Shown here: piece after piece, positions 1-64,000 of the stretch
Position numbering within the stretch: the stretch's first letter is position 1
Layout: the number at the start of each line of letters is the position of its first letter
Assembly: GCA_004431415.1 (NCBI GenBank)
Contig: QPMI01000250.1
Span: 53,875-117,874 of the forward strand
Source: Cyanophora paradoxa CCMP329
Taxonomy: Eukaryota > Plantae > Glaucophyta
Length of the DNA stretch: 64,000 bases
Direction of reading: 5' to 3'
Translations under genes and position numbers: made by a program
Notes under the pieces: generated by a model
Told to the model about the DNA's origin: nothing
Seen by the model: the letters and a program-made list of their open reading frames with translations, nothing else
The model's database searches: none

Positions 1-3000
1 CGTGTTTCCAGTCTGCAGTGCGACCACAGCGCCAAACCTCTTGCGCAAGTCGATTATTGAGCGCATGCAGCTGGTCGCGCAGTTGCTCGGGATAGGAGGG
101 CTCGACATAGAGAGTATGTTCCCCAGAGAAGTCCCAGATTTGGTAGTTAAAACGGAAGCCGAGACGGAAGAGCAACGTGAAAGTGAAATCACGCTCATAG
201 TACGTGTCTTTCTTATACCAGGGGTGCATGATTGGCATACGCAGGAAATCCCAGGCGCAGCGGGGCCTCCTGACATCGAAGATAGTCCGCCAGGCTTCGA
301 AGATGGCAAAGAACGGGTCAGCAGGCGGAGGCCACAATGGCTTCACCAAGCGATCAGTCCTGTTGAGAAAAGGAAGCCAGAGCCCAAAGCCACCGTTTTC
401 CGTGAACGCCTCAATAATTTCTCGACCAGGAAGAGATGCCGGGGAAGCAAGCCACGATTCCAAAGAGTTTGCGGCAAAGGCCAGCTGGAAGTGTTCGGGG
501 GAGGGCGCTCCGAGACCGCCGAGAGATACAGGTCGACACGAAGCAGTGGTCATGCCCTGATGAGGTAAGATGAACGCATCGGAATTTGAAGAACGTTTCC
601 AGACAAAGGTCTGTAAATTCTTTGAAATAGCCCGGAGGATCTTAGGAGGTGCTGGAACCGCACGGATATAAAAGCTTAAGACCCCTGACAAAAAGCATAG
701 GCGATGCGACCCCGTCCAAGAAGGGACGACTGGAAATCGACAGCTGTCTCCATAAAGAAGGTCGCTTTATGCTGAATCATGTTCCAAGACGGATGGTGCT
801 CGCGATCAAGAAGGAGCTGATGAGGGAAACCGAGCTGCTTATGACAAGCAGGATCAAGCTCAGCGACGCGGAGAACAGGGAATGGCAAGGGATCGGACGG
901 ATCGAAATCCAATGGTGAGGCAGCCGGTTCCCTTAGAACAATAGCAAGAGATTTCTCGATAGAGAGATGTTGACCAGAGAGTGGTTTGAAAGAGGCAAAA
1001 CGTGCGTGGATAGCTAAGAGAGAGTCACGTAGAGAGAGCCCCTGGGCGCGGAGCAGGAATAGCTGATAAATATCGTCAGCAAACTGGACAAGGGGGTGCC
1101 AACAGGGCGGGGTATATCAGTGAGTGAGAGCAAGAGAGAACGTAGAGGGCTGATCGAGAGAATGAAGGAAACTGGGCTCCAGGGACCACCTTGAATGGTG
1201 CCCACAAGACGTGAGAACACAGAAGAGAATAGCCCATTCGCAAATACACGTGCACGGAGGGGAGCTCGAGGGTTGTACAGACAGTGGTGCATTCTTCGGA
1301 TAAGCCAGGGCCATTGTTGCACATGGAGAACGAGCGCCATAATAACCCAAAGCAACAGATCGTAGGCAGACTTAAGATCAGAGTCAAACCCGATAACACA
1401 GTCATAATTGGCGTAGCGGATGCGTGTATACGTTGCCAGCACTGCAAAGACATTTTTATGAACGTCCCGACCTTGTACGAAACCGAACTGATCTTCAGGA
1501 ATGATGAGTTGTAAGATCGGATTGGCTACTGTGACCATAGTCCGTTCGAACAAGCGCAAGAGTGTGTTAGAAACTCCAATAGGTCGGTATTTCGAAGCAT
1601 CAGTGGGCAAGCCTGACCGCTTCCAGATGAAAGTGTATGTCAAGTCGCGCATAAAGTCAGGGAGGAAGCCTTGAACAGCGATCTTTTGAAAGTAGGCAGC
1701 CAGGAAAACAGACCAGGGCTTTGTGTGCATCTTAAAAATGCCAACGGGAATTCCATCAGGACCTGGTGCCCCATGGGCATACGCTTTACTAATAGAGAAC
1801 GCTACGTCGTCAGGAGAGATATTAGTCTGAGTGCGCCAAACAGGCCCTGAGGCGGGACAATCCCCTGAACATGGGGCAAGATATCGTCCACAAATTGTTG
1901 AATGAAAGCAGCAGCGGAGGGATTATCCGGAGACGCCGGAAGGAGGATATCAACAGTAGGGTCCTCGGGGGGTTCAGGAGGGGGGCAGAGAGCGTCGAGG
2001 ATAGAGGTCTGAGTCAACAGGAAAGCAGGGGTAGGAGCGCCCAGTTCTACAAGCTTTCTAGCCAAATAGTTCGCAACCGCGCCAGGCTCAACAGTGATAA
2101 CAGTGGGACCATCCGAGGTGAAGTGCAGCGGCGGGGGGACAATGGAGGAGGGCTTGGCGAGCCGCGCCCAGTCACGCTTAGAGCCGCTTTCGAATGTAAG
2201 CCGGTGCTGAAGCCTGGCAAGCTGACGATTGCTGAGAGAGACCTTCTTCTGAAGTTCGCGCAGGGATTCAAGCCGCTGGGTGCGCTCGCGGTACAGCGCG
2301 ACAGCATCGGAGCCGGGCGGCAAGCGGTAGATCTTCATTTCAACGTCGCCCAGCGCTTTGTACGCCGCGCGCTCATGCGTATAGAGCTTGCTTATCACAT
2401 GTGCTCTGTGCTTACGCGCCATCTTGCAGAGCCGCTTGGAGAACGAGCGCCATGTGTCATCGAAGACAGCAGCATCCGTAACTACCTCGCCTTCACCACG
2501 CGCTTGAATGATAGTGTCCAGAAATTGGGTCAAGTGCGTTTCCGTGCGCTTGCGCAGAGCAGGGTCGAGGCAGACTGGATCGCCGCGCTGAGAATACTGT
2601 CCGGGCAGGTTGCTGACGAAATCATACGGGAACGCTTGCACGCGGGACCGGGGCAAATGACGGTGCACACGAGGGCCTGAAAAGGAGAGAACAAGAATGC
2701 GGTGGTCCAGCTGAAGATGGAGTGCATCGGATGGCGCTAGGAGCGAGTAAGTGGCAAGGCGACGCTGGAACCACTTGGTTGCAAGAGCAAAGTCGAGGCG
2801 CGAGTTTACAGCTTTAAGGCTAACAATTCGTGAATAAGTTGGGGCAAAAGCTGAGGCAGTTCCGCCGGCAGGAGGCGGTGGAGCATGGTTCGCAAGATCA
2901 TCAAGCTGGTGGGAAGTCATCGTTGTGTGAAGGTACGAGCGCTGCAGGGAATTAGGCTTCGGGGTGCGGTGATTCCAGTCTCCGATCAGAAGCATAGGCA

Positions 3001-3481
3001 CAGTAGCGGAGAGATACCCAGCCTGCACACAAGATTGCCACCATTCACGGCGGTCCCTGTTATCACTAGCAGGGGCATAGACACAAGCCAAGAGTACGGT
3101 CGTAGCAGGGAAGGAACCCGACGCCTTGTACGCAACAGAGACCGAAATAAAACGTCCATCAGAGTCCTGACGAGCAAGTGTAACCTCGTGCTGTGCAGCA
3201 AAGAAGGGCGTGACCATTATGGCAACACCAGTGGAGCGGGATTGAGTAGGAGCAGAGTGGAAGAACGGGCCTCGCCAGGCAGCTGCAATCTTTTCAAGTT
3301 TTCCCAAAGGGTGACCAGCGTCATCAAATTCCCGTAACTTAGTTTCCTGTAAGCAGAGGATGTCTATCTTGTGAGCAACGGCAAACTTCCTGCAACGTTC
3401 CACAAAGTTCTGCAGCTTGCTGGGACTATTGAGCCCGCCCACATTTAATGATGCAATGTTAACCAAACTTAATCAGGCCAT
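1..3481 (-). pseudogene. LINE ORF2 (APE-RT), disrupted
   Basis: ATG at 3481 followed by in-frame TGA at codon 3 (ATG GCC TGA TTA AGT TTG GTT AAC); frameshifts near 1830, 1100 and 1020 separate the APE, RT and FADD segments. Confidence 0.85.
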
Positions 3482-4041
3482 GGCGGTGCACGAAGGCGGT
3501 GAATGTGGGGCAGCGGGGCAATCCCAGCAATGAAGGGAAATGCAATGCTCTCCAGATGAAAGCCGAGGACCCGAGAGCTTAGCCCGGCATCAGCTTCGAG
3601 AAGGACTGAGTGCGCAGCTAGCACGGCAGCAGCTCCGAGAAGTACGATCCGAGTAACGGTAACTGGCCGCGTCGACGTCTGCACATGGCGAGAGCTGAGC
3701 CGGGCGTACGCATGACATAGAATGTACCGAGCTTGTGTGCGACAGGAGCTGGAGGCGGGAGCACAGCTGCCGGATGACGCCGCGCGGACGTCAAAGACGA
3801 AGAGCATGTTGGTGGACAGGAGTCTCGCGAATCCGGCTGCCGCAAGGAGTTCAAGGCAGCGCGCACGGGAATGCGCAGGCAAAGCGACAGGGATAGGTGC
3901 CCGAAGGACAGGAATAGGTGCCTCGCGGCAGATTGCAGGTGCCCAAGGGCAGGAGAGTCTCAGAACGACGCATAAGACAAGGATAAGTGCGCACCACGCT
4001 CCGCGCTGCTGCTGCTGTGCTGTTGCGTGCCTCGCCAGCAA
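3469..4041 (-). CDS. Possible ORF1 of the LINE (no recognisable domain)
   Basis: 190-aa ORF directly upstream of and overlapping the ORF2 start; supported by position only. Confidence 0.3.
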   Translation of the reverse strand: MLARHATAQQQQRGAWCALILVLCVVLRLSCPWAPAICREAPIPVLRAPIPVALPAHSRARCLELLAAAGFARLLSTNMLFVFDVRAASSGSCAPASSSCRTQARYILCHAYARLSSRHVQTSTRPVTVTRIVLLGAAAVLAAHSVLLEADAGLSSRVLGFHLESIAFPFIAGIAPLPHIHRLRAPPWPD

Positions 4042-4845
4042 GTTACCTAGACTCTCTCAGAGTCCGACGGTCTGAGAGCCCCACACTCAGTGACTGTTTC
4101 CCGGGTCCGACGGTCCTTCGAATTCGAAGGCTTCCAGCCTTACCTCTCGAGCTCAAATCAAGAAGGAGGGCCCATGAACGAAGTAGGAAGCCCCCTGAAA
4201 TACGTCGTTCATGAACACTAACTACAATCCAGTCTCTTCTTGTAGGCAACCTAAAGAAGAGTATGTATAAGACAGCCTCCGGAGGAAGAAGAAGAAGAGT
4301 ATAGCCACCGGAGGAGGCTACGTAAAAAAAAAGCTACCCCGTGCCCGAGGAGGGAGAGAGAGAGAGAAATGCAGTAGACACATCCACGCCAGCAAGACTG
4401 GGTATATAACTGCACTTTTTGACATTTGACCACTTCTGCCCAAAGTCCTACCCAAACTTTGGCCCCGAATGGGACGTGCAAGGCCCGTCAGGAGAGAGAG
4501 AGAGCAAGTAAAAGACACGCCCACGCCAGCAAGACTGGGTATGACAGAACCGCAGAGGCCCCTAAAGGAGCTTGCAAGGCCCGTCAGGGACCCACTAGCG
4601 TGGGGAGTGAGTGGAGCCATGTACAGGACCCTGGGCCACCACCCCCAGGGCGCCAGCAGAATGAAAAGGCAACCCATGTGGACACCCGACGGCGCCACAT
4701 AGGAAGAGCCTGAATCCCCGTGACAGCCCGCTCCCTGTCGGGCATTCTCAAGCTCGTGGTATATGTCGGCCCTGAGGGGGGTGGTCAGCGCGCACGCTCG
4801 TGGCCTAGACTAGGACTAGGACTAGGACTAGGGGACTAGGGTGGA

Positions 4846-5040
4846 CTAGGGGCTCGCGGGGGGAGCTCGAGGGTGGGGGGTGAACCAGCCTAAGCACCAG
4901 GTGCATGCCTCGCGATCGGGCTCGCTGCGCAGGCTGCACATGAAGAAGGGTCGGTTTTGGTTCTGGCCCTCCTTCCTGATTTGAGCTCGAGAGGTAAGGC
5001 GGGGGTGGGGGTGGGGGTGGGGGGGGGGGGCGGGTGGGGG

Positions 5041-5071
<31 letters not shown>

Positions 5072-5145
5072 TGGGGGGCGAACCTGACAGGCTTCACCCG
5101 CATTGGAATTCCACAGTCACAGTTGGGGTTCTTGATCTTGGCAGC
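4846..5145 (-). pseudogene. GRF-type zinc-finger gene fragment with one poly-C intron
   Basis: Removing the GTTCGC..ATCAG intron gives NPNCDCGIPMRVKPVRKEGQNQNRPFFMCSLRSEPDREACTW, matching the zf-GRF pattern CxCG...RKEGxNxGRxFxxC...C; upstream end abuts a repeat. Confidence 0.65.
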
Positions 5146-5186
5146 GCGGGCGGGGGCGGGAGCGGGGGCAGGGGCGGCGCTGGTTT

Positions 5187-5258
5187 GAAGAAGAAGAAGA
5201 GTATGTATAAGACACGCGTACGCCCAAGCTGGTTGTGTGGTTTTGACGAAAGGCGAAG
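5187..5258 (-). repeat. Dispersed repeat end with (TTC)n tail (retroelement 3' end-like); further copies at 4254-4274 and 50496-50561
   Basis: (gaa)4gagtatgtataagacacgc..ccaagc.ggttgtg.ggttttgacgaaaggcgaag is shared between 5187 and 50496 with unrelated flanks. Confidence 0.7.
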
Positions 5259-5474
5259 GACCCGAAGGCCCGAAGCACAATCAACAGCTTGATGTTGTGT
5301 GGTGTGGTGTGGTGTGATGTGGTGTGGTGTGGGGTGGTGCCCCCAGTCGACGTCCAGCCCCACTTGAGCAGAATGCACCAATAAGAGACGGAAAGGAAGC
5401 CTGAAGATGTGTAAGGAGCAGTGGAGTTATAGGAGGGTGGTAGTGTGACAAGCCCCACAAAGGCATCCTGCCTC

Positions 5475-5556
5475 GAGCAGGTGGCCGAGTGGTCTAAGGC
5501 GTTGGTTTTAGGCACCAATCTCCCCGGAGGCGCGGGTTCAAATCCCGTCCTGCTCA
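5475..5556 (+). tRNA. tRNA-Leu (anticodon TAG)
   Basis: Full cloverleaf: GAGCAGG/CCTGCTC-A acceptor, A-box TGGCCGAGTGG, anticodon stem TTGGT/ACCAA with loop TT-TAG-GC, long variable arm, GGTTCAAATCC B-box, TTTT Pol III terminator at 5557-5560. Confidence 0.95.
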
Positions 5557-5649
5557 TTTTCATGTTCTGGGCACTAACCACTGAGCATTTCCTTTTGGCA
5601 CCTTTTCCCGACCTTTTTGCCCTTTTCCAGGCAGTTGGGGCCATTTGCA

Positions 5650-5684
5650 TATCAGGGACTAACGTGTGCAACCCCCCCCCCCGG
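5650..5684 (+). repeat. Left terminal inverted repeat
   Basis: TATCAGGGACTAACGTGTGCAACCCCCCCCCCCGG; 15/21 identical to the reverse complement of the right end, followed by the same C-tract; preceded by TSD TTTGCA. Confidence 0.75.
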
Positions 5685-5721
5685 TATACGTCAATTCAAA
5701 CTCGGCGGCAAATTTTTGAAC

Positions 5722-8700
5722 ATGGCGGCACCGGCGGCACCCGCGGCGGGCTCCGTGCCCGCGGGAGAAATCGAACGTGTCGTGATCCACAGGAAGGGCA
5801 GCCCGGATGCGCCGCCTGTGCATTTCAAGCCGGACATGCTCAACGCCCGCCCCGTTGACGTTGTCCTGCGGCTGCTCAAGACGACTGTGTTTCAGAATCT
5901 GGACGCCGAGAACATGGAATTCGTGCTCGAGAAGCGCCACGACGGCACGTCGGAGGAGCTCGAAGACATCAGCCTCCTGTGCTCCACCTCGGGCTGGAAG
6001 ACGGGCAAGCAGGGCGTCTACTACACGGCAATGGGTGCGCGTGCTCACGCTAACCGCCGCCCGCGCTAACCGCTCGGCGCGCAGACGACCAGCCCGAGGT
6101 CGCCGCGCCGGCCGAGCCCGCCCAACGGGCGGCCACCTTCGGGGTCCGGTTTAGCGGCCGCTCCAGTCAGGGCCTTGCGGACGCGGTCGCGAGCTCGGGG
6201 CGCGGTGCGCTCGCAATCGCCGCCATGTCGATTCAAATTTTGGCGCCCAACTGACATTCAAATTTTGGCGCCACGCGCACAGGCTCGGGCGGGCCCACGA
6301 TCGTGCGCCCGCATCCTCGCGTCGCCATGCGATCCTCCTCACGCTATACGCGCAGCCGGAGGGGTTCGACCCCTCGGCAAGGTGGCCCCTCGCGCCCAGG
6401 TGACGACGAATGCGAAGGCCAAGGCCGCCGCGGCCGCGGTCACTCAGAAAGAGAAGGTCATGGCTGCGGCGGGTGCCGCGGTGAAGAGCGGAAAGGGAAT
6501 CGAGGCAGTCAAGCCTACGCCCTTCTCATTCGCGACCTACGCCCCGGCCGCGGACGCGGCCTGGAAGCCTCTCCACGACATGCTCGCGATCCTCGGGAAG
6601 AGTTCCGCACCGAGTGCGTCGCGATCCTCGGCTCGTTGCTTCCGTGATTGCGCGGGTCTTCCTTTCGAACCTGATCGCGCGTCTTCGTCGCAGTACACAT
6701 CCTGAGCGAGGAGATTTTCGTGAACTACTTCGACCCGAAGGGCTTCGAGATGGCGCGGAACATCACGAACCGCAGCGCGAACCAGCCGGAGTGGGGAACA
6801 CGCTGACTGTTGCCACGGCTGTCATCACCGAGATCGTGGATCCGAGCAACCCCGCGAAGAAGATGCATGTCGTCCCCTGGACAACATCGAGAAGATGTGG
6901 GTCATGCAGGTTAGCCGCCTAGCAGCATGCATTGCGTCCTCTTCTTCCCCATCCCACCTCTTCCTTTTTTCCTTCTTTCTCTGTGCTCACTGCATGCTTT
7001 TTGAACACCCGCAGGACCCTGTCAGCATGCAGGACTGGAACCTCTTCGTGAACAAGCACTTGGCCAAACCGACTGGCCAGCACATCATCTTCATGGGCGA
7101 ACCCACCGCCAAGATTGTCAGGGACGTGCGTGCATGCCCTTTGATTCCTCTTCTCTGGCCTCTAGAGCACACTGACCGCTTGCTTTCGAGCAGTTCGTAA
7201 ACAAGAAGGCTGAATTGGCCGCCCGCCGGAGCCGTGGTGTGGCCGACTTCCAGGAGCCCCGGTACAACGTCGTCTTCAAGCTCGGGACGTCCGGGAAGGA
7301 TCCAACGACCATCACAATCGAGATCGAAGGCATGCTTGATCCGCACCCCTACACGCAGCTCGCTGGTCTGTGCTCCTTTCTCCTTTCTTGGCTTGTGCTC
7401 CTTTCTGTAAAGGTCCCTCTTCAGTCTAACCTTAGCACCTGCTCTTCTATCTGCAGATGCATTCTCAGCGTTCATGACGAAGAAGCTGAACGCTGAGGAG
7501 CCCCTGGAAGTGTACAAGATGTTCGTCCCCAACAAGCCGCCGAAGGGCGCGGGCCGGCGGCCCAACAACTTCCAGGACGCCGTGAATGAAATCACCCCTG
7601 ACAACTTCCCAGTGTCCAGTGCGTTGTGCTCTCCTGGCACCCGATGCACCGCGCCCTTCTCTGATGCATGTGCCCCGTGCAGAGCTCACCGAGGTGATGG
7701 CCTACGAGGCGAACTGCAACTACATCGGTGTGGTGCTCACATCGATGTACTTCGAGCGGGGGTCGCAGCATGCCATCCTGCGGACGATGACTACGCCCGA
7801 AAAGGTTCTCAGACTGCCCTTCCTGCTTAGTTCCCCTCTGTCCACCGAATCTCACTCTGGTGCTGAGCAGAAATACTCCCTCAACCGCAAGGACCCGGAG
7901 CGGCTGGTCAATCCCACGTCGGGCGGCGCCCTCCTGCAGTCGTATGTCAACGGCATTGCAATGTGCCACGCCGCCATGTTCCACAAGATGTGCCCCACCG
8001 ACGTCCTCAAGCTGCGGGACGGCATGACTCGCCCGCTCTCGGTCTGTGACAGCTCAGGCTCCAACCCAACCCTTGCAGGGACTGCCTGACTCTTGCAGCA
8101 GCTCCGCATCGAGGATGCCCATCGGGAGCTCGTGAACCTGGAGCTGCGGCCGTACGTCGTCCCGGAGGACAAGCTCGAGGACGCGATGAAGGATGCCCGC
8201 AACGGTACGCCCGTTTCTGCCCTCGCCGTCCCCTGTCTCATGCTTCTGGAGCAGGGAAGTCTGCTTTCCTCGTCCATCCTTGCAGTGTTTGCGGCTACAA
8301 GCGCATCGGCAACCCGGAGCACGACGAAATTGTGGAGAAGTTCAGCAGGACCAGCAAGCACGTCTTCGTCTGCGACTGGCTCGGCTACAAGTGCTACCAG
8401 GGGCCCTGCTTCGGCGTGTGCCGGCAGGGGTCCAAGGACTTCTGCCACTGCGAGGAGGAGGACGGGCCCGTGGAGGACGTGGAACACGTGGAGAAAACGC
8501 CGGCGCCTCCGAAGCGGGGCCGGCGGTCCAAGACGGAGAAGGAGGCAGCAGCCCAGGCCCTCCCTGCGGCCCCGCCCTCCCTGACCCAAGCTCGGCTCCT
8601 CCTCTTCCGATCCCCTCCCTCTCGACACCCCGGCCGCCTCGAGCTCCCGTCCGGCGGCGGAGGGTTCGCGCAAGCGTGCCCGCACGATGAACTACGCCGT

Positions 8701-8769
8701 CCTCGCCAGCGGCGGGCTCGACCTGGAGGCCGCAAAGGAGAAGGCGCAGCAGGAGAAGGGCAGCAGTAG
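5722..8769 (+). CDS. Multi-exon cargo protein; C-terminal half resembles a divergent alpha-kinase (eEF2K/MHCK family)
   Basis: Spliced reading: YFERGSQHAILRT (cf. F-x-x-G-x-x-R-x-A-Y), AMCHAAMFHK (cf. AxxLAxxFN), LRPYV, EKFSRTSKHVFVCDWLG (cf. FSH..LLVxDLQG), C-terminal Cys/His cluster; many GT-AG introns; 1-2 apparent frameshifts. Confidence 0.5.
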
Positions 8770-9180
8770 TTGCTCTGAAGTAGCTGCTAGCTCTGCACAG
8801 CAGTAGCTGCAGATAGCCTGTGCTCTTGGTAGGATTTTATTTTCCTTCATGTCCATTCCGAGCTCTCCCGCTGGGCTCGCAACTCTATATATGTATCCAT
8901 GTGTTTGCTATCTATAGTAATGTGCTGTCTATCGCTGTGTATGTATCTATGTCGGCTGTTTATCGCTGTGTATGTATTTGTGTGCAATCTGGATTGATTT
9001 CGTATGTGTGCCTGCGCTCTCCTCTCTGCGTGCCTGGCCATGCATGCATCCCTTCAAGGTTCCCTTCCCAAGTTGACAACAACATCTCGTGTTCAGAGCA
9101 CGACTCAGCGACACGTTCACAGAGCTTCACGCGGAACAGGAAGCGCCGCGGGAGGGGAGCGACCCCCGCACGGCTAGCGC

Positions 9181-9784
9181 CTAGCGCCAGCAGTTGCGGC
9201 AGCGAGCGCCCTCCTTGTTGTACTTGGGGTCCGAGGCCCGGAGCGCCTCCTCCGAGCTGAACTCGGGCCAGAGGATCTTCCCCTTCATCTGCGCGCACCG
9301 CCTTTAGCTACTGAGTGCCTCAAAGCCGGGCACGCGAGCTGTACGCACGCGGAGGGCCGGGCACGTCGGGTTCTGGCCCGAGACCTTGGAGACCTTGTGG
9401 ATCTTGCCCGTCGACGGACTCCCGGTGTACTTCTCGTTCGGTGGAGGAGGAGATGCGTTGCGCCGAGCTTGCGCGCGGCGGGCTGCGGGGGCGCAGGGCG
9501 CTGACCTAGCTCGGCGCGGATGGCGGTTCAAAACGAGGACGCGCCACGGGCGACGGCGGCCGCGTACCTTCCTCGACTTCCGTCTTTATCGTGCGCACCT
9601 CCACCGTGAGCGCCTCCAGCTGCCGCTGGAGGTCGGCGATGAGCTCGCGTTCGGAGGGAGCGGCGCCCGCAGCGGACGCCGGCTCGGGGGCTGCTGCAGG
9701 CCGCCGGAAAGTGAACTCCTTGCCGCGAAGCGGCCCGGACTCAAAGACGCCGGCCGCGGCAGGTGCCGGGTTGCGCGAGTCCAT
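9181..9784 (-). CDS. Small coiled-coil + Ada-type Zn-binding domain protein (3 exons)
   Basis: Spliced: ...IADLQRQLEALTVEVRTIKTEVEE...YTGSPSTGKIHK...CPALRMKGKILWPEFSSEEALR...GARCRNCWR*, matching the Ada_Zn_binding pattern Y-x-G-S..G-K-x-H..C....F-x-S-x-E-A...G-x-R-x-C-x-x-C. Confidence 0.55.
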
Positions 9785-9827
9785 GGGTTTGACGGCGTCG
9801 TCAAGCCAGGGGGTACGCGTCGTTACC

Positions 9828-11807
9828 ATGCTCCCGGCTGCGGCCGCCGGTGCTCCTGCGCCGCCCGTGGCGGCTGTCGCGGCCGCGCAGTTTGAGCAGC
9901 CGGGTGAGCAGCTCCCCGACCTCATCGTAACAGCCGTGAAGGATATATCGAAGCACGGCGAGAACACCGTGTCACTGGCACCGGCGAAACTAGATGCTTT
10001 CATCGCCGAAGTGGCGGCGATCTTCGACGTTCCCGAATTCGCACGGCCCTTGCTCAAACTCTACGTGGTGCTCTGCGGCGCTGGCCACTGGGTGCCCAAC
10101 CAGCAGGTCGGCAGTTCGCCGCCCGTCGATGCTCGCCTGCTTCTGAATGCGCGCAGATATTCGACAAGCACATCCGGCAGGGAAATCTATACTACTTCAT
10201 CAGCACCAACCCCTGCGATGTGCCGAAGCTGCTCGCGGAGCAGGCGAAGTCGGCGGAGCAGCTGCACCACAGGCAGCGCGGGCGGGGCATCGGCGCCACG
10301 TCCAAGCCAAAGCGAACCCCGCAGCAGGTTCGGCCCGCGCAGACAGGCGCGCGCGGCATGTTCACTGCTGAACAAAATCGAGCAGCACACAGACCAACTC
10401 AACTTGCAGTGGATCCAGAAGACCGTGGGGCCAGCGGAAACTCTTCCTGGCAACCAAAAAACCAAGCTCTTGCTGGGGAGCGCGACGAAGTTCGTCGCCG
10501 AGAAAGCCACGAAATGTGCCCAGCAGAGGACGAAGGCTTCCTTGTCCCTCGCCGCAGATCTGTGAGCATTCTGATGGTGAACCCCGTCTGCGCTCCGCTG
10601 ACTCGTATCTGCAGGCTTTCGTGTGCCGAGATGTGCAAGCGGGAAGCCGGGGACGTTGTGTTTCCTGACGATAAGATGAACGATATGGAGAGTCTCATGA
10701 GCAAGCACGTGGTTGAGAAACAGCCGATTTCTCTGGCCGAAGCTAAACCGTTCATCGTATTCCTGGTGAATCAACAGTTCAAATCCGAGACTAAATTGCG
10801 TGCTCTCTTTATGGAGAATCTCAAAACCTCCCACAACATCGACAGCGTGGTTTGTGTCCTTCCCTTCACTCTCCTGCCCGCATCCTGATCACGGCTCACA
10901 GAAGGCAATTGCCGGGCTGGAGAGCAGGAGAATGCATCGGACGAGCCAGGGCACGTTTGTGCTTGCGCGTACTAAATTCCGTCGGGTCCGGCTGCAGCTC
11001 ACGGGTCAGCAGATGAGGAGGAGGAGGAGGAAGAGGAGGCTCGTCGCCGCACTCCAGAGGAGCGGGCCCTCCTTCTCAATGCCATGGCGGACAAAGCGTT
11101 GGCTGGAGCAGGGCGGGGCCCTTCCCCGCCTCCTGCCCTGCCTCCTGCCCCGCCTGCTGCTATACCTCCACCCCCCCCTGTGGATCTTCAGAAGGAGGAG
11201 GAGGGGGGGGGGGAAGAGGAGGACGAGGACGAGGACGAGGATGTGGCTCCTGACGGCGTCGAGGCCGATGATGGCACGTGTGAACCCGAAAGACTCCCGT
11301 CTGTATCCTAACTTTCTTCAGAATCGAAGCGATCGAAGGCGGGGGGCAGCAGCAAGGGCCCCAAGGAGAAGAGCACAGGAAGGAAGAAAAGACGAATCAC
11401 GTGCGTGTAGCCCTTCCCTTCAATTGTGTGTTCTTTTACACGTGAATGATCGAAATCGCAGCGAGACCGATGAGATCCCGCTGCCTGAAATTCGGGTTGT
11501 AGACCAGGCCGGAAGGAAGAACGTTGTGGACGTTCATTTCCAGATTCCAGCAGGCGTGTGCAAGTTGGAGGAGAAGCAGAGGCATGCAGTCATTTGGAAG
11601 CGGGTTCTGGAGAACGGGCGCAACACGATTCCACTCAAGCTCGACATGTCGACCAGGATGTGGAAAGAGAAAAAAGCCTTCAACAAGGAAGGAATACAGG
11701 TGTGGTCAGCAATAGTCGAAAGCAACGGCAATGGTGGCCTCGCCATAGTCAAAAAAAGCAAGAACAGCCGGGTCTTAGACACTAACAATCCAGATGCTAA
11801 ACCCTAG
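9828..11807 (+). CDS. Multi-exon hypothetical cargo protein with acidic tracts
   Basis: Coding-like segments (AKLDAFIAEVAAIFDVPEFARPLLKLYVV; MCKREAGDVVFPDDKMNDMESL; DEIPLPEIRVVDQAGRKNVVDVHFQIP) joined by GT-AG introns; no domain recognised. Confidence 0.55.
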
Positions 11808-11897
11808 CATGTTTCTTCAGTGCAATGCTTTCTTGTCCTTTCGTAACCACGCGTCCGGGGTTGAGGGGTGTGCAATCATCTCTGTACTCTGTACTCG

Positions 11898-12535
11898 TGA
11901 ACATCCAGAGAAAGAACTACCTTGACCAGAGACTGCAGCTAGCCGAGATGCGAGCAGCTCCAGAGAAAGAACTACCTTGACCAGAGACTGCCTAGCTATA
12001 GCCATATGCCTAGCTGCAGCTCGCGTGAGTGTCCATATGCCTAGCTGCAACTGCGGGGACGAGCGCAAGGACTCGATGGGGCGCACGGGGCTCAAGAAGA
12101 GGGGAAGCGCGGCCGATGCAGACGCGCTTGCGTGCCACGGTGCGCGCTTTCGCCACGCAGCCGTGGGCCCTTCCGCGACTCCGGTGATCGTAATGCTCCC
12201 GTCAGGCTTGCCGGAGGGCGTGCCAAAGCCGCAGCGGGACGCCACCTGCGGTATTGACGCCATCGTAAATGGCCCGTGCGGCGCCGCGGGCGGTGCACGG
12301 GCGCTGCGCCGGCGATGGATCGCAGTCTGTGTGCGTACCGTAGGCGGATGCGAGCCTCGGGCGTGCCTATTCGCAGCCCGCCGCGAGGAACAGGTGGTGT
12401 TGCCAACTGGCACGCCCGAGCGAGGCGGCGCGGGATGGGGCTGGGCGGCGCCCAGGTCACTGGCGGCTCGCTCGCGCCGAGCTCGCTGCAGGAGCGCTCG
12501 GCGGGCTCCGGGATGGCTGAGTCCGGTGTACCCGG
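11898..12535 (+). repeat. Internal inverted repeat copy A (core 12052-12535)
   Basis: Near-identical to the reverse complement of 21304-21895; directly upstream of the HTH gene. Confidence 0.9.
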
Positions 12536-12557
12536 GAGGTGTTGGGTACGCAGCGAA

Positions 12558-13332
12558 ATGGCCGCGGGTGGCGCGAGCCCGGCCCAGCCAAGCAGCATCG
12601 AGGAGGAGACTCTGCGCGGCTACGTGGACCAGAGGAAGACGGCCGCTGAGATACTGACTCTGCTAGCCGAGCAGCACGGCATCAACCTCAACAGGCGCGC
12701 TCTGCGCTCCAGGCTCCGCGAGCTTGGCCTCTCAACGAACTACGCTCTCTCTTTCAATGTCCTTTGTGTCGCCGTGCTGGAGGTTGTTAACTTAAATGGC
12801 CCCCTTTTCGGCGGCGGCATGATCCGCACGGCCCTCCGCGCCCAAGGCATCACAGCGTCGAAGTCGAGGATTCGGAAGGCCCTCGCGGTGTTCGATCCGG
12901 TGTGGCGCGAGGTCCGCGGGATCCGCGCGATCCTCCGCGAGCGAGGAATCAAAGCGTCGGAGTCATGGATTCAGCGCGTCGCCAGCGCCGCGGCCATGAA
13001 GATAGAGTGCGATCTGCCATGCTGCACTAGTATATCCCCAGTCTATCCCAATCTGGCTCACGCGTGCCTTGCCGCGGTGTGCAGGTCACACATGCCCGTG
13101 CCCTACAACCCAGCTGTGCAGGGCCGGAAGGAGCTCCGCGATCGCTTCGTCAACTACGCCCGCGCGCGCCCCCGATACAACGGGTCCGCGCCGCTGCAAT
13201 GCGTTCCGCTGTTCCGCTGAGGCGCTGCTTGCTCACAGGTACTTCGCATTTGCCTACGGCTGGACCCTCGGTCCCGACCAGCCCGAGAAAATCTACAGAC
13301 CTATAGATATGTACAGGTCAATGATGGAGTAG
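12558..13332 (+). CDS. Truncated transposase paralogue (N-terminal HTH region plus first catalytic D only; alternative start 12513)
   Basis: EEETLRGYVDQRKTAAEILTLLAEQHGINLNRRALRSRLRELGLSTNYALS..GMIRTALRAQGITASKSRIRKALAVFDP aligns with the transposase N-terminus; same intron position (YNG/gtccgcgccg); GWTLGPDQPEK corresponds to GWSVGFDQNEK, then stop. Confidence 0.8.
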
Positions 13333-13566
13333 GTGACTCGTCTGCATGTGCCCTTCGCATCCTTCACTTTGCACGTTCCTTGCTTGTGCCCTTTCATTTG
13401 TGTACAATTATTCTTTAAGCAGCTACTTTTGCTCCTTTGACACGCTGCACAAGCCACAGGGGCCGCCGGGCAAGAAAGGCAATCAATATGGACTTAAAAG
13501 CATCTGAACAGAAAAACAATGAAGCCTGAGGGGATCTCTCGGAGTTGAAGCCCTACAAAGATCTCA

Positions 13567-14429
13567 TTAAGGGCGTGCATCCAGCATCACACCGATGTAG
13601 TCGCAACCCGCTCTGTAGGCCATGATGTCCTTGAGATCTGCATCGGGCACATTTATCAGCAAAGGCGCGGCACGTCTAGGCGCAGCAAATGGAATGACCA
13701 CGCACTGTCCTTCGTGCGCACCCGCACTCCAATTCGTCGCGCATCCTCTTGCCAAGGATCTGCGAGCAGAACTAAGGCACGTGGCATCGCACTGCGAGCT
13801 CCGAGCATCGTACTGCGAAGATCGAGCTCGCCTCCTCGACCTCACGGATTCGGGCGTTCGCATCGGCCCGCGCCTTCTCAGACTTGCTCAGCTCCTCTTT
13901 CACCTCGCGGTACCTGTCGCATACGTCCTGCCGCAGAGCTGAGGCATGCTGAGCGGCCGCATGCGCATCGCACGCGCACCTTTGTCAGTCCCAGATCGAC
14001 CTCACGGATTCGGGCGTTCGCATCGGCCAGCGCCTTCTGAGACTTGCTCAGCTCCTCTTTCACCTCGCGGTACCTGTCGCATACGTCCTGCCGCAGAGCT
14101 GAGGCATGCTGAGCGGCCGCATGCGCATCGCACGCGCACCTTTGTCAGTCCCAGAATCTGCGGTCCGACGAATTCGTTCGCTCTCTCCCTGGCCTCCATC
14201 TCGGCCACCTTTCGGTGCAAAGTGTCCACCTCCGCTTGCTTATCGGCAAGCCTCTCGTTGAGGTGCTGTGGGAATTCCGAAGTTCATCAGATAGCTGGTG
14301 GCGCCCGCTACCGTCGCGCGGACCACAAAGGCAACGCACATTCAGACTGTGCTCGACGATCGTCATGACTTTCTCGTTGCAGCAAGGCCGCTCCACTTGC
14401 GTGCTGCTGTCCACCGACGCTCCCGCCAT
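13567..14429 (-). CDS. Coiled-coil hypothetical protein ending in an exon homologous to part of the alpha-kinase-like gene
   Basis: QHLNERLADKQAEVDTLHRKVAEMEARE..; last exon DLKDIMAYRAGCDYIGVMLDARP* resembles ELTEVMAYEANCNYIGVVLTS (7683-7745). Confidence 0.5.
13836..14155. repeat. 160-bp direct tandem duplication (exon + intron)
   Basis: 13836-13995 and 13996-14155 are nearly identical. Confidence 0.92.
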
Positions 14430-14509
14430 CGTCTTGGGGTAGTGTGAACCCCGAGCGGCATTCCGCGGCAGAACGCGTTCTTTGAACGATCGCGACAATC
14501 CGCGTCATC

Positions 14510-15801
14510 CGCGGCAACCGCGGCATTTTGAGTCTATCCGCGGCAACTCCGCGGCAGTTACGTGAGAATTAATTAACCACGAAATTAAAAAAGGGGGTAG
14601 TCCAAATGACGCGGCATCTTCGCGGCATTCCGCGCTACTAACAAATTCTGCGGCAATTACCGGTAGATGTCGTTAAATCCGGCAGTTGGCGACAGAACGC
14701 GGCATCCAAGGCGTCGTCGCGCTGCTTTCGCGGCTCTCGCCCGAGAATTAATTAACCACGAAATTAAAAAGTGGGGTAGTGTGATTGACGCGGTGTTTCC
14801 GCGGCACTCCGCGCTACTAGCGGCAATTAGCGGTTCTCGCGAGGTTTGTCGGCATTTTGCGGCTCTACAGAACCGCGGCGTCGCTTCGTATGTCCCGATG
14901 AGGCGCAGATCATGAGCTTCATGATCATGACGCGCGTTTCCTCCGCATCATGATGCAGGCATGTTCAGAGGAACTATATAAGTATTTTAATCATGCTTAG
15001 AACGTGTGCGCTTTTTCCACAGACCACCCTAGCTTCAGTGCTTTATGGCAATTCATGAATTGTCAGTCTGACAGTTCATCCTGTACTTTTCTGTTCGACA
15101 CATGTGTCTGTGGTCTGCATGCACAATCCCGCCTCCTCCTAAACATGATTAAAATATTTATAGAGTACCTCTGGACATGCAGGCATCATGACGCGGGAGA
15201 AAACGCGCCTCATGATCATGAAGCTCACGATCCGCGCCAGATGGCAAGCCAGAATTGACGCCGCGATTCGTATTTGCCGCGAACAACCGCAATGTACCGC
15301 GATTGTCAAATCATGCCGCGGTTAGGGAAAACTGCCGCGAAGTTGCCGCGTTATTTGGACTACCCCCCTTTTTTATTTCGTGGTTAATTAATTCTTGGGA
15401 AACCGTCGCGTAGAAAACGCGATTCCATCGCGGATGCCGCATTTTGACGCTAACTACCGAATTTGACGACGTGTGGCAGTAATTGCCGCTAGTAGCGCGG
15501 AGTGCCGCGGAAACACCGCGTCAATCACACTACCCCCACTTTTTAATTTCGTGGTTAATTAATTCTCGGGCGAGAGCCGCGAAAGCAGCGCGACGACGCC
15601 TTGGATGCCGCGTTCTGTCGCCAACTGCCGGATTTAACGACATCTACCGGTAATTGCCGCAGAATTTGTTAGTAGCGCGGAATGCCGCGAAGATGCCGCG
15701 TCATTTGGACTACCCCCCTTTTTTAATTTCGTGGTTAATTAATTCTCACGTAACTGCCGCGGAGTTGCCGCGGATAGACTCAAAATGCCGCGGTTGCCGC
15801 G
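14510..15801. repeat. 1.3-kb foldback palindrome with repeated AT-rich motif
   Basis: 14510-14829 is a near-perfect inverse of 15480-15801; inner imperfect arms ~14905-15000 vs ~15138-15235; motif GAGAATTAATTAACCACGAAATTAAAAA(A/G)..GGGTAG present 5 times. Confidence 0.92.
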
Positions 15802-16065
15802 ACACGTCGCGCGCTCACTCGCGTCACATTTCTTCCCATCCCATCAAGAGCCGCGCTCTTTCTTTTGCCATCGCATCCCGCTTCGACGCACAGTGCATGC
15901 GGTGTCGCGTTGGCGCGTGCGCAGCCGCAGGCCAGTCTGCCATCCAGAGCTAGCTGCTGGCATGAGAGAGACTGGGTTCATTTGGATGGGAGAAGAAACA
16001 GAACCGGAAAAGAGAGAAAAGGAGGTCTACAACGCCAGGATAGCGCGTGAGATACGAGAAGAGAG

Positions 16066-16979
16066 CTAGCGAGCCAGCACGCTCCAGTACAGCTGCCCGT
16101 ACGGGACGAAGATCTCCATCCCTGCTTGAGGACGCAGTCGGCGACTAGCCAGACCTGCCCGTCCTTCTCCACGCGGAAGAAGGCGTTGTTCGAGAAGCGG
16201 GGGTGAGTCCCGGGCTTATCCGCGTCATTTGCGAAGCGCGCTAGGCTCGCCTCCGGAAAGTCGGTGGCGTCGAGGACGTACGTGTGCCCGTACTTGCCTT
16301 TGAACGAGATGCTGTAGAGGCGACGCGAGGGCTCGCGAGCGAAAATCTCCAGCGCTTGAGTCTTCGTGTAGATCGTCCCGCGGTACGGGGTGATGAGGTC
16401 ACCTGGTCTGAAAACAACTGCACCACGGCGCACGCCCGGCCGCTCCACGAAGAGGCCGGTCCCGGCGCGCCAGATGCCCGACTGCTTCGGCAGAAGCCAG
16501 CCCGCGCGGCGATCGATGCCGATGGCAGCGGTGGTGCGCGGCAGACGGCCTCGCCGCGGGGTCTGCGGCAAACTTTACTCGCAGCGATACTGGCGGCACG
16601 AGCGGCAGTCGAACGAGCGCACGCTCACACCACGCGTCCTTGCCGTTACCTGCCGGCAGCGAGTGCAGCCTGGCAGTTAGCGCACAGGCGACCCACTGGC
16701 GCGCAGCGCACTCAGCGCACATACCAGTTCAGTACCTCCGGCCGAAGCGAGACGACGCAGCTGCCTATACATTTTGCTTCGGAACTGCCCACCAGCTCGA
16801 GATCCCAGCGCTGGGCTTCGGTACCGTACCCCCTGCCGGAGCACCCGCCGTCCCGTTCTCCTGCTGTGAGCTCAACGGCAAGGCTTCTGCTCAGCTCCTA
16901 CCGCGGTGCTAGCCCTCTTGTGCTAAATCACGCCCGCACGCCCCGCGCAATCTTCGGGAATTCCCGCGCTGACGCCCAT
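16066..16979 (-). CDS. SET-domain lysine methyltransferase (compact; Cys-rich N-terminus, start uncertain)
   Basis: SGIWRAGTGLF, GDLITPYRG, YVLDAT, SLARFAND, NNAFF, and after a 1-nt slip at ~16121 KQGMEIFVPYGQLYW*. Confidence 0.85.
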
Positions 16980-17024
16980 TTGGGCAGCCGTCAATACACA
17001 TAGGCGGCCTTCGGCACGGCAGAC

Positions 17025-19032
17025 ATGTCAGCGCCGGCCGAGGAACGGAAGCGGAGGCCGCGTACAGACGCGCAGACAAGCGAGCCGGGCGCGGGAAAGG
17101 CCGCGCGCAGGAATCGTGCTGCCCCGGATGCCGGCGGCCAACCGAGCTGGGGGCTAGCCAACGGCTTTTACGATCTGGATCCCGATACAGGATTGCCGTC
17201 GGCGTGCGGCACCTGGAGCAGACATGCATGATCCTCGGCGTGAAGGACACGTTCAGCAAGCAGGTGTACGATCCTTGACGGGGCAGCAAGTCAAGCGCAA
17301 CACCCAGCTTTACACAGATAGCTCGAAGCGTGTCGTTCACGTCTGCGAGATCTGCAGGATCCTCCTTTGGATCGGGGCTATCGCTGGCCGCGCGTGCGCC
17401 CCGCCGCGGTAACTCGTGCGCGGTGTTCGCTGACTCTGCCTGCAGGTGTGCTATCTCGGAATCGGTGTATTATGGGGAAAACGGAGTATGCGGGCCTCCT
17501 GTGATCACGCATATGCACACATGCGTGCAAATGCTCGCGCAAGTGCAAGCCGTTTACATGCACGTGTACAAGGACGCACCACGCGAGACGCTGAGAGATT
17601 TCCTGGTCCGGCTCGCTGCCGACGCCTTCAAGAAGGATCCGCCGCTGCGCCTGGCCGCAGCGCTCGTTGCTGTCCCTCCCGCTGCAGCCCCCCCCGCGGC
17701 AGATGCCGCGGCAGATGGGGTTGTTTCCCCCCCCGCTCCTCCTCCCTTTGCCGCACCTCCTCCCCCCGCCTCTCCCTTTGCCCCTCCCCCGCCTCTCCCT
17801 TTGCCCTCCCTCCGCCTCTCCCTTCGCCCCCCCCGCGCCTCCTTCCGTTCCTCCCCAGCCCCTCCTGCCACCCTCCTGCCTCCACCTCCCGTCCCCGCCC
17901 GCCCTGCCGTCGCCGTCTCGCCCTTTCTCGGAGGATTAGGCCTGCCCGAGCAGCAGCTCTACGCTCTGTGGCATGTCGATTCCTGTGGTCGACGTCGAGA
18001 TCGAAAATCTACACCGGCCACAACCGATAGGAATGAATGGGATGAAGGGGAGGAATGCATAGCTTCCGACAGAAGCCGGGTATGCTGCAGAATGCACAGT
18101 TGATGGCAATTGACTGACAGTTCCATGCCAGGTCGTCAGGAACTGAAGCGATGAAGATCAGCGACGCCAAGAAACCAGTACGAGAGTATGTGCGGAATGT
18201 CATTGATGACTTGGCGATGATCCCGAAGACGGCAAGATTCCACTTACTACCTCTCAAGTGCAGACAGGTAAACGTACAGTTCTTCGTTCTGTCTCAGATC
18301 AATGGTTTTGACCGACTTCTTCCGTGTGTGTCTGTGCCCTCAGGCATCTATCTTCTCATGCTTGTCAGCAGTCAATGGAGAAACCGCTGTGGCATGTGGA
18401 GAGCCCGTGCCCTTCGGCCTCCTCGACAACACGGCCTACATTCATCTGCTGGTCGACTTAGCTCGACAGGGCAAGCATGTGCTCTTTTGCTTCAACACAA
18501 ATCACAGGACACCCACAGGGCGTGAGGTTGGACACTGGTGTGCCGTGCAGACTGCTTCCGTAGATCGATGTCTGATGCAACACACAGGATTCTCGGCTAC
18601 CTCCGCAAAGAAGGACGTCAGACTGTCTGCACCTTCGCCGATTCAATGAATTGGACGAAAACATTGGGTAAGGTTGCAGATATGCTCCACTCCCATAGAG
18701 TAAGTGTGCTGGGGAACATCTACGACCACGCTGTTCAGTTTAATTGCGTCGATGTGAGTTCTTTTCTAGAGTATCTGTATTGTCTTTCCTGATGCACTTT
18801 GCTCCAGTGCGGTGTGTGGATCTGGGCTGCTGTGTACACGCTCATGTTCCCCACATGTAGCGATAGCCAGCTCAACGTGCAGGCTGCTCTCCGCTCACAG
18901 CTGCTCACAAGTAAACCAGATGGAAGTGCGAATGAGTGCTGGATCAGGCAGTGGAGGGAACGGATCCGCAAGCTAGCTCTTGTAGTTTGTGACCCTGCCC
19001 GGGATGACGAGGATCTCAAGCTTGAGCCCTGA
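17025..19032 (+). CDS. Ulp1/C48-family (SUMO/NEDD8-type) cysteine protease with Pro-rich linker
   Basis: Spliced C-terminus VLFCFNTN..GHWILGYL..FADSMN..VQFNCVDCGVW gives the His-Asp-Gln-Cys set of clan CE/C48. Confidence 0.75.
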
Positions 19033-19107
19033 ATCAAAATATTTACATTGTGCGCACAGATGCATACAAAGCCTGCGATTATCTTCTCATGCTCGCTACG
19101 GCACGTT

Positions 19108-21326
19108 CTACAGTGCGCTGCCTGTGCTGGGCAATCTTCGCGAGGGCCGCCGCCTGGCGTTGTTTCGCCTCGCGCACTCTCTTTGTGCCGACAGTGGGGC
19201 GGCGCTGACGCGCGCTGCTGTGAGCCGCTTCCGCTGTTCCCACGCCTCCTTCTGCTTCAGCTGCTCTTCGTTCTCTTCGTTCTCTGACTCCTGCTCCTCC
19301 TCTTCCGCCTCCTGCTCCTCCTCTTCCTCTTCCTCCTCCTCTTCCTCCTCCTCTTCCTCCTGCTCCTCCTGTGCACGCCGCGTTGCTTGCCGCCGCTCAT
19401 CCTTTGCACGCCGCATCGCTTGCCGCCGCTCCTCCTTCCTCCTCCTCTTCTTCTCCCTTGACTCCGAGCACTCAAGGCCTAAAAGGCATGTGTTAGGAAT
19501 GCGATGCATGAACATCCAGTATCCAGAGGCACGCACAGTACCACTTGCCCTCGGGTATGGTGGCATCCGAAAAACCAGCACATTCGACGTGCCACGCCCT
19601 GCCGCACGCCCTCCCATCGCAGATGAGGAGTTCGCCATTCAGAGAGGGATCATCCTCCGATCCGGCCAAATGGCATTTCTGGCAGCAGCAGGCGAGGCCT
19701 ACACAAAACGTTAGCGAGGTCTTGAATCGCGAATGTAATGCAAAGGACACACAGAGATATTCCATCATTTTGAATCCATTCTCGACCACGAAGTTCACAC
19801 ATTCAGGGTGGTAGGCGTTCATGCATCTCTCCCTGACGTGCTTTCGCTTGATGCACGCCTCTTCCGACCGCCCGCAGCCGCCCGGCTCGTGCTGGCAGAT
19901 GGATTCCTTGTTGTGGCAGCACAAGTAGGGTGGCTGTGGTAGTTGGGGAAGTTTTCGCCGCAGACGAGGCAACGATAAGTCCATCGCCGTCCAGGCTGCC
20001 TGCGGTAGTCTGGAGGGGGAGAGGGGTGCTTGAGACTGAGAACCTGCGCCCGCATCTACTGCCTCCGCAATGATTAAAGCCTCCGTTGCCTGAAGGCCGA
20101 CGTCATCGTGGAAGTGCTGGTTGCACTCCTTGAACTCAGCCTCGGAGATGGTCTTCACTCTCTCACCGCTGAGCCTTGCCACAGTGCGGATATCCATGCG
20201 ACTGTAAAGAGATCAGAAAGGGTACTGTCACAGGGGGTGGGTGGGGGGGGCGGGATTAGTATGTACCACTCAGGACAGGACGGCCTCCCGTGCTTCAGCA
20301 GGTCCATGATGCAGGATTCATGGAACTTGTGGGAACAGATCTTCCCCTCGCTGTCGGCCACCGTCACAGGGAGCCCTCTCTCAGGATCCTGGACTGAGCT
20401 CAAACAGACTGAGCAGGTTGCATTGATCCCGATCAGAAGATCAACAGCCTCCTTGTCCTCCTTCGAAATTGATGCACGTGCTCTGCACGTTCACGACTGT
20501 CAGCAAAAACATCTGCTATGCAGCAGCATCTGCAGACCTCAGCTCCTGTATAGCGCCCTCGGACAAGTCCATAGCCGCCATCTCGGCTAACTCCTCCTCC
20601 GTGGGGGGCAGAGAACTTCTTCAGCAGGAGCGGGCGTGGGCGGCACAGGATCGACCCTAGGGGCGCCGCACGACTGTAAGAGATTGGTACAACTGTTGTG
20701 CAGCAGCAGAGCACGCACTCGACTGGAACGAAGAACAGGAACACGGGCACACGGCCAGGCACATCCGGCGACGCAGCCGGCGCGGGTGGCGCCGCCTCCT
20801 CAGCCTTGTTTTCAGTTAGCTCTGATTCATTCCTGTACAGGTATCATCAGCGCGGATGGCGACGGATCGCGGGCAACGCACGTCGCAGTGACCGTTGCAC
20901 TAAGGGCGATCGGCTCCGGCGACGGGGCGAGGGGGAGTGCGGAGCGCAATCGTGCACGTCAACGGTCGCTTTCTGAGGCGGGCTGCAGCTGATGGCGGTG
21001 GCTGGCGCTGGCTGCTGGCTGGCGTCGACGTCTTGGTCGGCGGGCTGCGCAGCGAACAGCTGTCTGCAGGTGCTGTCCTCAACAGCTGTCTTAGCTATGA
21101 GGTCCTCGGGTGGCGCCGGCGGCTGCGGCTTCGGTCCTTCAAAGCCGCCGTTTGCCCAGTCAGCAATCGCTTCCGCGTGACGGTACTTGATCCAGTGGTT
21201 ACGCTCGGCTATATAGCTTTCACGGCGCGCCTTTTGGGGTGTGTTGAGCTGCGCCGGCGAGGCCAGACGCGGCGTGCGCATTTTCGATGTGTACCCCAAT
21301 TCTCCGGGTACACCGGACTCAGCCAT
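19108..21326 (-). CDS. RING-H2 + PHD finger protein with acidic/basic tail (alternative start 21281)
   Basis: CSVC..CSHKFHESC..CPEC (RING-H2); CQKCHLAG..ELLICDGRACGRAWHVECAG..PEGKWYC (PHD); second PHD-like motif CMNAYHPEC; poly-E tract. Confidence 0.85.
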
Positions 21327-21895
21327 CCCGGAGCCCGCCGAGCGCTCCTGCAGCGAGCTCGGCGCGAGCGAGCCGCCAGTGACCTGGGCGCCGCCCAGCC
21401 CCGCCCCGCGCCGCCTCGCTCGGGCGTGCCAGTTGGCAACACCACCTGTTCCTCGCGGCGGGCTGCGAATAGGCACGCCCGAGGCTCGCATCCGCCTACG
21501 GTACACACACAGACTGCGATCCCATCGCCGGCGCAGCGCCCGTGCACCGCCCGCGGCGCCGCACGGGCCATTTACGATGGCGTCAATACCGCAGGTGGCG
21601 TCCCGCTGCGGCTTCGGCGCGCGCTCCGGCAAGCCTGGCGGGAGCATTACGATCGCCGGAGTCGCGGAAGGGCCCACGGCTGCGTGGCGAAAGCGCGCAC
21701 GCAAGCGCGTCTGCATCGGCCGCGCTTCCCCCTCTTCTTGAGCCCCGTGCGCCCCATCGAGTCCTTGCGCTCGTCCCCGCACCTGCAGGCATTTGGAAAC
21801 TCACTCGAGCTGCAGGTATTGTCGGGGAGCTGCTCGCATCTAGGCTGGCTGCAGCCGAGGTGAAGCTTGAAGGTAGTTCTGTCTCTGGATGTTCA
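21304..21895 (-). repeat. Internal inverted repeat copy B (core 21304-21781)
   Basis: Reverse complement of 11898-12535; directly upstream of the RING-PHD gene. Confidence 0.9.
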
Positions 21896-22043
21896 TCCCG
21901 AGCTCTAGGCCTAGGTCAATGTCACTTTGCTGTATGTGGATGTTTCCATTTCCTTTCCCGCCCAGTGCGAGCAGGAGAGAGCGTTTCATTAGACATAGCC
22001 AGAGCTAGCTATATCAAGCTAGGGCTAGAGGGCCGCTAGAGGG

Positions 22044-24244
22044 CTAGCCTAGCGGGCCCGGGGCCGCGCACGAGGGATCGAAATTGTGCACATAATAAAA
22101 GAAAGCTGCACGCATTTCCTGGGGCTCCAGCAGGTACTCGTCCGGTGGGAAGAAGCCCATCCCCTGCATTGACCGGGCACGGGGCGCGTCGTTGTTGGCG
22201 GGTGCGTCGTGCACCCACTGCATCCAGCCGGGGATGGACACATCGTACAGGTGCAGGTCGGAAAGCTGCTCGTTCAGCTGCAGCATGAACAAGAAGAGCC
22301 GGGGGAGCCCTCCAAGGGGGTTGCTGGAGTACTGCTCCGCAATGCGTCCACGTACCCCCGGAGCTTCCTCATCATACTCCCGCCCGAAGTTGACCACATG
22401 CTTCCAGATCTCCTTCAAGTCCTCATTGCATTCCTTGAACATCTCGTCCCGCAGCATCCTGAGCGTGAGGAAGCTTGATAAACAATGAAGGGAGTGCCCG
22501 GGGCAGGTAATTTCACACCGGAGAGTCGTGCGGGGTTCGTCAAAGACGACGAAGTCGGGCTCAACGGGGTCCTTCATGCGGCTGTCAAGGACCGAGCCGT
22601 TGACAGAGCCGCCCCTCTGGTTGTGGATATCCTTCATTTCCGTCCACTCTGGCAGGTTGAACATCAGAGGCCGCATGTAGTTCATGTTCTCGCGCCTGCA
22701 CCCGGGCCCAGTGAGCTGGGACCAGCACAATTTAAAGAACAGGGAACAGGTGCCGCAGTGCATACCACCAGTCTGGCCTGCCGTTCTGCCCCCCCGTCTC
22801 CTTGGAGCCTGAATTCACGTGGTGGTTCCAGCTGTTCTTCGCGATGGCGAGGCCGTACTCCATCACGTACATGGTCGCCTTCGCCATGGCAAACAGCTGT
22901 TGAGGGTCGAGTCTGAATGCAAGCGGAGAATAATAAGCATGCATGCCAAGTGAATTCGAATGCACGCATGCAAATTAAGAGCTCTTAATTTGGCAAGTCT
23001 CAGCCAGAAGTAACTGATTGTAGCCTTCCAACATGTACATAGGGATGGCCATCATGGTCTGTAGCTGTCATCGACTGGCGGGTCGCACGAAGGGCACCTG
23101 TTGTACCACTCGAGCATCTCCAGCATCACAGCCGCATCCACGATGGGCTTCGTGACCTTGACATTCACCCACCTGCCCATGGAGTGTTACCGGAGAGAGC
23201 AAATACAGAAGGAATGCGTGGGGGAGAGGGCGTGTCCATCACCTCCAATTCTTCTCGACCTTCGGGTTCCGGTAGGATGGGCCCACCATGACGGCGTCGC
23301 GCAGGTCGTTGGGATCTTCGAAGTTGAGCCTCCGCCAGGGAAGGCCGGTGGTGGGGTCCGTGATGTTGCCCTTCGCAATTTCCTCGTCGATCAGCCGCTC
23401 GGTTTCCTCCAGCACGAGCGCCTTTCGGTGGCCGCGCCCCGGGGTCAGGTGCGGCGCAGGTGAGCAAGAGGAGTGGGAGGGAGCACACGTGGGCTGTCCA
23501 GGTCAGCCGGTTCTCTGCGCCGCAGTCCGAGGAGACCGTGTCGAAGACCCCGAACTCCTCCACGACCGACCTGCAGCTCTGGGGTCACGGAGCACGCAGC
23601 TGCGAGGCGTGTGCCCCTCGCGCGCACTTGTACAGTTTGTAGCCTTGTATAGTGGAGCGAGCAAGCCCGCAATGCAAGTCCAGGATGAATGTGGACGTAT
23701 TCTCCACGGCCGCGAAGATGTAGACGTTCGTGTACGGCACCGCCTTCTCGTTCTGGTCGAAACCGACACTCCAGCCGAAGAACTTCCTGCGCACAAGGCG
23801 TGCGTCAGCGCGGCGCGGCGGTGCGGCACGGGCGGCGTGGCGGCGCGGACCCGTAGAAGGTCGAGCGGTGGATGGACCTGCGCTTTTTCGCGAACTCGCC
23901 CAGGCGAACGTTGCGTCCCGTCGGATCCAGCTCCGCGAGGGCGTGCTGAATCCTAGACTTCGCCACAGTGATGCCCGCGGCCCTGAGCGCCCGCGGATCG
24001 CGTCGTAGCCGTATCCGTCGCCGCACAAAGTCGCCGCTTCTTCTACGACATCGTAAACTGCCTCCTTTGAGAGAGAGTAGTCCGTCGAGAGGTCGAGGTC
24101 GCTGAGCTTGTAGCGCAGGGCGCGCATCGAAATCTGGATTTGGTGCTCCTCGTGCAGCAGAGCCACGATCTCCCTCGCCTTTCTCTTCTGAGCCACATAC
24201 TCCTCCAGAATCTCCGGGTCGATGTAAATCTCGAAGCCGCTCAT
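22044..24244 (-). CDS. IS3/IS481-like (IS3EU-type) DDE transposase, multi-exon
   Basis: HTH N-terminus (ISMRALRYKL..LSKEAVYDVV..GYDAIR..GITVAKSRIQHALAELDPTG); catalytic D in GFDQNEK (23756-8), D in SSDCGAEN (23525-7), E in SYRNPKVEKNWR (23254-6); later SWNHH motif; one 1-nt frameshift in a G run at ~23993. Confidence 0.85.
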
Positions 24245-24796
24245 TGCGAGGCGAACCGCAATGAGCGCCCGCAGCTCCGTGCACTAGGCTATCGCTGTTT
24301 TGGCCGGCTGGGGCGGCTCTCCGGCGGTCTGCCGCCGGCTGTTCCCGCGGTCGAAAAATTCACTGCACCCCCCCTCCCTTGACGCTGTCGTCAAAACCGA
24401 GTGCTGGGCCGCGTCGGGCGCGCGCAGCATCTTCAGCGACCTAGCATCGCATCCGTGGTAGGTTTGAGCGCTGCCGGCATGCATCTGAGTGCCCGAGCTG
24501 GCGCCCGCACGCTCGACGGGCGCGCGTCCAGGGCAGCGCGCGCGCAGCCCGCCCGGCCACACGAACCACTTGTATGTATGATACAAAGACCTCTTACGCT
24601 ACTAGCTCGCCGGCGCCGCGCCCGGGCTCCTGTTCACTATGCCAGGATCGGCTGCCAGGGACTGCCTGCCTGGCCGCTGCCATGCCCGGTGCATGTGCCT
24701 ACGTATTTGTTCCACCAAGGAGCGCCCCGCTCGCCGCCCCCTGCCTTGCACCATGACCATATACAACAATCCCTCCGGGAATTGAAGCAAATGCTC

Positions 24797-24853
24797 CTGG
24801 GGGGGGTGCACACCAAGGGCCCTGACAGGGGGTGCACACCAAGGGCCCTGACA
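24797..24853 (-). repeat. Right terminal inverted repeat, tandemly duplicated (26 bp x2)
   Basis: gggggtgcacaccaagggccctgaca at 24802-24827 and 24828-24853, followed by TSD TTTGCA. Confidence 0.78.
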
Positions 24854-25905
24854 TTTGCACCAAAATTCACGCCACTCGCCCCGCCTGCAGCAATAGAAGA
24901 GGCTCTGATATCGAAGGCAGGTCGAGGCAGAGCACCTCTGCGCCTGAACGCAGCCTTCCTGCGTGGCGGCGCCCTCAACACGAAGTTGAAAGGCTGGCAG
25001 CTGGTCCCCTAGGCCTGTTCCTGTTCCGCCAACCAAGGAGGTGGTGCCGCGCTGCTGAACTGTGGATAGGCCGGCTCAGCCCCCTGGAACCACTCTCTGG
25101 GCGTGTTAGCACACACTGTTCGCATGTAAGCTGGGCTTCCAAATTGTACAAGTTGCCCTTCAGCTTGCAGCTGCAGGGGGCCGGTCGCGCGAGGTAACCG
25201 ACGAGTCGCCGGCACATGTCCTGCCTTCATCCAAGTTAGCTATATAGTGGTGCTATGATGTTCCGGTGCGCACTGACCGCGTCCTTGCGCTGCCGGGGAG
25301 GTCGAGGTCGTGCGGTGCAGTGGCCCCGATCCGACGGTTGAGCTGGCGCAGAACGACCTAGAAAGAGGGGCTGGGACGATAGGTTGCCGCTATATGCTTT
25401 GGCTCGGGTTCCTATGTCCTGTAGAGTCCTTGAGGCGGGGTATTCTGTACCCCCCAGCTCGCTGGCACAGCCTGCAGCTGGCAGTGTCTTTTACTTGCTC
25501 TCTCTCTCTAGCTGGCAGTGCGTGGCACAGCCTGGCAGTGGCGCCCCCGCGGCCGGCGGCCGCCTGGCGGCTGATCTAGAGCGGGTCGCTAGCGCTAGCG
25601 GAAAGGATCTATGCGCGCCGGTTTCCCGAAATCGATCTCGGCCGGGCCTTCACTAAGTAAGTTAAGCTTCAATTGCAAGCTTTATGATTTCGATCTGCCC
25701 CTAGGCCTGTGCGCAGGCCCAGGCTGAATTCATCTCTAGTTCTCATGGTCAGAGCCCGTATAAGGGCTCCCCCCACTGCCTAAACGACCCCGCCTCCCTG
25801 GGAGCACCTGTAGCCAATATCCGCGGGGAGGCCAATGGCAGCGCGCTGCAGTGTACATCCCACACTTGTGACCCGGAACTTGCGATATAACTTTTTGTCC
25901 ATATG

Positions 25906-27098
25906 CTAATAATTAAGCATACCGGGAATCTGGCTCTCTCGAGGCTTTGCCCTGCCAATGAGCTCCTTGGCATCCTTGACCCCCTTCTTATCCAGCGCCG
26001 CCTTGAACTCGTTCTCCAATCGCTCGAACACCTTGGGGCCCTCCTTCATGAGCTGGGTGCCTATCTGGACAAGCGAAGCACCGGCCAGCAGGTGCTCCAC
26101 AATATCCATCCCGGTCTCTACCCCTCCACAGCCAACAATGCACTGCTTTTCATCGAATAGCTCGTACATCCTTCTCACCTGCAGAAGCTCGTTTGAAATC
26201 GTAGTGTAAATGACAGCTTGGCGCTGCGCACCTGCCCAATGGCGACAGGCTTGACATACATGCCGCCAAGACCCCCGAACTTGTTCTTGATCACGAACTC
26301 CTCCGTGATTGGATCGATGATGCAGGCGTGCGGCACACTGTTAATCATTACAACGTAGTCGACCCCAACCTGAGGAGTAGAGGTCACTTCGAGAGCGGAC
26401 AAAGCTGCACGCGCATGCCAAGTCACCTCCTTGAGGACGTCGACCATCTTCTGTGCGAAGATAGGGTCGGGGTAGGGTGGTAGCTTAACACCGATCGGTG
26501 TGCTCCCCGATACCTTCTTCACTTTCACAAGCACATCCTTGCTCGTCTCAAAGTCGAAGGCGACCTGCGTGTACGCAAAGCAGCTCAAGCGCCCGAAGCG
26601 CTGCAGATCGGCGCGTACGCGTTCACCTGCGGCTTGCCAACAATGTTCGGGCATGATAGATTGATCTCGAGCGCGTCCACGCCGGCCTGAAGGTAGCGCT
26701 GAGTGATAGGGACGTAGTCGTCGGGCTTCATTCCAGAGACGCTGGCGATGATGGGCTTGTTGTACTGACGCAGATCGGGGATGATCGATGCGTACTTCTC
26801 CGGCCCGAGGTTTGGCAGGCTGCGCGAGTCTCAGCCCGGCTGCGCGCCAGCGCGATCGGCCGCACCCCATCGAGTTCACGGATCCCAGCTTGTCCTCGAA
26901 CCAGCGAGGCTTCAGATTTCCATCGCGCGGCTCGAGCGTCGTCGACTTGATGAGGATCGCGCCCGCGCGGCTCTTCCCCAGATCGTGCAGCTCGCTTTCC
27001 GACATGCACCACGCGCCGGACGCATTGTAGATGAGCGGGGAGAATTTGATCCCGAACTTCTCGTTGTCTACGAGCGCTGAGCTCTGCCCGGCGCCCAT
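25906..27098 (-). CDS. Class 1A (fumarate-dependent, soluble) dihydroorotate dehydrogenase, URA1/PyrDA-like
   Basis: NASG, KSTT, NSMGLPNLG, EINLSCPN (catalytic Cys), VKLPPY (1A-type), INS, GGLGG..KP, IVGCGGV, GASLVQIGT; about 4 GT-AG introns. Confidence 0.92.
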
Positions 27099-27180
27099 TC
27101 TGCCGGCTGCGGCGCTGCGATGCTCGGCTTAGCAGGGGTACGCAATGACGACTTTGAACACAGTACCCTCGTAGCAAAAG

Positions 27181-29107
27181 ATGGAGACGCCAGCCCAGCT
27201 CGTGACCCAGCTGCGCGACGCCAAGACGCTGGAGGAGGTCCAGCGCAGCAGCGCCGCCATCCTGGCGTCGATCGAATCGTTTACCGAGTCATCGCTCGCC
27301 GGCGGCTTTTTCGCCGCGATTGGTGCGTACGCGTCTTCGCGTCGCGGCGCGCTGTCGGGGCGGGATGTGTCGGACGCACCGGTCTCACCGCCTCCCGCCA
27401 CAGTTTCCGCGACGAGGAAGGCCAAGGAAAGCAAGGCCGGTTCCGCGCCCGACGCCGCTGGATACGTGAATGTCGCGAACTCGCTTCTGTCCTGCGCGAA
27501 GACGTGCCCGATCCTTAGCGGTGCGTCGTTTGCGTCCATTGGACAAGCGCGAATTTGACGCGCGTCGTGCCATTCCGATTTGCCCGAGAAGAGAACCAAA
27601 AGAAGTGCGTCTTGATTACATAGTGTCGCGCGTACGCGCGCCCCGAGCCCGATCTGAGCGGGCCCTGCCGTCGGTGAGCGAATGAAATGAGCTGATGCTT
27701 GGACCTCGCAGGCGCGCTGACGAGATGCTGACCGAGCTGTGCGCATCGCCGCGTTTCTTTTTAAGACCAACGATGTATTCACGCCCGCACAGCAACTCGG
27801 ACAATCCCCTCGACCGCATCACTCCTCCGGAGCCCCGCGAGGAGGGCGAGCGCCCGAAGCGCCGCCGCGAGCGCGGCAAGAAGAAGGCGGAGGGCCAGGT
27901 CTGCTTGCAGCCGGATAACTGGCATCTTCTTCAGAGCGCTCATAGCGCTCATCATCCTGCAGAGCGCTCCGGCCGCTACGGACGCCAACACGCCTCAGGT
28001 TCGTCTTGAACCAAGCCTCTTTCACTCCGTGTTGCTGAAGCCAGTGGTTAAAGACCCAGGAGAGCTGGAACCTCGTCTGCACGAATGCTTCTCAGCTCGC
28101 CACTACTCTGGAGGGCTTCACCGGTGTGCGGCGAACGGTTCCTTTCTTTGAGTCGTCATGGACACCGGCTCGCAGGGTTCAAGTTCAGCCCGCGTACGAT
28201 CGGGCACCTGCGGGCGGCGCTGCTGCACGATTCTGCCTTCTCCGACCTGCCCGAGCTGCGCGTCCGCGTGCGTCCGCTCTCATCCCCTTGTGCGTCTTCG
28301 TGCGGTCCAACGCCGGCGGCAGCTCGCGGACACGGAGCACATGCGGCTGGAGTTCCTCGGAAACAGCGTGCTGCAGACCGTCGCGGCGAGCTACGTCTTC
28401 AGCCAGTTCAAGACGTGCGCCCCCGCCGAGGAGTTCACCGCCTCAATAAGAGCGATCTCGAAGCGACGGGAATGCTGACGTAGGGCCGGGGCAGATCGAC
28501 GTCGAAGCAGCTGGACAACCTGCGCAAGGGCCTCACCGACGCCAAGGCCGCCACGCAGTACGCGACGAAGCTCAACCTCGGCCACCTCGTCCTCCTCGGG
28601 CAGGGCGCCGCCGCCGGCGACGCCAACGCGAACAATGCCAAGAAGCCGACCCTCGCCGGTGCGCTCTCGTCGTTCCTGCCCCCACCTCTCCTCTCCTCGT
28701 CCCGCGCCGACCGCTCGCGAAGATACTTTCAGGCCGGTGCTGGGCGCGCTCTTCGCCTCGGGCGGCATGAACCCGTGCCAGACGCTCTTCAAGAAGATTG
28801 TGGACGCCCCCGCGGCCCCCGCCGGCCAGCCCGCCCCGACCGCCGACGGCGAGGGTGTGCCTGCAGGACTTCGATGTCTTTTTCTTCCGTAACGCGTACC
28901 ACAGGCGCAGGGAAGCGCCGCAACCGCCGGCGAGGCCCGCGGCCTGCGGCAGAAGGCGCTGCGGGCGATGCTCCGGCCGGGGGTGCCGCTGGTGAGCAGG
29001 CCGCCGACGGCGCCGCGCCCCGCGAGCGGCGCCCGCGCCGCGGTCGCGGCCGCGGTGGCGCAGCTGCTGAGGGGGCCGCTGTTGCCGCTGAGCCCGCCGC
29101 CGCGTAG
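27181..29107 (+). CDS. RNase III-domain protein with altered catalytic residues and basic low-complexity tail
   Basis: LRAALLHDS..HMRLEFLGNSVL..LADTFRPVLGALF across GT-AG introns. Confidence 0.75.
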
Positions 29108-29267
29108 GCTCTAGGTAGATCTGCCGTGCACACGCAGTAAGTTTTGAGAGATAAGGCAGTGCAGCTGGTCGTTCGCTTTCCCGCTTTCCCTCCCGTGCAG
29201 TTCCTCCAATTTCATCGCGAAGTCCGCGTCAAAAATATCTCGTTCAAGCCTACCTGGCTGCTGCTAG

Positions 29268-32200
29268 CTAGTTTGCTGGGGCGGCCGCTGCTGGTTCGGG
29301 TTCGGGGAGCACAGCCAAGGCGATGCGGGGGGCGAGGGCGGTGTGGAGGAAGCGGCAGAGGGCGGGGTCCGTGGCGCGGAGGGCCCCGTCGGGGGCAAGG
29401 AGGTCAGCGACGAGGGCGGCGGCTTCCTCGGCGAGCTCCCAGCCGGCCGCCGCCGCCCCCGCCGCCCCTGCCTCGGCCCCGAGCAGCGCCGCAAGGTCCC
29501 CGAGGGCCCCCCGCCACGCCGCCTCGAGCGGCCCGCGCTCGGCGCCCGCCCGCAACGCCGCCCGCAGCGCCGCGACGCGGCCCTGCAGCGCCGCGACCGC
29601 CCCGCGCCGCGCCTCGACCGCGAGCAGCGCCGGCAGCCCGCCGGGGGCACCGTCCGGCTCTCCAGCCGGCGCCGCCGACGAGGCCGCTCCCGGCGCGGCC
29701 TTCAGGGTCCCCTTGGCGTCCTTCGCTGCCGCAGCGGGAGCCGCGGGGGCGGCCTGCGTCGGCGCGGCGCTCCGGGGGCGCGGAGGCACGGGGCGATGGC
29801 GAGGAGCAGGGTGAGGATGGGCCCTGAAGGAGGCGGCGGGCTGCGCGGCGCGGCGGTCAGGGGTGGCGCGGGGCGGGGGCGGGGCCGTGGCGGCGCGCAC
29901 GGGGAGGCGCGCTTGGCGGGGGCGGGGTCGGGGCGCGGGGCGGGGGCCTCGAGCCAGATGGAGGCAACGTAGGCCGGGGACGGGGCCGCGAAGGGCCGCC
30001 CCGCGGGGTCCGGCAGCTCGTCGAGGCAGCACGCGGCGTAGGCCGGCAGGGCGGCCCGCAGGTAGCGATGCAGGCCGCAGAGCTTGGCCACGGCGGCGTC
30101 CAGGGCGGGGCCGGCCGCCAGCGCCGCCCGCTCCCGCAGCAGCGCGCGCTGATACGCGAGGACGGTGCGGACGGGGAGGTCGCGGGGGGCCTCCCCCTCG
30201 CCCCCGCGCCGCGCCGCCTCGGCCTGCTGCATGTCGGCGACGCAGGCCTCGGGGAGGCCGGCGAGGGGTGCCGGGGCGGCGCCCTCGGGCCCCTCGCCGA
30301 GGCGCTCGAGCTGGCGGGCCATCCCCTCGAGGCGCGCCGCCGCGTCCAGGAACGTCGCCGCCGCCGAGAGCGCCTCCGCCGCGGGGCGCCGCGGCCCGTC
30401 CAGCCGCGCCCCGTGCGCGAGCGCGAGCTCGGCGAGGGCGGCGCGGGCGGCGGCGTGCGGGTGGAATCCCCGCACGACGCTCTCCACGACGGCGATCTGC
30501 AGCGGCTGCGCCACGCTCGCGTGCGCCTCCTCGCTCCCCGTCGCCTCCCCCGGACCGGCGCCCCAGCGGCCGGCCGCCAGCCCGGGCGCCGCGCCGTCGC
30601 GCGCGAGGAGGGCGCGGCGGGCGCGCGCGAGGGCGACGCCGAGGGCGGCCTTGTCCGGGGGCGCGATGTGGAGGGCGCGGCGGGCGCAGGCGGCGGCGTG
30701 GGCGAGGAGGGCGACGGCGGCGTCGAGGTCGCCGAGGGCCGTGAGGGCCGCCCCGCGCCGCACCTCCGCCCGCACCAGCAGCGCCACGTGCGGCACGTAC
30801 ACGCTCGAGAGCTCCCCCGCCTGCCCGCCGCCCCTCAGCGCCCGTGCGGCGGCGGGGCGGGGCGCAGGGCGGACGTAGGAGGGGTCGAGGTCGAGGCCGG
30901 CGGCGGCGGCGCGGGCCTGCAGGAGGGCGACGGCCTCGCCGTAGAGCGCGGCCGCCTCGGCGACGGCCGCCGGCGTCGGGCCGCCCTCGGCCCGCGGGGC
31001 GCAGCGCACGGCGAGGTCCCCCGCGTACAGCAGCGCGCTCGCCGCCGCCGCGTCGTCCACGCCGGCCCCGCGGGCCCGCGCCAGCAGCTCCCCCCTGTAC
31101 GCCGCCAGCGCCTCCTCCCTGCGGCCCCGGCCTCGGCCGCCGGCGAGGTGCGCAGGGGGCGGGGCGGGCGCACGGGCGGCCGAGGAGGACGTCGCACTGG
31201 GCGGCGATGTGCCCGAGGGCGAGCCGCTCGTGCTCCTCTCCGACCCGCCCCGCCTCCTGCGCCGCCCCTCAGCCCCGCGCCCCGGCGCCGGCGGGGGCGG
31301 GGGCGGGGCGGGCCTCGGCGCCGGCGGCGGCCTGGGCGCGGGCGAGGGCGTAGCGGCCCTGTGCGAGGAGGGCCTCCGCGAGGGCGCGCCGCACGCCAAG
31401 CCAGAAGCGCGGACCCAGCGCGAGGGCCGCCCGCGCCTCCAGCTGCCGCGCCGCCGGCCCCAAGGAGGCGGAGCGTGCGCGGGCGCGGCGGCGAGGGCGG
31501 CCCGCGCGCGCTGCAGCTCCTTGCCGCAGAGCAGCGCCACGAGCTCGAGCAGCTGCACCGCCTGCGGCCGGACCTCGCAACCCGGGCGGGGCGCGCGCTG
31601 CGGGGGCGGGGCGCACGCTGGCGGGGCGCCCGCGGCGCGCGTGGGCGGCGGCGAGGCCGGCCATCGCCCGGCAGAGGACCTCCAGCTCCGAGACGCTAAT
31701 CCGCTCTGCGCCGCCCTCAGCGCCCGCCACGCCCCGCCCCGCCCCGCAGCGCCCCCGCGCGGCGCACCCTCGGGAGCCGGCGGCGTCGGGGAGCCGGCGG
31801 CGGCGGGCCGCCCTTGGCGCCGGCGGCGGCCTGCTTGGCGGCCGTCCGCGGCGTTGCCGGCGGGGCCGCCGTCTTCGGGGCGCCGCGGTGCCGGGCTTGC
31901 CGGGGCGGGGCCGGGGCGGCGGGGCCGGGGCGGGGAGGCCGGCCTTGGGGGCGAGCTCGTTGCGGAGGGCGGTGAGGCCCTCCTCCGCCTCCGCGAGGCA
32001 CAGCTCCACCACCGCACCGGCCCCCGTTTCCGCCGGGCCCGCGCCCCCTGCCCTTTCGCCACCCCCTTCGCCCCCGCCGCCGGCGCCGCGGCCGGCTTCC
32101 CCGCGGGGGCGCGGCGGGACGGCCGGCCTGGGCAGGGGTCGGCGGCTTGTTGGGGTCGGCGGCGGCGGAGCGCGGGTAGCCGTCGGGCCCGCGGGCGACG

Positions 32201-35200
32201 GGGTCGACGGCGAGCTCCTGCGTCGCCGCCACCCGCAGCAGCAGCGCCGCCCGCCCCAGCGCCACCCTCGCCGCAAGCCCCGGCCCGTACTGCGCCGCCG
32301 CCCCCGGATTCTGCGGGCGGGCGCGCGTCGGGGAGCAGCGGGGGCCGACGGGCGGGCGGGGCGCACGAGGGGATGGCGACGAGGCGGCGGATGGCGGCCT
32401 CGTTGCCGGCGTCCTCCGGCGGCCGGTCGTTCCGGTACCGCACGCGCGGCCCGCCTGCCGCCGCGCCGGCCCCCGCCGCCGCCCCGCCGGCCGCGCCCGG
32501 GCGGGGGCCTTGGGGCGGCGGGCTGGGCGGGGGCGGCGGGGCGGCGGGGGCGGGGGCCTCGGGGGCGCGGTGGAGGGCGGCGCGGGCCTCGTGGTAGAGG
32601 GCTCCGGAGGGCAGGTCGCGGCCCTCGAGGAGCTCGGCGAGGAGGGCGGCGGCCTCGGCGATGAAGCCGCCCTGCGTGAGGGCCGCGAGCTTGGCGAGCT
32701 TCGCGAGGACGGCGCCCTGCACGTCCCCGCACAGCTCCTCCGCCACGTGCCGCTGCAGCGTCGCCACGGGGAGCGCCTCCGCGAAGTAGCCCGCCTCCAC
32801 CAGCTGCGCCCCGTCACGCCCCGCACCCACGCCCGCCCCGCCCCGCCCGGCCCCGCGCACCGCCGACGAGAGGAAATCGAGGGCCTCGAGGAGGGGGCCG
32901 GCCTTGACGCGCGCCCCGTCCCCGAGCAGGTTCACCCCGGGCCACAGCTGCCGCGGCCGGTGGCCTGCGAACAGGTGCGCCTCCTGCGGGTGCTCCACCG
33001 AGCACTGCCGCCCCGTCGGCCACGGCGATGGCGGCGGCGGCGGCAAGGCGGGGCGGGGCGGGCGGGGCGCACGGAGAAGAGGGCGCGGACGAGGGCGGCG
33101 GCGAAGAGGGCGTGCTGCAGGCGGGCGTGCTCCTGGTCGGCGAGGCAGTGCTTGGCGATGCGGGCGAGGGCGACGGCGGCGAGCAGGCACGGCCCCAGCC
33201 CGAGCGACGCGAGCGGCGCCGGGTGCTTCGCGAGGAGCGCGCGCCACTGGGAGGCGGCGCCGAGGACGCCGAAGGCGGCGTCGACGAGGGCGGCCCAGGT
33301 CTCGTGGGCGCGGCGGGCGAGGCCGTGGGCGAGGTAGAAGTCGGCGAGCTCGCCGAGGGCCTGCAGCAGGAGCGCCGTCTCGCGCTTCTCCCGCAGCACG
33401 CCGATCGCCGTATCGTACGCCACCGCCACCCGCGCGCTCAGCTCCGCCTCGAACCCGAACTCCGCCACCCGCTCCCGCTCCGCCCCGCTCAGCGCCTTCC
33501 CCGCCCGCCGTTCCTCCCCGCCCGCCTCCGTCAGCCCCGCCGAGCTCGCCCGCCGCTCCGACGGCGCCGCAGCCGCCCCCGCGGTGCCCTCCCCCGCAGG
33601 CGCTGCCCCCGGCACTGCCAGCGTCGCCGCCCCAGCCGGGCCGGCCCCGCCCTTCGCCCCGCCGGCGACCGATGCGCGGCGCGCTGCCCCGGGTTGGACG
33701 GCGGCGGCGGCGGCCTCGGCGGCAGCGGCGGCGGCGGCGGCCTCGGCGGCGGCGAGCTGCTGGCGGCGGCGGCGCGGGTGCGGGCGGTGGAGAGGGCCTT
33801 GGTGAAGGAGGCGAGGAGGGCGCGGGCGGTGACCAGCGCGTCCACTGCCGTCGGCCGGTCCCGCTCGTGCTCGCTCAGCATCTGCCCCGCCCGTCACGCC
33901 CCTGCGCGACGCGAGCGGGGCGGGCGGGGGCGGGCCTTGGCGAGGGCGGCGGCGGCCTCCTGGGCGGCGGCGAGGCGGCCGGCCTCGATGCGGCGGGCGA
34001 GGTCGGGGAGCTGCACGCCCCCACCATCCGCTTCATCTTCTCCTCCTCCAGCCGCGCCAGCACCTTCCGCGCCGCCTCGTGCCCGCCTGCCCCCGCCCCG
34101 CCCCGCGTCGCCCCCGGGGCGGCCCGGGCGCGGCGGGGAGAAGGGGGCGCACGAGGAGGGGCCCCTCGGCGAAGCGGCCGCCGGTGAGGGCCATCGCCTC
34201 GCGCACGAGGCCGGGCACGTGGCCCAGCCGCCCCTCCTCCACCAGCACTGCGCGCCCCGCTTGGGCCCCGCGGCGCGGGGTCGGGGCGGGGCGGGCGCAC
34301 GGGCGCAGCAGAAGCCGAAGGCGTCGCGGCAGAGGTCGACGTCGAGCTCTCTCGCCGCCTGCAGCCAGGCCCCCGCCGCGCCGCTCGCCCCCGGCTCGCC
34401 CTCGTCGCCGGCGCGGCGGGAGAGCTTGGACGTGCGCCCGGCGCGGGTGCCGGCGCTCTTCGTGCTCGCCAGGCTCTTCTTTGAGGCGTCCCCCGCGAGG
34501 GTGCGCCCGCCCTCGGGGCCCCCCTCCGCCGGCCCCGCCCCGCCCTCCGGGGCCACCGTCACCCGCAGGCCGGCGAGGTCGAAGGCGCGCTGCCACAGGA
34601 GGCGGCCCCTGGACGGCCCCGGCGCCCCGGCCGCCGCCTGCTGCTGCTGCGCCGCCCGCAGCAGCTCCAGCACGCAGCCGGCCACAACGTGCACGCCCCG
34701 CCACGCTTCTGCCCCCTCGGCCGCTGCCCGCCCCGCACTCAGCCCGTGCTGCGCGCGGCGCGGCGCGCGGCTCACCGGGGACGTGCGGCGCGGGCGCAGC
34801 CGGCGACGCGGCGGGCGCCGCGGACGCGGGGGCGTGGCCGTGCTTGCCGGGCGCTGGGGAGGTCGAGCGCGAGGCAGTGGCGGAGGCGGCGGGGGCGGCA
34901 GCCGGGCCGCTCTTCTGCTGGAGGCGGGCGAGGGCGCGGGCGGAGCGAAGACGCGGAAGGTGGCGCGCGCGGCGTTGAGCCACGCGCGGAGCGCGTTCTG
35001 CAGGTGGGCCACGCCCCGCTCCGCTGCGCCAGCACCACCGCCCGGGCCAGGCACGCGAGGGAGCCCCCCGGCGGGCCGCCCTCCTCCTCTCCGGGAGCGG
35101 CCCCGCGGAGCGCCGGCCTTCGCCGTGCCAGCCGCCGGCTTGGCGCCCGCCGGCGCCGGCGGCTGCTTGGCGGCAGCGGGGGCGCCGGGCTTGGCGGCCG

Positions 35201-38200
35201 CGGGGCCGTCGGCGGGGGCGGGGCCGGGGGCGCGGTCTCGCGGGAGAAGTGGAGCTGGGCGCGGGAGAGCTCGAGGAGGGAGCGCCAGCGGAGGCTCCCG
35301 TCCCGCGCCGCCCGAAAGTGCGCGCGCCGGCGCCCGCGCAGCAGCGGCGGCGGCAGCAGCGCCACCAGCTGCTCCAGCTGCCCCGCCTTCATGTCCCCCA
35401 CCAGCGGCGCCCCCGCCGCCCGCCCCCGCCCCGGCCCCGGCCCCGCCGGCTGCCCCCGGGGCCGGCGCCGCCTCCTTGGAGCCCTTCTTGGGGGCGGGGC
35501 CGGGGCGGCGGGGGCGCTGGGGTCGGGCGGGGGCGCGGGGACGCGGGCGAGTATCTCGGCCTCGGCGGCGACGCTGAAGGCACGCTTGAAGTCGCGGAGA
35601 GCGGCTGCGGCCCAGGGCTCGACCTGCGCGGCCTGGCCGGCGGCGAGGGCCTGCTGGCAGACGAGGGCGGCGAGCTCGAGGAAGCGCGGGTGCGCCACGC
35701 CCGCCTTCGTGACCTCTGCCATAGCCGCCTCACCGCCCCCCGCGTGCAGCTGGCCCCCGCCCCCGTCGGCCCCCGGCGCAGGGCGCGGCGGGGCGGGGCG
35801 GGGCGGGGCGGCGCACGGCACGCCAGACGTCGAGGGCGAGGCGGTCACCAGAGGGTGCCCGGGCGGCCGCCAGCTCGGCCCCCTCGGGCCCCAGGGAGGC
35901 CACGTACTCGCCGAGCGCCTCCGCCTCTCGCTCCGCCTCGCGCCAGCCCTCCGGCTGGGCCCTTCCCCTGCGGCGCCGCCTCGGCGGGCGGCGACGGGCG
36001 GGGCGCGGAGGGGCGCACCGGGGCGGGGCAGGAGCTCGAGGGCGGAGCGGGCGAGGGCGGGGAGGGCGGCGGCCTCGCCGGCGGCGGCGGCGGCGAGGAG
36101 GAGGTAGTAGGAGAAGCGGGCGGTGGCGCGCAGGAGGTCGGGCCGGGCGGCGACCTCGGCCGGCGGCAGGGCGGCGGCGGCGGCGCGGCACTCGAGGAGG
36201 GCCTGGAGGAGGTGGCGCGGGGGCCCCGCGGGGAAGGCGGCGAGGAGCGGGGCGAGGAGGCGGTATGCCTGGAGGAGGGCGTCGGCGGTGAGGGCGTGGT
36301 CCCGCAGCGCCCCGCTCGCCCGCAGCGCCATCAGCAGCTTGTTCGCCGCCTTCAGGCGCCCCACCTGCTCCCCCATCGCCCCGCCCCGCCCCGCCCCGAA
36401 CCCGTCCTCGGGGCCGGCGAGGGGCCGCTCGACGGGGCTGTTGGCGGCGACGGCCATGAGGACCTGGGCGAGGACGCGCACGAGGGGGCCCGGCATCTGC
36501 GAGACGAGCGGCTGCGAGAGCCGGTGCGCCACCGCGGGGTTCAGCTTGTGCAGCGGCGCCTCCGCCTTCGCCGACACGAGCGTCTCGTACAGCACCTGCC
36601 CCGCGTCGGCCCCCGGCGCCGGCGGGGTGCGGGCGCGGGGGCACCTGGGCGGCGCGGCGGAGGGGCGGGGTGGCCCCCAGGCGGTTGGCCTGGAGGGCGA
36701 GGTAGCCCCAGCAGAAGAGGAGCGGCAGCGGGTGCAGGGCGACGATCGCCGGGCTCCCCGTCTCCCCGATGCCCCCGGGGCACGCCCCCCGCGCGTCGTG
36801 CGCCCCGAAGGCGAACGCGTACGCCTCGTTGGGGGTCAGGCCCCGCACGAAGAAGGGGCCGGCCCGCCCGAGGCCCCGGGGGCCGGCGGGGAGGGGCAGG
36901 AGGGAGCCGGTGCCGGCGAGCTCGGTGTTGTTGAGGCTGACGGCGATGCCCGAGCCGGCCGCCTTCCCGTAGAGCGCCACCGCCGCCGCCGCCGCCTTCC
37001 CCTCGTACCCGACCCCCCGCACCGCCACCGCCGTCGGCGTCCGCAGGAAGAGCCGCGGCGGGGGCGGCGCGGCGAGGCGCCCGCCGGGGCCGGCGCCACG
37101 AGGGCGCGCAGCAGGGCCGCCTCCTCCGCGGCCGCCGCCTCGAGCGCCGCCGCCGCCTCCTCGAGCGCCGCCACCTGCTCCTTCCCCGTCCTGCGCCCCT
37201 GGCCTCGCACCCCACGCGCCGCGGCGCCCGGCGGGGCGGGGCGGGGCGGGGCGGGCGGGGCGCACTTGCGGAAGGGGGCGAGGGACATGAGGAGGACGGC
37301 GCGCTGGTAGGCGTTGTGGCCGCACTCGCGCAGGAGGCGGGCCTCGGCGGCGGCGCCCGGGCCGGCGTCGGAGCGGACGTCGTCGATCTCGGCGGCGGCC
37401 GCCTCCTCGAGGCGGCGCCGCTCCTTGTCCGTGATCGCCCCGTACACGTCCTGCATCGCCTCCCGCCGGCCCCGCTCCGCCTCCCGCCGCTCGTGCCGCC
37501 GCAGCAGCGCCTCCCGCGCCGCCCTTGCCGCCAGGGCGAGCTCGCAGCGGTACAGCCGCGCCAGCAGGTCCACGTGCTCGCACCACAGGCCCTCCTCCCC
37601 CTCCTGCCCGTCCTCCGCCCCCGCCCCCGCCAGCTCCTCCGCGGCCACGCCCTCCGCCCCGCCCTGCCGGCCGGCTCGGAGGCGCGGGGCGGTCCGGGGG
37701 GCGGGGTGGGGACCTTGTGCGGGGGCGCGGGGGCGGCGGCGAGGGCCTCGTGGAGGGCGCGGAGGGCGAGGGGCCGGGGCGCGGCCGTCACGGAGGCGAG
37801 CGTGGCGCCGTGCTCCTCCGCCCACTCGGCGCGGTGGGCGTCGAGGGCGTCGAGGGCGGGGCGGAGGGCCTGGGCGGCGCGGCTGTAGCGCCCGGCGTGC
37901 TCGTGGAGGGCGGCGAGGCGGGCGGCTACGCCGACGAGGAGCTCGACGTCGTCGACGCCGGCCCCCAGCAGCGCCCCGTACACCGCCGCCACCAGCTCCG
38001 TCGCCAGCCCCAGCGCCCCGACCTCGCCCCCGCCCTCCGCCCCCACCGTCGCCGCCCCCGTGAGGGCGCCGATGGAGGCGGCGGCCTGCGGGGCGAGGAG
38101 CGGGGCGGTGGGGTCGGGGTAGAGGGCGCCCTGGGCGCGCCAGGCCTCCTCGAGGGAGGCGAGGAGCTGGCGGCAGTTCAGCCACACGTTCAGCGTCGCG

Positions 38201-40018
38201 TCCACCAGCATGTCCTGCCGCTCCCGGATCGCGCCCCCGGCCAGCCCCTCCCGCAGCAGCCGCCCCAGCCGCCCCAGGTCCGCCGCCCGGTCCGCCGACA
38301 CGTGCTGCAGCTCGTACAGCCGCCACACCAGCTCCGCCTCCCACCGCAGCGTCTCCCCGCGCGCTGCCGGAGACTCAGCGCGGGGCCCCGGGGGCGGGGC
38401 GGGGCGGGCCGCACGGTGCGCGTCGGCCTCGCGGCCCGGGGCGAGGCGGGCGAGGAGGAGCGGGGCGAGGGCGGCGACGGTGGCCCACTCCTCGGCCCCG
38501 TAGGCGGCCTTGAGGAGGGCGACGTGGGCCTCCAGCGGGGCCCCCGCCATCGCCCGCCCCGCCTCCTCCTCCGTCACCTCCGCCGGGCCCGCAGCCTCCG
38601 GCCCCGCCGGCCCCGCCGCAGCCGCAGCCGCCCCCGCCCCCGCCCCCGCCTTGGCGGTGCCCTTGCCGTCCTTGGCCTCCTTCGCGGGGGCGGCGGCCTT
38701 TGCGGCTGGGGCGGGGGCGGCGGGGGCGGCGGGGAGGGGGAGGCCGGCGGCGTGGCGCTGGTTGTAGTAGAGGGTGAGGGTGTGGGCGTGCGGGGCGAGG
38801 AGCTGCTCGGCCATGGCGAAGAGGGCGCGGACGGCCTCGCGGCGCTCCTGCGGGGGCGGCGCGTGGCGCAGGACGCGGCCGAAGGAGTCCGGGAGGGCGA
38901 AGGCGAGCGGGGTGAGCTTGTCGGGGGCGGAGGCGAAGAGGGCGGCGTGGGCGTCGGCGAGGGCCTTGGCGTCCTTGAAGAGCCCCGGCATGCTCCCGAA
39001 GCGGAAGACCCGCAGCCGCAGCTGCCACGCCCCCGCCGCCAGCGCCGCCGCGTCCTCCGGCGACACGGGCATGATGTCCGTGCGGAGGAGCCCCTCGAGC
39101 TCCTCGAGCTTGCGGAGGCAGAGCTCGCACCACTTCAGCGCGTGCGGGTAGGCGCGCAGGTCGTCGTAGCAGCGGGCGACGAGGGTGTAGAGGCGCACGC
39201 GCCAGGGGAGGTAGCGGGTGTTGAGGAGCGCGGCGCTCGACTCCATGGCGAGGGCGGCCCAGAGGGCGAACTCGACGACGTCCTTGGCGTACGGCAGCGT
39301 CACCAACGGCTCGTACACCGCCTCCATCGCCACCGTCACGTTGTACACCCGCCACGCCAGCTCCTCGTGCGCCACCGCCAGTTCCCCCGCCGCCCGCAGC
39401 TGCGTCAGCGCCTCCAGCAGCGCCCGGAACGTCGACGCCCGCTTGACCCGCACGTCCCCGAGCAGCGCCAGCCCCGCGTTACACCGCGCCGCCCCCGTCA
39501 TCGCCACCACCTGCCCGCCGCGCGCTCATCCCCCGCCCCGCCACGGCCGCCCCAAGGGGGGCGCACCCGCTGCTCGAGAGCCGGCCCCTCGCCCGTCGCG
39601 GTCTTGTCCTGCTCGAGCGCCTGCAGGCAGGCAGCATAGCACTTGTCATGGGCGAGCCGGTACTGCCGCTGGTCCTCGAGCCGCTGCCCGAGCTTCAGCA
39701 GCTCCGCGCGGAACGCCGTCGGCTGGAGCTTCTCCTGCGAGGGAGACTAAGCCGACGTAGCGCTCGAACGAGGAGCGTCGAGACCTGGAGAGTTCCGAGA
39801 GCCTTGTCGATCGGCAGCGTCGCCGTGCTGGGGGGCGGGAGCGCGTCTGCGGGGTTTGCGCGGCCCAGAAACTGCGCCAGAGCTTCGCGGGCATCAGACG
39901 CGGCCAGAGGTTCCGGAGTTTAGGTAAGCTCATGCTCACGCTTCGGAGGCGGCCTCAGCTGCCGCAGTACCGCCGGGTCAAGCACGTCGTCGAGGCCAGC
40001 CACCGCTGGCGCGGGCAT
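29268..40018 (-). CDS. CFAP54: Cilia- and flagella-associated protein 54 (central pair), many short introns
   Basis: AWRVYNVTV..EFALWAALAMESSAALLNTRYLPWRVRLYTLVARCYD (N-terminal conserved block); VSLNNTELAGTG..GLTPNEAYAFAFGA..GIGETG..PLPLLFCWGYL. Confidence 0.85.
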
Positions 40019-40190
40019 CCTGCTAGCTGATGTTTCTGCTAGCTTCTTGCGCTTGTTCTTGTGCTCCGCATGTGGGAAAAGAGAGGCGCACTAAAGCGTT
40101 CTAAACACTGTACTCCCCCTCCGCACAACTTTGAAAGCAGTGGCATCTCGGACGGGCAGCAGATCGAGCTGAAGCAGCCGGAAAAACCAC

Positions 40191-41152
40191 ATGCAGGCAG
40201 AAGAGGGGCAGTCCTGCCCGATCGCCTCTCTGCCGGACAGCCTGCTTCTACACATTTTCAAGTTCGCCGCCAGCCATGTCCACGAGCTCCTTGCATGCCG
40301 GGCGGCATGTCAGTTATTCAGAAGGATCATCGGCGACGCTGCGGAGCTTTGGCGGGTTGTCGCTCTGCCGGTCGTTGTGCCAGTTTTTGGTAGCACGTCC
40401 CGTGCGCGCTGCAGCCTCGGTGACGACGGCGCGGGGCTCCATGCGGTGATGCAGACTGGCAAGAACCGCAAAAAGTCGAAGATCGAGCTGACCTCGTCGT
40501 GCGGCGGATCGCTCTTGGCGCTGCTGCGTCGTGCGGCGGAGGCTGGCAACCCCTCGGCCCTGCTCTCGTTGAGCCTCATTTACGAAGTCCGTATTTTGCG
40601 CCGGTACATATCCTTGCTTTTTGATTTTGTATGCAGCACGGCTCGCCGCTCGTCAGCAGGAGCATTGATAAAGCGATTGGTTCGCCGGAGCCAGAACCAC
40701 TTCTGGACAAAGCGCGATCTGAAGTTAAACATACATCGCAGAGCTGGCCATGCAAGCTGCTGAACAGGGGGACGCTGCGGCATGCTGCCGTGTGGGGCGT
40801 CTCCTGCGGAGCGTGGGCGGCCGGAACGAGGAGGCCTTCAGGTTCGGCGCAGCGTCAAGTGGTTGTCGCGCACTCGAGACTCAACCCCGTCGCCTCAGGT
40901 TCGTCAAGCTCGCTGCCATGAAGGAGTCGATCGAGGTGCACCCCGCCCTGCCCCCCTCGCGGACCGCCGCCGACGCCTGCCCGCCAGGCCGCTCTTCTCC
41001 TTGCGGAGCTCTATGATGGGGGGATTGGGACCGAACCAGACTACCGCGCCGCCGGCGTTTGGCTTCTTAAGGCTCACCAGCAGGCCTCCCACTGCGATGA
41101 CAATGATGTGACGCCTCCGCGGCAGCGTCGCCGCACCCTCACTATGTTCTGA
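40191..41152 (+). CDS. F-box + Sel1-repeat protein
   Basis: IASLPDSLLLHIF..CRAACQLFRRII..LW (F-box); AAEAGNPSALLSLSLIYE, AAEQGDAAAC, LAELYDGGIGTEPDYRAAGVWLLKA (Sel1). Confidence 0.8.
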
Positions 41153-41601
41153 TGCCGCACTCCTCCTTCAACCCGACCCCCCCCCCGCCCCCCCCCATCC
41201 ATCCCCGCCCCCCCTCCCCCCTCGCCGCCCCGCCCGCTCAAGCTCGACCCCGCTGTTCAACCGTACCACCAGGACCAATCCTCTGCCCCTGCTCCTCGAG
41301 CTCGAGCTCTGCCTTCAAAGCTAGCCTAGTATTAGTTTCTGGATTGTGTTTACGGCCGCCCGGCCCATCTGGAGTTGTTGTGCCGAAAAATGTACAGCTT
41401 TACCCCGAGTCGGTGCTTGGCTCTGTTGGTGTGCGTCACGGCGTTTCGGGGGCTATTATTGCATACACTAGAACTATAATAAAGAGCACATCATCATGGC
41501 ATCGGTGGTGGGCCGGCCCTATAAGCCACGTGCCGCCCTGGGGATTGGGCGACCGCGGAAACGGAGCGTGGGCCGGCCAGCTTGGCAAGGGGTTGTCATG
41601 C

Positions 41602-45020
<3,419 letters not shown>

Positions 45021-45123
45021 TGCGTTGTAAAACCTCGCGGAGCGAGGGCGAACAGAGGTACGAAAGAAGAGCCCTCTTTTTTTCGAGGGCGGGTACAGGC
45101 AATCGAAGCGAAGAGCGGCAGGC

Positions 45124-47416
45124 ATGGTGCGGCTGGCAGCTGCGCGTGCGTGCTCGTTCGCATGCTTACGCGATACACGGCAGAGCGCGCGCGAGGCCGA
45201 GTCTGGGAGCGAGAGCGAGGAGGAGCTCGAGCTGGACGGCGAGGGCGCAGCGCAGGATGACTTCGGCGACTGGGAGGAAGAGGAGGAGGACCCGACGAAG
45301 TGCCTGTTCTGCGAAGGGGTGCTGCCGGGCGCCGCGGCGGCGCTGGATCACTGCGCCTCTGCGCACCGGTTCGACCTGCGGGCGATCAAGCGGAGGCAGG
45401 GGCTGGACGAGTACGCGGTCATACGCATCGTGAACTACGTGCGGCGGCAGGTCGCCGCCGGCCGGCCCGCAGCCGAGGTCCGCCGCTGATCGCGAAGCGC
45501 TACCGCTCCGACCCGTGCCCGGCCGAGCGCGCGGCGGTGCGGGGCAGGTTGTGGCCGAGATCGATGGGGCGGGCGCGGGCGGGCATGCGGCGGCGCGGGA
45601 CGACGAGAACCTGAAGCCGTTCCTGGCGGAGGACCCGCTCCTCTGGGGCCTCGAGGGGGACGACGACGAGCCGGCCCCCGCCTCCGTGCCCGGCGCCCCG
45701 GGACCCTCCTCCGCCAGTGCGCCCGCCGCTGCCCCCGCTTGCCCCGCGCGGCGGCCGGGGGCTGAGGGGCGGGGGAAGGGGCGGGGCCGGGGAGCGGGGC
45801 GGGGGAGGCGGAGGCGCTGCGGGCGCGGGTGGAGGAGCTGGAGGCGCAGCTGGCGGCGATGCGGACCTTCGTGCAGGAGGCCGCCTTCGGGGACGAGGGC
45901 GAGGAGGCGGCGGCGGCGGAGGCGGCGCGGGGGGCGGAGGCGGGGGGCGACGAGGGCTACTTCGAGTCGTACGGGCGCTGGCAGATCCACGAGGAGATGC
46001 TCCGCGACGCCGTCGTCCGCCCCGCCCCGCCCCGCCCCGCCCCCGGCGCGCGCGGGGCGCCGGCGTGAGCGGGGGGCGGGGCAGCGGACGGAGGCGTACC
46101 GGGACTTCCTCTACAAGAACCCCGACGTCGTCCGCGACAAGGCCCGCCCCGCCCCGCCCCGCCCAGCGTCGCCCGGGGCTGAGGGGGCGCAGGTCGTGCT
46201 CGACGTCGGCTGCGGGACGGGGATCCTCTCGATGTTCGCGACGCGGGCGGGGGCGCGGCACGTGATCGGGGTGGACCGGAGCAGCATCGTGGAGACGGCG
46301 CGGGAGATCGTGCGGCGCAACGGCCTCGAGGCCAAGGTCACCATCCTCCGCGGCCGCGTCGAGGACCTCCTCCCCTCACTCCCGTGCCCGCCCCCGGCCC
46401 ACGCCCCGCCCCGCCGCGCCCCCTCACCCTGACCGCCCCCGCAGCATGCCCGTCGACGTCATCATCAGCGAGTGGATGGGGTGCGCCGCGCGGCCCGGCT
46501 CCGGGGGCGGGGCCTGGGCCTGACGGGGCGGGGCAGGTACTTCCTGCTGTACGAGTCGATGCTGGACACGGTCATCGCCGCCCGCGACGCGCTCCTGCCG
46601 GCCGAGCGCGCGGCGGCGGGGGCGATCCCCTCGCCGCCGGCGGTGTACCCCAACGCCTGCACGATGTACATCGCCGCCCTCGACGTCCCCGAGCGGTGCC
46701 CCGCCCGCCCCGCCCGGCCCAGCCCGCCGGCCCCCGACGCGCCGCAGCGACGACCCGGTGCGCTACTGGCGCAACGTGTACGGCTTCGACATGTCGTGCG
46801 CCGCGCCGGCGCCGGCCCCGCCCCCCGCCCCCGACGCGGTGCAGGGTGGTGGAGGGCCAGGCCGTCCTCGACGCCGACGTCGACGTCTACCCCCCCGAGT
46901 ACATCATCTCCGACCCCTGCCCCTTCATCGTCCGCCCCGCCCCGCCCCCGCCCCCGCCCCCGGGCCCGAACCGGCGGCAGCGGCTGGACATGACGACGTG
47001 CGGGGTGGCGGACACGCTCTTCCGGGCGCCGTTCACGCTGACCGTGCAGCGCGCCGGCGCCCTCCGCGCCTTCCTCTCCTACTTCGACTCCCACTTCGAC
47101 CTCCGCTGCCCCAACGTCCGAGCCCCCCGCCCCCCGCCCCCGCCCCGCCCGCTGCACGCGGGGGCCGAGGCGCGGGGCGGGGCAGGCGGTGCACCTGCGG
47201 ACGGGCCCGGAGGAGACGCCGACGCACTGGAAGCAGACGGCGTTCTACGTGCGGGAGGAGGTGCGGGTGGAGGCGGGGGACGTGGTGTGGGGCGAGATCG
47301 CCGTCTCGCGCAACGCCGACTACACGCGCGAGCTCGAGGTCGCCCTCGAGTGGTCCCTCAAGGGCCCCGACGGCTCCCACCGCGCCTCCGCCTCCCAGCG
47401 CTACCACGTCCGCTAG
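45124..47416 (+). CDS. PRMT3: Protein arginine methyltransferase 3
   Basis: N-terminal C2H2 CLFC..[79 protein letters not shown]; exon 1 is the ATG alone. Confidence 0.93.
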
Positions 47417-48239
47417 CCCCGCCCCGGCCCCGACCCCACGCCCTCCGCGCCCCCGCCCGGGGCCCCAGGCCGGCCCCCGGCCCGCCCCCAGCTCCCTGAG
47501 GTCACCGGTTCAGTGAGTCGCCAATCGACTTCGTGAGACGTGAAAATGCACACAGTTCCCGCACCATGGCACGTTGCGAGTCCCCGGCCCGGCGGGCCCG
47601 CAGTATAAGCCCTGAAGAGGAAGGAAGCCCTGATATCGATTATGCTAGTATAAGCCCTGAAGAGGAACTCAGTGACTGGGAAGGAAGAGCCTCGGAGGCC
47701 CCCCGGGGCCCGGCCCGGGCGCCAGCTAGCCGGGCCCGGGGGCCTGCACCGTGGCACCATGGCACCTTCAAGCCACGGTCTTGGCATTGAAAACATTGAC
47801 TCAGTGAGCGATCCGATGATCATGATCATGAGGCCCTGAGGCTCCGAGGCTCCGAAGCCTCGGACGGTCCGGAAATTTGCCATGATGATTGAATTAATTA
47901 CATATATAATTATATAACATTGAATAACCAAAGACCGTCGGACATCGGAATCTCCGGGCCGGAATATCCATCATCGGATCATCGGATCAATGGTCAGTAC
48001 GTACTACTGCGTGTGTGCTTGATCGATTTCAAACTTGAAACAGCTTTCAAGTTTAGCCTTGAAGCCTTGACTAATCACTGAGTCGTGAGCTGTCATGATC
48101 AGCCGCTGGCTCATGATCATGATCAGCGGCGCCGGCTGTATACGTACAGCCTGGCAGCTCTTTCACTGATCATGATCATGATCATCGGATCATGAGTCGT
48201 GAAGATCACGTGAACCATGAGGCAGCCCGCCGCGCGCTC

Positions 48240-49665
48240 CGCGCACGTCACAGCGTCAGCCCCGGTTTTGGGGGCGCCCAAACCAGGGCGGGGGGCGGGG
48301 TCCCTGCGGAAGCTGCGTTCAGCGCCGCCCCCCAAGCCATTCGGAAGCCCTCCGGGGGCCTAATTAGGGCCCCGGCGGGCAGCGCCGGGGCCGGGGGCGG
48401 GGGCCGGGCCTCGTACCGGGGTACGTGGTTGATGGGGTGGCGGGGGGCGGGGGGCGGGGGCTCAGCAGAAGCCGCGTTCAGCGCCGCCCCCCAAGCCATT
48501 CGGAAGCCCTCCGGGGGCCTAATTAGGGCCCCGGCGGGCAGCGCCGGGGCCGGGGGCGGGGGCCGGGCCTCGTACCGGGGTACGTGGTTGATGGGGTGGC
48601 GGGGCGGCGGGGGGCGCGCCCGGTCCCTACGGAAGCTGCGTTCAGCGCCGCCTTCCAAGCCATTCGGCGGCCCTCCGGGCGCGGCACTAGAGCCCCGGCG
48701 GGCAGCGCCGGGGGCGGGGGCGGGGGCCGGGCCTCGTACCGGGGTACGTGGTTGGTGGGGTGGCGGGGGGCGGGGGGCGCGCCCGGTCCCTGCGGAAGCA
48801 GCGTTCAGCGCCGCCTCCCAAGCGATTCGGCGGCCCTCCGGGCGCGGCACTAGAGCCCCCTCGGGCAGCGGCGGGGGCGGGGGCGGGGGCCGGGCCTCGT
48901 ACCGGGGTACGTGGTTGATGGGGTGGCGGGGGGCGGGGGGCGCGCCCGGTCCCTGCGGAAGCTGCGTTCAGCGCCGCCTCCCAAGCGATTCGGCGGCCCT
49001 CCGGGCGCGGCACTAGAGCCCCGGCGGGCAGAGCGAGGGTCGGACTCGCGAGGCGGGGGCCGGGTCTCGTACCGGGGCATGCTGCACCTCGTCGGCGATC
49101 CTGGCTCTGACTGCGCAAGAAGACAAAAACCATTGAGTCCCATGCGTCTACGGCGAGGCGCTCCCAGAGCGCTAGCACGCGCGGTAACGGAGATCGCCCT
49201 GCAGCTGTGCGCGGGCATGCGCAGGCCACGGTCGGCGCTCGGCGCAGCTGCAGGGGGCGGCGGGGGCGTGTGCAGACCTCAGTGCGGCTTTTCGGCTCGT
49301 GATGGAGCGCGCAGGGAATCGCGTTGACATGCGGCGGCGGCGCGAGGGCGACGAACCGCCAGATGCGCTGCGCCGGATCGATATCGCTCGCGGTGAGCGA
49401 ACCGAACCGAGCACGATGCAAAGTGAGCCACGGACCTGTAGCAGTATACGTAGCTGCATGTGCGGCGTGTACTGCGGCGGCAAGCGGGGCGCTAGATGGA
49501 GGCGCCAGATGGTAGCTGCGGCGCTGGGGAGTGCGATGCGCTCGAGCGTTTCGCGCACCGGGCGATGCGTGGCTGGAACTGGTGCCTCGTAACGCTGTTC
49601 CCCCCCCCCCGTTTTGGGCAGCCCCAAAACCGGCGCTGGCGCGGCGGCGGGAGCGCGGACTCCGC
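48240..49665. mobile_element. Putative non-autonomous TIR element containing a tandem array
   Basis: ccggttttgggggcgcccaaacc (~48262) is an imperfect inverse of gttttgggcagccccaaaaccgg (~49611); no TSD established. Confidence 0.4.
48300..49075. repeat. GC-rich minisatellite, ~160-bp unit x ~5
   Basis: gaagctgcgttcagcgccgcc..ggcctcgtaccggggtacgtggttgatgggg recurs at about 48309, 48468, 48632, 48795 and 48958. Confidence 0.9.
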
Positions 49666-50834
49666 GGAGGACCCGAAGCGGTACACAGCGCAATCGGCGC
49701 TCTGTACCGCGCATGCATAACGCGACCAGAGCGTTAGCAGCGCGGACTGCATGACGGAATCGCTGTCCCCCCCTCCAAGCGGCACACGGGACCTTGGCGC
49801 GCGGGCGCGCAGCGGGGATCCGCTAGCGGAAAGGATCTATGCGCGCCGATTCCCTAGCACCCGTGTAGCTGTCTTGCCGATCCCGCTCCGGGAAGCCCGC
49901 GCGCGCCCGCAGTGGTCGATCGCGAGAACCGATGGTGATCATGACGGCGCCGGCGCTAGACGCCGCATATCGTATCATGTTCAGTGTCTTGCAAACTCCA
50001 TTACTGCTGCCTGTCGCCTAGCGAGCTGCGCATGCCCCCCTCGCTGCGCCGCACCACACAATACATAATCCGATGATCCCCAACCCAATATTGCTGCAGC
50101 TGTATTAATTTTCTTAGTAGTATGCGCTCCTAGATCCCTGGCCATGGCATTTGTGGTCGACGTAGACAACTTCATTAGTTGTATGGATGTGCTAATGCAA
50201 GAAATCAGCCGTAGATTCGATTCCAAGGCAATCAATAAGCGAGTCCCTGCGGAGCAGGAGTGGCCTTGGGTCTTGGGGCTTCAAGGCGTGAGGGTGGCAG
50301 CTCTTTGTTTTTAAACGGGGGCCCGCAACCGCGCGCGGTTACGCGGGGGAGGGGGGAGGAGAAATAGGGGGGTCCACTCGGCAAGGGTACGCACTCAAGT
50401 GAGAGGGTACAGAATTGTGCTGCAAGGGTACAGATATCGATGCGGGGCCCAATCGGCCGGAGTTGTACCGAGCACAGGCCCCGAGGGGCCCATTGGAAGA
50501 AGAAGAAGAGTATGTATAAGACACGCCCAAGCCGGTTGTGCGGTTTTGACGAAAGGCGAAGTCGTTTCAGCTGAACTCGGAATGAAAACGCCTTTCGGCG
50601 CTTTTGGGAGGTGGTTAATAATTATCTATGAATCATTCGAATGTAATTCACAGTAATAAGGCTCTGTCTAAATTGTCTATTTTTATTATCTTTCAATCAA
50701 CGCATCAAATACTTTTAAATCCCACATTGTGGCACACTACGACCCTGTCTCATACAAATTTGCTGGCCGGCAACGTGGCGCTCCGTTAATTTGGAAACTA
50801 TTTCCTAGCGAATGGGGTGCGGTCTCTTAAAAAT

Positions 50835-53800
50835 ATGCCATACAAGTCCAGCCGAAATTAAAGCGGAGCACAGCGAGTGACTGGCGCGAGACCGGGCAGG
50901 TAGGAAGTGCATTTTAGATCAGCCGAGATGAAAAACATTTTTGGTCTCCCGCCAGAACCTCGCCGCGCGAAAGTTGGCCTCGGCGGTCGCTGCGCCCCGG
51001 CCCCCTCTTCCGCCCTCGACAGCGCAAGGCAGCTCAAGGCCCGCCCAGGCCCCCCCGCTCCCCCCAACTGCCCTTCCCGGGACTCGAACGCTGGGGCAAT
51101 AAGTCGCCGGCCGGGCGCACTGCTAGCTCGGCTAGCTCGCCGCGAAACTGGCCATTTCCTCGTCGCCTTTCTATGACCATACATCTAGGAAAATTTTGTA
51201 CCGCGTCCGCGAGAGACTGAGCACCAGATATGCATTTAGATGCGTACTAGCTCGTGCTAAGCGCTTCGGTCTCTCGCCAATCGCTCCCCCTAGTTTAATC
51301 GGGCCGCACCGAACAGATGCCATACAAGTCCAGCCGAAATTAAAGCGGAGCACAGCGAGTGACTGGCGCGAGACCGGGCAGGTAGGAAGTGCATTTTAGA
51401 TCAGCCGAGATGAAAAACATTTTTGGTCTCCCGCCAGAACCTCGCCGCGCGAAAGTTGGCCTCGGCGGTCGCTGCGCCCCGGCCCCTCTTCCGCCCTCGA
51501 CAGCGCAAGGCAGCTCAAGGCCCGCCCAGGCCCCCCGCTCCCCCAACTGCCCTTCCGGGACTCGAACGCTGGGGCAATAAGTCGCCGGCCGGGCGCACTG
51601 CTAGCTCGGCTAGCTCGCCGCGAAACTGGCCATTTCCTCGTCGCCTTTCTATGACCATACATCTAGGAAAATTTTGTACCGCGTCCGCGAGAGACTGAGC
51701 ACCAGATATGCATTTAGATGCGTACTAGCTCGTGCTAAGCGCTTCGGTCTCTCGCCAATCGCTCCCCCTAGTTTAATCGGGCCGCACCGAACAGATGCCA
51801 TACAAGTCCAGCCGAAATTAAAGCGGAGCACAGCGAGTGACTGGCGCGAGACCGGGCAGGTAGGAAGTGCATTTTAGATCAGCCGAGATGAAAAACATTT
51901 TTGGTCTCCCGCCAGAACTCGCGCGCGAAAGTTGGCCTCGGCGGTCGCTGCGCCCCGGCCCCTCTTCCGCCCTCGACAGCGCAAGGCAGCTCAAGGCCCG
52001 CCCAGGCCCCCCCGCTCCCCCCAACTGCCCTTCCCGGACTCGAACGCTGGGGCAATAAGTCGCCGGCCGGGCGCACTGCTAGCTCGGCTAGCTCGCCGCG
52101 AAACTGGCCATTTCCTCGTCGCCTTTCTATGACCATACATCTAGGAAAATTTTGTACCGCGTCCGCGAGAGACTGAGCACCAGATATGCATTTAGATGCG
52201 TACTAGCTCGTGCTAAGCGCTTCGGTCTCTCGCCAATCGCTCCCCCTAGTTTAATCGGGCCGCACCGAACAGATGCCATACAAGTCCAGCCGAAATTAAA
52301 GCGGAGCACAGCGAGTGACTGGCGCGAGACCGGGCAGGTAGGAAGTGCATTTTAGATCAGCCGAGATGAAAAACATTTTTGGTCTCCCGCCAGAACCTCG
52401 CGCGCGAAAGTTGGCCTCGGCGGTCGCTGCGCCCCGGCCCCTCTTCCGCCCTCGACAGCGCAAGGCAGCTCAAGGCCCGCCCAGGCCCCCCCGCTCCCCC
52501 CAACTGCCCTTCCCGGGACTCGAACGCTGGGGCAATAAGTCGCCGGCCGGGCGCACTGCTAGCTCGGCTAGCTCGCCGCGAAACTGGCCATTTCCTCGTC
52601 GCCTTTCTATGACCATACATCTAGGAAAATTTTGTACCGCGTCCGCGAGAGACTGAGCACCAGATATGCATTTAGATGCGTACTAGCTCGTGCTAAGCGC
52701 TTCGGTCTCTCGCCAATCGCTCCCCCTAGTTTAATCGGGCCGCACCGAACAGATGCCATACAAGTCCAGCCGAAATTAAAGCGGAGCACAGCGAGTGACT
52801 GGCGCGAGACCGGGCAGGTAGGAAGTGCATTTTAGATCAGCCGAGATGAAAAACATTTTTGGTCTCCCGCCAGAACCTCGCCGCGCGAAAGTTGGCCTCG
52901 GCGGTCGCTGCGCCCCGGCCCCTCTTCCGCCCTCGACAGCGCAAGGCAGCTCAAGGCCCGCCCAGGCCCCCCGCTCCCCCAACTGCCTTCCCGGGACTCG
53001 AACGCTGGGGCAATAAGTCGCCGGCCGGGCGCACTGCTAGCTCGGCTAGCTCGCGCGAAACTGGCCATTTCCTCGTCGCCTTTCTATGACCATACATCTA
53101 GGAAAATTTTGTACCGCGTCCGCGAGAGACTGAGCACCAGATATGCATTTAGATGCGTACTAGCTCGTGCTAAGCGCTTCGGTCTCTCGCCAATCGCTCC
53201 CCTAGTTTAATCGGGCCGCACCGAACAGATGCCATACAAGTCCAGCCGAAATTAAAGCGGAGCACAGCGAGTGACTGCGCGAGACCGGGCAGGTAGGAAG
53301 TGCATTTTAGATCAGCCGAGATGAAAAACATTTTTGGTCTCCCGCCAGAACCTCGCCGCGCGAAAGTTGGCCTCGGCGGTCGCTGCGCCCCGGCCCCCTC
53401 TTCCGCCCTCGACAGCGCAAGGCAGCTCAAGGCCCGCCAGGCCCCCCGCTCCCCCAACTGCCCTTCCCGGACTCGAACGCTGGGGCAATAAGTCGCCGGC
53501 CGGGCGCACTGCTAGCTCGGCTAGCTCGCCGCGAAACTGGCCATTTCCTCGTCGCCTTTCTATGACCATACATCTAGGAAAATTTTGTACCGCGTCCGCG
53601 AGAGACTGAGCACCAGATATGCATTTAGATGCGTACTAGCTCGTGCTAAGCGCTTCGGTCTCTCGCCAATCGCTCCCCTAGTTTAATCGGGCCGCACCGA
53701 ACAGATGCCATACAAGTCCAGCCGAATTAAAGCGGAGCACAGCGAGTGACTGGCGCGAGACCGGGCAGGTAGGAAGTGCATTTTAGATCAGCCGAGATGA

Positions 53801-56800
53801 AAAACATTTTTGGTCTCCCGCCAGAACCTCGCCGCGCGAAAGTTGGCCTCGGCGGTCGCTGCGCCCCGGCCCCCTCTTCCGCCTCGACAGCGCAAGGCAG
53901 CTCAAGGCCCGCCCAGGCCCCCGCTCCCCCAACTGCCCTTCCGGGACTCGAACGCTGGGGCAATAAGTCGCCGGCCGGGCGCACTGCTAGCTCGGCTAGC
54001 TCGCCGCGAAACTGGCCATTTCCTCGTCGCCTTTCTATGACCATACATCTAGGAAAATTTTGTACCGCGTCCGCGAGAGACTGAGCACCAGATATGCATT
54101 TAGATGCGTACTAGCTCGTGCTAAGCGCTTCGGTCTCTCGCCAATCGCTCCCCTAGTTTAATCGGGCCGCACCGAACAGATGCCATACAAGTCCAGCCGA
54201 AATTAAAGCGAGCACAGCGAGTGACTGGCGCGAGACCGGGCAGGTAGGAAGTGCATTTTAGATCAGCCGAGATGAAAAACATTTTTGGTCTCCGCCAGAA
54301 CTCGCCGCGCGAAAGTTGGCCTCGGCGGTCGCTGCGCCCCGGCCCCTCTTCCGCCCTCGACAGCGCAAGGCAGCTCAAGGCCCGCCAGGCCCCCCGCTCC
54401 CCCAACTGCCCTTCCCGGACTCGAACGCTGGGCAATAAGTCGCCGGCGGGCGCACTGCTAGCTCGGCTAGCTCGCCGCGAAACTGGCCATTTCCTCGTCG
54501 CCTTTCTATGACCATACATCTAGGAAAATTTTGTACCGCGTCCGCGAGAGACTGAGCACCAGATATGCATTTAGATGCGTACTAGCTCGTGCTAAGCGCT
54601 TCGGTCTCTCGCCAATCGCTCCCCCTAGTTTAATCGGGCCGCACGAACAGATGCCATACAAGTCCAGCCGAAATTAAAGCGGAGCACAGCGAGTGACTGG
54701 CGCGAGACCGGGCAGGTAGGAAGTGCATTTTAGATCAGCCGAGATGAAAAACATTTTTGGTCTCCCGCCAGAACCTCGCCGCGCGAAAGTTGGCCTCGGC
54801 GGTCGCTGCGCCCCGGCCCCTCTTCCGCCCTCGACAGCGCAAGGCAGCTCAAGGCCCGCCCAGGCCCCCCCGCTCCCCCCAACTGCCCTTCCCGGGACTC
54901 GAACGCTGGGGCAATAAGTCGCCGGCCGGGCGCACTGCTAGCTCGGCTAGCTCGCCGCGAAACTGGCCATTTCCTCGTCGCCTTTCTATGACCATACATC
55001 TAGGAAAATTTGTACCGCGTCCGCGAGAGACTGAGCACCAGATATGCATTTAGATGCGTACTAGCTCGTGCTAAGCGCTTCGGTCTCTCGCCAATCGCTC
55101 CCCCTAGTTTAATCGGGCCGCACCGAACAGATGCCATACAAGTCCAGCCGAAATTAAAGCGGAGCACAGCGAGTGACTGGCGCGAGACCGGGCAGGTAGG
55201 AAGTGCATTTTAGATCAGCCGAGATGAAAAACATTTTTGGTCTCCCGCCAGAACCTCGCCGCGCGAAAGTTGGCCTCGGCGGTCGCTGCGCCCGGCCCCC
55301 TCTTCCGCCCTCGACAGCGCAAGGCAGCTCAAGGCCCGCCAGGCCCCCCCGCTCCCCCAACTGCCCTTCCCGGGACTCGAACGCTGGGGCAATAAGTCGC
55401 CGGCCGGGCGCACTGCTAGCTCGGCTAGCTCGCCGCGAAACTGGCCATTTCTCGTCGCCTTTCTATGACCATACATCTAGGAAATTTTGTACCGCGTCCG
55501 CGAGAGACTGAGCACCAGATATGCATTTAGATGCGTACTAGCTCGTGCTAAGCGCTTCGGTCTCTCGCCAATCGCTCCCCCTAGTTTAATCGGGCCGCAC
55601 CGAACAGATGCATACAAGTCCAGCCGAAATTAAAGCGGAGCACAGCGAGTGACTGGCGCGAGACCGGGCAGGTAGGAAGTGCATTTTAGATCAGCCGAGA
55701 TGAAAACATTTTTGGTCTCCCGCCAGAACCTCGCCGCGCGAAAGTTGGCCTCGGCGGTCGCTGCGCCCCGGCCCCTCTTCCGCCCTCGACAGCGCAAGGC
55801 AGCTCAAGGCCCGCCAGGCCCCCCGCTCCCCCAACTGCCCTTCCGGGACTCGAACGCTGGGCAATAAGTCGCCGGCCGGGCGCACTGCTAGCTCGGCTAG
55901 CTCGCCGCGAAACTGGCCATTTTCCTCGTCGCCTTTCTATGACATACATCTAGGAAAATTTTGTACCGCGTCCGCGAGAGACTGAGCACCAGATATGCAT
56001 TTAGATGCGTACTAGCTCGTGCTAAGCGCTTCGGTCTCTCGCCAATCGCTCCCCTAGTTTAATCGGGCCGCACCGAACAGATGCCATACAAGTCCAGCCG
56101 AAATTAAAGCGGAGCACAGCGAGTGACTGGCGCGAGACGGGCAGGTAGGAAGTGCATTTTAGATCAGCCGAGATGAAAAACATTTTTGGTCTCCCGCCAG
56201 AACCTCGCCGCGCGAAAGTTGGCCTCGGCGGTCGCTGCGCCCCGGCCCCTCTTCCGCCCTCGACAGCGCAAGGCAGCTCAAGGCCCGCCCAGGCCCCCGC
56301 TCCCCAACTGCCTTCCCGGACTCGAACGCTGGGGCAATAAGTCGCCGGCCGGGCGCACTGCTAGCTCGGCTAGCTCGCCGCGAAACTGGCCATTTCCTCG
56401 TCGCCTTTCTATGACCATACATCTAGGAAAATTTTGTACCGCGTCCGCGAGAGACTGAGCACCAGATATGCATTTAGATGCGTACTAGCTCGTGCTAAGC
56501 GCTTCGGTCTCTCGCCAATCGTCCCCTAGTTTAATCGGGCCGCACGAACAGATGCCATACAAGTCCAGCCGAAATTAAAGCGGAGCACAGCGAGTGACTG
56601 GCGCGAGACCGGGCAGGTAGGAAGTGCATTTTAGATCAGCCGAGATGAAAAACATTTTTGGTCTCCCGCCAGAACCTCGCCGCGCGAAAGTTGGCCTCGG
56701 CGGTCGCTGCGCCCCGGCCCTCTTCCGCCCTCGACAGCGCAAGGCAGCTCAAGGCCGCCCAGGCCCCCCGCTCCCCCAACTGCCCTTCCGGGACTCGAAC

Positions 56801-59800
56801 GCTGGGGCAATAAGTCGCCGGCCGGGCGCACTGCTAGCTCGGCTAGCTCGCCGCGAAACTGGCCATTTCCTCGTCGCCTTTCTATGACCATACATCTAGG
56901 AAAATTTTGTACCGCGTCCGCGAGAGACTGAGCACCAGATATGCATTTAGATGCGTACTAGCTCGTGCTAAGCGCTTCGGTCTCTCGCCAATCGCTCCCC
57001 TAGTTTAATCGGGCCGCACCGAACAGATGCCATACAAGTCCAGCCGAAATTAAAGCGGAGCACAGCGAGTGACTGGCGCGAGACCGGGCAGGTAGGAAGT
57101 GCATTTTAGATCAGCCGAGATGAAAACATTTTTGGTCTCCCGCCAGAACCTCGCCGCGCGAAAGTTGGCCTCGGCGGTCGCTGCGCCCCGGCCCCTCTTC
57201 GCCCTCGACAGCGCAAGGCAGCTCAAGGCCCGCCAGGCCCCCCGCTCCCCCAACTGCCCTTCCGGGACTCGAACGCTGGGGCAATAAGTCGCCGGCCGGG
57301 CGCACTGCTAGCTCGGCTAGCTCGCCGCGAAACTGGCCATTTCTCGTCGCCTTTCTATGACCATACATCTAGGAAAATTTTGTACCGCGTCGCGAGAGAC
57401 TGAGCACCAGATATGCATTTAGATGCGTACTAGCTCGTGCTAAGCGCTTCGGTCTCTCGCCAATCGCTCCCCCTAGTTTAATCGGGCCGCACCGAACAGA
57501 TGCCATACAAGTCCAGCCGAAATTAAAGCGGAGCACAGCGAGTGACTGGCGCGAGACCGGGCAGGTAGGAAGTGCATTTTAGATCAGCCGAGATGAAAAA
57601 CATTTTTGGTCTCCCGCAGAACCTCGCGCGCGAAAGTTGGCCTCGGCGGTCGCTGCGCCCGGCCCCTCTTCCGCCCTCGACAGCGCAAGGCAGCTCAAGG
57701 CCCGCCAGGCCCCCCCGCTCCCCCAACTGCCCTTCCCGGGACTCGAACGCTGGGGCAATAAGTCGCCGGCCGGGCGCACTGCTAGCTCGGCTAGCTCGCC
57801 GCGAAACTGGCCATTTCTCGTCGCCTTTCTATGACCATACATCTAGGAAAATTTTGTACCGCGTCCGCGAGAGACTGAGCACCAGATATGCATTTAGATG
57901 CGTACTAGCTCGTGCTAAGCGCTTCGGTCTCTCGCCAATCGCTCCCCTAGTTTAATCGGGCCGCACCGAACAGATGCCATACAAGTCCAGCGAAATTAAA
58001 GCGGAGCACAGCGAGTGACTGGCGCGAGACCGGGCAGGTAGGAAGTGCATTTTAGATCAGCCGAGATGAAAACATTTTTGGTCTCCCGCCAGAACTCGCC
58101 GCGCGAAAGTTGGCCTCGGCGGTCGCTGCGCCCGGCCCCTCTTCCGCCCTCGACAGCGCAAGGCAGCTCAAGGCCCGCCAGGCCCCCGCTCCCCAACTGC
58201 CCTTCCCGGACTCGAACGCTGGGGCAATAAGTCGCCGGCCGGCGCACTGCTAGCTCGGCTAGCTCGCCGCGAAACTGGCCTTTCCTCGTCGCCTTTCTAT
58301 GACATACATCTAGGAAAATTTTGTACGCGTCCGCGAGAGACTGAGCACCAGATATGCATTTAGATGCGTACTAGCTCGTGCTAAGCGCTTCGGTCTCTCG
58401 CCAATCGTCCCTAGTTTAATCGGGCCGCACCGAACAGATGCCATACAAGTCCAGCCGAAATTAAAGCGGAGCACAGCGAGTGACTGGCGCGAGACCGGCA
58501 GGTAGGAAGTGCATTTTAGATCAGCCGAGATGAAAAACATTTTGGTCTCCCGCCAGAACTCGCCGCGCGAAAGTTGGCCTCGGCGGTCGCTGCGCCCCGG
58601 CCCCTCTTCGCCTCGACAGCGCAAGGCAGCTCAAGGCCGCCCAGGCCCCCCCGCTCCCCCAACTGCCTTCCGGGACTCGAACGCTGGGGCAATAAGTCGC
58701 CGGCCGGGCGCACTGCTAGCTCGGCTAGCTCGCCGCGAAACTGGCCATTTCCTCGTCGCTTTCTATGACATACATCTAGGAAATTTTGTACCGCGTCCGC
58801 GAGAGACTGAGCACCAGATATGCATTTAGATGCGTACTAGCTCGTGCTAAGCGCTTCGGTCTCTCGCCAATCGCTCCCTAGTTTAATCGGGCCGCACGAC
58901 AGATGCCATACAAGTCAGCCGAAATTAAAGCGGAGCACAGCGAGTGACTGGCGCGAGACCGGGCAGGTAGGAAGTGCATTTTAGATCAGCCGAGATGAAA
59001 AACATTTTTGGTCTCCCGCAGAACTCGCGCGCGAAAGTTGGCCTCGCGGTCGCTGCGCCCCGGCCCCTCTTCGCCCTCGACAGCGCAAGGCAGCTCAAGG
59101 CCGCCAGGCCCCCCGCTCCCCCAACTGCCCTTCCGGACTCGAACGCTGGGCAATAAGTCGCCGGCCGGGCGCACTGCTAGCTCGGCTAGCTCGCCGCGAA
59201 CTGGCATTTCTCGTCGCTTTCTATGACATAATCTAGGAAATTTTGTACCGCGTCCGCGAGAGACTGAGCACCAGATATGCATTTAGATGCGTACTAGCTC
59301 GTGCTAAGCGCTTCGGTCTCTCGCCAATCGTCCCCTAGTTTAATCGGGCCGACGAACAGATGCATACAAGTCCAGCCGAAATTAAAGCGAGCAAGCGAGT
59401 GACTGGCCGAGACCGGCAGGTAGGAAGTGCATTTTAGATCGCCGAGATGAAAACATTTTGGTCTCGCCAGAAACTCGCCGCGCGAAAGTTGGCCTCGGCG
59501 GTCGCTGCGCCCGGCCCCTCTTCCGCCTCGACAGGCAAGGCAGTCAAGGCCCGCCCAGGCCCCCGCTCCCCAACTGCCTTCCGGGACTCGACGCTGGGCA
59601 ATAAGTCGCCGGCCGGGCGCACTGCTAGCTCGGCTAGCTCGCGCGAAACTGGCCATTTTCTCGTCGCCTTTCTATGACCATACATCTAGGAAATTTGTAC
59701 CGCGTCGCGGAAGACTGAGCACAGATATGCATTTAGATGCGTACTAGCTCGTGCTAAGCGCTTCGGTCTCTCGCCAATCGCTCCCCTAGTTTAATCGGCC

Positions 59801-62800
59801 GCACGACAGATGCCATACAAGTCCAGCGAAATTAAAGCGGAGCACAGCGAGTGACTGGCGCGAGACGGGCAGGTAGGAGTGCATTTTAGATCAGCCGAGA
59901 TGAAAACATTTTGGTCTCCGCCAAACTCGCCGCCGAAGTTGGCCTCGGCGGTCGCTGCGCCGGCCCTCTTCCGCCCTCGACAGCGCAAGGCAGCTCAAGG
60001 CCGCCAGGCCCCCGCTCCCCCAACTGCCCTTCCGGGACTCGAACGCTGGGCAATAAGTCGCCGGCGGGCGCACTGCTAGCTCGGCTAGCTCGCCGCGAAA
60101 CTGGCCTTTTCCTCGTCGCCTTTCTATGACCATACATCTAGGAAATTTTGTACCGCGTCCGCGAGAGACTGAGCACCAGATATGCATTTAGATGCGTACT
60201 AGCTCGTGCTAAGCGCTTCGTCTCTCGCAATCGCTCCCCCTAGTTTAATCGGGCGCACCGAACAGATGCATACAGTCCGCGAAATTAAGCGGAGCAAGCG
60301 AGTGACTGGCGCGAGACGGGCAGGTAGGAAGTGCATTTTAGATCAGCCGATGAAAAACATTTTTGGTCTCCCGCAGAACTCGCGGCGAAAGTTGGCCTGG
60401 CGGTCGCTGCGCCCGGCCCCTCTCCGCCCTCGACAGCGCAAGGCAGCTCAAGGCCCGCCCAGGCCCCCGCTCCCAACTGCCTCCGGGACTCGAACGCTGG
60501 GGCAATAAGTCGCCGGCGGGCGCACTGCTAGCTCGGCTAGCTCGCCGCGACTGGCCTTTCTCGTCGCTTTCTATGACCATACATCTAGGAAAATTTGTAC
60601 GCGTCCGCGAGAGACTGAGCACCAGATATGCATTTAGATGCGTACTAGCTCGTGCTAAGCGCTTCGGTTCTCGCAATCGCTCCCCTAGTTTAATCGGGCG
60701 CACCGAACAGATGCCATACAGTCAGCCGAAATTAAGCGGAGCACAGCGAGTGACTGGCGCGAGACCGGGCGGTAGGAAGTGCATTTTAGATCAGCCGAGA
60801 TGAAAAACATTTTTGGTCTCCCGCCAGAACCTCGCCGGCGAAAGTTGGCTCGGCGGTCGCTGCGCCCGGCCCCTTTCCGCCCTCGCAGCGCAAGGCAAGC
60901 CAAGGCGCCCAGGCCCCCGCTCCCCAATGCCTTCGGACTCGAACGCTGGGGCAATAAGTCGCCGGCGGCGCACCTAGCTCGGCTAGCTCGCGCGAAACTG
61001 GCCTTTCCTCGTGCTTCTATGACATAACTAGGAAAATTTGTACGCGTCGCGAGAGATGAGCACCAATATGCATTAGATGCGTACTACTCGTGCTAAGCGC
61101 TTCGGTCTCGCCAATCGCCCTAGTTTAATCGGGCCGCCGAACAGATGCCATACAGTCCGCCGAAATTAACGGAGCAAGCGAGTGAATGGCGCGAGACGGG
61201 CAGGTAGGAGTGCTTTTAGATCAGCCGAGATGAAAAAATTTTGGTCTCCGCAGACTCGCGCGCGAAGTTGGCTCGGCGGTCGCTGCGCCCGGCCTCTTCC
61301 GCCTCGACAGCGCAAGCGCTCAGGCCCAGGCCCCGCTCCCCCAACTGCCCTTCCGGGACTCGAAGCTGGGCAATAGTCGCCGGCCGCGCATGCTAGCTCG
61401 GCTAGCTCGCCGCGAACTGGCCATTTCTCGTCGTTTCCATGACATACATTAGAAAATTTTGTACGCGCCGAGAAACTGAGACAGATTGCATTTAGATGCG
61501 TACTAGCTCGTGCTAAGCGCTGGCTCTCGCCAATCCTCCCTAGTTTATCGGGCGCACCGAACAGATGCATACAATCAGCCGAATTAAGCGAGCACAGCGA
61601 GTGATGGCGCGAGACGGGCGGTAGGAGTGCATTTAGATCAGCCGAGATGAAAACATTTTTGGTCTCCGCCAGAACCTGCCGCGAAAGTTGCCTCGGCGGT
61701 CGCTGCGCCCGGCCCCTCTTCCGCCTCGACAGCGCAGGCAGCTCAAGGCCCCGGCCCCCTCCCCAACTGCCTTCCGGACTCGAACGCTGGGGCAATAAGT
61801 CGGGCGGGCGCACTGCTAGCTCGGCTAGCTCGCCGCGAACTGGCCATTTCTCGTCGCCTTTCTATGACCATACATCTAGGAAAATTTTGTACCGCGTCCG
61901 CGAGAGACTGAGCACCAGATATGCATTTAGATGCGTACTAGCTCGTGTAAGCGCTTCGGTCTCTCGCCAATCGCTCCCCTAGTTTAATCGGCCGCACCGA
62001 ACAGATGCATACAAGTCAGCCGAAATTAAAGCGGAGCACAGCGAGTGACTGGCGCGAGACCGGGCAGGTAGGAAGTGCATTTTAGATCAGCCGAGATGAA
62101 AAACATTTTGGTCTCCGCCAGAACTCGCGCGCGAAAGTTGGCCTCGGCGGTCGCTGCGCCCGCCGCCCTCTTCCGCCTCGACAGCGCAAGGCAGTCAAGG
62201 CCCGCCCAGGCCCGCTCCCCCAACTGCCCTTCCGGGACTCGAACGCTGGGCAATAAGTCGCGCCGGCGCACTGCTAGCTCGGCTAGCTGCCGCGAAACTG
62301 GCCATTTCCTCGTGCCTTTCTATGACATACATCTAGGAAAATTTTGTACGCGTCCGGAGAGACTGAGCACAATATGCATTTAGATGCGTACTAGCTCGTG
62401 CTAAGCGCTTCGGTCTCTCGCCAATCGCTCCCCCTAGTTTAATCGGGCCGCACCGAACAGATGCCATACAAGTCCAGCCGAAATTAAAGCGGAGCACAGC
62501 GAGTGACTGGCGCGAGACCGGGCAGGTAGGAAGTGCATTTTAGATCAGCCGAGATGAAAAACATTTTTGGTCTCCCGCCAGAACCTCGCTGTGCGAAAGT
62601 TGGCCTCGGCGGTCGCTGCGCCCCGGCCCCCTCTTCCGCCCTCGACAGCGCAAGGCAGCTCAAGGCCCGCCCAGGCCCCCCGCTCCCCCCTGCCCTTCCC
62701 GGGACTCGAACGCTGGGGCAATAAGTCGCCGGCCGGGCGCACTGCTAGCTCGGCTAGCTCGCCGCGAAACTGGCCTTTTCCTCGTCGCCTTTCTATGACC

Positions 62801-64000
62801 ATACATCTAGGAAAATTTTGTACCGCGTCCGCGAGAGACTGAGCACCAGATATGCATTTAGATGCGTACTAGCTCGTGCTAAGCGCTTCGGTCTCTCGCC
62901 AATCGCTCCCCTAGTTTAATCGGGCCGCACCGAACAGATGCCATACAAGTCCAGCCGAAATTAAAGCGGAGCACAGCGAGTGACTGGCGCGAGACCGGGC
63001 AGGTAGGAAGTGCATTTTAGATCAGCCGAGATGAAAAACATTTTTGGTCTCCCGCCAGAACCTCGCTGTGCGAAAGTTGGCCTCGGCGGTCGCTGCGCCC
63101 CGGCCCCCTCTTCCGCCCTCGACAGCGCAAGGCAGCTCAAGGCCCGCCCAGGCCCCCCCGCTCCCCCCAACTGCCCTTCCCGGGACTCGAACGCTGGGGC
63201 AATAAGTCGCCGGCCGGGCGCACTGCTAGCTCGGCTAGCTCGCCGCGAAACTGGCCTTTTCCTCGTCGCCTTTCTATGACCATACATCTAGGAAAATTTT
63301 GTACCGCGTCCGCGAGAGACTGAGCACCAGATATGCATTTAGATGCGTACTAGCTCGTGCTAAGCGCTTCGGTCTCTCGCCAATCGCTCCCCCTAGTTTA
63401 ATCGGGCCGCACCGAACAGATGCCATACAAGTCCAGCCGAAATTAAAGCGGAGCACAGCGAGTGACTGGCGCGAGACCGGGCAGGTAGGAAGTGCATTTT
63501 AGATCAGCCGAGATGAAAAACATTTTGGTCTCCCGCCAGAACCTCGCTGTGCGAAAGTTGGCCTCGGCGGTCGCTGCGCCCCGGCCCCCTCTTCCGCCCT
63601 CGACAGCGCAAGGCAGCTCAAGGCCCGCCCAGGCCCCCCCGCTCCCCCCAACTGCCCTTCCCGGGACTCGAACGCTGGGGCAATAAGTCGCCGGCCGGGC
63701 GCACTGCTAGCTCGGCTAGCTCGCCGCGAAACTGGCCTTTCCTCGTCGCCTTTCTATGACCATACATCTAGGAAAATTTTGTACCGCGTCCGCGAGAGAC
63801 TGAGCACCAGATATGCATTTAGATGCGTACTAGCTCGTGCTAAGCGCTTCGGTCTCTCGCCAATCGCTCCCCCTAGTTTAATCGGGCCGCACCGAACAGA
63901 TGCCATACAAGTCCAGCCGAAATTAAAGCGGAGCACAGCGAGTGACTGGCGCGAGACCGGGCAGGTAGGAGTGCATTTTAGATCAGCCGAGATGAAAAAC
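50835..64000. repeat. Satellite array, ~478-482-bp monomer, ~28 copies, continues beyond window
   Basis: atgccatacaagtccagccgaaattaaagcggag... recurs head-to-tail (e.g. about 50835, 51317, 51796, 52273); the same short ORFs repeat at this period. Confidence 0.98.

Follow-up and report, generated by a model that had tools for sequence, protein, structure and literature searches.

To our knowledge, the IS3EU/GingerRoot transposons have been little studied, and none of their transposases has been characterised biochemically. GingerRoot elements were found in Selaginella lepidophylla and in animals (PMC6839031), and were later merged with IS3EU as IS3EU/GingerRoot (PMC10045372). This superfamily is defined by a 6-bp target site duplication (TSD) and by tips of the form TA..TA, or occasionally TG..CA in GingerRoot (PMC10045372, PMC6839031). 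The IS3EU-related element Styx of Zymoseptoria tritici is 7,927 bp long and has four coding sequences (PMC10853768), and rust fungi and Tuber have IS3EU families with TET/JBP and alpha-kinase genes, for which a role in the escape from silencing has been proposed (PMC12730594).

Here we analysed a window of 64,000 nucleotides from the genome of the glaucophyte alga Cyanophora paradoxa, in which positions 5650-24853 (19,204 bp) are very probably one member of a very young, multi-copy family of DNA transposons that belongs in, or next to, IS3EU/GingerRoot. The family is a cut-and-paste transposon with its own transposase and about eight further spliced genes, some of them resembling chromatin regulators (Table 1). 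Its assignment is based on an rva_4 transposase with a weakly matching Clr5/HTH N-terminus, on the 6-bp TSD and on the TA...CA tips, which together appear to fit IS3EU/GingerRoot. The membership features present are an integrase-type DDD/E core, the 6-bp TSD and an HTH-like N-terminus devoid of HHCC.

Table 1 Features of the element and of its target site (positions in the window)
Feature	Position	Strand	Description
Left TSD	5644-5649	.	TTTGCA, exact copy of 24854-24859
Left terminus	5650-5682	+	21-bp imperfect terminal inverted repeat (TIR) beginning TA, then A and 11 C
One or two multi-exon orphan cargo genes	5695-8761	+	Codon-usage signal in 11 segments; translations
Acidic orphan protein	9828-11699	+	Exons 1-8 of Augustus P0012 and P0003, both threading at 100%
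Internal inverted repeat, arm 1	12011-12558	+	About 550 bp, 94% overall, blocks of 97-99%
Truncated transposase paralogue (HTH)	12492-13332	+	Clr5/HTH_21-like N-terminus and first catalytic-D strand (GW..G.DQ.EK)
Tandem repeat	13836-14155	.	Two copies of a 160-bp unit
Near-central palindrome	14510-15801	.	322-bp arms, 99.4% identity, enclosing 171-180-bp repeats
Small SET-like gene	16067-16772	-	4 exons in model P0015
Possible Ulp1-like cysteine protease	18118-19029	+	GHW... and QCG motifs, by eye in translations only
RING + PHD finger gene	19496-20490	-	RING exon 20158-20490; PHD at 3' end of exon 19496-20212
ORF	20850-21326	-	Begins with MAESGVPG, as does the HTH paralogue, and has the same 550 bp upstream, via arm 2
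Internal inverted repeat, arm 2	21282-21818		Partner of arm 1 (12011-12558)
DDE transposase gene	22044-24244	-	Stored model P0006, 527 aa, threads 24244-22047 at 100% identity
P0006 segments	24244-24027, 23982-23851, 23786-23628, 23570-23489, 23421-23243, 23172-23098, 22912-22766, 22695-22519, 22458-22047	-	Followed by the stop codon
Right terminus	24799-24853	-	21-bp repeat ending ...CA and G run, twice in tandem
Right TSD	24854-24859	.	TTTGCA, exact copy of 5644-5649

The duplication of TTTGCA at both ends, which had been claimed in an earlier note on this DNA, is exact, and the inverted termini with C runs that it described are confirmed as imperfect repeats. The left repeat, TATCAGGGACTAACGTGTGCA (5650-5670), is directly followed by A and 11 C; the right one, TGTCAGGGCCCTTGGTGTGCA (24853-24833, read on the reverse strand), is followed by 5 C, and the two are identical at 15 of 21 bases. 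With 5'-TA ... CA-3', the element has one tip of each published type. The right terminal unit of 26 bp is present as a tandem duplicate (24802-24827 and 24828-24853, 100% identical), with the 21-bp repeat at 24807-24827 in the inner and at 24833-24853 in the outer copy; this duplication is absent from the earlier note. A degenerate pattern derived from both termini matched only these two sites in the 64-kb window, with no additional terminus-like site in the interior of the element, a result that shows uniqueness only, because the pattern comes from the same two termini. The insertion site lies 88 bp downstream of a tRNA-Leu gene. Within the window the flanks are without a paralogue, and when they are joined no reading frame spans the junction. 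An exact search of metagenomes for the left end gave no match.

A DDE transposase had been proposed near the right end, and this gene is real; it contains an rva_4 integrase core and is threaded perfectly by P0006. The nine segments of this model correspond to eight true exons and a pseudo-intron of 44 nt, whose sole effect is to bypass a frameshift in the window copy. Here the G run at 23990-23992 has one G fewer than in copies P0001 and P0008, which breaks the reading frame. The eukaryotic integrase core (Pfam PF24764, rva_4) was detected with 27.2 bits in P0006 and 28.7 bits in P0001, scores that barely exceed the cut-off of 26 and come from the C-terminal half of the profile. Among the nearest named language-model atlas clusters listed, all are rva_4 (up to 0.96), and we infer that rva_4 corresponds to IS3EU. 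Candidate catalytic residues in P0008 are D142 (GFDQ), D200 (SSDCGAEN) and E268 (KVEKNWR). Residues 10-48 of the transposase, as well as its paralogue, gave weak Clr5 and HTH_21 matches below the Pfam cut-offs, and no HHCC zinc motif is visible in residues 1-140 of P0008. For the bacterial IS3 family, the NCBIfam profile transpos_IS3 reached 11.6 bits (E 0.12), in the HTH region only, against a cut-off of 160. No sequence homologues of the transposase were retrieved outside Cyanophora, and sequence and profile searches gave no match to solved structures; the AlphaFold model is of low confidence (mean pLDDT 33.6). A scan of metagenomes with a transposase pattern returned 393 pattern matches, none of them confirmed, and an exact-product look-up of contigs encoding an ORF of the window, P0001 or P0003 found nothing on record.

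The proposed content of about nine genes is plausible, given five to seven Augustus models over 9.8-24.2 kb in two copies and an additional multi-exon coding signal at 5.7-8.8 kb. These cargo genes carry many short spliceosomal introns. The leftmost cargo is rich in Cys at about 8.3-8.6 kb; neither it nor its Cys-rich exon had a Pfam or PDB match, and homologues of the acidic orphan protein were found only in Cyanophora element copies. Augustus fuses this orphan to the HTH paralogue across an intron of 792 nt; this intron is atypical, and therefore the paralogue probably stands as a gene of its own, with MAESGVPG as its start. Its putative start lies within arm 1 of the internal inverted repeat. 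The paralogue is 43% identical to the N-terminus of the transposase and ends after the first D strand, without the second D or the E. The near-central palindrome sits between convergent genes. A simple palindromic head-to-head dimer was considered and rejected, as the internal repeats are placed asymmetrically with respect to the centre, and CCGCGG enrichment was rejected as a signal, its count in the window being no higher than chance.

Several cargo genes point to chromatin functions with varying strength. The SET-like gene, in its version P0016, aligned to positions 10-105 of the 105 in the Pfam SET profile with 22.1 bits (cut-off 22.4), and 29 of its 30 nearest language-model atlas clusters are SET, giant-virus SET proteins among them. 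No PDB sequence match was found for this gene and no Pfam match for the SET exon alone, and the AlphaFold model of that exon is of low confidence (mean pLDDT 36.7). The window copy has one G fewer in the run at 16120-16122 than the copies giving P0016, which puts the final SET strand in the wrong frame. The RING exon matched zf-RING_2 with 30.2 bits (cut-off 27.3) and had no match among solved structures; the PHD region had 48 PDB matches, nearly all of them PHD fingers (best E 7e-4), and a PHD_NSD match with E 0.019. The exons of the possible Ulp1-like protease received no support in Pfam or PDB searches. RING exon aside, exon-by-exon Pfam searches gave only weak matches below the cut-offs (Clr5/HTH_21, PHD_NSD and others), and the scattered low-scoring ones are taken for chance.

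Copies elsewhere in the genome were surveyed through Cyanophora protein gene models (Augustus, with EukProt names). The models g6672, g6674 and g6676 of tig00001049 thread fully through the window. The order HTH paralogue, SET-like gene and transposase is found at at least three other loci, including P019275-P019273-P019269 on tig00000215 and g15925, g15927 and then g15931 on tig00020921, and partial gene sets occur on tig00020689, tig00000113, tig00000912 and tig00020553. Pieces of the element are thus carried in conserved order by at least seven contigs. Between copies there is no isolated amino-acid substitution, all differences being one-base indels and gene-model choices. In P0002 (tig00000743), residues 1-149 of the transposase are joined to window positions 5891-5694, so that this model resembles an internal-deletion derivative and would bring both end regions together in a short element. 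Homologue searches returned only Cyanophora proteins and no cargo paralogues outside the element copies. The earlier note had proposed intron-containing cargo that moves as a unit and had suggested a search for copies sharing its order; spliceosomal introns are indeed present, and the cargo, instead of being single-copy, is multi-copy and collinear on several contigs. That other copies have the same ends with different TSDs is suggested indirectly, by protein models.

Compared with its described relatives, the Cyanophora element is large. GingerRoot also combines an integrase-related DDE transposase with a 6-bp TSD, extra carried sequence and deletion derivatives. However, its TIRs span 100-150 bp against 21 imperfect bp here, its sizes range from 3.9 to 12.9 kb against 19.2 kb, and it contains captured gene fragments, whereas the Cyanophora element carries whole spliced genes conserved across copies; no sequence-level match was found. 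The longest described relative of findable size is the 12.9-kb GingerRoot, of which the Cyanophora element is about 1.5 times the length. Styx shares with it the multi-copy state, the 6-bp TSD, a DDD/E transposase and co-opted coding sequences beyond the transposase, and is active; the Cyanophora element is 2.4 times as long, with about nine genes against four, and resides in a glaucophyte alga. The rust and Tuber families also have a 6-bp TSD and bear, besides another gene, one whose product acts on an epigenetic mark, but their tips are TAYGG..CCRTA, their TIRs exceed 30 bp against 21 bp, and their cargo amounts to three genes, against the SET, RING-PHD and HTH-paralogue set of Cyanophora. 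The 6-bp TSD given in the earlier note for IS3EU is correct, while its figure of about two genes is too low in view of Styx (four coding sequences in 7.9 kb) and of the rust TET/JBP and alpha-kinase genes; the view of a much larger, gene-rich member is borne out by the comparison with GingerRoot and Styx. No paper mentioning both Cyanophora and IS3EU was found in the literature searched, in agreement with the suggestion that the element is undescribed.

More distant systems offer partial parallels. Bacterial IS3 elements make OrfA, a separate product with the HTH only, which regulates transposition. An HTH_21-type region likewise precedes the DDE core in the Cyanophora transposase, and the HTH paralogue could act like OrfA; in contrast with IS3 (OrfA/OrfAB), the Cyanophora genes are spliced, the paralogue is separate and diverged, there is no programmed frameshift, and the similarity is at noise level. 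Starships and KDZ/Plavaka carriers, which are several to many times larger than the Cyanophora element, resemble it in concept only, through the movement of many passenger genes. The gene at a Starship end is a DUF3435 captain, whereas the end-proximal gene in Cyanophora is a DDE transposase, and none of the Pfam scans revealed a tyrosine recombinase (including the DUF3435 captain) or a KDZ transposase. The analogy drawn earlier with these carriers holds for the cargo concept and for the different enzyme class; nothing else is in common with Starships, and the size is large for the IS3EU superfamily only.

Whether the 19 kb form one unit deserves discussion, as a small IS3EU-like element, or its ends, might bracket host DNA, the extra copies being due to segmental duplication. 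A second transposase-derived gene in opposite orientation, the 550-bp internal inverted repeat and the palindrome could be read in this sense, but we find such a composite improbable: the interior is devoid of terminus-like sites, and the inner paralogue, with just 43% identity to the transposase, is therefore old and not a second recent element. Moreover, the cargo lacks host paralogues, its order is kept without substitutions on at least seven contigs, the 6-bp duplication is exact at the tips, and the short derivative P0002 appears to retain both end regions. An integrated virus-like element, Polinton/Maverick or polinton-like, is hardly credible in our opinion. Polintons measure 15-20 kb and have a 6-bp duplication, an rve-type integrase, a cysteine protease and about ten genes. 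The size, TSD and integrase fold of the Cyanophora element recall them, as do the possible protease seen by eye and the proximity of the SET-like gene to giant-virus SET proteins among language-model clusters. Yet a Pfam scan of all 173 stop-free segments of at least 45 aa outside the two mapped genes found no protein-primed polymerase, packaging ATPase or capsid family, and the putative protease has no Pfam or PDB support. The many short spliceosomal introns, an rva_4 integrase with an HTH N-terminus unlike the Polinton type, and TIRs of 21 bp instead of hundreds argue in the same direction.

A transposon of the IS3EU/GingerRoot type could also be represented in the window by a dead relic, both frameshifts being real and the copy unable to move or to express its proteins. 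We regard this as possible but doubtful. The one-base losses in the G runs of the transposase and SET-like genes, relative to models from other loci, speak for it, but the copies differ by one-base indels and gene-model choices with zero substitutions. The public assembly, whose gene models thread the window exactly, was assembled from PacBio RSII reads, with polishing by Quiver and by majority-rule Illumina calls, a procedure that is weak in repeats (PMC6704402). The G-run shortenings are either real decay or long-read assembly errors. If both are real, the window copy is non-autonomous, relying on sister copies that are intact; as both its ends are intact, it could still be mobilised in trans.

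For the transposon as a whole, we propose that the spliced DDE transposase would use its Clr5/HTH_21-like N-terminal region to bind the 21-bp termini and would cut at the TA and CA tips; insertion would follow at a target opened with a stagger of 6 bases, the repair of which would generate the TTTGCA duplication. The whole content from tip to tip would travel together, that is, about eight further spliced genes, the palindrome and the short tandem repeat. The HTH paralogue, reduced to the DNA-binding part, may regulate transposition at the ends, and the chromatin-type cargo may counter host silencing. More speculatively, and in our estimate unlikely in its entirety, this would be a toolkit transposon, the first IS3EU-type element of a glaucophyte, in which a SET methyltransferase, a RING-PHD protein acting as ligase and reader, and perhaps a SUMO-type protease rewrite chromatin in and near the element against silencing, and the diverged HTH-only paralogue sets the rate as OrfA does, the cargo being adaptive and not captured by chance.

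Our work extends the size and gene load of the superfamily, to 19.2 kb and about nine genes from the 12.9 kb of the largest GingerRoot and the four coding sequences of Styx, and its host range to glaucophytes. The element probably accounts for some 25 to 60 of the Augustus "genes" in the C. paradoxa proteome, which comparative studies should mask. The family offers a tractable system for IS3EU movement: its copies are near-identical, its 21-bp end is clear, sister copies have an intact spliced transposase, and there are natural deletion derivatives. Furthermore, its chromatin-type cargo parallels the fungal TET/JBP genes and makes the idea of transposon-borne anti-silencing testable in an early-branching alga.

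The gene models of the published Cyanophora paradoxa assembly give a clear, albeit indirect, answer: the whole 19 kb of the IS3EU-type element appears to move as one unit. Three models from contig tig00001049, namely g6672 (P0012, a fusion of acidic and HTH parts), g6674 (P0015, SET-like) and g6676 (P0006, transposase), thread completely through the window, so the window is either this very locus or a copy identical to it. The same trio lies in the same order in EukProt P019275, P019273 and P019269 (tig00000215_g18610 and neighbours) and on tig00020921 (g15925, g15927, then g15931, listed under tig00020927), while partial sets occur on tig00020689 (g13000/1 and g13003) and tig00000113 (g5679 and g5682), and single genes on tig00000912 and tig00020553. 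HTH fusion, SET and transposase genes are thus collinear on tig00001049, tig00000215 and tig00020921, a common cargo order to which the earlier note had looked, and its counter-case of single-copy cargo is rejected by the recurrence of the cargo genes on several contigs. Models of the other copies agree with the window exon by exon, differing only by one-base frame changes and exon choice, and this comparison found no isolated amino-acid substitution between copies. Over the length range searched, a collection of 5.8 billion proteins contains no other relative of two cargo genes (acidic/HTH fusion and SET-like), so recent capture from the host is not their origin. Furthermore, the model P0002 (tig00000743_g3882) begins with residues 1-149 of the transposase, continues with some 120 unrelated filler residues and closes with window positions 5891-5694 (minus strand, 98.5% identity), the composition that would be expected if an internal deletion had spared the two end regions. 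Exact-product look-ups for encoding contigs had nothing on record, and metagenome scans for the element gave no confirmed match.

Direct reading of the sequence places TTTGCA on both sides of the element. Just inside it, the left terminus reads TATCAGGGACTAACGTGTGCA followed by A and 11 C, and the right terminus, on the opposite strand, TGTCAGGGCCCTTGGTGTGCA followed by 5 C; aligned, the two ends match at 15 of 21 positions with a C run after each, beyond which their likeness is weak. Given tips set by the inverted repeat, an exact six-base flank match is expected by chance about once in 4,000. A degenerate pattern built from both termini found no further site in the 64-kb window and, being taken from those very sites, proves uniqueness, not independent significance. 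The right 26-bp terminal unit is doubled in tandem (100% identical), which makes two potential right ends, and the duplication adjoins the outer copy; this could be the footprint of aborted or repeated end-joining, or a variant altering transposase binding.

An open frame at 24283-23588 (minus strand), searched against 1.84 billion representative proteins, returned four proteins, three of which, with their cluster mates, are C. paradoxa gene models (EukProt EP00741, contigs tig000...). The threading of P0006 (527 aa, tig00001049_g6676) through the window is exact (100% identity) and gives introns of 44 to 185 nt, each with GT (or GC) at its start and AG at its end. Stored transposase models exceed the cut-off of 26 bits for the Pfam family rva_4 (PF24764, 'integrase core domain'), with scores of 27.2 and 28.7, and weakly match Clr5 at residues 10-48; in the ESM Atlas all nearest named clusters among the matches listed are rva_4 (up to 0.96), some also Clr5. 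The alignment places the first D in GW..GFDQNEK, the second in SSDCGAEN and the E in KVEKNWR (D142, D200 and E268 in the stored model P0008). No sequence relative beyond Cyanophora was found in searches including the 1.84-billion-protein library and metagenome scans, solved structures gave no match, a bacterial IS3 model matched at noise level only, and the AlphaFold model is unusable (pLDDT 33.6).

IS3EU transposons are defined by 6-bp duplications, tips of the form TA..TA and an enzyme of the DDD/E class; GingerRoot, whose grouping with IS3EU has 99% bootstrap support, likewise shows 6-bp duplications, and its tips are TA..TA or occasionally TG..CA (PMC10045372, PMC6839031). Since the element combines a 6-bp duplication, TA...CA tips and an HTH-type transposase N-terminus with no HHCC motif in the enzyme, we would assign it to IS3EU/GingerRoot or its close vicinity, a judgement made from these features and the Pfam family. 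Terminal inverted repeats measure 100-150 bp in GingerRoot and over 30 bp in rust IS3EU elements, far more than here. The earlier reading of an IS3EU-like transposon with exactly duplicated TTTGCA, inverted termini bearing C runs and a DDE transposase by the right end is upheld.

Features of the element and its surroundings (window coordinates)
Feature	Position	Strand	Remarks
G-rich run	5001-5078		78 bases
(TGGTG)n-like microsatellite	5290-5339
tRNA-Leu (TAG)	5475-5556	plus	ARAGORN and Rfam, 61.6 bits
TTTGCA	5644-5649, 24854-24859		exact duplication
Element proper	5650-24853		19,204 bp
Left terminus	5650-5682
One or two orphan genes	5.7-8.8 kb	plus	coding-type codon usage in eleven segments
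Acidic orphan	9828-11699	plus
Internal inverted repeat	12011-12558, 21282-21818		550 bp upstream of HTH paralogue, including likely start MAESGVPG
HTH paralogue of transposase N-terminus	12492-13332	plus	diverged, 43% identical
160-bp unit, two copies	13836-14155
Palindrome	14510-15801		322-bp arms, 99.4% identity; near midpoint, between convergent genes
Small SET-like gene	16772-16067	minus
Short G run, SET-like gene	16120-16122		GGGG required by P0016
Putative cysteine-protease-like gene	18.1-19.0 kb	plus	motifs by eye only
RING-PHD gene	20490-19496	minus	RING above Pfam cut-off; PHD by 48 PDB matches, nearly all PHD fingers
Open frame headed by second repeat arm	21326-20850
Transposase P0006	24244-22047	minus
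P0006 segments 1-3	24244-24027, 23982-23851, 23786-23628	minus	100% threading
P0006 segments 4-6	23570-23489, 23421-23243, 23172-23098	minus	100% threading
P0006 segments 7-9	22912-22766, 22695-22519, 22458-22047	minus	100% threading
Short G run, transposase	23990-23992		GGGG required by P0001, P0002, P0008
Tandem right 26-bp units	24802-24827, 24828-24853
Right terminus	24853-24828	minus
High-GC blocks	29000-39000, 42000-49000		72-84% G+C
tRNA-Ser(CGA) call	38117-38209		within high-GC block
Even-composition tract	50000-64000		G+C 0.58-0.61, GC skew about -0.1 throughout

For the cargo, search queries were single exons, plus whole proteins as stored database models, and the codon-usage table for gene finding was trained on concatenated exons. 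Augustus fuses the acidic orphan and the HTH paralogue across a 792-nt intron; as no other intron in the three threaded models exceeds 185 nt, we read two genes. The paralogue retains the HTH region and first catalytic strand, then ends. Through the internal repeat, it has its upstream 550 bp and first eight codons in common with the open frame on the second arm, which may reflect co-regulation or recent gene conversion within the element. The complete SET model P0016 covers almost the full SET profile at 22.1 bits (cut-off 22.4), and the gene's language-model neighbours are SET clusters, giant-virus ones included. Pfam and PDB-type searches of its exons gave no support to the protease-like gene. 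Against a Polinton-like or Starship-like reading stands the Pfam result for all 173 stop-free segments of at least 45 aa outside the two mapped genes: none matched a family of polymerases, ATPases, capsid proteins or recombinases.

Two G runs, in the transposase and SET-like genes, are one base shorter here than in the other copies, and the tig00001049 Augustus models skip both by invented introns. Decay, with both shortenings real, is the less probable account; assembly error is favoured to a modest degree, because the copies otherwise carry no substitutions and because the public assembly whose models thread exactly here was built from PacBio RSII reads and polished first with Quiver, then with mapped Illumina reads under a majority rule, a procedure that performs poorly in repeats (PMC6704402). 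Where homopolymers have one-base indels, Augustus models of separate copies (P0005, P0006, P0015, P0017, P0018) diverge, either through an invented intron or by stopping early. In its repeats the published assembly probably still contains long-read errors, with distortion of the proteome as a result.

The element sits 88 bp downstream of the tRNA-Leu gene, a single case, too few to show target preference; the G-rich run and the microsatellite stand just left of this gene. The element (52-68% G+C) is distinct in composition from its neighbourhood, the high-GC blocks being far above it. The fourteen kb of very even composition suggest one long gene or long repeat array on the minus strand.

Cargo-bearing relatives are already known: Styx (7,927 bp, four coding sequences), rust IS3EU elements (transposase, TET/JBP and alpha-kinase) and GingerRoot (up to 12,903 bp, with gene fragments). 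The earlier claim of a far larger, gene-rich member with spliced genes holds, whereas cargo as such is not new, and the Starship analogy survives as a concept and no further. The present family is distinguished by its size, 1.5 times that of the longest GingerRoot and 2.4 times that of Styx, by about nine whole spliced genes kept between copies, including a transposase-derived paralogue, and by its glaucophyte host. Our literature search found no paper naming both Cyanophora and IS3EU, and the C. paradoxa genome paper, which reports 11.5% unknown repeats, describes no element of this kind.

The data establish the tips, the 6-bp duplication, a DDE enzyme whose N-terminus is of HTH type, and a cargo carried along with the element. 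The transposase would bind the 21-bp ends, cut at the tips and integrate with a 6-base stagger, the element leaving its donor by excision or by copying out, the latter as in bacterial IS3; for Styx, a relative, a non-replicative mode has been suggested (PMC10853768). Competition for the ends, or recruitment of the transposase, would be possible roles of the HTH-only paralogue. Finally, the SET, RING-PHD and possible protease genes may blunt silencing through an effect on host chromatin, in analogy to the TET/JBP genes that ride on transposons of fungi, including IS3EU (PMC12730594).

Follow-up and report, generated by a model that had tools for sequence, protein, structure and literature searches.

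Ginger1 transposases of Hydra and other organisms carry a C-terminal Ulp1 domain and, in one family, a PHD finger, and Mutator-like elements with Ulp1 have also been described (PMC2836005). A gene for a SET histone methyltransferase has been described in HarbingerS and MuDR families of Phytophthora (Kojima and Jurka 2014, as cited in PMC12730594). Fungal TET/JBP DNA transposons, including IS3EU families, have genes for a transposase, a TET/JBP protein and an alpha-kinase, and have been read as escaping silencing (PMC12730594). VANC, encoded by VANDAL (MuDR) elements of Arabidopsis, is an anti-silencing protein (Hosaka et al. 2017, as cited in PMC12730594).

The Cyanophora paradoxa locus described here lies in a window of 64,000 nucleotides, the whole stretch of DNA that was analysed. 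Positions 16066-21326 are bounded exactly by the stop of a SET gene at one end and the start of a RING-PHD gene at the other, both on the minus strand, and a protease-like gene sits between them on the plus strand. The original prediction placed three adjacent genes here, and its coordinates proved exact; the three are separate spliced frames. It also held that Ulp1, PHD and SET domains are each known as passengers of transposons, which agrees with published descriptions (PMC2836005, PMC12730594). In the literature we found no IS3EU-like element on which SET, Ulp1 and RING-PHD occur in genes of their own.

Like Ginger1 and the Mutator-like elements, the locus appears to combine a DDE cut-and-paste transposon with an Ulp1-type cysteine protease and a PHD finger, a combination whose role in transposition or host interaction is unproven. 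In those elements, however, the domains form part of the transposase and are seen by the Pfam C48 model, whereas here they lie in spliced genes of their own, the protease has diverged too far for the HMM to detect, and the PHD finger is coupled to a RING-H2 domain. With HarbingerS and MuDR, as summarized in the citing paper, the locus shares a SET gene on a DNA transposon, but superfamily and host differ, and the SET protein here is a stand-alone product of 190 amino acids with NDA for NHS, accompanied by two further genes of chromatin or UBL type. The fungal TET/JBP IS3EU elements are similar in their 6-bp target-site duplications (TSDs) and in having separate accessory genes for epigenetic marks. 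Their TET/JBP cargo targets 5-methylcytosine, whereas the cargo here is of histone-lysine, SUMO and ubiquitin type; the host here is a glaucophyte alga, and the element ends in TA...CA and not in the TAYGG..CCRTA of fungal IS3EU. VANC is the proposed functional model for the trio in that it is a transposon-encoded factor countering the epigenetic silencing of its own family. It differs in being a sequence-specific DNA-binding protein without enzyme domains, it has no homology to the trio, and the function is demonstrated for VANC only.

The mobile element

The trio lies within an element of 19.2 kb (5650-24853) with the ends TATCAGGGACTAACGTGTGCAACCCCC... and ...GGGGGTGCACACCAAGGGCCCTGACA. The inverted ends are imperfect, matching at 19 of 26 bases, and the 26-nt end unit is present twice at the right end. 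Directly outside them is a perfect 6-bp target-site duplication, TTTGCA, at 5644-5649 and 24854-24859. A TSD of 6 bp is the hallmark of IS3EU (PMC10045372). The termini are TA at the left and CA at the right (TATCAGGG... versus ...CCCTGACA); IS3EU and GingerRoot elements are defined by TA..TA termini, occasionally TG..CA in GingerRoot, and by an IS3-related DDD/E transposase without an HHCC zinc finger.

A spliced DDE-type transposase gene, broken by indels of the window, occupies 22050-24244 on the minus strand. Read by eye, its first Asp region is WSVGFDQNEK...FAAVENTS and its second Asp motif is SSDCGAEN, of the form [ST]D.G.EN, which occurs nowhere else in the window. The N-terminus has an IS3-like HTH with weak matches to Clr5 and HTH_21, under the cut-offs. 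Pfam rve did not match the transposase, whose coding sequence is interrupted by introns and by indels of the window. A second gene, at 12513-13220 on the plus strand, corresponds to the N-terminus of the transposase: it is an HTH-only paralogue that shares 43% identity with it over 77 aa (BLASTP E 5e-16). It also has weak Clr5 and HTH_21 matches, and no DDE motif was found downstream of it. The trio is flanked by this transposase-derived HTH gene and the DDE transposase, and its assignment as transposon cargo is supported.

The designation IS3-type given in the original prediction agrees with the TSD, the inverted ends, the DDE motifs and the IS3-like HTH; the missing rve HMM match and the TA...CA ends make it less certain. 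We regard it as very probable that the element is a young multicopy IS3EU-like cut-and-paste DNA transposon and that the trio is its accessory-gene block.

Copies, assembly and expression

Five SET gene models are present on at least four contigs, and further contigs have two protease models and one RING-PHD model; the genes are not absent from other copies, an absence that would have counted against the original prediction. Depth of Illumina DNA contigs over the element is 333-347, versus 53-58 for three unrelated contigs (~6x). The element has about 5-8 near-identical copies, a number based on a rough depth ratio and on the gene models of one error-prone assembly. Contigs from two DNA studies are unbranched and have no base substitutions over 15900-19280 and 19460-21333, and the trio is identical between copies.

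Illumina-based DNA and RNA contigs indicate that the window misses many single bases, including one in the SET gene described below. All frameshifts checked in the trio were corrected by reads. In RNA-derived contigs from two studies, short GT-AG introns have been removed from all three genes in a strand-consistent manner. The SET, protease and RING-PHD genes are thus shown to be intact, spliced and transcribed, where the RNA contigs indicate the presence of transcripts and neither their level nor protein. In Cyanophora paradoxa, repeats carry high levels of CpG methylation and most methylated genes are silent (PMC12344493). The element is transcribed despite the repeat methylation of its host.

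The SET gene

The SET gene (CDS 16772-16066, minus strand) has three exons, 16772-16725, 16649-16623 and 16562-16066, and a 5' UTR exon that extends to at least 16904. Both introns, 16650-16724 and 16563-16622, are removed in RNA-derived contigs. As written in the window the gene has a -1 frameshift, one C being missing after 16119. The extra C is present in DNA and RNA contigs in all four of the runs, and the frameshift is an assembly error. The corrected and spliced product is identical to the EukProt protein P0002 of 190 aa.

The protein narrowly misses the gathering cut-off of Pfam SET (PF00856), with 22.1 bits where 22.4 are required (E 2e-4; the match covers model positions 10-105 of 105). 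In the ESM Atlas, which compares language-model features, SET clusters make up 27 of the 30 nearest to it (score 0.96), among them SET families of Nucleocytoviricota. A weak collinear alignment to SETD8 (E 0.55) puts NDA at the place of the usual NHS cofactor-pocket motif, and GMEIFVPYGQLYW, with a Tyr, is found at the C-terminus, where an ELxF/YDY-type motif with the catalytic Tyr is expected. No solved SET structure gave a significant sequence match, the weak SETD8 matches (E 0.55) being the only ones. As to the SET fold, with its pseudoknot, AlphaFold2 was run without an alignment, there being no homologues to align, and gave no confident model (pLDDT 35.6). These features suggest a small, divergent SET methyltransferase-like protein, which may be inactive. 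Small viral SET proteins such as chlorovirus vSET are minimal and lack the pre-SET and post-SET cysteine regions. The SET protein here has the same minimal form, but it is encoded by an intron-bearing nuclear gene on a transposon.

The protease-like gene

The Ulp1/C48-like cysteine protease gene (CDS 17025-19032, plus strand) has six coding exons, 16987-17393, 17446-18070, about 18127-18264, 18341-18537, 18588-18753 and 18808-19032, encoding about 580 aa; an upstream 5' exon ends at 16904. Its GT-AG joints are present in RNA contigs of two studies. The exons match two gene models, the full-length P0010 and P0006, which covers the catalytic part encoded by the last four exons.

P0006 has the intact H-D-Q-C set that had been predicted: His104, followed by Trp, Asp123, followed by Ser, Gln155 and Cys161. 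The contexts are HW, DS and Q.N..DCG, and the spacings are 19 (H to D), 38 and 6 (Q to C). By comparison with yeast Ulp1 we take this spacing to be typical of the family. When P0006 was shuffled 200,000 times, a strict H-D-Q-C pattern, chosen after the sequence had been seen, never appeared, and a loose one appeared in 0.8%. No Pfam family, Peptidase C48 (PF02902) included, matched P0006, P0010 or single exons up to E 10, and PDB, PHROG and NCBIfam gave no protease match for the gene. AlphaFold2 without an alignment gave a pLDDT of 35.3. In the ESM Atlas, Peptidase_C48 accounts for 25 of the 30 nearest clusters (score 0.95, 184 shared features), and families of Nucleocytoviricota are among the nearest. 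It is these motifs and language-model neighbours that support placing the putative protease in Peptidase C48 (Ulp1/SENP, clan CE), members of which have a papain-like fold and cleave after the Gly-Gly of SUMO or NEDD8.

The RING-PHD gene and its upstream region

The third gene (CDS 21326-19108, minus strand) encodes a RING-H2 domain and tandem PHD-type fingers in seven exons, 21326-20882, 20832-20718, 20655-20538, 20482-20267, 20201-19752, 19697-19537 and 19478-19108, the last of which encodes a K/R/E-rich tail. Four introns are seen in RNA contigs, that at 20833-20881 agrees with the P0005 model, and that at 19479-19536 was placed from the sequence only. With read-supported insertions at 19927, 20014, 20022, 20602 and 20930, the frame is uninterrupted over 626 codons.

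The RING-H2 exon (20269-20481, minus strand) encodes C-x2-C-x22-C-x-H-x2-H-x2-C-x11-C-x2-C, a C3H2C3 ligand pattern at residues 250-299 of the 626-aa model. It scores 29.9 bits against zf-RING_2 (PF13639; cut-off 27.3, E 6.8e-7), and the protein is a predicted E3 ligase. The PHD finger exon (19496-19696, minus strand) scores 31.4 bits against PHD-1st_NSD (cut-off 27). The final C-x2-C of its C4HC3 is supplied by the next exon and so depends on the intron at 19479-19536. Further upstream, exon 20201-19752 encodes another zinc finger, likewise PHD-like. At E < 1 there were 44 matching PHD chains in the PDB (best E 7e-4), including those of PHF21A, AIRE, ING, NSD2, CHD4, DPF3 and KAT6A.

Scores over curated cut-offs exclude chance for the predicted RING and PHD domains, and chance is likewise excluded for the long spliced frames. 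Those two domain calls of the original prediction therefore stand; its SET call holds as a borderline one, with NDA for NHS, and its Ulp1 call is kept without HMM or fold support.

The start of the RING-PHD gene lies in an inverted repeat. The right arm (21304-21788, minus strand) is 97-99% identical to the left arm (12045-12535) and takes in the start of the gene up to coding base 23 (MAESGVPG), together with its 5' UTR and the region upstream. The same upstream sequence and first eight codons are common to this gene and the HTH-only paralogue of the left arm, and the contig graph forks at 21304 towards the continuation of the left arm.

Origin and alternative explanations

We found no relatives of the trio outside Cyanophora paradoxa. 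Among 5.8 billion sequences no other protein was found at E <= 0.01 with SET or RING-PHD as the query, or at E <= 1 with the protease, and relatives of SET and protease were not found in IMG/VR and JGI metagenomes. A recent capture from the host had been named as an outcome that would speak against the original prediction; a length-limited word search found no near-identical host protein, which argues weakly against capture.

The trio might serve transposition itself, the protease and RING ligase regulating the transposase or DNA repair at excision and insertion sites via SUMO and ubiquitin, and PHD and SET helping recruitment. Bao et al. 2010 propose such a role for Ulp1 and OTU in Ginger1 (PMC2836005), and the upstream region common to the RING-PHD and transposase-derived HTH genes, which suggests co-regulation with the transposition machinery, points the same way. 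The domains here are, however, in separate genes unfused to the transposase, and PHD fingers and SET domains are typically directed at chromatin; we consider this explanation unlikely.

Still less probable, in our estimation, is that the genes are neutral hitchhikers, picked up once, spread in a recent burst and expressed merely through the active element, with no benefit to it. The copies are identical, so that ongoing selection is not shown, and the SET protein has its unusual NDA motif and sub-threshold scores. Yet three multi-intron frames (190, about 580 and 626 codons) are intact, every catalytic or zinc-binding residue is present, and the RING-PHD gene has gained the element's own upstream module. 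The distance of the trio from all other database proteins also favours a long independent history over a fresh capture. A viral origin has some appeal, since the nearest Atlas clusters of both SET and protease include Nucleocytoviricota families and giant-virus insertions are reported in Cyanophora paradoxa (PMC12344493). It is nonetheless highly improbable that the trio derives from a piece of a giant virus or another virus that became endogenised, or from a host cluster that arose by segmental duplication, and lies between transposon-like sequences by chance. The trio is within one TSD-flanked unit, and in a gene model on another contig, tig00020553, the C-terminus of the transposase is joined to the N-terminal region of RING-PHD, which indicates that they are adjacent there too. 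All trio genes have spliceosomal introns, no relative was found in IMG/VR, and no polymerase, capsid or packaging genes were detected in the larger open frames of the element.

Proposed function and significance

Taken as a whole, the statement that this is a young IS3EU-like element whose trio acts on host chromatin and the SUMO/ubiquitin systems is the one we favour, with some reserve. The trio proteins would act on these systems to the benefit of the element: the PHD fingers would tether the RING ligase to histone H3 tails, the protease would remove SUMO-type modifiers from silencing factors or element proteins, and the SET protein would methylate a lysine of a histone or other protein. The original prediction suggested an anti-silencing or chromatin-targeting system. 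A specific counter-silencing role is a tentative proposal, preferred because heavy CpG methylation has been reported for the repeats of Cyanophora paradoxa; target-site choice comes second.

More speculatively, the PHD-guided RING ligase, SUMO-type protease and lysine methyltransferase could be a self-contained module that dismantles or overwrites SUMO-dependent heterochromatin on its own transposon, although we doubt this. The animal silencing axis comprises KAP1 (RING and PHD), SETDB1 (SET) and SUMO. By its parts list the module might be a transposon-borne mirror of that KAP1/SETDB1/SUMO axis, a parallel we hold to be similarly doubtful. If true, the self-contained module would account for the transcription of a young 19-kb element where most repeats get methylated.

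Few transposons encode epigenetic enzymes of their own, and most that do are single-gene cases (VANC, TET/JBP, oomycete SET). Here writer-like, reader-plus-ligase and de-modifier-like genes are together, separate and expressed on a young multicopy element. If the trio is inert, the locus still documents the build-up and rewiring of cargo in large IS3EU elements via a shared upstream module. Glaucophytes are a lineage that branches close to the root of the Archaeplastida. For Cyanophora paradoxa, published methylome data are available, as are culture strains, so that active transposon resistance via histone, SUMO or ubiquitin chemistry would be directly testable in this alga.

The element and its ends

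The SET, Ulp1/C48-like protease and RING-PHD genes (the trio, 16066-21326) are enclosed by a 19.2-kb unit at 5650-24853. Between its two ends, TATCAGGGACTAACGTGTGCAACCCCC and the reverse-complemented TGTCAGGGCCCTTGGTGTGCACCCCC, 19 of 26 bases agree. A perfect TTTGCA flanks the unit at 5644-5649 and 24854-24859; the predicted empty site would read GGGGCCA-TTTGCA-CCAAAATTC. The limits that the original prediction gave for the element, 5644 and 24859, thus take in both copies of TTTGCA. Duplications of this length, 6 bp, are the hallmark of IS3EU transposons (PMC10045372). The element shares this feature, whereas its termini are TA...CA and those of IS3EU are TA..TA. The 26-nt right-end unit, GGGGGTGCACACCAAGGGCCCTGACA, occurs twice in tandem at 24802-24853, and one diverged copy is present at the left end; these units are possible binding sites for the transposase. 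Some 90 bp separate the left end from a tRNA-Leu gene (5475-5556).

The transposase gene is on the minus strand, from 24244 to about 22050. Its product has an N-terminal HTH with weak matches to Clr5 and HTH_21, and it carries two Asp motifs of the kind usual in integrase-like DDE enzymes; no match to the rve HMM was obtained. An HTH-only gene on the plus strand (12513-13220) is a paralogue of the HTH part alone, with 43% identity. A 97-99% inverted repeat (12045-12535 and 21304-21788) gives this gene and the RING-PHD gene a common upstream region and their first 8 codons. The contig graph branches at exactly 21304. A third continuation branches at 21344 in the short-read contigs, which indicates that the inverted-repeat module is reused by other sequences in the genome. 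The neighborhood of transposase and RING-PHD gene also recurs, since P0005, a EukProt model from another contig, joins the C-terminal region of the transposase to the RING-PHD N-terminus.

A nested palindromic block occupies the middle of the element (14510-15801). Its arms, 14510-14829 and 15314-15801, are up to 100% complementary, and AT-rich TTAATTAA cores lie inside it. A Polinton-like element was considered and rejected, as the larger frames gave no polymerase, capsid or ATPase signal.

Sequence quality and base composition

The window is eukaryotic and GC-rich (GC 0.6, rising to 0.81 at 29-40 kb), and its encoded proteins match Cyanophora paradoxa EukProt gene models (tig... names) at 98-100%. 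The GC content of the trio, 0.48-0.66, is far below that of the 29-40 kb block and near that of the adjoining 25-29 kb, so base composition was rejected as a divider between element and host. No methylation-decay signal was found over the element, where the CpG observed/expected ratio is about 1.0. A tandem satellite that repeats about every 478 bp, in at least 27 units, extends from 50700 to the window end at 64000; its units differ mostly in homopolymer length.

Logan contigs from two DNA and two RNA-derived runs, aligned over 15900-21800, reveal that single bases are systematically missing from homopolymer runs of the window. The window shows 33 single-base gaps in 5.3 kb, 25 of them within 15900-19280 and the other 8 within 19460-21333; in each of the differences listed, the reads have an inserted base. 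This undercalling probably extends to the whole window. Frameshifts read from the window alone are therefore suspect, and no pseudogene should be called without a read check. Searches of the raw open frames against Pfam and the PDB returned a single weak PHD match, since introns and these indels break up the domains.

The SET gene

The main exon, on the minus strand at 16562-16066, encodes a SET-like sequence. Uncorrected, this exon has a frame jump directly before its C-terminal GMEIFVPYGQLYW. The jump disappears with the C that all four runs have after 16119, and a SET pseudogene was accordingly rejected. Two minus-strand introns, 16563-16622 and 16650-16724, are removed in the RNA contigs. 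The corrected, spliced product is identical to the 190-aa EukProt protein P0002. This protein is encoded by five EukProt models, which come from at least four contigs and each carry different frameshift artefacts; an exact look-up of P0002 on contigs returned no record.

The Pfam SET model is nearly fully covered, with a score of 22.1 bits (cut-off 22.4). The sole PDB alignments are to SETD8; they are weak and collinear, with NDA opposite the NHS motif. SET families, giant-virus ones among them, make up 27 of the 30 nearest clusters in the ESM Atlas. AlphaFold2 run without an alignment gave P0002 a pLDDT of about 35. In our reading the SET domain is genuine though divergent, and its methyltransferase activity is putative.

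The protease-like gene

This gene is on the plus strand, with its start at 17025 and its stop at 19032. Contigs from both RNA-derived runs lack introns at 16905-16986, 17394-17445, about 18071-18126, 18265-18340, 18538-18587 and 18754-18807. A whole-library HMMER search, free of length limits, with one 55-aa catalytic exon recovered the 234-aa EukProt protein P0006 at 100% identity and no other true match; the remaining matches, three bacterial Ig-repeat proteins, are spurious. P0010 (580 aa), from the same cluster as P0006, is a full-length model and begins MSAPAEERK, as does the gene in the window.

The spliced catalytic part contains GHW-ILGYL, FADSMN and QFNCVDCGVW. The corresponding residues of P0006 are His104, Asp123, Gln155 and Cys161 (spacings 19, 38 and 6). 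HMM libraries (Pfam, PHROGs, NCBIfam) and solved structures gave no match, and membership of C48 is thus indicated by the motifs and not by an HMM. Peptidase_C48 accounts for 25 of the 30 Atlas neighbors (0.95, 184 shared features). The pLDDT of P0006, again without an alignment, was about 35. We consider it very likely that the product is a clan CE protease.

The RING-PHD gene and transcript overlaps

The RING-PHD gene starts at 21326 on the minus strand. Four introns are removed in the RNA contigs (20656-20717, 20483-20537, 20202-20266 and 19698-19751), and a fifth, 20833-20881, is consistent with P0005. A sixth is inferred at 19479-19536, where it has GT..AG ends and would complete the final PHD C-x2-C. 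With read-supported insertions, the seven exons give a single uninterrupted frame of 626 codons. Exons were searched singly, and their joining served only as a check of frame continuity. The RING exon scores above the zf-RING_2 cut-off (29.9 against 27.3) and the PHD exon above that of PHD-1st_NSD (31.4 against 27). PHD fingers in the PDB match at about 1e-3, and the alignment to the tandem-PHD proteins DPF3 and KAT6A extends over the upstream zinc finger. The tail is enriched in K, R and E. At 20639 and 21129, DNA and RNA-derived contigs cease to match and continue into unrelated sequence, which indicates that other genes have short segments in common with the N-terminal exons.

At 16725-16904 the SET and protease transcripts have a head-to-head overlap of their 5' exons. 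A tail-to-tail overlap follows at 19108-19280, between the 3' UTR of the protease transcript and the last RING-PHD coding exon; double-stranded RNA could form at both. One RNA-derived contig lacks a plus-strand GT..AG intron within the inverted-repeat arm (21500-21593), on the strand opposite to the RING-PHD 5' region. This contig has variant letters at 21403, 21404, 21638 and 21655, and probably derives either from a copy that has diverged or from divergent transcription.

Copy number and possible function

Short-read contigs of the trio have a depth of 333-347, compared with 53-58 for three unrelated contigs of the same run. The ratio suggests roughly six copies, consistent with the five SET models. 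In two DNA studies the trio contigs show neither branching nor base substitutions, so the trio is identical among the copies and the burst was recent.

That Ulp1, PHD and SET domains are each known transposon passengers, as originally predicted, is borne out by the literature (PMC12730594, PMC2836005). Our literature search yielded no description of an IS3EU-like element that carries all three as separate genes, and no paper in the library searched covers both Cyanophora and IS3EU.

Several less favored explanations of the trio compete. It may be neutral cargo hitchhiking on the element; dN/dS is uninformative here because the copies are identical. It may be of viral or host origin. A length-limited search of 5.8 billion proteins passed no other relatives of the SET protein, the RING-PHD N-terminus or the protease; IMG/VR and JGI metagenomes held none of the SET protein or protease, and tblastn against plasmids gave no match. 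The genes are therefore not fresh copies of host genes visible to these searches. The trio may also act in transposition or repair.

We favor a candidate role in chromatin and SUMO/ubiquitin modification that would serve the element. The domains themselves are suggestive: a RING ligase that bears a PHD reader is combined with a SUMO-type protease and a SET writer. DNA transposons with epigenetic cargo, IS3EU included, provide precedents (PMC12730594, PMC2836005), and one cargo gene has been rewired onto the element's own upstream module. In C. paradoxa most repeats are reported to be methylated and methylated genes to be silent (PMC12344493), yet this young element is transcribed, as would be expected if its cargo acted in this way.
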